Positions 1 to 64,000 are shown, counted from the stretch's first letter. The stretch is 64,000 nt of DNA from Auanema rhodensis (GCA_964057225.1 OZ059898.1:12462001-12526000), one strand, 5' to 3'. The notes: a model not told the origin generated them from the letters alone. Program-made: numbers and translations.

Positions 1-276
1 CTTGCTGGATCTAACTGTGAAGCTTCCATCCCTCAAACGTTGTATCTTCTGAGTTTCTAACCTTACTTTGAGCTTTTCAGCTGGAGAGAAACCTGGTGTG
101 CTGACAAGTGTTATAAGAGATGTCTTGATATTCAGATGCACAACTGTAACAACAACTACTACATGTAAAGCTTCAAGTTCTTACTTCAAGTTTCAACTTG
201 ATCTCATTCCAGGTGCTGTATGACTGTCCAAGAATTCAACCACACCATGAAGTGCTGGGATGCCAATGGTTGGTAA
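1..276 (+). CDS. 3' end of a cysteine-rich protein gene (5' part outside window)
   Basis: Exons <1-38, 81-164 and 213-276 join through GT..TTTTCAG and GT..TTCCAG introns into ...LAGSNCEASIPQTWRETWCADKCYKRCLDIQMHNCNNNYYMCCMTVQEFNHTMKCWDANGW*; AATAAA at 318-323. Confidence 0.75.
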
Positions 277-469
277 GAAAGAAGAAACAATGATATTCAT
301 GTTGTAACATCAATTTGAATAAAGATTTTTAAGAAAATAATTAAGAATATAGTTAGTATAGTTAATTCAAAATAAATTTTTATTTTTTCAAATTACATAC
401 AAAAAGTATTTTATTAGAAATTTTAATAATTTCTTTCATACATGGTAAATGAATAAAAAATTGAAAATT

Positions 470-992
470 TCAATATTCTTTTCCAATTCCAAGTTTTGGT
501 TTTGATTGATATAGTTTAAGAATTGCATCAATTTCTTTAGAATTTAATCCTAATTCTCTCTAAAAATAAAAAAATAAATTCAAAATATAAAAATTCAGAA
601 AACCAATTCAGAATCTTCCAGATCAAAGCTTTCATCATCAAATAAATCTTCATAATTCTAAAAATTTATAAATTAAAATGAATTTAAAAAAAAAAAAAAA
701 TAAAATTTAAATAAATATAATTTTATTAATTTATAATATAACTTACACTAAAATCATCTAATAGTTTCTGAGAATTTTTCATTCTTCGTGATTGTATAAG
801 AAAATCCAAAATTATAAAAATTGATATCAATAATACAATTAGACATGCTGTGTAGAATAATATTTAAGAAAATTCAAAAACAATTCGTTTACCGTAAAAG
901 AAAATTTGAAAACTTTTTCGAGGTAATTTCAATAATGTCATCATCAATGCTGATAAATCGTAAAATTGTCGTTTGAATGACCAAATTTTCAT
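470..992 (-). CDS. Small (~114 aa) single-hydrophobic-segment protein of unknown function
   Basis: Exons 992-893, 847-747, 657-604 and 559-470 have consistent phases and GT-AG ends: MKIWSFKRQFYDLSALMMTLLKLPRKSFQIFFYACLIVLLISIFIILDFLIQSRRMKNSQKLLDDFSNYEDLFDDESFDLEDSELRELGLNSKEIDAILKLYQSKPKLGIGKEY*. Confidence 0.6.
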
Positions 993-1450
993 TTCAAATT
1001 CTATAGACAGCTAATTCAATATTTGAAATAATCGTGGATAGATAAATGATTAACAACTGTAAATTTTCATAAATTTTAATAAAATTAAAAATTATTTTAA
1101 ATTTATAAAATAAAATTAAAATAATTAAAAATTGAAATTTTAATAGAAAATGTAATAAATGTTTATTCTTATAATTTATTTCATATAAATTTAAATAATA
1201 TTAAAATATAATTAATTATTTAATTATTTAATTATAATTATTTTAAAATAAAATATTAAAATCATTTATTTATTTTATATTTCTTAAAATATATCTTTTA
1301 TTTAATGCTCATCAAGTTTGATTCAATTTTTCTAAAACTTAAGTCTTTTATTTCATTTTTCATTTTGTTTTTTCTCCAAAATTTTGGAAAATATTCAAAT
1401 AACTAATTGTACTATTTATAATTATTGTAGTTATTAATGAAATATAGTAT

Positions 1451-1542
1451 TTTGAAATAGTTTTATTCAGCTTAATGTTGATGTTAAAAACAGTTTTACT
1501 ATCAATATTTATATTTATTAATTGTTTTGGTTTATTATTATC
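1451..1542 (+). pseudogene. Truncated duplicate of the 5' end of the Srx receptor gene
   Basis: 92 bp matching 2021-2112 with 2 mismatches; includes the TTCAG acceptor and ATG (1475), then diverges and reaches a stop (MLMLKTVLLSIFIFINCFGLLLSSMKF*). Confidence 0.8.
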
Positions 1543-2044
1543 GTCAATGAAGTTCTAACATCATCAAGATATTTAAAAACTCAGATATTCTACCCACTGC
1601 AGCAACCGTTAATAACTTTAAAACATTTTCTAAACAGACTTGAGTGTTTATCCTCCACTAATCAGGTTAAGTCGTCCTTGATTTTTTGTTCTCAATATTA
1701 CTATTTTCCAATTAATTCATGTTGATTGATGCTTTGATACCTAAATTATTAAAAATAATTAAGAATATAGTTAGTATAGCTAACAGTATACAACCGCTCA
1801 ACCGTTGTTGTCAATTCAAAATGATATTCTAATCTCATTGACGTAGGTCACGTAGTGTATTTCATATTTTCAAATTTACAATGATCAGAATTTTTCATTA
1901 TTCTTATAACTAAATACAATTTTCAAAGCTGTAACTTGATATAGTAACATGAATTGTATAATTCCAATCTGTAGAAATGTACCCTATAACTATATACATT
2001 GCTAAAATTATTTTCTTCCTTTTGAAATAGTTTTATTCAGCTTA

Positions 2045-3300
2045 ATGTTGATGTTAAAAACAGTTTTACTATCAATATTTGGATTTATTAATTGTTTTGG
2101 TTTATTATTATCATTAATAGTATTATATTCAGTTACTAAATTATGTTTTAAGTAAGTTTAAATATAATTATTTTCTAAAAAAAAAAGAAAAATTTAAGAA
2201 CTAAATCTTCTCCTATTTATACAATTGCTTTCTCAAATCTTATAGCTGATGCTACCCTTCTTATATTTAGTATTGGATATACAATTCCGGCTTATTTATT
2301 AGATGTAAATATTTTTTTTTTTGTTAAATCTTATAAAAAACTTTTTAGAGTTGGTTATTCCCTGGAGGAAGAAATGATCCATTTGTTCGATTTATTTCTT
2401 TTATGTTTGTTTTTGCTTGGAATAATATGACGTTTTGTCAACTATTTATGGCAATTAACAGGTATAAACTTGATAAACTTGAATAAAACTTTCTATTTGA
2501 AAAAATAAATTTTTAGATTAACCGTTGTGTGTTTTCCTTTTTATAATATTTTTACCTTTAAAGTTGTTCGTATTATAGTTATTTTACAAGTGATTATAGC
2601 GTTAACCATTACTATCCTTGATCAATTTATATTTCCATGTTGTGCGTAAGTTTTAAATTAAAACTTGAGCATTATTAAAATAAGTTTTAAGACTTGTAAT
2701 TGATCCAATAATACATGCATATTCTTATAATACAATTAAAAATATAATAAATTATTCAAATATCTATATTGATATACCACTTGATTCAACAGCTTCAATT
2801 ACGTGTATAGTTTGTTATATAATAGTAAATTATATAAAATATAAATATATATTTAATATATAATTATAATAATTAAGATATTTATATATGTAAAGAAAAC
2901 TTCATCTGGATTAGGACTTAGTCAAGCTGTTAAAAGTCAACGAAAACGAAAAGAATATATGTATGTTTCAACTAAACAACATAGTATAATTTTAAATTTT
3001 CTAATAATTCAGGTATACAATACAATTTGGATTAATTTCAATAGTTTATTCATGTACTTGGATACAATTCCAAATTTGGCCAATTTTAATAAAAGTTGGA
3101 GTTTCAACTTCATGGCTTATGTTAACATCCATATTCGTTTCATTACACAGTAGTACAAATGCAATTATTTTTTTATTAACAAATCGAGAAGTTTATATTC
3201 TTTTATTTTATTTTTTTTTATTTTTTTTATTTTTTAGGTTAAAGAAATATTAAAAAAAGAATTTTGTAGAATACAAACAAATACAATTAATTTTTCATAA
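2045..3300 (+). CDS. Nematode serpentine chemoreceptor (7TM GPCR, Srx-like), ~303 aa
   Basis: Eight exons (2045-2151, 2199-2304, 2349-2461, 2517-2645, 2692-2824, 2878-2960, 3013-3190, 3238-3300) join in frame. Multiple hydrophobic segments and Srx-type motifs SNLIAD, MAINRLTVVCFP, FPCC, RKRKE..TIQF and NAIIFLLTNREV. Confidence 0.85.
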
Positions 3301-4561
3301 AAAATTATAAAAATTCATATTATTTTATATAAATATACATAGAAAATAACATTTAAGCTTTAATTCATTGTAATATTATTTTATTTTTTTTTAAATTGAA
3401 ATTAATAAATAGAAATATATAAATTATAATTATTTTATTTGTTTATATAATTAATTATTATTACTTTTATAATAAATTTTCACCAAATTCTATTATAAAC
3501 GGACAAATATTGTGAAATGAAAGTCATTAAACACTTAATTGATGGATTTATCTTTAAGAGATAAGGATATTTAAAAATTATTTTGAGTGTTAACAGAGAT
3601 AAGGATTTTCTTAATTCTTATTTTTAAGCTAAAGGATGAGCAATCTGTTTGAAGGCTACAAGGTTGTCCAAGAACTGAAAATGAAGATGATGATCATACT
3701 GTAGATATCATAAAGCTTTGACCGGATACAACCGCTTACACGTCTTTTCAAACTTCGAATAAAAATGATTTTCATTGTATCCTACGTGGAAAATCTAGCC
3801 ACTTTGCATATTTTTTTTCGAAATATTGTCAACCATCTGAATCCTGAATCATTGAAATTCTCAGAAATTATTAAAAGAAACAAAAACTATTTACCAACGA
3901 AATCTATGTTGTGAAGGTTGGGTATGAAGAAGCGCATTAATTATATTTCAAGTAGTATGCTGGTTAATCGCCTACTATTGGCCAATCAAAAATCCACCAA
4001 TAGCAGCCTGCATACTACAGTAATACCATAATTGATAATTTATTAACAGAGAGCTAAGTTATATGTTTTTCTAGAACTTTTTTTTTTCTAAAAATAACAT
4101 AATAATATAATAATATAATTAACTTAATATATTCATTTCAGTTTTAAAAATAATTTGAAATTACTAAGGTTCACAGCTTAAACTACATACAAGGTGAGAA
4201 CTATCTAATATGAATCACTCATACATTGTTTGTAAAAGATCTTACACAAGAGATAACATTTCAAGGAAAGTGCTCATATTACCATATTAGAATGTATATC
4301 AACATCGGAACAACTTCTGAAGTGCCTATAAAAGCTTATTATCAGTTGAATTATTGTTTGTGATCTTCTTCTTAAGTTTTAGTTACACTTTTGGTGTTAA
4401 CACTGACAGTACCACTACGTTTGTCACTTCTATATTTTTAAAATAAATTTAATTTTACATATGTATATAAGTAGTTGATTTTGATCATTTTTCTTTTTGC
4501 TTTTCTTCAATACTTGAAAGAATACTTTTTAAGAAAATATTAATTTCAGACGTAAAATATC

Positions 4562-5003
4562 ATGAGCGAAGAAAATAATTCTGTTGAACGTATTACCACT
4601 CGAATGGGTGAAATGAAGGTGCAAAATGAGAAAAAAGTTTGTTTTTTAATGAAATTTCAATAAGTTTTTACCTTTAATTATTAAAATTTTATAGACGGTT
4701 GTGCCAGCAGTTTTGAAAGCTTTTGTTGAGAAGTATACATGTAAACTAAACTGTAAGGGACACCGCCTGAGTCATTATATAAAAGAAGCTCATGTCGAAG
4801 AATACATGAAACCTAGAAAGAGTGATGACATTGTGTTGTGTGCAAAAACTCATCTTTTTAAACGTTTGACGGAAATTTTCGAAGAAGAATTGGAGAAATA
4901 TTTAGAAAAACATGGAGATGAAATTGAAAAACCAAAGGGTTCATATGTTAAGCTAGTAATGATTGACGACCTGGCTGAGAACGCAAGTTCCTCTTCCAAA
5001 TAA
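4562..5003 (+). CDS. 127-aa orphan soluble protein, array copy 1 (most divergent)
   Basis: TTTCAG acceptor just upstream of the ATG (possible trans-splice site). Exon 1 4562-4636 (MSEENNSVERITTRMGEMKVQNEKK), exon 2 4695-5003 (TVVPAVLK...SSSSK*). AATAAA at 5057-5062. Confidence 0.75.
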
Positions 5004-7160
5004 GAATAGTAATTTCTTTGTGATGTTATAACATTGTTGAATTCGATATTTTATTGAATAAACTTGTTTCTGTTATTCTTTTTCCTATTAATACAATAGA
5101 ATATTTAGATGAAGGTCTAAAATTACTTGATGTTGTTACTGTAATTTAAAAATAAAAAAATAAATATTAAAAAATTTATTTATTTTTTATTTGTATTATG
5201 TATAAAAATAAATTATTGTATCAGAAGACATATATGTATGTATTACTATAAATGTTTAGAATAACTGAAAAACAACAAAAAGAAAACAAAAAATAGAAAA
5301 ACTGATCATGGCAAAATGTTATTTTGAAAATTTAAATGAAGAAATAATAAAAAAAAGATTTGAAGCATAACACTTGATCATCATATCAACTGATAAGAAG
5401 ATCTGTTAGTTTTGCTTGGCAATATGCCAAATTAAAGCTTTAGATCAGAAGGTAACCCATTTACAAATAAAGGAAAATGTCGGCAATAGACAGAAATTAA
5501 ATGTTTTTTTGGTTTTTTTTATTATTTTGTTTTGAAAAGAAAGAAGAAGATTATTCATCACGAGCGGTCGGACATGGTGTATTCAATTCTCTATGATCTG
5601 AAAACAAAAAAAATGTTACAATTATCATTTTGATTTAGTTTTAACTATAATTATATAATTAATTACATGCTTATAAATATAAAAATTAGGTTTATACATG
5701 CATTTAGATGAGCAATACATGTTATTTTGAGCTTTAGCTAGGGTTTTAAAGAAATATTAGCAACACGGATTTCAGGCTTATTAACGCTGCATTGAGCTGG
5801 TTTTAGGAACACATATCGAATCACGTTGATAGTGATTCGATGGACACGAACATATACTATTCTGACAGATAGAGGGAGATTGACATTTTACTGTCACAGA
5901 ATCACACCAAGACCCTGTTGGAACTGAAAGCTGTAATATAAGTTCCGTAAGAGCATTAGGTTGTACCTTCGTTATTAGTATATACGCATATACCATTCTC
6001 AATCTCTGTCATAGTAAAGGGACATTCGCATGTTCCAGATGACGAGCATACTCGCGGAGAATCGCAATCCCGATAGGTTGAGCAGGACTTCTTTGCTGAA
6101 ACCAACATGTTCAGTTTATTACAAAATATTTTATGATGTTTGTTTACCGTTTGAACGAAGAATACATTGACCATTCACAGCTTCATAAGCTTTATCACAT
6201 CGACATCTATAGTCAATGCAAGTTGAATGAAGTAAGGATGAGCAATCTGTTTGAAGGCTACAAGGTTGTCCAAGAACTGAAAATGAAGATGATGATCATA
6301 CTGTAGATATCATAAAGCTTTGACCGGATACAACCGCTTACACGTCTTTTCAAACTTCGAATAAAAATGATTTTCATTGTATCCTACGTGGAAAATCTAG
6401 CCACTTTGCATATTTTTTCGAAATATTGTCAACCATCTGAATCCTGAATCATTAAAATTCTCAGAAATTATTAAAAGAAACAAAAACTATTTACCAACGA
6501 AATCTATGTTGTGAAGGTTGTGTATGAAGAAGCGCATTAACTATATTTGAAGTAGTATGCTGGTTAATCGCCTACTATTGGCCAATTAAAAATCCACCAA
6601 TAGCAGCCTGCATACTACAGTAATACCATAATTGATAATTTATTAACAGAGAGCTAAGTTATATGTTTTTCTAGAACTTTTTTTTTCTAAAAATAACATA
6701 ATAATATAATAATATAATTAACTTAATATATTCATTTCAGTTTTAAAAATAATTTGAAATTACTAAGATTCACAGCTTAAACTACATACAAGGTAAGAAC
6801 TATCTAATATGAATCACTCATACGTTGTTTGTAAAAGATCTTACACAAGAGATAACATTTCTAGGAAAGTGCTCATATTACCATATTAGAATGTATATCA
6901 ACATCGGAACAACTTCTGAAATGCCTATATAAGCTTATTATCAGTTGAATTATTGTTTCTGATCTTCTTCTTAAGTTTTAGTTACACTTTTGGTGTTAAC
7001 ACTGACAGTACCACTACGTTTGTCACTTCTATATTTTTAAAATAAATTTAATTTTACATATGTATATAAGTAGTTGATTTTGATCATTTTTCTTTTTACT
7101 TTTCTTTAATACTTGAAAGAATACTTTTTAAGAAAATATTAATTTCAGACGTAAAATATC

Positions 7161-7602
7161 ATGAGCGAAGAAAATAATTCTGTTGAACGTATTACCACTC
7201 GAATGAGTGAAATGAAGGTGCAAAATGAGAAAAAAGTTTGTTTTTTAATGAAATTTCAATAAGTTTTTACCTTTAATTATTAAAATTTTATAGACGGTTG
7301 TGCCAGCAGTTTTGAAAGCTTTTGTTGAGAAGTATACATGTAAACTAAACTGTAAGGGACACCGCCTGAGTCATTATATAAAAGAAGCTCATGTCGAAGA
7401 ATACATGAAACCTAGAAAGAGTGATGACATGATGTTGTGTGCAAAAACTCATCTTTTTAAACGTTTGACGGAAATTTTCGAAGAAGAATTGGAGAAATAT
7501 TTAGAAAAACATGGAGATGAAATTGAAAAACCAAAGGGTTCATATGTTAAGCTAGTAATGATTGACGACCTGACTGAGAACGCAAGTTCCTCTTCCAAAT
7601 AA
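7161..7602 (+). CDS. 127-aa orphan protein, array copy 2
   Basis: Same two-exon structure as copy 1; intact frame. Confidence 0.75.
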
Positions 7603-9759
7603 GAATAGTAATTTCTTTGTGATGTTATAACATTGTTGAATTCGATATTTTATTGAATAAACTTGTTTCTGTTATTCTTTTTCCTATTAATACAATAGAA
7701 TATTTAGATGAAGGTCTAAAATTACTTGATGTTGTTACTGTAATTTAAAAATAAAAAAATAAATATTAAAGAATTTATTTATTTTTTATTTGTATTATGT
7801 ATAAAAATAAATTATTGTATCAGAAGACATATATGTATGTATTACTATAAATGTTTAGAATAACTGAAAAACAACAAAAAGAAAACAAAAAATAGAAAAA
7901 CTGATCATGGCAAAATGTTATTTTGAAAATTTAAATGAAGAAATAATAAAAAAAAGATTTGAAGCATAACACTTGATCATCATATCAACTGATAAGAAGA
8001 TCTGTTAGTTTTGCTTGGCAATATGCCAAATTAAAGCTTTAGATCAGAAGGTAACCCATTTACAAATAAAGGAAAATGTCGGCAATAGACAGAAATTAAA
8101 TGTTTTTTTGGTTTTTTTTATTATTTTGTTTTGAAAAGAAAGAAGAAGATTATTCATCACGAGCGGTCGGACATGGTGTATTCAATTCTCTATGATCTGA
8201 AAACAAAAAAAATGTTACAATTATCATTTTGATTTAGTTTTAACTATAATTATATAATTAATTACATGCTTATAAATATAAAAATTAGGTTTATACATGC
8301 ATTTAGATGAGCAATACATGTTATTTTGAGCTTTAGCTAGGGTTTTAAAGAAATATTAGCAACACGGATTTCAGGCTTATTAACGCTGCATTGAGCTGGT
8401 TTTAGGAACACATATCGAATCACGTTGATAGTGATTCGATGGACACGAACATATACTATTCTGACAGATAGAGGGAGATTGACATTTTACTGTCACAGAA
8501 TCACACCAAGACCCTGTTGGAACTGAAAGCTGTAATATAAGTTCCGTAAGAGCATTAGGTTGTACCTTCGTTATTAGTATATACGCATATACCATTCTCA
8601 ATCTCTGTCATAGTAAAGGGACATTCGCATGTTCCAGATGACGAGCATACTCGCGGAGAATCGCAATCCCGATAGGTTGAGCAGGACTTCTTTGCTGAAA
8701 CCAACATGTTCAGTTTATTACAAAATATTTTATGATGTTTGTTTACCGTTTGAACGAAGAATACATTGACCATTCACAGCTTCATAAGCTTTATCACATC
8801 GACATCTATAGTCAATGCAAGTTGAATGAAGTAAGGATGAGCAATCTGTTTGAAGGCTACAAGGTTGTCCAAGAACTGAAAATGAAGATGATGATCATAC
8901 TGTAGATATCATAAAGCTTTGACCGGATACAACCGCTTACACGTCTTTTCAAACTTCGAATAAAAATGATTTTCATTGTATCCTACGTGGAAAATCTAGC
9001 CACTTTGCATATTTTTTCGAAATATTGTCAACCATCTGAATCCTGAATCATTAAAATTCTCAGAAATTATTAAAAGAAACAAAAACTATTTACCAACGAA
9101 ATCTATGTTGTGAAGGTTGGGTATGAAGAAGCGCATTAACTATATTTGAAGTAGTATGCTGGTTAATCGCCTACTATTGGCCAATTAAAAATCCACCAAT
9201 AGCAGCCTGCATACTACAGTAATACCATAATTGATAATTTATTAACAGAGAGCTAAGTTATATGTTTTTCTAGAACTTTTTTTTTCTAAAAATAACATAA
9301 TAATATAATAATATAATTAACTTAATATATTCATTTCAGTTTTAAAAATAATTTGAAATTACTAAGATTCACAGCTTAAACTACATACAAGGTAAGAACT
9401 ATCTAATATGAATCACTCATACGTTGTTTGTAAAAGATCTTACACAAGAGATAACATTTCTAGGAAAGTGCTCATATTACCATATTAGAATGTATATCAA
9501 CATCGGAACAACTTCTGAAATGCCTATATAAGCTTATTATCAGTTGAATTAATGTTTGTGATCTTCTTCTTAAGTTTTAGTTACACTTTTGGTGTTAACA
9601 CTGACAGTACCACTACGTTTGTCACTTCTATATTTTTAAAATAAATTTAATTTTACATATGTATATAAGTAGTTGATTTTGATCATTTTTCTTTTTACTT
9701 TTCTTTAATACTTGAAAGAATACTTTTTAAGAAAATATTAATTTCAGACGTAAAATATC

Positions 9760-10201
9760 ATGAGCGAAGAAAATAATTCTGTTGAACGTATTACCACTCG
9801 AATGAGTGAAATGAAGGTGCAAAATGAGAAAAAAGTTTGTTTTTTAATGAAATTTCAATAAGTTTTTACCTTTAATTATTAAAATTTTATAGACGGTTGT
9901 GCCAGCAGTTTTGAAAGCTTTTGTTGAGAAGTATACATGTAAACTAAACTGTAAGGGACACCGCCTGAGTCATTATATAAAAGAAGCTCATGTCGAAGAA
10001 TACATGAAACCTAGAAAGAGTGATGACATGATGTTGTGTGCAAAAACTCATCTTTTTAAACGTTTGACGGAAATTTTCGAAGAAGAATTGGAGAAATATT
10101 TAGAAAAACATGGAGATGAAATTGAAAAACCAAAGGGTTCATATGTTAAGCTAGTAATGATTGACGACCTGACTGAGAACGCAAGTTCCTCTTCCAAATA
10201 A
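9760..10201 (+). CDS. 127-aa orphan protein, array copy 3
   Basis: Same two-exon structure; intact frame. Confidence 0.75.
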
Positions 10202-12358
10202 GAATAGTAATTTCTTTGTGATGTTATAACATTGTTGAATTCGATATTTTATTGAATAAACTTGTTTCTGTTATTCTTTTTCCTATTAATACAATAGAAT
10301 ATTTAGATGAAGGTCTAAAATTACTTGATGTTGTTACTGTAATTTAAAAATAAAAAAATAAATATTAAAGAATTTATTTATTTTTTATTTGTATTATGTA
10401 TAAAAATAAATTATTGTATCAGAAGACATATATGTATGTATTACTATAAATGTTTAGAATAACTGAAAAACAACAAAAAGAAAACAAAAAATAGAAAAAC
10501 TGATCATGGCAAAATGTTATTTTGAAAATTTAAATGAAGAAATAATAAAAAAAAGATTTGAAGCATAACACTTGATCATCATATCAACTGATAAGAAGAT
10601 CTGTTAGTTTTGCTTGGCAATATGCCAAATTAAAGCTTTAGATCAGAAGGTAACCCATTTACAAATAAAGGAAAATGTCGGCAATAGACAGAAATTAAAT
10701 GTTTTTTTGGTTTTTTTTATTATTTTGTTTTGAAAAGAAAGAAGAAGATTATTCATCACGAGCGGTCGGACATGGTGTATTCAATTCTCTATGATCTGAA
10801 AACAAAAAAAATGTTACAATTATCATTTTGATTTAGTTTTAACTATAATTATATAATTAATTACATGCTTATAAATATAAAAATTAGGTTTATACATGCA
10901 TTTAGATGAGCAATACATGTTATTTTGAGCTTTAGCTAGGGTTTTAAAGAAATATTAGCAACACGGATTTCAGGCTTATTAACGCTGCATTGAGCTGGTT
11001 TTAGGAACACATATCGAATCACGTTGATAGTGATTCGATGGACACGAACATATACTATTCTGACAGATAGAGGGAGATTGACATTTTACTGTCACAGAAT
11101 CACACCAAGACCCTGTTGGAACTGAAAGCTGTAATATAAGTTCCGTAAGAGCATTAGGTTGTACCTTCGTTATTAGTATATACGCATATACCATTCTCAA
11201 TCTCTGTCATAGTAAAGGGACATTCGCATGTTCCAGATGACGAGCATACTCGCGGAGAATCGCAATCCCGATAGGTTGAGCAGGACTTCTTTGCTGAAAC
11301 CAACATGTTCAGTTTATTACAAAATATTTTATGATGTTTGTTTACCGTTTGAACGAAGAATACATTGACCATTCACAGCTTCATAAGCTTTATCACATCG
11401 ACATCTATAGTCAATGCAAGTTGAATGAAGTAAGGATGAGCAATCTGTTTGAAGGCTACAAGGTTGTCCAAGAACTGAAAATGAAGATGATGATCATACT
11501 GTAGATATCATAAAGCTTTGACCGGATACAACCGCTTACACGTCTTTTCAAACTTCGAATAAAAATGATTTTCATTGTATCCTACGTGGAAAATCTAGCC
11601 ACTTTGCATATTTTTTCGAAATATTGTCAACCATCTGAATCCTGAATCATTAAAATTCTCAGAAATTATTAAAAGAAACAAAAACTATTTACCAACGAAA
11701 TCTATGTTGTGAAGGTTGGGTATGAAGAAGCGCATTAACTATATTTGAAGTAGTATGCTGGTTAATCGCCTACTATTGGCCAATTAAAAATCCACCAATA
11801 GCAGCCTGCATACTACAGTAATACCATAATTGATAATTTATTAACAGAGAGCTAAGTTATATGTTTTTCTAGAACTTTTTTTTTCTAAAAATAACATAAT
11901 AATATAATAATATAATTAACTTAATATATTCATTTCAGTTTTAAAAATAATTTGAAATTACTAAGATTCACAGCTTAAACTACATACAAGGTAAGAACTA
12001 TCTAATATGAATCACTCATACGTTGTTTGTAAAAGATCTTACACAAGAGATAACATTTCTAGGAAAGTGCTCATATTACCATATTAGAATGTATATCAAC
12101 ATCGGAACAACTTCTGAAATGCCTATATAAGCTTATTATCAGTTGAATTAATGTTTGTGATCTTCTTCTTAAGTTTTAGTTACACTTTTGGTGTTAACAC
12201 TGACAGTACCACTACGTTTGTCACTTCTATATTTTTAAAATAAATTTAATTTTACATATGTATATAAGTAGTTGATTTTGATCATTTTTCTTTTTACTTT
12301 TCTTTAATACTTGAAAGAATACTTTTTAAGAAAATATTAATTTCAGACGTAAAATATC

Positions 12359-12800
12359 ATGAGCGAAGAAAATAATTCTGTTGAACGTATTACCACTCGA
12401 ATGAGTGAAATGAAGGTGCAAAATGAGAAAAAAGTTTGTTTTTTAATGAAATTTCAATAAGTTTTTACCTTTAATTATTAAAATTTTATAGACGGTTGTG
12501 CCAGCAGTTTTGAAAGCTTTTGTTGAGAAGTATACATGTAAACTAAACTGTAAGGGACACCGCCTGAGTCATTATATAAAAGAAGCTCATGTCGAAGAAT
12601 ACATGAAACCTAGAAAGAGTGATGACATGATGTTGTGTGCAAAAACTCATCTTTTTAAACGTTTGACGGAAATTTTCGAAGAAGAATTGGAGAAATATTT
12701 AGAAAAACATGGAGATGAAATTGAAAAACCAAAGGGTTCATATGTTAAGCTAGTAATGATTGACGACCTGACTGAGAACGCAAGTTCCTCTTCCAAATAA
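12359..12800 (+). CDS. 127-aa orphan protein, array copy 4
   Basis: Same two-exon structure; intact frame. Confidence 0.75.
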
Positions 12801-14957
12801 GAATAGTAATTTCTTTGTGATGTTATAACATTGTTGAATTCGATATTTTATTGAATAAACTTGTTTCTGTTATTCTTTTTCCTATTAATACAATAGAATA
12901 TTTAGATGAAGGTCTAAAATTACTTGATGTTGTTACTGTAATTTAAAAATAAAAAAATAAATATTAAAGAATTTATTTATTTTTTATTTGTATTATGTAT
13001 AAAAATAAATTATTGTATCAGAAGACATATATGTATGTATTACTATAAATGTTTAGAATAACTGAAAAACAACAAAAAGAAAACAAAAAATAGAAAAACT
13101 GATCATGGCAAAATGTTATTTTGAAAATTTAAATGAAGAAATAATAAAAAAAAGATTTGAAGCATAACACTTGATCATCATATCAACTGATAAGAAGATC
13201 TGTTAGTTTTGCTTGGCAATATGCCAAATTAAAGCTTTAGATCAGAAGGTAACCCATTTACAAATAAAGGAAAATGTCGGCAATAGACAGAAATTAAATG
13301 TTTTTTTGGTTTTTTTTATTATTTTGTTTTGAAAAGAAAGAAGAAGATTATTCATCACGAGCGGTCGGACATGGTGTATTCAATTCTCTATGATCTGAAA
13401 ACAAAAAAAATGTTACAATTATCATTTTGATTTAGTTTTAACTATAATTATATAATTAATTACATGCTTATAAATATAAAAATTAGGTTTATACATGCAT
13501 TTAGATGAGCAATACATGTTATTTTGAGCTTTAGCTAGGGTTTTAAAGAAATATTAGCAACACGGATTTCAGGCTTATTAACGCTGCATTGAGCTGGTTT
13601 TAGGAACACATATCGAATCACGTTGATAGTGATTCGATGGACACGAACATATACTATTCTGACAGATAGAGGGAGATTGACATTTTACTGTCACAGAATC
13701 ACACCAAGACCCTGTTGGAACTGAAAGCTGTAATATAAGTTCCGTAAGAGCATTAGGTTGTACCTTCGTTATTAGTATATACGCATATACCATTCTCAAT
13801 CTCTGTCATAGTAAAGGGACATTCGCATGTTCCAGATGACGAGCATACTCGCGGAGAATCGCAATCCCGATAGGTTGAGCAGGACTTCTTTGCTGAAACC
13901 AACATGTTCAGTTTATTACAAAATATTTTATGATGTTTGTTTACCGTTTGAACGAAGAATACATTGACCATTCACAGCTTCATAAGCTTTATCACATCGA
14001 CATCTATAGTCAATGCAAGTTGAATGAAGTAAGGATGAGCAATCTGTTTGAAGGCTACAAGGTTGTCCAAGAACTGAAAATGAAGATGATGATCATACTG
14101 TAGATATCATAAAGCTTTGACCGGATACAACCGCTTACACGTCTTTTCAAACTTCGAATAAAAATGATTTTCATTGTATCCTACGTGGAAAATCTAGCCA
14201 CTTTGCATATTTTTTCGAAATATTGTCAACCATCTGAATCCTGAATCATTAAAATTCTCAGAAATTATTAAAAGAAACAAAAACTATTTACCAACGAAAT
14301 CTATGTTGTGAAGGTTGTGTATGAAGAAGCGCATTAACTATATTTGAAGTAGTATGCTGGTTAATCGCCTACTATTGGCCAATTAAAAATCCACCAATAG
14401 CAGCCTGCATACTACAGTAATACCATAATTGATAATTTATTAACAGAGAGCTAAGTTATATGTTTTTCTAGAACTTTTTTTTTCTAAAAATAACATAATA
14501 ATATAATAATATAATTAACTTAATATATTCATTTCAGTTTTAAAAATAATTTGAAATTACTAAGGATCACAGCTTAAACTACATACAAGGTGAGAACTAT
14601 CTAATATGAATCACTCATACGTTGTTTGTAAAAGATCTTACACAAGAGATAACATTTCAAGGAAAGTGCTCATATTACCATATTAGAATGTATATCAACA
14701 TCGGAACAACTTCTGAAATGCCTATATAAGCTTATTATCAGTTGAATTATTGTTTCTGATCTTCTTCTTAAGTTTTAGTTACACTTTTGGTGTTAACACT
14801 GACAGTACCACTACGTTTGTCACTTCTATATTTTTAAAATAAATTTAATTTTACATATGTATATAAGTAGTTGATTTTGATCATTTTTCTTTTTACTTTT
14901 CTTTAATACTTGAAAGAATACTTTTTAAGAAAATATTAATTTCAGACGTAAAATATC

Positions 14958-15399
14958 ATGAGCGAAGAAAATAATTCTGTTGAACGTATTACCACTCGAA
15001 TGAGTGAAATGAAGGTGCAAAATGAGAAAAAAGTTTGTTTTTTAATGAAATTTCAATAAGTTTTTACCTTTAATTATTAAAATTTTATAGACGGTTGTGC
15101 CAGCAGTTTTGAAAGCTTTTGTTGAGAAGTATACATGTAAACTAAACTGTAAGGGACACCGCCTGAGTCATTATATAAAAGAAGCTCATGTCGAAGAATA
15201 CATGAAACCTAGAAAGAGTGATGACATGATGTTGTGTGCAAAAACTCATCTTTTTAAACGTTTGACGGAAATTTTCGAAGAAGAATTGGAGAAATATTTA
15301 GAAAAACATGGAGATGAAATTGAAAAACCAAAGGGTTCATATGTTAAGCTAGTAATGATTGACGACCTGACTGAGAACGCAAGTTCCTCTTCCAAATAA
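14958..15399 (+). CDS. 127-aa orphan protein, array copy 5
   Basis: Same two-exon structure; intact frame. Confidence 0.75.
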
Positions 15400-17556
15400 G
15401 AATAGTAATTTCTTTGTGATGTTATAACATTGTTGAATTCGATATTTTATTGAATAAACTTGTTTCTGTTATTCTTTTTCCTATTAATACAATAGAATAT
15501 TTAGATGAAGGTCTAAAATTACTTGATGTTGTTACTGTAATTTAAAAATAAAAAAATAAATATTAAAGAATTTATTTATTTTTTATTTGTATTATGTATA
15601 AAAATAAATTATTGTATCAGAAGACATATATGTATGTATTACTATAAATGTTTAGAATAACTGAAAAACAACAAAAAGAAAACAAAAAATAGAAAAACTG
15701 ATCATGGCAAAATGTTATTTTGAAAATTTAAATGAAGAAATAATAAAAAAAAGATTTGAAGCATAACACTTGATCATCATATCAACTGATAAGAAGATCT
15801 GTTAGTTTTGCTTGGCAATATGCCAAATTAAAGCTTTAGATCAGAAGGTAACCCATTTACAAATAAAGGAAAATGTCGGCAATAGACAGAAATTAAATGT
15901 TTTTTTGGTTTTTTTTATTATTTTGTTTTGAAAAGAAAGAAGAAGATTATTCATCACGAGCGGTCGGACATGGTGTATTCAATTCTCTATGATCTGAAAA
16001 CAAAAAAAATGTTACAATTATCATTTTGATTTAGTTTTAACTATAATTATATAATTAATTACATGCTTATAAATATAAAAATTAGGTTTATACATGCATT
16101 TAGATGAGCAATACATGTTATTTTGAGCTTTAGCTAGGGTTTTAAAGAAATATTAGCAACACGGATTTCAGGCTTATTAACGCTGCATTGAGCTGGTTTT
16201 AGGAACACATATCGAATCACGTTGATAGTGATTCGATGGACACGAACATATACTATTCTGACAGATAGAGGGAGATTGACATTTTACTGTCACAGAATCA
16301 CACCAAGACCCTGTTGGAACTGAAAGCTGTAATATAAGTTCCGTAAGAGCATTAGGTTGTACCTTCGTTATTAGTATATACGCATATACCATTCTCAATC
16401 TCTGTCATAGTAAAGGGACATTCGCATGTTCCAGATGACGAGCATACTCGCGGAGAATCGCAATCCCGATAGGTTGAGCAGGACTTCTTTGCTGAAACCA
16501 ACATGTTCAGTTTATTACAAAATATTTTATGATGTTTGTTTACCGTTTGAACGAAGAATACATTGACCATTCACAGCTTCATAAGCTTTATCACATCGAC
16601 ATCTATAGTCAATGCAAGTTGAATGAAGTAAGGATGAGCAATCTGTTTGAAGGCTACAAGGTTGTCCAAGAACTGAAAATGAAGATGATGATCATACTGT
16701 AGATATCATAAAGCTTTGACCGGATACAACCGCTTACACGTCTTTTCAAACTTCGAATAAAAATGATTTTCATTGTATCCTACGTGGAAAATCTAGCCAC
16801 TTTGCATATTTTTTCGAAATATTGTCAACCATCTGAATCCTGAATCATTAAAATTCTCAGAAATTATTAAAAGAAACAAAAACTATTTACCAACGAAATC
16901 TATGTTGTGAAGGTTGTGTATGAAGAAGCGCATTAACTATATTTGAAGTAGTATGCTGGTTAATCGCCTACTATTGGCCAATTAAAAATCCACCAATAGC
17001 AGCCTGCATACTACAGTAATACCATAATTGATAATTTATTAACAGAGAGCTAAGTTATATGTTTTTCTAGAACTTTTTTTTTCTAAAAATAACATAATAA
17101 TATAATAATATAATTAACTTAATATATTCATTTCAGTTTTAAAAATAATTTGAAATTACTAAGGATCACAGCTTAAACTACATACAAGGTGAGAACTATC
17201 TAATATGAATCACTCATACGTTGTTTGTAAAAGATCTTACACAAGAGATAACATTTCAAGGAAAGTGCTCATATTACCATATTAGAATGTATATCAACAT
17301 CGGAACAACTTCTGAAATGCCTATATAAGCTTATTATCAGTTGAATTATTGTTTCTGATCTTCTTCTTAAGTTTTAGTTACACTTTTGGTGTTAACACTG
17401 ACAGTACCACTACGTTTGTCACTTCTATATTTTTAAAATAAATTTAATTTTACATATGTATATAAGTAGTTGATTTTGATCATTTTTCTTTTTACTTTTC
17501 TTTAATACTTGAAAGAATACTTTTTAAGAAAATATTAATTTCAGACGTAAAATATC

Positions 17557-17998
17557 ATGAGCGAAGAAAATAATTCTGTTGAACGTATTACCACTCGAAT
17601 GAGTGAAATGAAGGTGCAAAATGAGAAAAAAGTTTGTTTTTTAATGAAATTTCAATAAGTTTTTACCTTTAATTATTAAAATTTTATAGACGGTTGTGCC
17701 AGCAGTTTTGAAAGCTTTTGTTGAGAAGTATACATGTAAACTAAACTGTAAGGGACACCGCCTGAGTCATTATATAAAAGAAGCTCATGTCGAAGAATAC
17801 ATGAAACCTAGAAAGAGTGATGACATGATGTTGTGTGCAAAAACTCATCTTTTTAAACGTTTGACGGAAATTTTCGAAGAAGAATTGGAGAAATATTTAG
17901 AAAAACATGGAGATGAAATTGAAAAACCAAAGGGTTCATATGTTAAGCTAGTAATGATTGACGACCTGACTGAGAACGCAAGTTCCTCTTCCAAATAA
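17557..17998 (+). CDS. 127-aa orphan protein, array copy 6
   Basis: Same two-exon structure; intact frame. Confidence 0.75.
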
Positions 17999-18545
17999 GA
18001 ATAGTAATTTCTTTGTGATGTTATAACATTGTTGAATTCGATATTTTATTGAATAAACTTGTTTCTGTTATTCTTTTTCCTATTAATACAATAGAATATT
18101 TAGATGAAGGTCTAAAATTACTTGATGTTGTTACTGTAATTTAAAAATAAAAAAATAAATATTAAAGAATTTATTTATTTTTTATTTGTATTATGTATAA
18201 AAATAAATTATTGTATCAGAAGACATATATGTATGTATTACTATAAATGTTTAGAATAACTGAAAAACAACAAAAAGAAAACAAAAAATAGAAAAACTGA
18301 TCATGGCAAAATGTTATTTTGAAAATTTAAATGAAGAAATAATAAAAAAAAGATTTGAAGCATAACACTTGATCATCATATCAACTGATAAGAAGATCTG
18401 TTAGTTTTGCTTGGCAATATGCCAAATTAAAGCTTTAGATCAGAAGGTAACCCATTTACAAATAAAGGAAAATGTCGGCAATAGACAGAAATTAAATGTT
18501 TTTTTGGTTTTTTTTATTATTTTGTTTTGAAAAGAAAGAAGAAGA

Positions 18546-21500
18546 TTATTCATCACGAGCGGTCGGACATGGTGTATTCAATTCTCTATGATCTGAAAAC
18601 AAAAAAAATGTTACAATTATCATTTTGATTTAGTTTTAACTATAATTATATAATTAATTACATGCTTATAAATATAAAAATTAGGTTTATACATGCATTT
18701 AGATGAGCAATACATGTTATTTTGAGCTTTAGCTAGGGTTTTAAAGAAATATTAGCAACACGGATTTCAGGCTTATTAACGCTGCATTGAGCTGGTTTTA
18801 GGAACACATATCGAATCACGTTGATAGTGATTCGATGGACACGAACATATACTATTCTGACAGATAGAGGGAGATTGACATTTTACTGTCACAGAATCAC
18901 ACCAAGACCCTGTTGGAACTGAAAGCTGTAATATAAGTTCCGTAAGAGCATTAGGTTGTACCTTCGTTATTAGTATATACGCATATACCATTCTCAATCT
19001 CTGTCATAGTAAAGGGACATTCGCATGTTCCAGATGACGAGCATACTCGCGGAGAATCGCAATCCCGATAGGTTGAGCAGGACTTCTTTGCTGAAACCAA
19101 CATGTTCAGTTTATTACAAAATATTTTATGATGTTTGTTTACCGTTTGAACGAAGAATACATTGACCATTCACAGCTTCATAAGCTTTATCACATCGACA
19201 TCTATAGTCAATGCAAGTTGAATGAAGTAAGGATGAGCAATCTGTTTGAAGGCTACAAGGTTGTCCAAGAACTGAAAATGAAGATGATGATCATACTGTA
19301 GATTTTCAAAATAATTTGTACTCACCTTCCGTGAATGATGTTGAAGTCGTCTTATTTGATGGTTGATCATTCACACATCGAGAATTACCCTTGTTTGATG
19401 TACTTATTGGACATAAACAGTTTCCATCATTACACCATGATCCTCCTTCACATGGACTAGATCCAATGATACAAGGTGACCCAGGGAAAGCTGAATGAAG
19501 AAAGTTTTTTAAAATTCACCAGACTATTTCTATTCATACCCGATTTTGTATCTGAAGAAGTTTCTGGAACACATTGACCATTTGAGTTTGTGGTATGACC
19601 AGGTAAGCAGACACAGTATTCTCTGACACAATGTGAGCCAGTTTGACATGAAGATGAGCCAGAACACGGTGATCCAGGATATGTCTGAAATAGAACATCA
19701 TCAAGCTTTAAATAAAAGAAAATAACTTACAACTTGGCTAGTTCTTCTTCGAGTACATTTCTTATCGGTAATGATTTCATCATTCATACATGAACAGACT
19801 TTTGCTGTACAGAAGGAATTTCCAATACAATCTGAATCAGCTGAACACTGTTCTCCGGGATATGATCGTTGTCTTTGAGGCATGTTGATCAACATACATG
19901 ATGTGCGATCAAAACTAAAAATATGAAAATAAGAATATTGCTTAACCATAAAATAAACTTTGGTGTGTATCCATCATCACAAGTGCATGTTCCAACAATA
20001 CATGATGATCCTCCTGTACATAAGATGCTTATATCACATCTATCACCAGGACGAGCAGTTCGATAGCTTGAGCTAGTGATAGGAAAACCAGTCTATATAG
20101 AATCTTTTCATTAACTCTCTTATCAAACTATAGTCATACCGTCATTGGCTCAATAGCCAAAGGAATGCAGCTACCAGAAAACTCATAGGTTCCAACTGGG
20201 CATGTACAATAGCCGTTAACACATTGAGATCCGGATCCACATCTTTGAAGACAAGGTGAATATTCACATCGAACATCACAAGGTGCTCCAGGACGTACTA
20301 TAACGAAGAACAATAAGTTCGTGCGGGATTCAGATTTACAAACATTCAAATGGATATGGAGAAGGAGTTGTTGTTGGATTGGGTACGAAAGAAAAAACAA
20401 AGTTAGGAGAACACAATCCATTTGATGGATAATATCCATAGGAACATCTGCATAAGCCTTCGGAACATGATGATCCACCTTAAAAATTGAAACCAATATT
20501 GCTATTTATAATAATAAGTTTATAATATAATTTAACAAGTAATTTTTAAATAAAAAAAAATAAAAAAAACATACCTTTACAGATAACTCCCGGAGATGCA
20601 CAGGTTTGTCCAGGTAAAGCATCCCTCACATATTGAACACATCGCTGTTGATACACAACCATATTTGAAGGACAAACGCATTGTTGATTCACACATAAAG
20701 CACCATTTGTACATAATATAGATCCTGCTCTGTAATCACATGGCTGACCAGGTAATCCACCTTCTGAAAATATTTTTATTTGTATTTTCGGCACTCATTG
20801 TCATCAGAAAGTCATACGTGGTGTTGGTTCAAAGTTTGGATAACATTGATTTCCATTGGGTGTATATCCGGGATTACATACACAAGTTCCTTGCTGACAG
20901 AATGAGTTTGGAGAACATTGGTTTGGACAAGAACTTGGTAATGAGCACTGACCATTGATAAGGCTATATCCCTAAATTTAGTATAACTATAGATATATAT
21001 ATATATATAATTAATAACTTACGGGATTGCAATAACATCGATTATTGTAGCAATATGAGTTTATTGGACAACGAGGTGAGCATATAGGAGCGACGGTAGT
21101 TGTAAGAATTGATATCTCAGCACATTGACCATTAATTGATGTCTAAATGTCGAAAAATTCAATTTTTAACATGTTTTTCAAGGTTTGTTACCTGTCTTTC
21201 TGGACAACGACATATACCATCTGTGCAAAGTGAATTTCCTGTGCATACGGTTAAGCCAACTTCACACATTTGACCAGGATCAGCTTGAGAATCAACTGAT
21301 ACACAAATATCATTTCTGATAGAATATACAAAATATAATATTTTTCAACTGAACAACGAAAATACCTGATCTTTTCTCCACCGGGACAAACACAGAAGCC
21401 ATTTGCACATATAGAATTTCCTGTACAAATTATTTGACCATCAACGCATGGACCCCCAGGAGATGCTAGAATATGATGATTATCTGTTGTCTTTGTGGGC

Positions 21501-24500
21501 TTATTTACCATAATTCACTGATCCTGAACCGGATGGTAAACAGAATCCACCGATGCTTTCTGTTCCTGCAGGGCAGGTACATACATTTCGAACGCAAAAT
21601 GATCCTCCAGTACAAATATTTGGATTTGTAGCACAGCTAACACCAGGAGATTCTAAAATAATTCAGATCTCAATTGAAATATTCTGATCAAAATCTTACT
21701 TGCAACATTTCCTGATCCTGCTGAAACACAGTTGCCTTCAATGGCAATGAATCCTTTGGGACATGTGCAAATTCCTCCGATACATATGGAGCCATGGCTA
21801 CATCGTTCACCACGGCTACAACTTTCAAGAGCTTTAGCTTAAAAAACAAACAAACAGATGTGATCAAAAAATCAAAAAATTATACCAAGTACTGGGCTGC
21901 AGATATTCAAAACTGTGTTATAACCTGATGGACATTCACAGCGGAAATTGACACAAGATGCACCACCATCGCAGAAAACTCCAGACTGACATTGGTCTCC
22001 GGGAGTAACAATTCGTGCAGAAACTGAAAAGGAGTTATTAAAGATATACTGTCGTTTGAACATTTATACTTGTGGATTTGTCTAAGCAAGTACTAGCAGC
22101 TTGAACCATTTCAGCAGGGCATTTGCAGATTCCAGAAGTGCAAACACCTCCATGTCCACAGCTCGATACAGATGAGCAACGATCACCAAGAGGAAGTCGA
22201 GTGGAAACAGTCTGTTTCATTACATATTCAGCCGAAAATTAGAAAAACATATAAAAGGCAATCAAAACTTCAAAACTTACTTCGAGCATTTTGTTTTTGA
22301 ATGCGACATCTTCTGTTTTACGAATAGGATCAATGGCAATTCGTCTTTTGACTGGATATTAGCAAAAACATGCATATTAGTTTATTAGTATTATAGGAAA
22401 ATGTTATAAGCTATAGGAATTAAGCATGCGATTTTAAGATTTAATAGAAAAATTTCTTCTAAATTAGTAAAAAGTACCTCTCATACGTGAAACACATTTA
22501 TTTCCTCTAATGCTAAAGTTTTCAGCACATTCACAGATTCCATTTCTGCATTCACTACCACCACGACATCTCTCTCCTTCCAAGCATGACATACCAGGAT
22601 CAACTGAATCAAATTTCAAGACTTGATTGACATTTTGGCATAGTTACCGTAAGTAAATGGAATACAGAAACCAAAGCGACTAAGAGCTAAGCCAGCTTGG
22701 CAACGACATACTCCACTAACGCATTCAGCTCCAGATGGACATTGATTAGAGGCAATACATGTACGAGCTGCAAATATTGGTTGAACCTAATTCTTATACT
22801 ATATATTAATTTTAAGATAAAATTAGAAGCTATATATAGGTTAAAAAATGAGTTGTACCATCAATGGGACTTAGACACTTTTCTCCATGAAGCTCTAAGC
22901 CTTCCGGACATTGACAAACATCTTGAACGCAAACAGAACAGTTTGAACAGAAAGTTACATGATCACATGAATGACCAGGTTTAGCAACTGAAGTAAAACA
23001 AAAAATAAACAAAAATAAACATGCAAACATAAACAATTGAAAAACAAACTAAGGTCAAACATAAAACACACTTTTGAACCAGAATGATGGACGGGCAGTT
23101 GATTCAATTGAAGGAGCTGGTATTGGCATGAATGGATCAATTACATATGGTAAAGGTGGTACTGTAGGCCGAATGATGGATAGTGTTGATATGTATTCGA
23201 AGGTAGTTGTAGTTGATGGTACTGTAGATGTTGTAGGTAATGGAGTAGTTGATGTTGTCGTAGTAGTTGTTGTAGTTGTAGGTTTTGGTGTAGTAGTAGT
23301 AGTAGTTGTTGTTGTTGTGCTTGTAGTAGTTGGTACAGTAGTTGATACTGGAGCTGTAGTCGTTTTCAAGCTTTGAAATCTATTTCGAACTAGCTGTGTT
23401 GTTGGCTTGGAGAAGGATTCTCGTTCAATTATATTACGAACTGTAATAGATAAGACTGAGTTATAATATAGAATAGACAGACAATAAACATACTTTCTTG
23501 AAGAGTTCTACATTCTCCACGGAAAAGTGTATAATCATCGACGCAGATACAGATTCCAGCTTGACATTGACTATGACCACCACATGTTTCTCCCAAAGCG
23601 CAGCTTGACGATGGAGGTACTGAAAATAGTTTATTCTATAAGTCATTTTGATTTCTACATGAACATACCAACTACATGAGTTTTTCTGCGAATACACATG
23701 TGATTGACCAAAAGGAAAGCTGGGGGGCATCTACACAGCCCACCAATACAGACAGATCCAACAATACATTCGCGATGACGATCACATGCTTCTCCTGGCA
23801 ATACATAACGTTGCACCAAATCTTCAGGGTTAGGCTTCAACAATTCGATAGTTGATTCGGTAGTTGTTGTTGTTATTGGTGCTTCTGTAGTTGTGGTGCT
23901 CGTAGTAGTGCTACTGGCGGTAACAGGAGCAGCACGGACTGTTTGTTTCATTGTCGTCGAAGGTGTTGGCATAGTTGTGGTGGTTGGGGATGGAGACGCC
24001 TTCAACATCTTAGCACTCAACGGCTCAATTCGGCGAATACACTGAGTAGAGCCGAAAACTCTAAAGCCAGGTTGACAGCCACACATAAGATTTGGAAGAC
24101 AGTATGAGTTAAGAACAGCGCACTGATTATCATTAACACATGGCTCTTTGAGTAAGCCCACTAAAAGCAAATACAAACAGAACTTAAATAACATAGAAGT
24201 TGCCATGCAAACTTAAAAACAAACTTAAAACATACATCGTTTACGTGTACCAAGTGCTTGTGTCACAGATACACATCTTCCATTCTTCATAATCATACCT
24301 AGTGTACAAACACATGCTCCATTTGAACATATAGCTAGACGGCCACAGTCACTATTCTGAGTGCATCTGATTTCACTGCCTAACAGTGCACGTGGTTGTG
24401 GATGTGGAGTTGTCTGTTTGATTGATGACGTTGTAGTATAAGGCATTGGAGCATGTGGACGACGAGGATTTACAGGAACTGAATCAAACACAAAACACTT

Positions 24501-27500
24501 CAAACCAAACACAAGCATGCACAATTGTAATATTTGAAAAAGCGTGGAAAAAATGAATCGTACCTATTATTGGAACTTTTCGTTCGCGATCAGCAACTCG
24601 AACACATTTTCCAGATCGGTTTAGGGTATCAGAAGGACATTTACAGGTTTGTGTTGTTTCATCACATACTGAGCCGAAGTCACAGACATATGCTTCATTA
24701 CATACATGTCCAGGAGGAACTATAACAAATTAGTTATAGCTTATAATCACAAGTTTAATGTAGATCACCTCGTCGAATATCTTTACATTGCTGTCCAATA
24801 AGGTTTTTGCCTTGAGGACATGAGCACACTCCATTCAAGCACGAAGATCCACCAAGGCATTCATCAGTTGGCAAGCAATCACCACCAGGAACAACTGAAA
24901 TTCGATGATTAAGACAAGATGATTTTGAAAATAAACAAGGTGCTCCCAAAAAATAAAGTTTGAACTAAAGAAATAAAATAAAATAGATTAAGCATGCATA
25001 ATAAGTTGTAAAAAACTGTAGAGCGTATCTAGAAAAAGACAATTTTCACAATATTTTCTTCCAAACTATTCAGATTGAAAAGAAAAACATACTTTGACGA
25101 CCTCTCACACATTTTCCTTCTTTTATACGTTCTCCTGGTTTACATTGACATATACCATCAGAACAAAAAGCTAATCCAACACAGATATCTTCTGGATGAC
25201 AAACTTGTCCAGGTCGTCCTGGAAACAAATAGTTTGTATGTTGTATGAGAGATGAACCGACTTGTGACACGTGGTTTACAAATATCATCACGCTTAACTT
25301 GTCCAGGAGGACATTCACAGATGAAACCGTTACATTTTGAACCGCCAAGACACTCATCACCGTGTTGACAAGCTTCTAATGGCATAACTAAATGAAAAAA
25401 AATGAAATGGCTGAAAGATTTATTTGAAAAATTTACTTTTTTGTCGCATTTCACAACTTCCCGACCGTAATACCATACTTGAAAGACATTGACAAACTCC
25501 GTTACGACATACTGCTCGTCCAGTACATGTATCAGTTGATGTACAAACATTTCCCGGAGGAACTTAAATAAAATGAATAATAAACATGTATTAATCAATA
25601 TGATTACCTTGTTTTTGTTTTAAACATTTGCCATTAGATGGTACAGTCGAAGGACTGCATTCACATCGTCCACGAGCACAATATGATCCACCACCACAAC
25701 GAACAATGTTTGATGTGCAAGAATCTCCTGGTCCAACTACAGTTACATAAATACATTTCTAAAGAAAAAAAACACGTTATTAACTATTAATTATATAAAT
25801 ATAAATAATAATAAATTTGAAAAAAAGAAGAACATACTCCATCCATAATCTGATATCCTCGTTTACATGTACATTTCTTCTCAGAATGATTGCATTCAGA
25901 TCCACCGCTACATTCTTCACCGTTCGCACAGCTTTCACCAGCAGCAACTGAAATTCGATACAAAATTAAAAAATTCAATAATTTTGTACAACCGCTTGTT
26001 GTCAAAATGAAAAATAAAAATGAATTTGTTCTCAATGACGTGATTCAAATAAATATTATATTATGCTAATTAGTATAGTTATATATACATATATAAGTTT
26101 TGTATATCAAATGCTTGAGCACGGACCTGTTGGACGGAAGACACATTGCTTATTCACTTCAATCTCATCCTCAGCACAAGAGCATCGTCCATTACGACAA
26201 GATGAGCCACCAACGCAAAGCTCGTTGTTGGAACATGGATATCCTGGATGTGAACGTAATCGTTCTTGGCAAGTTTTTCCAATAATCTATAAAAAAATTT
26301 AAAATAATTCTCGAACATCACGGAATCGTTTCTGTACCATTTGAGTTTCTTTGATGCATTCACAACGATGTGTTGTCACATCACACTGTGATTCTCCAAT
26401 ACAATCTTCTCCATGTCCACATGTCTCTCCTGGTAAAGCTAAAACAATTTTGTTTTAATATCAATCAAATATCTCGGAATGATCAAACCTGTTCGATGTT
26501 CAACACAAATATTGTTAAGAGGAGTCATTCCCAATGGACAAACACAGTGACCAGCTACACAGATTGCTCCTCCACCACAAGATATTCCCACACGAATGCA
26601 ATTGCCACCAATATCAACTAAGGAGGATATGTGGTCAAAACAAAAAAAAACAGAAAAGTGAAAAGGTTAGATGAGATATTGTGAGACAAGCATGCAAATC
26701 AAACAGGTTAATGACCGTTTTTAGTGAATGTTGTTGGTGTTAGTGTTATGCTTTTGGGGGCTTTTCTTGTTGTGCTTGTTTGATTTATGGGTTTATTAGG
26801 CTTCTTGGCTAGTTTCTTTTTCATCAGCATCGTTGTTTGAGATTTCTGCAATAATTTTTTTGTGATTAAGGTTGGAAAGATGAAGTGCGAACCTCTGATA
26901 TAGGGCTTCGCATAAGTTTACGTTGGGACCAAAGGTTTTTGCAAGAACCATCGTTCATTTCTCCAAACATACATTGACATCTGATTGAAATATGAGTAAG
27001 CTTGATAATAAAATTACGATTCTTACTTTTTCATTACACAGACACGTCCTTGATGACAATCCGCATCGTAAGTACAACTGTTATCAGTTGGTGAGAGGGC
27101 AAACTGTTGTGTGCTAATACATAGTGATCCAACAGGTACAGTATCCTCTAAAATAGAAAAGTGTTATCATTTAAGATCAAAAAATAAATTTAGTTTACCT
27201 GGACAAGTACATTGATTCCTACTGATATCACAAAAAGCACCTCCAGGGCATTGTTGCTTGCTATCACACTGGCCCAAAGATGATCCAGAAGACCGGCATG
27301 TTCCTTGATTATTCACAGTTCCAAGTGGGCAAACACAAAAGCCATTTTGACAGTTTGATCCTCCACTGCACATCTATAAAACAAGAGAAAGTTAGGTATA
27401 ATCTAGGTTGTAACATACTTCTCCTTGAACACAAGATTGTCCTGGTGCTGCACTAACAGACTTCTGACACACTCCATCAATAGGTTGAGATCCAGGAGGG

Positions 27501-30500
27501 CAGATGCAAATTTGACCAGAACAGAAGCTGCCACCAGCGCATACTTCTCCATTTGTGCAGCTGGAGCCTGGAGCTACCTGTGTTGCTGCACGACATTCTC
27601 CGGCAACAATAGCTAAGCCTGATGGACATTGACAAGTACCATTTACACAGACTGATAAGCCTAAATGAAGGAAGAATAAGAAAATCATCTAATAAGATGT
27701 TTCGAACCTTGACACAGACTGTTGGCATCACAGGGCGAGCCAGCTGGAGAAGTTCGAACAGGCAGACATTCGTTTTGAGAAGGATAAGTACCAAACGGAC
27801 ATTGGCATACACCGTTGATGCAGCTAGACTGTCCGCTGCATCGTTCAAAGCCTGTAGGACAAGGCTGCCCTGGACTAACTATAATATAACATAGCATACT
27901 TTGTGAATCAATTTCCATCTAAATTCTACCTGTTCTTGGGACCTGGCACTGCTGTTCGATGACTTGCTGATTGGATGGACAAGTGCAAATGTTGCTAAGG
28001 CATAAAGAACCACCTCCACAACTTACAGAAGGATTACAGGGACTATTAGGAGGTACTGTAACGTTAGGTGAAAGAGTTAAGTGTTAGAAGATAGTAGATA
28101 ATGAATATAAGTGCTGTAGTTAGATGTTCAAAAAGTTATTTTTCTCATGCTTTTTCATAAATCGTTACCTGTTTGTGGAGTAACACATTGGCCGTTTACA
28201 ATCTGTCGTCCAATGGGACAGGTACAGTTGCCATTTGAACAGAACGATCCTCCAGTACATATTTGTCCTTCAGCACATGAATGTAATGGTGCTGATTCAG
28301 CTACAATATTTCAATTTAATTATATATTATAAATATATTGATATATAATACCATAAACACAGATATTTCCTCGAGAAATCATTGCTTTTGGACATGTACA
28401 AACTCCATTCTGGCAACTGGAGCCACCAGTACATTGAGCATTTACAACACAGGAAGAATCGGGTGAAGCTTGTTCTAAGCATTCTCCTTCGAATTCAACT
28501 TGATTGATTCGGCAACCTGATTTGAATTTCAACTTAAGAATATCTGATATTCTAGTACCTGGCATACAAATTCCTTTACTATTGATGATATAACCAGTTG
28601 GACATGATTGACTACATTTCGTTCCAGAAAATACCTTTAAAGCGATTAGTCAGAAATTAACTTGATAAAACAGTTAAATTACCATTCCATTTGGACAGCG
28701 ACACAAGCTACGATCACAGACCATTCCAGGGAAAATAGCATGACATTGAGATGAATAAAGACATTGATCACCAGGTTGTACAGCTAAATAAGAATGAGAT
28801 TATACTAATGATGTAATGATGTCATTTTATCTTACTTGGAAGACATTGTCCTGTAATTCCAGAATATGTTTCTCCAGCAGAACAGTTGCGTCCACAAGTT
28901 CCATCAATAGCGATAGGATGGGATGGTGGACAAGTGCAAGTTTGTAAAAGACATGAAGATTCAGGATATGCTGATATACATTGCAGGCTATGAGAACATC
29001 CTCGTGATCCAGGTGGTAATACTATAACATATAATATATATTTTCAAATTTATAATTAATAAATTAAATTATCAATTACCTTCCCTACATTCTCCAAGTT
29101 CAGATATGTAAATTGATCCTTTCTTTGTACATTGATTATCAATGAAAGTACATCCACTACCACTTCTGCTCATTCCATACATACATTGACAGCGAAGCCG
29201 AAGACAGAATGCACCAGTTTCAGAAGCAGCACATTGTTGTGAGTATTGACATGGCTCTCCGGGTAATTGAACTATAAATTTCAATAATTTCTCATTTCAA
29301 TACAGTTTCAATAAAATAAGTAGATGGATTATCTGGTTATTATTATTTTTTTTTTGTAAAACTGAGTGACCCAATAGAAATTTTATTTGATTTTCGTACC
29401 TGTCATACATGATCCTGTTTCGGTGACGTATGTTTGACCAGGTGGACACGAACCCGCTGGTTGAACAGCTTAATATCATAGTTAGATAATAAATAATAAT
29501 AGTTATATATAGAATAATAATAATAATATATATAGAAGAATCTTTGGAAGATCAAGTTTTAAGTATTCAAGTTGAAACATACCTGTTCCACTTGCAATGC
29601 AGGTTGTTCCAGCATTTAAAGCTCCTTGAGTGCAGCGACAAACTCCATCACAGTAGGCTAACGGATAACCAGCACAGTCAGAATCAGCAGAACAGATTGT
29701 ATCTTAAGTATGATAAAGTACGTGATGAAGATGTTTTTTGACTAGATTACCTGGAGCAAGACTAACAACGGAATTTGATGCTGGACTATAACGTCTTCTA
29801 TAGAAGTTATTTGAATGCCTATCACGCTGTTGGAAGAGATGGCGTCCAAATTGGTCATCAGAGAGAATAACATTAGAAGCCGCAGAAGCTGAAACATATA
29901 AAACAACTGATAAGTAATCTCAGTTTTTTAGAGTTTTTAATTTGGAAACTACAGCTATCATTAGAGATTTCAAAAAAGAATTCAAATGAGTTACCTATTA
30001 GAATAGTTAGCAACCTATTCATGAGAAGACTTTTGAGCTAAATGAGTCTTAAACCCAATGATTCATGTATGTTACAACTATTCACATGTGACAACTTTGA
30101 GGGAAAAAATGAAAAAGACAGGTGACGATTATGACAATTTGATGATGGATATGTTAAAATGAAACTAATGATTCATAAAATTCTTTTTTTTTTCTTTTCA
30201 AAATAATAATCTTTTCAATAATCACGTATTCTCATATTCTTTATAATACAAATTACTTACGAATAACACAGGTTTGTTGATGAGCTAACATTCCAAATGG
30301 ACAGATACATTGCTTATTAACATCACATTCAGCTCCGGGAAATCCTTTGTTACATTGTCGTGAATCTTCACATCCATATTGTCCAGGATAAACAGCTAAA
30401 TATATAATTTATAAAAATGTAAAAGTAAATCTTCAAAGTCTTTTAATTCTTTTTTTTAGAGAAAAAATAAAAGTTTACATGGTTATCTAAGCAACTTTGA

Positions 30501-32283
30501 AGAAAATAACGCTATATAGTTACATCAAAACGACAATGTTTCTTGTTTTAAAATATTTAAACTGATCATTTTTTTAGTAATGATCCCTTTTATCTCTTGA
30601 AATAGTTTCTAATATCAACAACGTATCGAAAGAGGGAAACGAAAGATGAACCTTTCAAGAGATTGAGAGAGAAAGAGGAAGAGAGAGATATTGCTGAAGA
30701 AAAAGAAAGATAGTTAGATATGGTTAAAGAGAGATAAATCACTTATAAACGCCATTAAATCTCTCAATTAGGGAAAGAGTTGGCAAACCGTTTCAAGAGG
30801 TACTGTATAGATATAAGCTGAGTGAGTCCTTAGGTCAAGCGGCTGGCTTCAAAACATCTTAACGCTACTTTTCGTTGCCGCCTCTTGACCATATTAATAA
30901 AACATTTATTTGAGATAAAAAAATTTTTTTTTTGGCAACTCTCTCTTGCACTGATGTCTAACAAGAACTTCTCTAGCTTTAGTAGTTCTCAAACATCATA
31001 TAAGCATTCTGTTGTGAGCACAACGCAACAACACACATAGTTGTTATAAGAGAAATGCAGAAGAAGAGAGAAAAAGAAACAAAAGTTAAAATAAAGACAA
31101 GAAATTGAAGAAAAAAATATTTCAAACCTGGTTCACATGATGTTCCAATATCTACGTGTGTGCTAAGACACATGCAAATTGAAAATGATGAGCAGAATTC
31201 TCCTTGAGTTTTACAATCATTACCACTTCGACATGGTCGTCCAAGAGTTCGACCTGAAAAGTTTATATATTTTAAATTAAAATAGAAAAAGTTTTGAATT
31301 TTCTATTGATTTTCATATTATTAAAACAAGTTTTATAAATAGGTTCACGTTTCGACCTACACGTGAGTAACTTTACGTAGAAAGTAGAGAAGGCATTTCC
31401 TTTAACAATTACAAGTTGATCGGTTGAATTCGTTTAAAACATATTATTAATAATAATAATATATATAATTAATATTATTATTTTATTTTTTATTTCAAAC
31501 TAAAGCTAAAGTTCATCATCAATTTTTTTTTTTTGGAAGAATAGTTTAAAATGTAATTGATTATTTGACTAAGGTACCAGCTTGAAATGAATAAGCAGCT
31601 AAAGCATCAATAGCAGCAACAACGGATTTGTTTCTCCAAAAATAGATTTTTGTACGAAAATGAAAGAAAAAAGAAAAGTAGGAGAGTATTATTGTATGAA
31701 ACATATCCCTTATTTTGCCAATACAATGTGTCAAAAGAAAAAAAATATTAAGCAAACAAAGGTCATGACTTGATTTGCAGCCAAATAAAAGCGGAAAGAG
31801 CTTTGATGCAATACTTCAAAAAATTATTACTGACTGTAATGATAAGACATATAAGATATAGTTAGTTAAATATTTTGAAAGAAAGTTCATTCAGTATAGT
31901 ACTGTATATATGAAAAATTCTTATTTCCGGAAGAATTATCATAAAGCTTCAAAGCTGAACGTGGAATTATAAAGAATAACAACTACTTACTTTCATCTTT
32001 TGGTATACAACTACCATTTACGTGCTGCGAAAAGTTTGAGCAAAGACAGAGACCTTCAATGCAATTAGCATTCTTATTTTGGCATGGAACTCGTCCTTCT
32101 GAGCATGGCCCTCCTATTTCGCCCGAGGCTATAGAACTTGTGAGTGAGGGTTTAACTGAAAGATTCAACATATTAATGTGAAATTAAGAGAAATAAATGG
32201 TTATTTTGAATATTAACTGTGAAAAAAATTAGAAACTTACCATAGAGTGCAATTAGTAATAAGATCAGCGACGATGCCGCCAT
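18546..32283 (-). CDS. Large secreted cysteine-rich protein with many EB-type modules and Thr-rich mucin-like linkers (probable cuticle/apical ECM protein)
   Basis: Exon 1 32283-32241 encodes signal-like [14 protein letters not shown]. Dozens of short exons repeat PGxxC...CxGGSxCxxGxCxCPxG...C. Thr tracts at ~23150-23400 and ~23850-24000. Last exons 19271-19143, 19090-18962, 18918-18781 and 18592-18546 ([14 protein letters not shown]). Not every internal junction was verified. Confidence 0.9.
29995..30022 (-). CDS. Probable alternative first exon of the EB gene
   Basis: The ATG exon MNRLLTILI ends at a phase-1 GTAACT donor and joins the TTTCAG acceptor at 29888 in frame, giving signal-like [19 protein letters not shown] followed by a non-Cys segment with RRR. 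Confidence 0.6.
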
Positions 32284-32916
32284 CTGTATGGTCATCGTCC
32301 ACTACGACTGATAGAGACTAGCCGATCTGTGCCTCTTCTCTCTACCAAATCTAAAAGCCTAAAATAGCTATATCTATGAAATAATTGAGAGTAAAAAAGA
32401 TATAAAACACAAAATAGTATACAAAATAAAGAGATTGTAGACAGTAACAAGAGTAGAAATAGAAAGGAAAGGGTGGGTGGGGACAGTAGGGAGAAAGGCA
32501 GAAAAGAGAGGGGGGTCATACAAATAATCCAAGCTCTTACTAAAGAGTCTGTCAGAGAGATATATAGATAGAGCAATTTAGGGAAATAGATTAGAAGAAG
32601 AGACTATCATCTCATCTTTTGGTCTATAACAATCTAATTCTCTTAATAAGCTCTTATCTATGAGCTGCAATTTGTTTGGACACCTAACATAACACAAAAG
32701 CGATTTGATGGCTCTCTTCCAATCTCGCATTGCTATCCTCATCTTTCGCATTATCTCTCTATATAAGGTATTCCGGGCTATCTAGCTTTGAATTTGTATG
32801 TTGTTGTATATTCTCAAACTGTCTGTCTATTACTTACTCAAACCTATGTCTGTCTGAGTAATAACATCGAACCTTATATACTATTAGAACAGACAGATCA
32901 GAAGATACACTTGATC

Positions 32917-33235
32917 ATGAGTAGTAATAAACGAGATATACTGTAACTAATTTTTAATATTTGTCTTGTAAATACAATAAAAAAATTTTTTTTTATAAAT
33001 AACAACTTGATGAATCAGCAGAAATATTATTGAATGATGATCAATCAATCAAATTTAAGAAAATGCTGCTATTTCTCGGTGAGAAAAAAAAACTTTCTGG
33101 GTGTCATTCTTTCAAAGATGCATTTTCTTTGATATTTCCCTATTTCAAATTTTTATTTTAGACGATGATGAAGTGATGGAAGTACAGATGAATAAGAAAC
33201 AAGTGTTTCAACTATTCTTTTTGTCAATTAAATGA
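32917..33235 (+). pseudogene. Possible decayed three-exon gene remnant
   Basis: A good GTGAG..TTTTAG intron joins QLDESAEILLNDDQSIKFKKMLLFL to DDDEVMEVQMNKKQVFQLFFLSIK*. The upstream intron lacks an AG and an in-frame TAA follows. Confidence 0.3.
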
Positions 33236-33374
33236 TCATTAATCAATTAATTTATGTTGTATATTTTGTATTTAAAACATATTGCTATGTCATCCATTAT
33301 TGCTTACAAACTGAAAATGTGGTAGCAGATTGAAAAAAAACTTTGATGTAAGCGCCAGAACATCATTTTCTTCA

Positions 33375-33378
<4 letters not shown>

Positions 33379-33454
<76 letters not shown>
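33379..33454. repeat. (TC)n microsatellite, ~38 units
   Basis: Perfect dinucleotide run. Confidence 0.95.
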
Positions 33455-33460
<6 letters not shown>

Positions 33461-35372
33461 TTCCTTCACTTCCTCCCTCACACTGTCTGAGTTTACAACA
33501 CTAATTACTCTAAACAACTGACCATACGAATATCCAAAAAATCTTAATCGATACATCTTTTTAATACAAATAATGTTGGTAAGATCATAGCAATGTAATA
33601 ATAATCAATATATGTTATTGGATAATAAAATAAAGTTCAAAGAAGTTAATTATGAAAATAGATGTGTCAGTCAAACTAATGAAATATCTGAAATATGCTT
33701 AAGCTTAAGCTTTATTAGATTGTTAAGTCATTGTGTTTTCTTTTAAATTCTCTCATTTAGTCGTTAATGCTTTATGTTCAAGTTTCTCTGAGTTATATAA
33801 GAAATGAATAAATCTGTTTTTATTTGATCTATCTTCTGTTATTTTAAATATTATTCATCAATCTTTTGTTTTTTTTTTCAATAAAAATATTTTTTTTCAA
33901 ATTAAACTTTTTTTTGGTCTGAAAAACAGAATGTATTACATTGTTTGATTAGTTTTGTAGCCTGTTAAATGACTAATGTAGCTGATAATTTGAAAAAATT
34001 AGTGGAATCCTCTATTGACAACAGTTGTCTTTACAACACGATATCGCAAAATTTTGGAAAAGTGGTTGAAACTCTGTTTTAGACTTTAATTTGAAAAGAG
34101 ATATAGATAGTTGGAAGATTTTTCAGTTATTTATGAGAATCGGATAAAATTTATTTTAGTAAATTAAAATGAAAATGAAAATGAAAAAGATTAGAATAGC
34201 GTTCGGACGATCTTTCGTTGCTTCCAACCCCATCTCATACCTCAGCAACCTCCCCCTCTCCCACTTCTCTCATCTTTTCTATGTATACTTTCATTCCACT
34301 ACTACTACTACTTCAATTTTTTTTTAGTTCTATAAGAAAATTTTACAAGAATTTTAAACATTCTTTCAAACATATTGCTCTTCTACTCTTTAAATTCATG
34401 AAAATTATGTCTGAATTTATTTTTTTTCTTTTAAAAACTTTATTTTAATACTCAACTTCCGATTACAACAATTACTTTTCGTGGCGTTTTCTCTATCCAT
34501 TATTTCTTTCTTAAAAGATTTTGGAATTGAAGTCGAAAGACATTCTTCTCAAACGTTAAGAACTACGAACTTATTCTATTCAAATGTGAGCTTTCCCCAG
34601 CTTTTACTAGCTTTTTATGATTGAATATTGCAAAAATTGAATGTTCTAATATTTTTTTTTCTAATTTCTTTTAGATTTTTTAGAAAAAAAATTGTTTTCG
34701 TTCTGGGAGAGATGTTCGATAAATGTTCTTATATCAACGGACATAATAGATACAGCCCTATTAGGATGCAAAAGCTAAATAGCCTCAAGCCATATGGATA
34801 TTAAGCTTGATTAGATTTCTTCATTCGTTATAAGTTTGTACCTAAAATAGCAGATTTGACAGCGTGTTTATGGAGAAACTGAAGGGACATCCTGATGTTG
34901 AGCTATTTATCCAACTGCCCGACTCTTTCAACTTAAAAGTTTTAATCTCCCACAAATATTTCCAAATATTAACAAATTGTTTCAAGAATAAAGAAAATGT
35001 TTCTGTGAATCTATCTTGTACGGATATTCCATTCAAAAAGTTTTTTTTATATAAAATCTTAGATCCCTGAGGCTATTTGAATATGTTTAATTTCATGTTT
35101 ATCAAAAATATCCGTTTCAATTTTTCTAAAAATAACTTTTTTCAATGACAATTGTAGTTTGGAAGGACAATTTTTAACTGACCACACACACACTGTTCAC
35201 TATTATAATAATAAATGAAAATAATAATAATAATAATATATCTTAAGATAGATTCAAGACCCCACATTGTGATTTTATGAATAGTGAGATGTTAGTCTAT
35301 GTGTCACTTTCCCTCCTTTTCCGTCAGTCTTTTTCCTTTACATTCTCATTTCACATCTTAATCTATCCTCAC

Positions 35373-35403
<31 letters not shown>

Positions 35404-37358
35404 AATAACACAACTAACGTGTCCGTCAAGCACTTTCCACTGAATTCAGAATTTCGTATTGTTCGTCAGCGTATTCTCTAATTTTATGTGTTGTTCCTAG
35501 CGGAACAGCAATCTCTTGTATTCTTACATCGGGACATAATGCTCATAGACTGGAGCTATAGTTTCTAAACCTTACGGAGTTTGATACCCAATTCCGCTGA
35601 CTAGCGTCGATGAAAGCTTTCCTCTTTCTTCCTTTCTCTCTCTCTCTCTTTCTTTCGCTTCCCTGCTTCTATCTATATCTCAGTAAGTCCTAAGGGCATT
35701 TCCAATTTGCATCATCAGCTTGGTTACATTAGGGTTATGTCCTGAGGCTTGAACGGCTTTGGATATGTTGTTGCTCTGGATTTGTTCTTTCATTTAGCCA
35801 TATGCTACATCATTTTCCTTTTCTGTCATATTTATTCTCATATATCCCACAGTTGAAACTCCTTTCTTACCTCAACAACGCTCGTTCGCTCCAGGCTAAA
35901 TCGGTTCATTTCCGGAACAGCAATTGTCGCTCTGTCAAACGAACCTTATGAGCATATACGTCAGTCCTCTACCTAAAACTCTGAACTATCCATATAAAGT
36001 ATTTTCTTCTCTTAACCTTAATAACTGTCTTTAAAACAAAACACCAAACCTTTAGTTAACTTGTTCTTTTTGTCATTTTCCACAATCACCCACAGACATA
36101 CACACACGCACATAGACATATACACAAAACTTTGTCTGAGACGAACATATCGTCTATTATTCATATTTTTCATATACATAAATCCCCCTGAGGCTATATG
36201 TGGTGTCATAGATGGTCGGCACAAGATACTCGTTGATGGACATTCTGTGAGATGTTGAGCGAGACTTAAGCTCAACGATTCCTTCACTCTAGGTCTTGAA
36301 CAGATTGCCCAAAACTTTTTCGCATATGATTTACGGGTCCCGGAGCGAAACAATGTTCGCTTTTCTATGAAAATGAGAAGAGTGATCCGCTAATTGTCTC
36401 CTTGGGCCATAGGCTGTTAGCTGTTCGTCGAACAAAACTATTGTGGTACGAGCAAAAAATCGAAGAGGTAAAACGTATAGTCTCAATCATTTACGGTGTT
36501 TATTTGAATGGAAACAAAATTACTTAAGAGGTTCCTGTTTATACAAGAAGCTTAATAATTCTTTTCATTTTCCTTTCTTTCTCAAAAAAAAATTGGATAA
36601 AGGAAAAAAACAAAATAGATGTTTAATCTTATATTTATTAATAACTCAAGCTTCACTCATTATATTAAAGCTGATCATATCAAATGCAAAAAAATCAAAA
36701 AAAAATAAATTTTCAATCACTAAATCATATCTCAAATTGCTTTCAATTTTCTAACTTAATAGAACAAGCTATTATTTACTTTTCGAAGTTTTAAACAAAG
36801 AAATTCATTCTATTTTAAAATTTTATATTTTTATCTCCATTTTCTTAGTTGATTTCACTCATATGTCAATTTTTCTCCCTCTTTGCATTCCGATTCTGAC
36901 GAGTAAAAGTGATAGTTCTTAGACTTTTCACGACAAGTGACAACATTCTTCTATTTTTATTAGTTTTTTTTACAAATCTTTTCCTCTTTTTGTATTTGGT
37001 AAATTCCACAGAAGTCATCATCATCATCATCTTCATCTCATTTATACTTTTAATTTCTAGTTAATTCTTATAACATCATCTGAATACTTTATAATACTAT
37101 ATACTATATAGTATTATAAATAAAAATTAAAGTGGACACAATTGATTGAATATAACAAACGAAAAAACTTGTTCCATTTACATTTTAAAAGATATAATGA
37201 GAAGGAAAAAAGAAGAAGAAGAATTATGCATTTATGAAAGAGACAATTTACTTGATGAGGCTTGTTATCATTTGTCTTTTCATCATTCTTCTAACACTCA
37301 TTTCTTGTTTATATCTTCAATTTCATGTTGTGATTCACGTATTACTCTCAGGGAAGAA

Positions 37359-37435
37359 TTTCACGTAAGAGTTTCACGTAAGAGTTTCACGTAAGAGTTT
37401 CACGTAAGAGTTTCACGTAAGAGTTTCACGTAAGA
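37359..37435 (+). repeat. 13-bp minisatellite (TTTCACGTAAGAG)x6
   Basis: Six tandem copies, preceded by two degenerate in-phase copies (cores at 37337 and 37350). Confidence 0.95.
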
Positions 37436-39696
37436 TGCGTGTATATCATCAAATGATGAATAGAAGTTTAAACCAAATAGACTATGATGAACGGTTGATC
37501 TTTAAAAAATGAAACTTTTCACATTTTTACTTTCTATGTTGAACATTTCCACTTTTCTCATTCTGCACCTAATCAATCATCTACATTTATCTCAATCCCA
37601 TTTTCTTTTTCCTGTTGTTCTAGTGTTTGAAATTCTTTATATAAAACTTAGAATTATATGTATTTTTATCTCAGAACATTTGACCTACATATATACATAT
37701 ACATATATATATATATGTACTATGCTATATTATGCTCTAACTATGCGGTATCTGTTGTATAGCACAAAAGAATCATGTCCCAGCTCATAAATCTGTCCAT
37801 AGTTTTTATATAAAAGCAACCTTTCACCGCTGCTATATGTACTGTAGATGTTGAATTACAACTTCACAAAAAGTAGGCAACCTTTTCAGAATACCAAGGA
37901 TGCTGTTCTCTAATTCTATGTGTGACTAATTACCTCAATATTCTTTAACATCGTTTGAGTTTGGAAAAAAAACTGTTAGAGGATTGTAATGAGTAAAAGA
38001 ATATAAATTATTTGTTATAGATTATTACATTTAATTTTATATTTTTATATTACATAGTTAATAGAGCAAAAATCGGTGACCATTTTTCATATATAGTTAT
38101 GCATCTGCTTCAAGTATATACGTGATTCTACTCTTCTTTCTATCTTCTTTTCTCATCCTTTCTATCTCTTGTTCTTACTTTATTTTCCATTTTTTCTTCT
38201 CACTTTTCCACAATTTCACCGTTTGATCTGTTGCCCCCTTGGTGCCTGCTGTAATACACACCCTCAGACCTCTCTTCCTTCATCTTCCTGTTGTTTTTGA
38301 AAAGAGACGAATGAGAGAAAAAGAAATGGAAAGAGAGATGGGAAAGGAGAGTATACCGACATTTCCCAAGCTGCCAGAGAACGACCCTGTCTCTGCTCAA
38401 TTCCATTGGCATCCTAATTCCTAACTCTTTCTGCAACAAGTTGAGCAGTCGTTCTCAAGTTCTTTTCACCTTCTCATCATTCATATCAGTCAGATCACTC
38501 ATTTAACTCATTTCTTTATATTTCGCAATGTCTTTCCACGTAGTACAAGACAAAGCTGATGTGCTGCTCATATGATCTTTACTTCGTTGTCACATCGTTC
38601 GAACAAACTCTCATTAATCCTCGTTAACCGAACCTTGTTCCATGTACTCGCATTACATGCTTTATCCATACTTTCTTAGACTTAATCAGGTGAAGCTTCT
38701 CTAATTATTTGTGTTCCATCATGCACAAACTAACATCATTTCATAAGCATAAACACATACTTAGTATAGCTTTGCTTTCGAAATACAACAACCTCACAAA
38801 TATATGCAGAAGTCTTAAAAAAATTTTGACCAAAATAAGAAAAGTGAAGAACGTATTTCTTTTATCCTTTTTCCCTTTATTCATTTTCTCACCCACTATT
38901 TCCTCTTCACTTCTTACCCTCCTCTCTCTCTTACCCTCCTTTTTCATTTCTCTTCTACCTATTCTCTCTATCTTCATTTCTCTCTTACTTGTTTTAGTTA
39001 TTTTTCTGAATTTTAAATGATCAGCTTTACTAATGGCAGAGACACTTCTTATCTTCGTGTGGTCGATGCGTTCCGAACACTGCGAATTTTTTTTTCAACT
39101 TTTTTGCCGTTTGGACGATTGACATGGCCATTGCAACCAATCTGTTTAATCGTTTCCACTTTACTTTTAGTCATTTCAACAGTCATATCTAAACTTTATT
39201 TGAAAGAAAAAAGAAAAGTTTTTTTCTTGATCATAGATTCTTTATTTCTCCCGAATTATGACAGCAAATTAGCTTCAACTGTGAAACTACTGTTGTTATA
39301 TAAACAAAAGGAATGAATTACTTATAAAAAAACTTTTGAGACAATCATTCCATTAGTCAGTTCTTCATCATGTACCTTAGTAATCATTGTACATTGGAGG
39401 TTGAAACATCATTTTCCCATCAAATAACTAAAAAGAAAAAATTATTTTTCGTTGAAAAATAAATGAAAAAGTGCTTAAGATTAGAAGAACAAACTGAACT
39501 TAAGTTCATTGATCAATTCATTTTAATTCAAACAACTATTTGATTTTAAATTTTTGTTATTATGAGCATTCACTTATATTTTAGATAATTATTATTTTAA
39601 TTTATGAATAAATTTAAAATTAAACATTAATTATATGTACAGATCTTCTATACTATTTTAAAAGTTTTCTTTTTGAAAAATACCCTTTATATTCAA

Positions 39697-39722
<26 letters not shown>
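39697..39722. repeat. (TC)n microsatellite
   Basis: Perfect dinucleotide run. Confidence 0.9.
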
Positions 39723-39728
<6 letters not shown>

Positions 39729-42700
39729 TTGTGACCACTTTTAGTTTACAATAGAGTATATAGATCATTTTAACTAACATGAGACATCTGGACTCATAAT
39801 AAGCATATATTTGACTTTTTTTTGGTGGATAATCCAGCGTTAATGTTATAGTTTATTTACAAAATATTTAACCCTTTTTCTCTCTTTGAAGTTTTTAATC
39901 ATTATTTTCAAAAATAATGTTTTTATGAGTGAATAGTTTGCAACGTTCTCAAGGGAATCTGTAAATCACAGAAGCAATTGGCATATTTTCGTGTTTAAAG
40001 AGAAGTTGTCTCGTAAAAATGGTCATTGAGTAGACTATCAACATCATAGTTCTACTTTTTCATAAATTCTACTATTTGCAAGAAAAAAAAAAGAAAGAAA
40101 TAAGAAAGTTGTTTTATCTTTTTTAACCTTTTTCACTTAAAAATATTCACGTGTATAAACTCTAACTGACTATACGTATAGTATAGTACTCTTAGTATTC
40201 TAATTGTTTACGTGAACTTTGACGTAAATTTATTTATTATTTAACATACACACAATCGGTTGTCTTTATATTTTTTAAATCCTTAAACAACAGATTTTTT
40301 GTTTCTAAAAAAAAAATAAAAAATATATGTATATGAATATAAATATAATTTATATTTAATGGATAGATAGATCCCTCATGAACAACATTTGTGTTATCAT
40401 CTTCAAATATTATTTTTGTTGAGATAAAATAAATGGAAATAACCTTCATCAATCTAAAACTTAACTCAGACCAAAGATTTGCAAGCAGTAAACTCAGAAT
40501 GTTTTTTTTTCAAAAGAAAAAGACAATTTTTATCATTTGTATTTTGGAACAAAAGAATATTTTCTCGTTAGCTTAAACACATAATAAATTTTAGAAAAAT
40601 TTCTTTAAAAAGGATGGTAAAGTGAAGCAACAACAGACTTTTTTTGTTTCATGTTGCTGTTTTCGTATAATCTATTGTAAGATGCTTTGGTCAATTATTT
40701 CCACCTCACTAGCCATTTTCTGTTGCTGATTCGTCTATCCTTATTTGGCTGATTTATCTCTCCTGGATAGAAGCTTTAAGATGAAGCTTGTTAACAGAGC
40801 TAGTTGCTCAGCCGTATATATCTTTTGCTTCGTTTTCTACGTCTCACAGAATTACACAAGAATCTATAGTTTAAGCTTTTAAAGCAATGGAGTTTCCGTA
40901 TTCTGTTGTTGCATCTCGCACACGAAATTTTTGTCATTTTACTTTTGCTTCCATAGCATTCTTGCGTGTTGTGTAGTATATCATATTTGTTTCTTTAACT
41001 TATATGTTATAAGATTATATATAATTATATAGCAATGTTTATGATGATGAAGATAATGATGATGATGATGATGGTAACACGCAGGATTTGAATTCTAATT
41101 TATAACTGCCATTTGTCTGACAGGCTTTCATCAAATCCTTCATAAAATTATCGTCAGGTGTTGAACTATTTGCTCTATTTCATACTTCATTTACATATAT
41201 CAATCGATATTTTAAATATGTTTAGCATCCACTAATGAATGTTGATGATGATGAGCATGGTGACGACGTCTGATGCCTTCATATCAAGCCTCTATCCTCT
41301 ATCTCTCTATCTAGTATATGTTCTCTGTCTTCATTTCTCTCTTTGTTTCTCTTTTTTCATTCGTTCTCACTCTCTTGGAGTTTTTGGACGTGCTGTAATC
41401 TTTGCCGCATCGTAGTTGGATGAATTCTGTGTGACATCAAATAGGCTTCATCATCAACAGATACAAACACATCGCCTACAAATCATTTTCGAAGAACAAG
41501 ATGGGAAAGATAGAAGAGCTAAAAAGATATCTCTATTTCGTTAAGCTCATGAATTTCCATTGTTCGGCCGCAAGTTCGCTTCCACTATGCCGGGTGGTTA
41601 GATGGCTGGGGCAAGCCGCAACTAACGCCTCAAGCACGAGCACAATCCCAAACGCGCGTCATTTGTTATTTCACTTCGCCAACGTTTTCAATCAAAAGAA
41701 TTATTTTTTCGTTCATCTATACGTTTCAATAGGATTAACGAGGAAACTCATCACCTGTTAGAGAGGATTCGAAGTGTTATGCATACCTCATCCACATCTT
41801 CACCATTCACCCTAAACCCAAGCTTACATAGTACACTTGAGAAGCATTCCTTATCCTTCCTTCCTCGAGCCCCCTCTTCTTTATATATTATTTATATTTA
41901 AAAAATAAAATTGTTGATACTCACAAAGTATATATGTCACCTCGTAAAAGCTGTTCAACTTTGAACTATCAATTCAGATGAATTGCTCACAGATGACTAA
42001 ACTCAGCAGACTTTTTGGAAACAACCTACTTCTGCGGACTGATGACTGACGGCAGTAGCAGATGTTGAAAAGTATTTCCTTTATATCTTCTTTTCACATT
42101 TCATATATTTAAATACAATATATGAATAGTAAGCTTATGATGTAAGCTTTTCTCTTTTGCTTTTCCCCCAAAAAACAATTGTTCCCATTACATGCTCTAG
42201 AGTATTTCAACGTCTTTTTCCATCAATTACATAGTTGTTGACCTCATCTGATTTTTGATTTCGACCTTTTTCAGCCATAAAAACGTAAAAGTTTCAAGTT
42301 GTTTTTGTTGGAAGAATATGAATCGATAATTAGATGAAAAGTGCTCTCAAGTTACAGAATTAATTATGATTTCGCCACTTCTTCTTATCGTCACTACGTC
42401 ATCAACCTCACTACATTTCGCTATTTCACGGCTGTACATGTATCATGATACCTCATCTTTTGATTTCTCGGATTTTTTCTACATCTTCTTCATATCTTCA
42501 AATTTTCAAGACATCACGACTTAGTTTGCAACTGAAGCAGCTTGTTCACTCAACATGGCTAATGGACTGTTTCTGTGTTTTCCTTTCTCTCTCTCCCTCT
42601 TCCTCTCACTTTCTTTCTCATTTCTCTTTAAAAACTTCTAATGAATCTGACCACATTATACAAAATAATTTAATATGTCGAATAAAGCAGCCAAGTTATT

Positions 42701-45700
42701 CACTATATCTGCTTAACATCTGCCAACCGTCTTCGAAGATCTGCCACAATCCATTCGACCTGACATCTATTGTTCATCCTAATTGTTCTGACCTTCAGTA
42801 AAGTCGAAGCCTCCTGATGTGTCAGCTATTTTGGTCGGCATCATCTCAAACATGACTCCACTTCGCCCATTACTTTGTTTCTAAAAATTAATTTTCTTGT
42901 ATTGTCGGAGTTTTTATTTACATTTAAGCTTATTACTACATTCCACTTCACATCGTATCCTGCTGCGATCAAGCCTATCCTCCAATCTACTAAACCAATT
43001 ATCATCGAACGTTTCAAGATGTACTTGATCATCAAGACAAATCCAAGATTTAACCGCCACAAATTGACCTTTGAGACTCTCAATTAGATGAAATCCTATG
43101 ATGCTATGCGGCATTCTAACTTAAGGTTCTTGTCGTATTGTGATCATCATCCAGCTTTATTCAAGCTTCCTCCTCTCTCTTATGTCACGTTTTTCCCTTT
43201 TTTTTTCCTTATCTCTCTGTTTCTACACGTGTTTATGTATTTAGTCTCCATATGCAGCAGTTAACAAGTGTGGAGAAAACTTATTTATTGATAATCAAAA
43301 CCTGAAAAAATCATGATTATCATCTTATTTATTCACATATAATATGCTTTTTTGATTTTATTTGTTTTGAAAAAATTGAAAGAAATATTATCATTCCAGC
43401 TCAAACAACAACACCCAGCATTTACTTTTATTTTCACTCTTTTTGCCTCTAGCACTTTGAAAATTATTTTTTCTTCCCTGTTCAAATTTGAGTAAAAATA
43501 CATTTCTCTCTGAATAATTTAGCACATTTCCAATAAAAGTTCAACTTAGATATCAATTTTAATCTCTAAATTTCTGACATATTCAATCAACACACATATG
43601 TTCTTATATCTGCTTCTGCTCTATTTCAATAGCAATTTGCCATATATATTTTATTTGCTCATATGATGCTTATCATAACTATATGTTATAATCCGTTTTA
43701 TAATTAGCTATTTAACATATATTTTCATTATGTATACTTAACTATATTAAGTACTATATCCTTATAAGTTTAACATTTCCAAATTAACAGATAGCAAAAA
43801 CATGTGTTGCCCTCATCCCCTACATATGAGGTCCCTAATCCCACCTCCTTTTACTCACAGGCTCCACCTCTTCTTCTCCTCTTCCTCTGCATCCTCTAAA
43901 TTTCTTCATCAATACCTACCCTTCCAGTAGTCGTTTTCTGTAAACCTCCAACAATATATTCTTATTCAATTCACGTTTTTTTCCTTTTTTTTTCCTTCTC
44001 TCCCATCAAAAAATTTCTTTATTTTATCTGCATGAGATTGTAACCTGCAATTATACCAACAACGCATTTTCTTACATCTTCATGCCAAATACGATTATTC
44101 TTTGTGTGGTCATGTCTGAAAAGCAGAAATCTTCTTTGTTACTTTTGAAATTCCCTTCGTTTGTTTCTGCGAAAAAAAAACTGCGAAACAATGATATTTC
44201 ATTCACAAACTGTTACTGTGTTTCAGTTTAAGTCTGTTACTCATTCTTACTCATACGTATACCCTTGATCATCTTCTTCAAATACTCATCCTTTTCTTCT
44301 TCTTCACCTTTTTCATTTACAGTTACATGAAGATTTTCTTCAAACTTCGCGCCAATGTCATTCATTACACCCAGAAAAAAAATTCTTTTTGGCCATTCAT
44401 GAAATAGTTAATCGTCCTGTGAGCTCAAACATACATACATATACGTACGTATGCCGAAGATTGCTCATCTGCTCAGCCCATTTTCCAGCTGATTACCCTA
44501 CCTATATGTGCAGGTGTTTGTCCCTATCTGCACCATATTTTGGTTTTGCTCTCTTGTTCCCTGTTCCTCATATGATCTAACCCTTTCATTTGCTCTCTCT
44601 CGAGCTCACCATTGGCTATTCTAAACATCAATGTCTTTATCTATTCTTATTCACCTGAATACATGAGCTCCTGCTGCCCTTCGACGCAACTATCTCCGCG
44701 TCCTGAGCCTAATCCTTCTCTCATATTCCTGAATATCAGCTCTTTACTATATATGTGCCTAACTATGTGTACCATCAGTGACGCAACATTAAAGGTGCTT
44801 GAAAGTGTCTAACATAGAGGCCGTCAATCAAATGCCAATTTTTGGATCCAACCATTCCGCTCTCTCATCTTTCTGTTTGCTTGTTTGTTTGTTGATATTA
44901 GCTCCAATATGTTCATCATCGGCTAAATAGGTTGAGTAACATAGCTAAGATGGCAAAATGTACACAGCAGGTTCTCTCTTTCTCATGTCCTTATACTTGA
45001 GGAAAGCAAAAAAAAAATATTTGCAAAGATGATGCTGCTCTAATTAGATTATTAGGATCATTGCGTTCACGTGAACATTTCACGTAAAATGATCTATTTT
45101 GCCATTTATCATTTTACTTCGAGTAAGTCGTTGATGAACGGTTGTATTGCAACATTTCAAAACTTCATCATCATCGTCTTTCTTTTCGTTCTTTCTAATT
45201 TCATATAATTCGCAATTCAATGTTATCTTTCTTTCTTTAAAGACCAAATTACTATATAATCATTTGCTAAACGTTTTAAATTTTCTTTTTGATATTTTCT
45301 GTTAATATCTTACGATGCTCATCAGAGTTTCTATCAAATGCTCTACCCCCACCGGGTGGTCATCCGTCATGTCTGTTCTTCACTTGTCATGTTCATTCTC
45401 TCGTTTTCTTTAGCTCTATCAAATCATTCTCCATTAAATTTCTTTTCATCATTCATCTATTTTTCCCAACCAAAAATTTTATCTTAAACACATATGCTTT
45501 ATACTCTTTTGCTCTGCTTCTCCTTTGCCCCACTCCCTCCCTTTCTCCCTTCCTCTCTGTATATTAGATTTTCCCGCCTCACATGTTCTTTCAACGATGT
45601 ATTTCATGTGCAATTCAGATAGCTAAACTCATACCACATATATGAATATATTATTATAAAAATAAATACAACACTTATTTGAAATAAATACACATTTCAT

Positions 45701-47664
45701 TAACTATATCATATAATTAGTTTAATTATTTCATTAACTATCTGTATTACATATAATAAGTACATTTCTTATTACTTCTAGTAATATCTGATTTAAGTCT
45801 CTTTGATTAGTTGTCTATTGTCCAAGCACATAATGTATTCTAAGCTTTGTTTCAACATCAACATGCTGAATTCCATCCAATTTCCATGAAATTCATCTTC
45901 ATCTCATCCTCATCACCATATTTACTGTTGTATTCTGTGCTCCATCCGACATACTTAACTATACAATAGCTGCATTTCCTTATGGATTTTCAGTAAATGC
46001 ATCAACTACCATTAGCAAAATGTAAGGTCAATCACGTGTTGTGATGCCTTCCTGCTTAGAGCAATCTATCACCTCATCAAGCAACAACAAGGGGTGACAA
46101 CAACACATATTTCCTCATAACTATAACAGATAATAAACTATTGATTTATGCTAAGCAATACATAATTCATGTTAAATCACCAATTTTATGGTTTATTAGA
46201 CATATTCCTTCCCAAAACCTAATGTTTGAAAATCATTATGTATGCTAATTAAACAGCTACTAGGTCATACGCTATCTTATCAATCAGTATTCTACTCAGC
46301 CTATTTTTGCCTCATTTGCTTCGTTTTCATTCATCTGCCAGCCTGATTTCTTCCTAATTTGCAGACATTTTTCTTTTTCCTTTATGTTTTTTTTTATTGT
46401 GAAGAAAAAACAAAACAAAAAAACGAATATTAAGATCAATAAAGACAAAATTTATATATTTTAGTTCATCAATAACTATTGATTTCATATAATATATCCT
46501 TAAATATACATTTCATCCTTGTACATCTTAGTTTTGTTTTCTAATCCATTAGATATTTCTCGTTTCGCTCTTCTGCTCATCTTTCCTAAACATCCAACAA
46601 GCTTTTCCTAATCCTTTTACAAACTCTTTGAAAACTTGATCAAACTAGCAGATGTACCGAAAATTAATTTTATTATTATTTATATTATTATATTTATTCT
46701 AATTATATGTAATGTCTTGATTAAGAGAATCATCTTATTACTTCGCAACTTTTTATCCATTTAAGCAATACAAAACACCTATTGTCTAACTTCCGGTCGT
46801 GACCTATCTCTTCCTTCGCCAGCTGCTCACAGCCCACATCAGTCTGTCCATTTTCAATGTAGTTTGCACCAGTACCATTCATTAGGACATATATCCAACT
46901 GCCTTTTCTGCTGTATCTTGAACCTCCTTGTTCCGGCAATAATCAATGTTGAATGAAGAAAATGTATCAAAATCTCTTATTTCCTCTTGAAATCCAATCA
47001 ATCTTTTCACCAAAAATATGCTGTTTTCTGTATTGAAATAGGGTTTTTTTCTGCAACAAAACTGAGAATGCAACAAATCACGTTATCTCATTTGTCCTCA
47101 AGATATGTTTCTGTTGTTATTTCTCATTTTCCCTCTATCTATCACTTTTTTTTATCTCTCTCTCTCTCTCTTTCTTTCTCTTCCAAGCCCACGCCGTACA
47201 GTTTTTTCCTGATGAGCTTCTTACATCAAATTCTATGTGCATACATGTTCTATCCATTAAGATCTCAATATTTATCTTTTTTTCCTTCATATTAATCGTA
47301 TCTTGTAGAACATCAGCTGTTTCATCTGGTCATTGTTTGTTACGACATAGTTTCTCCTTTATTTTATTTTTTTAAAATAATAATTCTTGCATTATTTTAA
47401 CATTAAAATGAATTTCCATTCAATTGTTACTCCTCCTCCTCCTTCTTTTTTTTGAATTTTCACATTCATCTTTGAATTTGAGGTCAAATGTTATCTCTTT
47501 ACTTTCTATTGTTCTTATCGTTTTTGTCGTTTTTTCGTCTTCACCTTTGCAATATTATTGTATTTCATTCAAATATATTTTATTAATTTTCTGAATTATT
47601 TCAGAAGAAGGAGTTGTTAAAGTCCTTTTTTCAAATTTTTGATTAGCGAACGATCCTGTGTAGG

Positions 47665-49634
47665 ATGGGCGGAAGTTCTTCCATGTATCAGCAGCACCCA
47701 CAAGAGTTAGCAATGATGGCTGATCATAATTCTCTCGTTGATATCCGTTCAATTGTCAATGGAATTCCAAAGATGATGCAGGTATAGACCATCTATAAAG
47801 CTATATGTTTAACTTTATTTTGTTTTGAACAATAGGTCGCAGATGATATGCATAGAATGACTGATTATATCATGGATTTAAGGAATATGACATTAGGTCT
47901 AGTTGCTATATCTTTGATTGGAGTTATTGGTTAGTAATGTTTTTTTTTATCATTTTCTTCATTCATTTTTCAAATTTAAAAGAAAAAAAGTTTTAAAATA
48001 ATATGATTTAGGTTTCCTTATTCTTCGTGCAGTTAATGGTCGCAGTGGAAGAAGCCGTAGAAAGAGATCTATTATGAGACAGGTTAGTTAACTATTTTAT
48101 ATTTAAAATATTAATATTTTGAATATATTTATTATAAATAATAATTTATATATTCTTAAACAATATGAAATGTGTAAAGAGTTTATCATATATATAGTTA
48201 TATCTTTTCACATAGTTTGAACATCATGAGAGTGTTAAGAAAAGAAGAAACAAACTATAAAGATTATCTTGATTGAAATATAGTTGTATTGGAATGTAGT
48301 TTCGATAGTTTATAAACGTGAGAGATATAGTGTGTAGTAGTATATGTTTAGTAAATAAGATACAACCGTTCATCTAAATTCAATCATGCTAAATGAGTCT
48401 AGAAGGTTCACGTGAATTTTACGTGAAATTTGATTTATTTATTGATTTTCTGAATTTAATTTCAAAGAATTTCCAATTTCAACGAAGTTCTTAAGATTCG
48501 GAAGTGAAGAAAAAAAAAGTTTTATATGTATGGACTTGAATCGGCTCAAGATCAAAGGCAATGGTGCCATACGGAATGCTTAGGTAGCTTTAGATGTTGC
48601 CGATGTACATATGATTGTCTGCATAGTTTGCATAGTTAATCAGGAAATTATTGAGTATTAGTAAGAGAAGTTATGTATGCTATAGCTATTAGTAATAACT
48701 ATACGTTGTTTGTCAACTATATGATGATGATGGATGCACGATACACTAAGGAACAAGCATATATATATAGTTTGTAATAGCTTTCCTATGTATTGTAATG
48801 AGAATGAGAACGAAGAAGGATAGGGGAGAGAAAAGCTCATGATGAGAATGAGCTCATAGGCAAAAACATTATCTTTCAAACTTTTAAATAGCAAATCTTT
48901 GATAAATCCTCTGATAATAGGTCGTTTTTCAGGTTGAAGAAGGATATCCACCTATGCCACGATACTATTATCAGTCACAATATGCTCCTGAGCCATGGGA
49001 TAGACCAAAATCAACGTTCAGCCATCACAGGTAGTTTTGAGATTTCAGATGAATACGTGTCTAATTCAAATTTTTGTTTCAGTCAATTAGAAGAGAAAAA
49101 ACCAGTCGATAGCAGAAGTAGCCCAGAAAACAATAAGATCAATGGAGCACTTCCATACAAGGTATGTTCACAAACGTTTTGATCTTTTGCTGCTCCATTG
49201 AAATGAAACAGATTGCATGAACAGGACAAGCTTTGCCAACATTCCGCTTCAATCATTTGAACTATTGAATCTCCTTTGTACTACCTTTGTTCAACTGCAT
49301 GCATCTTTTGGCTTTTTTCATTCAGATTTCATTTGTCAGGACAATTTCCAGATGTCTAATACTGTTTGAAATTCATGAAAATTTCTCCTCTTCTTTTTCA
49401 TCCTGCATCCAAAACTTCCTTTATTCTAATGATGTTCACATTTCCTTCCTATTGGCTTTTAATCCAATTAACCTTAACGTTTTTTAGTCTTTCACTAATG
49501 AGGAAGCCGTCAGTCCAGACTTGGATAAGAAAATGATGACCACATCTCTACCTACTGATGCTAACTCCGGAAGTAACGGTGGCGGATTTCGACACTCAAC
49601 ATCCACCTCCACACCGCAGCCACAAAAAGTCTGA
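47665..49634 (+). CDS. Single-pass membrane protein, ~201 aa, unknown function
   Basis: Six exons (47665-47781, 47836-47929, 48012-48082, 48933-49030, 49083-49161, 49488-49634) in frame. Starts MGGSSS; TM segment LGLVAISLIGVIGFLIL followed by basic RSRRKR; ends PQKV*. AATAAA at 49827. Confidence 0.85.
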
Positions 49635-51151
49635 AAGTTTGCCTTTCCAACCTAAGCTTTAAGTCTTTTTTCTTTCATTTTTTTGTCGCTAATTTTCGTA
49701 TAGCTTACACACAGTTTTAAAACTATGTTACACCTACCTATCTATATACACGCAAACACAGATACAAGACGAGTCTCGACGTTCTTTTTTTTCCCAAATA
49801 CACGGTCATGAATTGAATCTGCCATTAATAAAAAATTTTATTTGAACCAAAATAGGCATTTTAAAATATTTTCAACGAGTTTTTTCCATGGGAGGGAAGA
49901 AGAATATTCTTATTTTAAAGCAACCAACTTGGAAACATGAAAAGATTTATAGAAAAACGATAAACTAGTTTTCATGTAATTTGTGTGTTCCGATCTTCTC
50001 ATGTCCTTCCTTGCACATTCTTTTTGTGCATAGTAGCGTAGCGTAGATTTGAGTTTTTCATCTTTTCAGTCTCGTCTTCCACCTGAACCAGTCAAGCTTT
50101 TGGTAGAGGATTTGCCGTATGCGGATTGCTAAATAACTAGCCAGTCGTTTGATGATATTGTAGGAGAAACGAACAATCTTTCTCTATCTTATACACATAT
50201 CATCATATTTTCTGTTCTTTCATTTTGTCCAAACACAATATCTTTAGAAGGCATGTCATTTGTAGTACCTCTGCCTCATATCAATCGCTGACGACAATGA
50301 CTTTGACGACAACACTTTTTTTTTCTTAAAAAAAAAAAATGTTTTTTTCTTGCTTCTTGTTGTCTGGCTACTACTGACTGTCTGTATGTATGTATGTCTG
50401 AATTGATATTACATAGTGTGCTTTTACTCAATCAGCCATTACAAGCTTCATTGTCTATCTGTCTGTCTGATATTTCGTTTGGCTTGCTGCTACGTCCAAT
50501 GCATCCGCTTCGACTAACCTCAACAACTATCCAACCAAAACGCTTGTGTGCAGATATGTCTCCTGTTAATACTAATGGAGTACTGCATGCATGATGAAAT
50601 TTCTATGATTTTTGGAAATGAAATCGAAAATTCAAATTATCTGGTAAAAACAAAACTTTCTTGGTTTAAAGAAAAAATAACTAACTGCCTCGAATAGTAT
50701 GAGACTCAAGGCTGTTGTATTCATGCTTTTTCTGTGTTGCCCACGTTTATATTTTCGTTTTTCTCAAGTTGTTGCTTTATAACACTATCCCAGCTGTTAA
50801 CAAAACCAAAAATATCAGGGTTATTTTCTACATAATTAACTGTTTTCTCATGCTTTATAGTCAACGTCTTTATCGTCGTCGACCAAGTCACCACCACCAC
50901 CAACTTGAAGCCGTTGAATTGTTTTATCAGAGAATTTTCTTAGAAAATTACAAAAAAACAGCAAATCTTATATAATTCTTGCGATTTTACGGGGAAAGTT
51001 TCGAATTTTTGTAGTAATTTTCTTCGGATATATCTTTAGAATCATGATTGTTATACTGTTGTATTTTCTTTGATATTTCTCATTTCACCACAACGTTTTT
51101 GTAATTCTTAATAATTCTTTTCTCTCTTTCTCCATCTCTCTCTCACAATCA

Positions 51152-51208
<57 letters not shown>
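51152..51208. repeat. (TC)n microsatellite (one interruption)
   Basis: Dinucleotide run. Confidence 0.9.
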
Positions 51209-51211
<3 letters not shown>

Positions 51212-52645
51212 CTTGAAGCATGTGCCTCAGTACCAAATTTTGTGCTCAAATTGTCTATGATGCCATTGCATGTGTGCTATTTTTGACCTTTTTGTTTTAT
51301 TTCTTTGATTTGTAACTCATATTCTCTGTTAGTGAGAAGATGAAAAATGGTTGTCATTGGCAGAGATGGCAACTATACATACGACAACAACATTGTAAAT
51401 TTCTGAATTTTACCTTTTCTTTAAACAGATTATTGTAAATAATTATAATTTTTATTATATACGAATAAAATGTAAATTTAATTTTTATAGAATTATTATT
51501 ATTATAATTATGAATAATTATAAGTTAAATAACATGTGTATGTGTTTTGTATTGCGAGATCACATTAGGTAGAAGAAGCAGTAATGGTAGTTTTGTATCA
51601 GCTGGACAACAAAGATCCTCAACATTTTGTAAAAAGAATGGCCGGGATGTGAATGAAAATATTGTAAAGCATATATATAATATAAAATTATAATATATAT
51701 GTCTAACTGTACAATGTAAAAATAAAAAAAAACAAAGAAAATGTTACATATGAAGTTTGATAAAGAGTTTTCTGTTATCAGGAATACGTTTTGAGCTGAA
51801 TTATCATAATAAAAGATGAATCCACTGACTGATTTCTAATATGAAATCAAGTTAATGAGAAGAGAGAGAGAGAACAGAAGATCAGCTAGTTCAATCTACG
51901 AGAAGGTGGTGATATAGCTATGATTCGTAAATTGAGGAAAAAAATAGCTCAGAAAACAAATATGTACAAAAAGAACAGAGATAGAAAATGAAAAGAAAAC
52001 TATAGAGATAGAGGGAGGGAGAAAGAGAGAGAGAATTTGTATGTTATAGCCTGAGGGAGAGGAAGAGAAGTGTATAGTAACTAAATGGAAAATCTACACA
52101 CATATGTAGGTATTCATTAAAAGAATCAAAAACGATTCTCTAATTGACGATTTTCGTTTGTTATTTAGAACAACAGAGGTACTATTTCAAATACTAAAAA
52201 TCACAGAAAGCCTAATGGCCTTATACATATATAATATATATTTGTATTTGAAAAATTTTCAAATTTCGGAGATCAAAAAGAGAAAAAAGGGCGAAATGTC
52301 GTTGATATTTTCGTTGACGGGAAAGATACATTGTGAATTAAGATTTGAGTAAAACAAAACAAAACAATGAATATTATCAGATACATATAGTGAGGATTTG
52401 AAGTGAAGAAGAGAATCTAAAGAACATTCGATTTTCTGCTTAAGAGCTATATAAGATTTTCCAACTTTTTCTATCTCATATGTATTATAAATTATGATAA
52501 TGTTAGGGTCTTCTCGTTCATTCTTGTTATTATAACAAAACAACTATAAGGTTGTAGGAAGGGTGGGAAGTGTAGAAGATATGATTAAAGCTTTAACTAT
52601 ATGTATAGTTATTGTAATGCTTTGATTGACTTTGAAAGCTATTGG

Positions 52646-53033
52646 TTAAGCCATATAATGATGCATCATGCCTCCCATGGAGAGTGGATTCAATGGAGGA
52701 GCAGTACCAATTGCTGATGACATTGGTAAGTAGAGTGATACTTCGGGATTCATATGTGGCACCATTTGGAACTGAAAAACATACAAATTGATTGATATTA
52801 TGAAAATATACGTATGTATATGTATGTATAAGAAAGCTAATAATGATATATTTGTGATAATATATATAATAATATATGTGTAATCAACTAACCGGCATTC
52901 CATCCATTCCTATTAGACCTCCAGTTGGTGCCAAGTTAAGATCAGGACGTGAAGACATTGTGGAATAGTTATCTAATTCTGGCACTGCAACACGAAATAT
53001 ATAATTTTCAAGACTTGATTATGTGTTTTAAGC

Positions 53034-53069
<36 letters not shown>

Positions 53070-56000
53070 TATTAACTAATGTAGTTTTCGCGGAAAATCA
53101 ATTTGAAATTCATAAGAAATACGTGGAAGTTCACGTACGCGCACAAACATCAATTTCAACATTATTCGCAGAATGACAAGGTGTTAGAGCGGTTGCATTT
53201 CAGCTTTGTTTCATGGGTTTTTGAATAAACTTTATTTTGAAAAAAAAAGAATAGAAATTACCGTTATATGTCATTTCTGGAGGTTGATGATCAGCTTCTA
53301 TGGTTTGTTCAATGTATCCTAAACATCATCGTGATGATAATGGTGAGGAAGAAAGAAGAAGCAGAAGAAGAAACGTTAACGAACCTGTTGAGTATTGAGG
53401 GCTTTGGCCATTCAGACTACCTGATGGCGAATTACTATCACTATCTCCTTTGATGTTCTGATTCCATCGTCTTCCAGCATCCTTCTTTAATCGTTTCTCT
53501 TTTGCTCGTCTGTTTTGAAACCACACCTGCAAATAGGACAATGAGCATAAATCCAACGAGGAAGCTTTTTTTTTTCATTTTCATCAACTAATTGATACCA
53601 GTAATCTTTTTTTTTTGATAAGAATTCTTTTTTTGTTAAGTAAAATTCTAATTTATTATCACATCATCAACTACTATGTATACGCATAATAAGTATTTTG
53701 AATAGTAAAAAAGAAAAATGATGATAAGGTTGATGATAATAATATCAAATTTTTGGCGGAAATTAAGTGATGACTATAAATTATCAATTTCATATTCTCT
53801 TTGTTTCTCTCTTTTCTCTCTTCTCATCGTATGCTTTCTCGCTCTACACTACTCCCTTCTTATCTTTGTTTCAATATTCAGCATTCTTTAACTTATTTTC
53901 TCCTCAACTGCTCAATTCAAACCATTTCATCAACTGGTAGACCATTTTTGCTGCGGCTTACCCCGACCTGATTATAAAGTTTCCGGGAGCCATCAGCTTA
54001 TCCGCTTAGTAAACCGGTTGTCATGGATACCGTAGATGGTCCGTATCTTACAAAGGATACAGCAAGCTTTTAATGGTTCATCCATTCGAAATGAACAAAT
54101 TTGGAAAATATTATTTGCACAAACATATAGTGATAGATATATAGCTAGCATATTAGAATGCACGTGTTGTATATGTGTTTCTAATTGAAAATCAAATAGA
54201 TTGGGGGTATCTTGAATGCCGTTTTGACTGGATAGAACTCATCGGGTAGATAACGTAAATTTTAAATGTAATTTTCATTGCTCGTGTTCAATTTTACGAA
54301 TTTTATTTAATAATACAAGTATTTCCTTAAATGGTTTACCTGCACAACTCTCATATCTAATCCGGTTTCAGCTGCTAATTGTTCGCGAACATGTCTAGCC
54401 GGTTTGCTGCTCAGTTGATAAGCCTTAAGAAAATATGCTTCATTGACATCTATGAGTATATTTTGGAAAATTCATTTTAAACTTTTCAAGAAAATAAATT
54501 ATTAGTCAAGGTAAGATATTGACCTTGTTGAAATGCATCAAACAATTTGAAAAAAAAAAGAAAGAATTCGTTTTTGTAAAAAAACGAAAGTGATAACCAA
54601 CCTGTTTTAATGTCTCAAGACTTTTAGCAGAAATTGTGGTACGTGGTCGTTTATTTCCTCCATCCATATCGGAATCAGATGCTGAAAGAAGAAACATATA
54701 ACTCTCTATATAACAGCTACGATTTTCTATTTCTATAAGATGAATGAACTATTGTACATGGAGATATACGTAGATTATAGGATATAAATGGAAATTCGAA
54801 CAGTGGTCTTCTCTATCAATTATATGGAAACGATATATACATATATGTGCATATGTATGTGTGTGCAATATGATGTTGTATTTAGTGAATTTCATATTTT
54901 ATTATTTATCATATAAAATTACTTTAGAGAATTTGTCTGCAACTATCTGTTAATCTTGTAGACTAACTAAATAGTTCAATGACTAGCAAGATAGCTTCAT
55001 ATGCAGATGCTGCACAACATACTGAGAATGATAGTTTGTTGAAATAAAACGAAAGGTTGAAGAAAGTCTTGAAAAAGAAAAAATAATACAAAGATAGAGA
55101 GAAAGGGGTAGGGAGGAAAAGAAAGAAAGAGAGAGAAGAAGTAAAAAGACCAGGAGTCGAGATACGAGATTTGAATTATTAATCGGAGGCACGGCTCTCT
55201 TTCCAACCCTCCAACCTTCTACCACCCCCTTCACGTACTCCACCTCTCTAGCTTATGTTTCTCTCAATCTCTCCGCCTTTCAATTCACTTGGTTTGGCTT
55301 GGTGATATCCAAAGGCAGCTGGCCCGATTACCACCAGCCGTCGTTGTCAACGTAGTTCATGTCAGCCAAATGTGACCAAAGCGATCGGAAAGATTTTCTA
55401 ATGAACGAAACATATGAAGAACAAGCATGTGTTCAGCAGTTCTATGCTGTGTATGTGTGTTAAGAACACAAAGAATATGAATGAAATATACACATAATTT
55501 CCATAATATGTGATGATCATATGATAAACTAATATATTTCCTCAAATCTGGGTGAAGAGACTTTAAGCTTCAAAATCAATTCATGATATATATATATACA
55601 TATATATCATATGATGGGTGAGGAACTGGAAGTAAAGGCTTGAATTTGCAACTGATTTCCGGCTGACTTTCACGTTAATAATACTCAAACTGATTGATTA
55701 GAACAGATAAATCTTCTACGTTGTATGGTTGTGTATACAAAGACTTTTTCGATAATGAACTAAAGGTTGGCTGTATGTATGGAAAGACAGAAATACAAAG
55801 ATTTTCTCTATCAAGAGCTATATATGGCTGTAAAAGGAAGCGCGAATATGAAAGAGGGTAGTGATAGAGAGAGACAAGGAGAGAGAGAAAGAGAAATAGA
55901 GATAGAGAGAGAGGGGGAAATACAGATAGAGAGAGAGAAAAAAGAGATAGAGAGAGAATGAGAATGATTGAATGAAAAGTAGCACGAGTGATGAAGATTA

Positions 56001-57877
56001 TAAAACAAATGAGAGACGGAATACCAAGTTGCAACCCCTTTACATGGGAAAATCTTCCTGAAATTTAATAGTTGGACTGATTAAGAATAATTTCAGGTAG
56101 AAATGTTTTGTCGACGGAATTTTTCTTGGGAAAATGGAATAGAATTCTATCCATTGGAATTAAACAGTCAGCGTGAGCATATAGAGAGATATTTCTCTTT
56201 TAGATGATTAGATTGTTTGATGAAACTTTTAGAATATAAAGAGAAAGCAAGGATTGTGATGTAGATAAGTCTGATGAAAAGTGAATGCACCATCAGAGGA
56301 CTGGGTGAGATTGAGAGATGTGGTTCATAAAATAAAAGTCATTTTTCATGATATTCCAATTGAAGAAAAATTGAAAGTAAATCGAAATGGAGAAGAATTA
56401 TTAGATTAAGATAATTCATTATTATCAATTAAAAAAATAAAAGTTGAACGTTTTACAAGAGATTGTGGAGAAATGAAGTAAAGAGAAAATGATATCAGGT
56501 ACAGATGAAATTTGCTCTTTAAGCCTATAGTACCGCGATTGGTTTTGAAGTTGAATTGAATTACAAGGCAAAATGTAATGTAATAAGTGTGTATGTTACT
56601 AATATCTATTTATCAGTTCGAATTGAGCAATTTGCGATAAAACATGTGAGAATGGAATTAAATCTAAAAACGTTTGATACTACTGGTAGCAGTAAGTAAG
56701 CAACTAGCAGCAGAAGTAGTAAAAAGAGAAATTGAGAGAGGGAAAAAGAAAGAAAAAGAGAGAGAGAGATGAGGGAGAGGATGAGAAATGATTTTGACAA
56801 AAGGATATGCAACCTCTATATCTTCATGTTGCTGCTGTTGAATAAGCCATCATGAGGCAATTATTTGCAATTAAAAATAATTAGAAGATTATGTTGGGAC
56901 TGGCGGTGAAGCTGCTAATATAAGTTATCTGATTTCAGTCGCATGCTTAATCGCTCTGGAGGGAAAACTGAAACGCATAAAGAAATTTTGAAATGAGAAT
57001 GAATATGAAAGGTATATGTGAGATAATAAAGCCACGAGAAAATGGTGAGATGTATATAGAGAAGAGGGAATTAGAGAGACAGAAAGAACACGAAATAGAG
57101 AGAAAGAGACAAATTGAAACAGAAATGCAAAGAGAAAAAGAAAGAGAGAGAGAGAAATAGAGAGAGAAAGAGAGAGATAAAGATAGAAAAAGAGAAAGAG
57201 CGTTGTGAAGAGAGTAGAGAACGACCGTTCTATACGTATGCATCGTGAGAAATGATATGCTTACCTCACGTAAAGCTCACGTGAATTTGAAAACTCGATT
57301 GAAAGTCTAAAAATCAACTGATATCTGACCAGTTATACATATATGCTAGCTATTATCTATCGTATAGATTAACTTCTATACGTCTACATACTGTTAAGTC
57401 AAATACAGCAATAGAGGGTTGGGGCGGAGTTGAGAAGTTCATCTGTGGAAATTGTAAAACTACTAACTCGCTATTTTTATTATTTCATTTTACTGCGTGA
57501 CTTTGGATACTTTTCGGGTGAAACAGTTTAAAATCTCTTTTTCTGAAGTACGCTTGCTTTTGCTCTCATCAATTGTAGCAACAGATTCGTGGTTGACGAC
57601 AGCACTATTGAAAATTTGGATCATTTGGCTGTAAAAATAGCCAAATGATTACGTAAACGAGGAAAAAATACAATATTTCCATAAAGATATTTGCACTACA
57701 TAACAATATATGAATGTTGAACTGATAACTATGTTAGCATATCCAGATTTTGGATCAGTTGCTAAATGATATACTATATCTATGAAATATGAAAATTTGT
57801 ACTTTGAAAATTCAATAATTACGACATCAGTCTATCATTTTCTTCATCGTTTATTTCCGATGTCCTTTAGCTATATA

Positions 57878-57930
<53 letters not shown>

Positions 57931-60900
57931 GCATCATGGTGTTATCGTTATCTACCTTGAAGCAGTCTATCCTCATGATACTATCAATTAGTCGCAATCT
58001 TGCTTACCTCTCGAAGTCTCATACTATCTTCATGCTTTCATATAACATCTGGCTTGTTACCTTTCAACCAACAATTTCTCTCATTTCTTTTTTCCTCTTT
58101 TCTCAATCTGTTTCCCTCTTCTCATTCTATCTGTATATGTTCAGTTAATGAATGCTCCTAGAATGAAATCCGGTAAAAATTTATTTATTGTTGTCAGAGC
58201 TCGAGAAACATAAAGTAAATTTACTTTTTCAAAGTCGTAATATTTGCTAGAATGTTTTGTGTTTTATGATTTATCTGAACCATTAAACTTGAATACGATC
58301 TTGTCTCTCTCTCTCTTCTCTCTCTCTCTTCATTTGATTATACTATTCATACTAAATTATGATTACTACAATGACAGCTCAAAAGTTAAAAAAGAAACTC
58401 AAGGTTCAGACTGAAACAGAAAAGAGATTTAATCAGCTTATCAGATATTTAATAGCAGATGTAGATAAATTATTTAATTTAAATATATATTTATATATAT
58501 AAATATATATAAATAGTTAGTGGGAGACAAAGAGAGAGAGATAGAGAGAGAGAGAGAAAGTTAGTACATGCATGAATACTTATATACATGTGTATATAAA
58601 ATTATGCAATTATAGATGAATTGTTGTATATTTATATAGATTTCAATTTAATTTAATTTTTTTAAATTATTAATTCTGAATTATAATTGTCTCAGTGAGA
58701 ACAAATAATGAACTTTTTAAACTTTTAGTCTGAAATTTATTTAATTCGTTTAGCAAAATAAAAGAAACAGCAACATGGCTTGACTAATTAGTCGTGAGCA
58801 TGTTATAAAAAGTACGAAGAGGCAGTTAAAGTTAAAACAAGAGGAAAGAAAGCTTATCATAATTGGCTTTTGGTAGTAAACTTCAGAAATACAAGAGCGA
58901 GGGAGAGAGAGAGAGAGAGAGGGGTGAGCAAGGTAATACATATGCTTATATGTATATGAGAAATAGAACAAGAAAAAAAGAAGAAAAACGATTTTGAACA
59001 CGAACAAGCAGAATACGGTAAAACAGAAAATCTGAGTTTAGTTATATGGAATTGTTTCTGAAGATCTCACGACTAAGAGACATGAGCCTGTGACTTGATT
59101 GAACATACGAAGCCACAAATGAAATGGAGTCATGTGAATGTGAAAGAATATAAACTTTTTAGTTGAGAAATATTAGAAATACTGAATATGTATTCAGTAT
59201 TTCTATCAAATGTTCCTATTTTTTCTTTTCTTTTTTTTTCTATTCATATTCCTTTTTGGTGGTCAAAACTTAATAGAAAAAGAAAAAAAAAGAAACAAAA
59301 ACGAGTAAAGACTTAGAAATATTTGAAATGATTGACCAAAAAGTTTTATAAATATAAATTTAAATATATTATATTAATTATTATACTTTATAATATGATA
59401 TTGATCTTAATGAGAAATGAACAAAATATAAAATGAGACAAACTTTAGCAGATATTCAATTGAAATCACCTTATCATCAATGATCTCATAGAAATCTTTA
59501 TAATCATTTTATTTATTTCTGATTCAGTATACAAACTAGCTAGATTAGTAGAAGGCTAATTCTTTTGATCAAAAAGGGCTTCAAACTTACGTTTTTCCTT
59601 TGCTAACTCATAGTCTGCTTTACAGACCAGTCGGCCATCTTCTGGTATTAAGAAGAATTCATCTCCTGTTTTTAGTTCTCGTTTACAAATGACACATTGG
59701 AAGCATTTCACATGATAAATATGTGCTAAAAATAATATTTTTTTGGATAATTTGTAGCTCAAACATCAGAAAAAAATATGAAAAAAAGAAAATATAAATG
59801 TAAATGTAACTAACAAGCTGCTGTTCGAATTACAGAATCAGGAACTATACCATCACCACATCGTGAGCACTTAGTACCAAAAAGTCTATAATTAGCAATA
59901 TATATTTATAAATATTTTAGAGAAAATAAGGTTGAAAAGATGAATACTCACTTATAGAAATGATCACGGCAATAGAATTCGTCTGATCGTTGGTAACATG
60001 TAGATGATAACATTTCTTTGCAAACAGAACATCGTAAGCAATCCGAATGATATGATCTGAGGATTAAATATAAGTACAAGCTACTGTTTCAAAAGAAAAA
60101 TAAGAGAATCAGTTTGAAAAAGGTCAAAAAACGTTGCAATGAAAAGCAAATTTAGAACTCAAAGCCTGGAAAAAATGAACAACTTTACCTGTCTAATACT
60201 CGATGAACAAACTTTTCAGTTATAGGCATATCACAGACAAAGCAACGACATAACATGCAATTATCTGAAACATTTCATTATTTTAAAGTTCAATCGAAGT
60301 TAAAAAAAATCTTTTTTTTTACTAAAAAAAAGACCTGAACATGAATATTTTTCAAAAAATTGATAAAAGAGGGGAAAAATCTGCAGAAGGATGAGAAGAT
60401 GAAATAAAACAGGCAAATACAGAAACCTGAAAGTAAGTGAAATGGAGGTAAAATCTACTGAAATTGACATCCTTTTTGCTCTTCATCGTAAGGGTACTAC
60501 TGTTCAATTATTCCTGAACTTAGAGCCATACATGGATGGTTGACTCTTGCAAGCTGAGCAAGTCCATGCGATCAGCCGTAAAACAGCTTGAAAGATGCTG
60601 GAGCTCATCCGAAAATGGATGAATAAACGGCTATTTGATATGAAAAGCTGGATTTTGTTCCCATAAGCCTTCCTACACGATGTTTACAATCATTTCTAGT
60701 ACATGAAAGTTTTGTCAAAAATATAGTAATCTAGATATTTTCTAGTTCCGTCTTAAAACTCCTCCCTAATAACTGTTTGATATATTTTTTTTTCAAATCA
60801 GAATTTCTGTTGAACTTGAGAGAAATTTTAAAAAAAAGAAAGAATATATGTAGAAAGAGAGAGGGAGAGATAGAGAGAAAGAGAAAGAATAGCGTAGTTA

Positions 60901-63306
60901 CAGCTTTTCATTCTCTCAGCTATTCGTTGTTCCAACAAAAAAAATTAGCACTTCAACTCTATCGTGTGACTTAAATTCACGAAATTTTAGTTTTTGATCA
61001 GTATTTTTTGCAGCAAAAAAAAACTAAATGAACACTGCCATAAATAGTCGTGGAAATTCTCCACAAATCATTACATAACTCTTATCATTTTTTTTCTTTT
61101 ACGGTTCAATCGTTTCAACATATAGTTTTTCCTCTTTTTTTCTTCTCTTTTCTTTTGCTCAATTATTGTCCATATTCACCTATTCTGAAATGATCAATTT
61201 ACGTGAACTTCTCACGTAAAGTGCAACAGCTGTGTTAGAATAAGCAAATTACATCATCATTTACTATAAGTTATATTGACTTTATTGTTTTAAAAATAAT
61301 AAAATCAACTACTTAACACACAACACCTTAATCTGGTACTTATGTCAGGTCATCTAAGGTCTGTAGCACATCGATGTTTGTATTTTTATTTGCACGTTTT
61401 TCGTCTTACACTCCAATCTTTCTTATGTACCATGTTCATGTACTTTTTTTGTAGTTTTTTTTTTTTTTGATGGAAAAAATTATTTTTTTTTGAATTACCG
61501 TTCATTTTCATATGAAATGTATCGAATTTTCTCTAGTACGTTTGAAGGAAAATAACATAACATTCACAAGTGATTTGCAAAGAATCTCAAAGTACACTCT
61601 CCAATGATACGAGATATCAAGAGTCTATAGTAGAAGCAGAAAATGGAGATTAGGGGATCGGAAACAATCGTTTTTTCATGTTTTTTTTTGATAATGTGTA
61701 GGCTAAAAATTAATTTTTGACAACAGTTGTAGAAGGGTTGTCATGCAAAGACAACAAAGGGGAATTAGCTAAGAAGAAGAACATTTAGCTGTATGTAAGA
61801 TAGAACATGGATTAATGAGAGAATAAGTCAGAAAAATAGCTGAGAGATCTACGTATAAAGGTAAAGAGAAAGACACAACGTGTCATTCTATCGGAAGATA
61901 AACACGACAGATGTGGATGGGTTAACAGGTTGACTGCTTCTTCTTCCAGTCATGTTCACACCTTTTGCTTTGGTTCTGCCGAAAAACATGGTGAAAGCAT
62001 TAGAAGCAGCCTTGTGTCGTCGTCAAACCTCGCCCTCCCCTCTCCACTCTTTTTTCATTTTGTCATACTATGTCTTCTAGGGCTATAACAATGAAAAAAC
62101 TGAACGTTTTCCGAATATTTGTGTTTTCTTTCTAAGCTACACCAGTCGAGAAAGCAGAAGAAGTAACTACATAAGACCACGGATTTAAGTGATCACGTTA
62201 ATCGGCTCCAAGCATCATGTGATAGAAGATAGATGATTGCATACTGATCAAAATATCAAGAAAAAGAACTTATACTTACACGTTCGTGTTTCCAAGCTTC
62301 TATATAATGCTCAGCAGTCCGATAGTCGTCATTATCCGTATACTCAGCATTATAGGTTAAATTAAGCAAAACATGAACAGTAGATATTATTAAAAACTGA
62401 GCCAAATGAAGAGGGAGCAAGAGAATGATAGAGGGAGAGAGCAAGAGAAAGTAATACAGAAAACTGAAAAATGTCCAAATCCTCCTTATATCTTGTGTTT
62501 GTATAGTTAGCATGATTAATAGTACATCCATTAATGGATAATGGCTTAGTGGCTGTACCTAACCATACTAGGTGTGAATACCGTAACCACCAATTTTGGA
62601 TAGATTGAGCCATAAGGTGGTAACTGCTCACCTGCGCATCTCAGGTTTCAGTGAGTGATCAGTCAAAAAACACTAAAAGCAAGACAGCACTTGAGAAGAT
62701 CTAAGCTGAGCATTCAGTAATTGTTATAAAACTACTATAATCAGAGCATACTACATGACTTTTGACTCGAAATGATTTCTATTCAAGATATTCAAGCATT
62801 AAATCCTTGCCGGGACATGATTTTGAAGATTATCCTTTATCTATTAAACTGCTTCCAAACAGCTTTTTCTTGTTGTCTGATTTAAAATAGATAAATAGTC
62901 ACAATGTTGAGCATAATTGCCGCCGAAAAAAAAACTTATCCTATTGCACATTTGAGGACCATATCTTAACGACAACTATGATCATGCTGAAGTTGTTTAT
63001 GACCAACAACCAGCTGTTTCTATAGTTTATGACTTCTAGTTTATTTCTTTTTTAGATAATCCTATCATTTATTATAATTTTCAAATTATCTTTTACAACT
63101 GATTATCACGTGTGGTCCACGTGAGTTACGTCGATTGCTATTCATACGTGAGTGCAACATTTTCATTTTCTGCAGTTGAAACAAGCGGTTGATTATCAAT
63201 ATTCATCAACACTATATATCATTTTCCCTCAATTCCTTTCGAAGATCTCTACTCTTTCTTTCGTATATTCTTTTGATCCTCAAGAGTTCTCGTGCTCTCT
63301 CTCTTA

Positions 63307-63345
<39 letters not shown>

Positions 63346-64000
63346 TTCGTATTTCATTACCTTCTCTCTGCTCTCTCTTTCTATGTATGCTCCTACTTTT
63401 CATCTTGTCGATATTATCATTCCCCGTACTTTCAAATAGTTTTCCCAAAAAGTTTAAGAATGAAGGCACAGATATGAGAAAAAGTAATCGTGAAAGTACA
63501 AAAATCAGATTAAACTTGAATTAAATGGATGAAAACATATTCTATTTAAGGTATTCAACCTGTTGACAGCTGATTAGGATAGCCCAAAACGAGTGGTGGT
63601 GGGTTTAGCTTTGTAAGGATTCATCCATCTATATTTTCCAAAATAGGAACAGATCAATAGCTAGTAAAAGCTTCAGGATACAATGTTTTCAAACAATTAA
63701 AATGTTTTGTGAAAAATCAATTTAGAAGCTAAATAGAATTGGAATAAAAGCATGTGCTTTCTGATCAGTATGAGGATCGATGTTTTAAAAAAAAAAGATA
63801 GAAGAAAAGGTCAAAACTAATAAAATTTTAATTTTAATTAACTGGTTCTGCTTTAAATTAAGATCTATGATAGTCAATAGTAGAATAGAATATAATTGGA
63901 GAAACATACCTAAGGGAGGCTGAGCCTGGGACGTTGTGGCTGTAGGTGATACATCATTCAAGGGTTGGCTGGATGATTCTTCTGAAGCTCCTTCCAGTCT
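52646..64000 (-). CDS. ceh-14: LIM-homeodomain transcription factor, Lhx3/4 class (5' end outside window)
   Basis: Exons >64000-63910, 60264-60189, 60056-59952, 59885-59815, 59725-59591, 54681-54602, 54423-54340, 53526-53385, 53318-53262, 52984-52893 and 52771-52646 splice in frame. Two LIM domains ([18 protein letters not shown]; [18 protein letters not shown]) and homeodomain [65 protein letters not shown], diagnostic of Lhx3/4/CEH-14. Confidence 0.93.
57881..57926. repeat. (TC)n microsatellite in ceh-14 intron
   Basis: Perfect dinucleotide run. Confidence 0.9.
63309..63341. repeat. (TC)n microsatellite in ceh-14 intron
   Basis: Perfect dinucleotide run. Confidence 0.9.

Follow-up and report, generated by a model that had tools for sequence, protein, structure and literature searches.

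A 64,000-nucleotide stretch of the Auanema rhodensis genome (GCA_964057225.1 OZ059898.1:12462001-12526000; here called the window, with positions counted from its start) contains a recurring element in which one or more ACGT boxes lie on one side of a CGGTTG box. The analysis supports the element as a real, oriented, composite protein-binding module of ∼80 bp and not a product of chance, and it is most likely a transcription-start cassette rather than a chromosome-marking site. We give about even odds to a more specific reading, in which each copy is a small promoter cassette for RNA polymerase II that has no TATA box and makes unstable, short or unannotated RNAs.

Enrichment, orientation and settings of the copies

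CGGTTG/CAACCG sites were enumerated across the window without selection, with the tandem array collapsed to one unit for unique counts. There were 25 sites (15 unique after array collapse; dinucleotide shuffles, 5.5 ± 2.5). At least one ACGT was present 30 to 85 bp 5' of CGGTTG at 11 of the 15 unique sites (background probability, 0.118; binomial P = 5.6e-8), and at least two on the 5' side at nine of the 15 (P = 2.8e-13), but ACGT was found on the 3' side at only one. TCACGT occurred 42 times versus 11.9 expected (z = 9.2; dinucleotide shuffles), and ACGT pairs 9 to 14 bp apart 16 times versus 1.9 expected. An exact CGGTTG, 31 to 73 bp away and pointing outward, was found at 9 of the 11 independent ACGT-pair loci. 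The unselected enumeration and the shuffles rule out a chance origin, and the co-occurrence and fixed orientation claimed in an earlier note on this DNA are far beyond chance. Four CGGTTG sites without ACGT boxes (4696, in each of the six array units; 54015; 1603; and 42724) look like background. The element occurred about once per 4.6 kb of unique sequence in the window, much as genes do in A. rhodensis (11,570 in 60.6 Mb; PMC6469403).

Every coordinate and string that the earlier note quoted was present in the sequence. It had also stated that a second box accompanies all ACGT clusters except that at 61198; this holds, the box of the 57265 cluster being a variant, CGGTCG, at 57222-57227 on the minus strand. 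The 61198 pair could represent a copy that is decayed or incomplete. The note had overlooked a third box as well as the copies at 25989 and 3729, the second of which occurs six times in all.

Copies of the element in the window. Positions of C are relative to the putative A+1.
Positions	Strand	Setting	ACGT boxes	Initiator-like box (putative A+1)	Sequence	C of CGGTTG
1791..1853	-		1841, 1850 (starting at -31, -22)	TCATTTT (1822)	CGGTTG doubled, 1799-1804 and 1791-1796	+27 (distal CGGTTG)
3729..3787	-	tandem array	3784, 3740	TTATTC (3760)	AAGCGGTTGTAT	+27
25989..26041	-	EB-module gene intron, sense	26038 (one)	TCATTTT (26021)	AAGCGGTTGTAC	+28
31347..31427	+	between two EB-module exons of minus-strand gene, antisense	31347, 31361, 31375	GCATTTC (31395)	GATCGGTTGA	+27
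37337..37498	+	enlarged activator module	seven, six in 13-bp tandem repeat AAGAGTTTCACGT (37354-37435)	AAGTTTA at expected position, not Y-A-T-T	GATGAACGGTTGA	
40149..40263	+		40149, 40174, 40210, 40222	TTATTTA (40232)	AATCGGTTGT	+26
45066..45147	+	non-coding DNA, 2.5 kb upstream of expressed plus-strand gene		TCATTTT (45111)	TTCACGTGAACATTTCACGTAA; GATGAACGGTTGTAT	+29
48360..48427	-	antisense in 850-bp intron (48080-48929) of expressed plus-strand gene	starting at -30, -19	TCATTTA (48394)	TTCACGTGAATTTTACGTGAA; GATGAACGGTTGTAT	+27
53121..53196	+	just past last homeodomain exon of minus-strand LIM-homeobox gene, pointing into gene	53121, 53133	TTATTCG (53164)	GAGCGGTTGC	+27
57222..57285	-	LIM-homeobox gene intron, sense		TCATTTC (57253)	CTCACGTAAAGCTCACGTGAA; variant box GAACGGTCGT, still fitting RGWYVT	+27
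63108..63195	+		four, including CACGTGtggtcCACGTG	ACATTTT (63159)	AAGCGGTTGA	+28
61198..61220	.		pair, TTTACGTGAACTTCTCACGTAAA		CGGTTG on neither side	

Copies lie in introns of three genes, as the note had said; four are intronic, with both sense and antisense represented. The tandem array consists of six 2.6-kb units at 3.6-19.3 kb, in which the 3729 copy recurs as identical repeats with CGGTTG at 6331, 8930, 11529, 14128 and 16727. Because the three units aligned were 99% identical, the array copies are uninformative about selection on the boxes. An EB-module exon lies ∼150 bp downstream of the 3729 copy on the same strand, and a TTTCAG acceptor and the start of an EB exon lie 46 bp past the box of the 25989 copy.

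Internal architecture and a possible core promoter

The order within the module is an ACGT box, T[CT]ACGT[GA]A, near -30, followed by a Y-A-T-T box (mostly TCATTT) and then CGGTTG(T). Counted from the A of Y-A-T-T, the C of CGGTTG is at +27 in 6 of the 11 copies and within 1 nucleotide of +27 in 9. The DPE register (+28 to +33 from A+1) is exact in six copies, off by one in three and off by two in one, and the remaining copy is without a Y-A start. CATT-N(21-27)-CGGTYG occurs eight times in the window, with ACGT upstream of every occurrence. Fly initiators (Inr) have the consensus TCA+1GTY and human ones BBCA+1BW; at the corresponding place seven copies have TCATTT, GCATTT or ACATTT, three have TTATT and one has AAGTTT. 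T is found at +2 and +3 in 10 of the 11.

The fly DPE is RGWYV(T) at +28 to +33, the revised MTE is CGG at +27 to +29, and the original MTE ends with ..SSAAC at +27 (PMC5580651). A computational DPE consensus, CRWMGCGWKCGGTTS, ends with KCGGTTS (PMC4803293). Compared with these consensus sequences, which is not a test of binding, each of the 11 copies conforms to RGWYV with GGTTG or GGTCG, followed by T at +33 in 7, and contains CGG, the triplet that would be the second MTE contact. The three bases before CGG read R-A-R (GAA, AAG, GAG, GAT, AAT), with GAAC in four copies, and +24 to +33 reads GAACGGTTGT, AAGCGGTTGT or GAGCGGTTGT across copies. The first MTE contact, CGANC at +18 to +22, was absent from the copies. 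No TATAWA was found within 80 bp upstream of the box in any copy; the ACGT box, which starts at -27 to -34 in 8 of 10 copies, takes that position. The outer ACGT boxes vary in number (one to seven) and distance and the putative Inr-DPE part is rigid, which is the usual layout of activator sites beside a core promoter. GC content is maximal at the box and then drops to 20-24%; on one strand only, G content from +12 to +59 after the box is 7.2%, compared with 15.9 ± 2.4% in random sets (P = 5e-5).

In the proposed promoter cassette, the T[CT]ACGT[GA]A boxes would bind a bHLH-ZIP or bZIP-type activator (there are one to seven per copy, most often a pair spaced by roughly a helical turn, and one of them starts near -30), which would aid the docking of TFIID on the initiator (Y-C/T-A+1-T-T-T) and the MTE/DPE-type box R-A-R-C-G-G-T-T-G-T (+24 to +33). 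Initiation would take place at the A of TCATTT, 26 nt ahead of CGGTTG, where capped 5' ends are predicted, and transcription would run away from the ACGT boxes, via CGGTTG, into the G-poor, T-rich tract. We infer TFIID and activator binding, the start at A+1 and the kind of RNA from sequence.

The earlier note had proposed a site bound jointly by two factors, one on a bZIP/bHLH-like ACGT core and one, Myb-like, on CGGTTG. The composite module and the bHLH-ZIP/bZIP-bound form of the ACGT boxes were borne out. CGGTTG, in contrast, seems better explained by an initiator-spaced MTE/DPE than by a Myb half-site because of its placement at or close to +27 to +33 and its match to the consensus, and this also covers the orientation. 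A second protein might nevertheless occupy the box in a sequence-specific way: it is possible, if clearly less probable than the promoter cassette, that the copies are composite sites without a transcription start (enhancer, silencer, insulator or architectural site), with a bHLH-ZIP/bZIP factor on ACGT and a Myb/SANT, zinc-finger or other factor on R-A-R-CGGTTG-T-A-T. CGGTTG is much less degenerate than fly DPEs, and this near-invariance would suit a sequence-specific factor too; the conserved box is 12 nt long, exceeding the typical TFIID contact, and CAACCG fits the Myb half-site YAACNG, a match of sequence only. That copies occur within introns and where genes are sparse, whichever way they point relative to genes, also agrees with such a site. 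However, it leaves unexplained the largely fixed +27 distance to the initiator-like Y-A-T-T, the letter identity with the fly MTE/DPE and the one-strand G-poor tract.

Evidence from transcripts bears on both readings. Assembled contigs from three transcriptome-like runs with the same species label, small runs of low sensitivity, showed only host-gene exons in 43000-48999 and none downstream of the 45139 or 48363 copies, as expected of a site from which nothing is transcribed. The copies are not at 5' ends of recognizable genes, and several are antisense in introns; the expressed gene whose start is near 47626 lacks a cassette in the 2.4 kb before it. Since copies are intronic in either orientation or lie where genes are few, and none coincides with the start of an assembled transcript, a promoter cassette would presumably yield RNAs that are short, unstable, low-level or stage-specific, of the enhancer-type, antisense or alternative-promoter kind, and the copies would not be main mRNA promoters.

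Several candidates for what lies behind the cassette were rejected. There was no Rfam match at gathering score and no tRNA in the window, and fold z-scores of -1.6 to +1.4 (147 nt from the putative start) gave no sign of a structured noncoding RNA (snRNA, snoRNA, SL RNA, miRNA or tRNA). Open reading frames past the boxes were short or of low complexity, which excludes a protein-coding gene directly downstream. An AAAATG follows the box at 37492 alone, 17 nt past it, and the 93-codon ORF there enters a TA repeat. Other assignments of the boxes were also discarded. If TCATTT were TATA-like and CGGTTG the initiator, the distance would suit, but TCATTT is no TATA box, and Inr and DPE fit better. 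If the module were read in reverse, with a Myb-type PSE at CAACCG and a TATA-like box at AAATGA, the start would fall within the ACGT boxes, that is, among boxes whose number and distance vary like those of upstream activator sites.

Less likely readings: small-RNA genes, a transposon origin or a chromosome mark

Units of ∼100 bp on both strands, intronic in sense and antisense as well as intergenic, also characterize Pristionchus-type piRNA loci (PMC6436959), and the copies could be autonomous mini-genes for small RNAs, piRNA-like or other short capped ones, with CATT as a YRNT start; we consider this unlikely. For piRNA-like products, the precursor would start from the A and the mature RNA from the T two bases on, spanning +3 to +23, and the polymerase would be halted after ∼28 nt by CGGTTG at +27 to +33 and the low-melting tract that follows. 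The sequence between the boxes is different in every copy, the GC peak at the box and subsequent fall resemble a published pausing signature, and the number of copies expected, ∼10,000 per 60 Mb, is comparable in magnitude to the number of piRNA genes. CATT fits YRNT, and CATT or TATT stands at the start in 10 of 11 copies, a weak pattern that is part of any initiator. Against this, the GTTTC (Ruby) motif was not found at a fixed position in an anchored alignment of the copies, and a Ruby-motif piRNA cluster was not present in the window, where CTGTTTCA occurred 7 times versus 3.3 expected and was not clearly enriched. The related Oscheius tipulae retains ordinary Ruby-dependent piRNA clusters; thus, full promoter replacement is not the parsimonious expectation. 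All products would, moreover, start with UU(U/Y), an unusual common 5' end.

A variant of this proposal joins it to the promoter geometry and is just as doubtful. The cassettes would be the loci from which this lineage makes a large class of RNAs, either short and capped or piRNA-like. In each self-contained unit an E-box-type activator, together with TFIID positioned by the DPE, would launch polymerase from the A of TCATTT, and CGGTTG and the G-poor low-melting tract would end the transcript after ∼28-35 nt. If so, the promoter would have no relation to the SNAPc-derived Ruby motif of other nematodes. No report of an E-box-type piRNA promoter was found in the literature.

How the copies spread is a separate question. 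An old transposon family may have seeded the boxes, the functional boxes alone surviving, an improbable account that concerns origin only and is compatible with any function. An information-rich module in high copy number would suit it, as would the longer string GATGAACGGTTG common to three copies within 11 kb, and the m1m2 pairs of CERP2/CELE2 MITEs in Caenorhabditis provide a precedent (PMC9757741). However, all-vs-all blastn of ±400 bp around the copies aligned them in register over just 12-15 nt, at the boxes, and otherwise yielded low-complexity matches. Similarity did not extend beyond the boxes, neither inverted termini nor common flanks were present, and even the two best-matching copies differ in the order and number of ACGT boxes. 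Because the copies have nothing in common outside the boxes, a recent transposon (MITE/Helitron) is ruled out. The earlier note had described mostly dissimilar spacers and no terminal inverted repeats, which agrees with these alignments.

The chromosome-scale role that the note had favored fared less well. As a signal for dosage compensation or condensin recruitment, a pairing center, a centromere seed, a replication origin or a DNA-elimination signal, the element seems highly improbable. Its regular spacing every few kilobases irrespective of genes would fit such a mark, as would the GA/CT-rich tracts that adjoin several copies (a CT-rich tract follows in the 57222 copy and a (CT)n tract in the 63108 copy), which resemble hot-spot sites of C. 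elegans holocentromeres. However, core-promoter geometry accounts for the internal layout, and there is no sequence link to known rex/MEX, HIM-8/ZIM or SFE motifs; a chromosome-scale role is unsupported, and a dispersed role as holocentromere seed or replication origin is conceivable but likewise unsupported.

Comparison with known systems

The motif was not found described in Auanema in the literature, and neither exact look-up nor homology search with window ORFs returned a match for comparison with a sister genome. A strict-pattern scan of metagenome contigs matched 17 loci, of which 12, where contig GC was 42-47%, had one identical matched sequence; the remaining five, at 31-59% GC, were isolated matches that included one homologous pair. 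None was nematode-like or human in look, and these matches are most likely chance ones of microbial origin.

Nematode promoters, judged from C. elegans, are thought to be without DPE and MTE, and true starts are hidden by trans-splicing. Neither motif was enriched at C. elegans start sites (PMC3730108). If the promoter reading is true, an Auanema-type nematode would have about ten thousand copies of a fly-style Inr-DPE core promoter, TFIID recognition of the DPE would be in use among nematodes, and start sites in A. rhodensis would be predictable from sequence. It would also raise the purpose of thousands of intronic and intergenic promoters under one ACGT-box factor, for which enhancer RNAs, antisense control of host genes, alternative promoters and a small-RNA class would be candidates.

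Paired E-boxes bound by bHLH-ZIP proteins include the ChoRE, CACGTG-N5-CACGTG (Mondo/Mlx), and CLEAR, TCACGTGA (TFEB/HLH-30); PAR-bZIP sites read TTACGTAA. T[CT]ACGT[GA]A resembles these sites, and in three pairs (48410/48421, 57268/57279 and 63108/63119) exactly five bases separate the hexamers. In contrast to paired E-boxes, spacing in Auanema is 9-14 bp and the half-sites mix TCAC and TTAC. The rex/MEX and HIM-8/ZIM motifs of C. elegans are likewise short motifs clustered repeatedly in noncoding DNA, but their occurrence is limited to the X or, on each chromosome, to a single end, and they are without initiator/DPE geometry.

Nematode 21U-RNA mini-genes (PMC6436959) are thousands of autonomous ∼100-bp units on both strands, those of the Pristionchus type lying in introns in sense and antisense, and they share with the Auanema element an upstream motif, a Y-R start, a variable body and a low-melting tract downstream. 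Unlike them, the Auanema units have an ACGT palindrome rather than GTTTC upstream and a conserved downstream box, which piRNA genes lack, and their 21U-like output is hypothetical.

The m1m2 pairs of CERP2/CELE2 are also two motifs with fixed spacing and orientation; they number thousands in Caenorhabditis, many outside annotated promoters, are bound by HIM-17 and are used as germline promoters, both motifs being needed for promoter activity (PMC9757741). They lie in recognizable MITEs with inverted repeats, whereas the Auanema element is without a visible transposon body. m1 and m2 resemble no known eukaryotic motif (PMC9757741), whereas the Auanema boxes match E-box/CRE, Inr and DPE.

The closest parallel in layout is the TATA-less, TFIID-bound core promoter of Drosophila (Burke and Kadonaga 1996; Kutach and Kadonaga 2000; Ohler 2002; summarized in PMC5580651 and PMC4803293). 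The Auanema element differs from it in its nematode host, an almost invariant box in place of a degenerate DPE, T rather than G at +2, an ACGT box at the TATA position and copies in introns and gene-poor DNA instead of mRNA 5' ends, and it is known from sequence alone. A 1-bp change of Inr-DPE spacing lowers activity several-fold in flies (PMC5580651), whereas the register is exact in only 6 of the 11 Auanema copies. Both have an initiator-like A+1 box, and both combine the absence of a TATA box with strict polarity, CGGTTG being the end of KCGGTTS; the Auanema copies in exact register would also share CGG at +27 to +29, preceded by AAC or RAR with G or A at +24, and GGTTG(T) fitting RGWYV(T) at +28 to +33.

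Association of ACGT boxes with an oriented CGGTTG box

In order to escape the selection of sites in the earlier note, which had proposed an element of ACGT and CGGTTG boxes, all CGGTTG hexamers on both strands of the window were enumerated. Every string quoted in that note was found at its position. There were 25 CGGTTG sites, 15 of them unique after a tandem array had been collapsed, compared to 5.5 ± 2.5 in dinucleotide shuffles. ACGT was present 30 to 85 bp 5' of the oriented hexamer at 11 of the 15 unique sites (binomial P = 5.6e-8, with the ACGT density of the window itself as the background), and nine of the 15 had two or more on that side (P = 2.8e-13). At equal distance on the 3' side, ACGT was found at only 1 of the 15, so that both the co-occurrence and the orientation are above chance. 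The four unique sites without ACGT (one in the tandem-unit exon and those at 54015, 1603, and 42724) are the number expected by chance.

ACGT cores spaced 9 to 14 bp apart formed 16 pairs at 11 independent loci, compared to 1.9 expected, and TCACGT was enriched 3.5-fold (z = 9.2). An exact CGGTTG was located 31 to 73 bp away at nine of the 11 loci, each pointing outward. The ACGT pair at 61198 was indeed the only one without a second box, as had been claimed, but the box accompanying the pair at 57265 is a one-mismatch CGGTCG. The copies that had been overlooked are 25989 and 3729 with its five tandem repeats (copies are named by the position of the CGGTTG box). The chromosome-scale role that had been attached to the element is unsupported, and we consider it highly improbable.

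All-against-all blastn of 800-bp segments gave in-register matches only over the 12 to 15 nt of the boxes, the rest being low complexity, which agrees with the earlier remark that the spacers are mostly dissimilar. In the best-matching copies, 45082-45147 (plus) and 48360-48424 (minus), the order of the ACGT boxes and every spacer differ. A repeat family was ruled out by this confinement of similarity to the boxes. An old transposon origin of the boxes is possible as history and has a precedent in Caenorhabditis, in the m1m2 pairs to which HIM-17 binds (PMC9757741), but no transposon body remains, and we consider such an origin improbable. Known RNA genes were also ruled out: there were no Rfam hits at the gathering score, no tRNAs, and no stable fold, the folding of 147 nt from the putative start being no better than that of shuffles (z from -1.6 to +1.4).

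Anatomy of the cassette

Alignment of 11 copies with CGGTTG as the anchor indicated that the conserved box exceeds the hexamer (R-A-R-C-G-G-T-T-G-T-A-T) and that there is a third conserved feature, a TCATTT-type box, with T at -25 and -24 of the alignment in 10 of the 11 copies. The whole module, ACGT boxes followed by this Y-A-T-T box and then CGGTTG, is referred to here as the cassette. The pattern CATT-N(21-27)-CGGT[TC]G occurred eight times in the window, in every case with ACGT boxes upstream. The C of CGGTTG was 26 nt past the A of Y-A-T-T (+27 if this A, the putative start, is +1) in six of the 11 copies; three copies deviate from this by one base (+26 or +28) and one by two (+29), spacing statistics that with 11 copies are firm for the mode and not for the tails. 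Copy 37492 has AAGTTT at the place of the Y-A-T-T box.

No TATA box was found in any copy. An ACGT box started at -27 to -34 in 8 of 10 copies, with additional ACGT boxes approximately one helical turn to either side of it; the outer ACGT boxes numbered one to seven per copy. The 13-bp tandem repeat in one cassette is a local expansion of binding sites via replication slippage.

GC content peaked at 55% at the box and then dropped to 20 to 24%. After the box, the element strand was G-poor and T-rich (7.2% G over +12 to +59 versus 15.9 ± 2.4% in random sets; P = 5e-5), with no such bias on the upstream side. Several of the microsatellites and GA-rich repeats in the window are located within 100 to 200 bp downstream of cassettes (57222 and 63186), and their pyrimidine strand is the cassette strand.

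Genomic setting and search for transcripts

The window is eukaryotic DNA with small exons and a G+C content of 31%; the published A. rhodensis genome is 60.6 Mb, with 32.2% GC and 11,570 genes (PMC6469403). Each unit of the 2.6-kb tandem array has one promoter-like cassette, which precedes a same-strand EB exon by approximately 150 bp. The units are 99% identical (three units aligned over the cassette), and their two-exon ORF had no Pfam match.

Features of the window
Feature	Position	Strand	Remarks
Tandem array	3632-19303		six copies; period 2599 bp (first unit 2602)
Two-exon ORF of each array unit	start near 4557; 4695-5003	plus
Two EB-module exons of each array unit	5784-6174 in unit 1	minus
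EB-module gene	~19.3 to 32.2 kb	minus	many exons
Intronic copies, sense	25989, 57222
Intronic copies, antisense	31421, 48363
13-bp tandem repeat AAGAGTTTCACGT	37354-37435		6.3 copies, 98% identity; multiplies ACGT box of one cassette
Gene for small single-pass membrane protein (starts MGGSSSMYQQ...)	47626-48999	plus	expressed
Exons of membrane-protein gene	47626-47779, 47834-47928, 48011-48079, 48930 onward	plus	joined in transcript contigs, three runs with same species label
LIM-homeobox gene	53329-59765	minus	homeodomain exons 53.3-54.7 kb; LIM exon 59.6 kb
CGGTCG, one-mismatch box of 57265 pair	57222-57227	minus
Long (TC)n/(AG)n microsatellites and GA-rich 24-32 bp repeats	33375-33459, 51121-51213, 55866-55957, 57881-57927, 63295-63346

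Transcript contigs confirmed three GT..AG introns in the membrane-protein gene, one of which, 850 bp long, contains an antisense cassette. Trans-splicing is suggested by a TTTCAG acceptor 21 nt ahead of the contig start. The LIM-homeobox gene (LIM domain, E = 1e-10; homeodomain, E = 2e-5) has long introns, with cassettes within the gene and at its 3' end; judged by eye, its homeodomain resembles the Lhx3/CEH-14 type. No convincing coding ORFs were found in 32600-47500 (~15 kb), where three cassettes lie in a row in one orientation upstream of the plus-strand gene. The plus strand of this region is strongly pyrimidine-rich (GC skew to -0.34, AT skew to -0.18). The region could represent a long noncoding transcription unit; alternatively, it could belong to the gene at 47.6 kb as a very long outron or 5' region.

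No cassette was found within 2.4 kb of the 5' end of the expressed plus-strand gene. From where the copies lie with respect to genes, we think that the cassettes are probably not the main mRNA promoters. More probably, they serve as alternative internal promoters or give rise to RNAs that are unstable, short, stage-specific, or antisense. Transcript contigs in 43000-48999 covered host-gene exons only, with none downstream of 45139 (+) or 48363 (-); these contigs are from small runs in which the host gene is deeply covered and are blind to RNAs that are rare, short, or nonpolyadenylated. Both sense EB-associated copies have a TTT(T)CAG splice acceptor 46 to 58 nt past CGGTTG (25943-25989 and 3671-3729, minus strand), which could be a coincidence or could reflect internal promoters feeding a trans-spliced exon.

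The dispersed, intronic, two-strand layout recalls nematode piRNA loci, especially those of the Pristionchus type (PMC6436959). Further resemblances to such loci are that CATT fits YRNT and that the GC content peaks ahead of a low-melting tract. However, the Ruby GTTTC motif is absent, and the related O. tipulae retains Ruby-dependent clusters. It seems quite doubtful that the cassettes are piRNA-like minigenes. A literature search found no E-box-type small-RNA promoter in nematodes.

Correspondence with the fly initiator, MTE, and DPE

In the fly, the DPE lies at +28 to +33 from the A+1 of the initiator and has the consensus RGWYV or RGWYVT; the initiator consensus is TCA+1GTY in the fly and BBCA+1BW in mammals; the MTE, originally CSARCSSAAC (+18 to +27), has been revised to CGANC (+18 to +22) plus CGG (+27 to +29) (PMC5580651). 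Numbered from its own Y-A-T-T at the commonest spacing, the nematode box reads C+27 G+28 G+29 T+30 T+31 G+32 T+33, preceded by GAA, AAG, or GAG. In this frame its CGG matches that of the MTE at +27 to +29, four copies have (G)AAC with its last base at +27, and its GGTTGT fits RGWYVT at +28 to +33, with which the variant copy 57222 (GGTCGT) is still consistent. Furthermore, the hexamer corresponds letter for letter to the end, KCGGTTS, of the DPE consensus that Ohler et al. obtained computationally, CRWMGCGWKCGGTTS (quoted in PMC4803293). From the degeneracy of the consensuses, we estimate that a random pair of boxes would fit initiator, DPE, and correct spacing with a chance of roughly 1e-5.

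These sequence matches suggest that the cassette may be a DPE-type, TATA-less Pol II core promoter, a reading to which we give an even chance. An activator, which we guess to be of the bHLH-ZIP or bZIP type, would bind the T[CT]ACGT[GA]A boxes, one of which would occupy the TATA position; TFIID would touch the initiator and the MTE/DPE box; and polymerase II would initiate at the A of TCATTT and run through CGGTTG into the G-poor tract. Such a promoter would explain the strict polarity and the one-sidedness of the ACGT boxes. The near-invariance of CGGTTG favors a dedicated factor, and the cassette might be only a composite transcription factor site that starts no transcription. However, this is somewhat unlikely, as it would leave three features unexplained: the fixed register relative to an initiator-like box, the sequence identity to the fly DPE, and the G-poor tract on one side only.

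No published description of the motif in Auanema was found in the literature search. The Y-A-T-T box, its register with CGGTTG, and the correspondence to Inr-MTE-DPE appear to be new here and together yield a single-base prediction of the start site. In C. elegans, neither DPE nor MTE was enriched at start sites (Saito et al., PMC3730108). As a DPE-type core promoter, the cassette would be unusual in several respects: it occurs in a nematode, its downstream box hardly varies between copies, an ACGT box takes the TATA position, and the copies are scattered through introns and gene-poor DNA.
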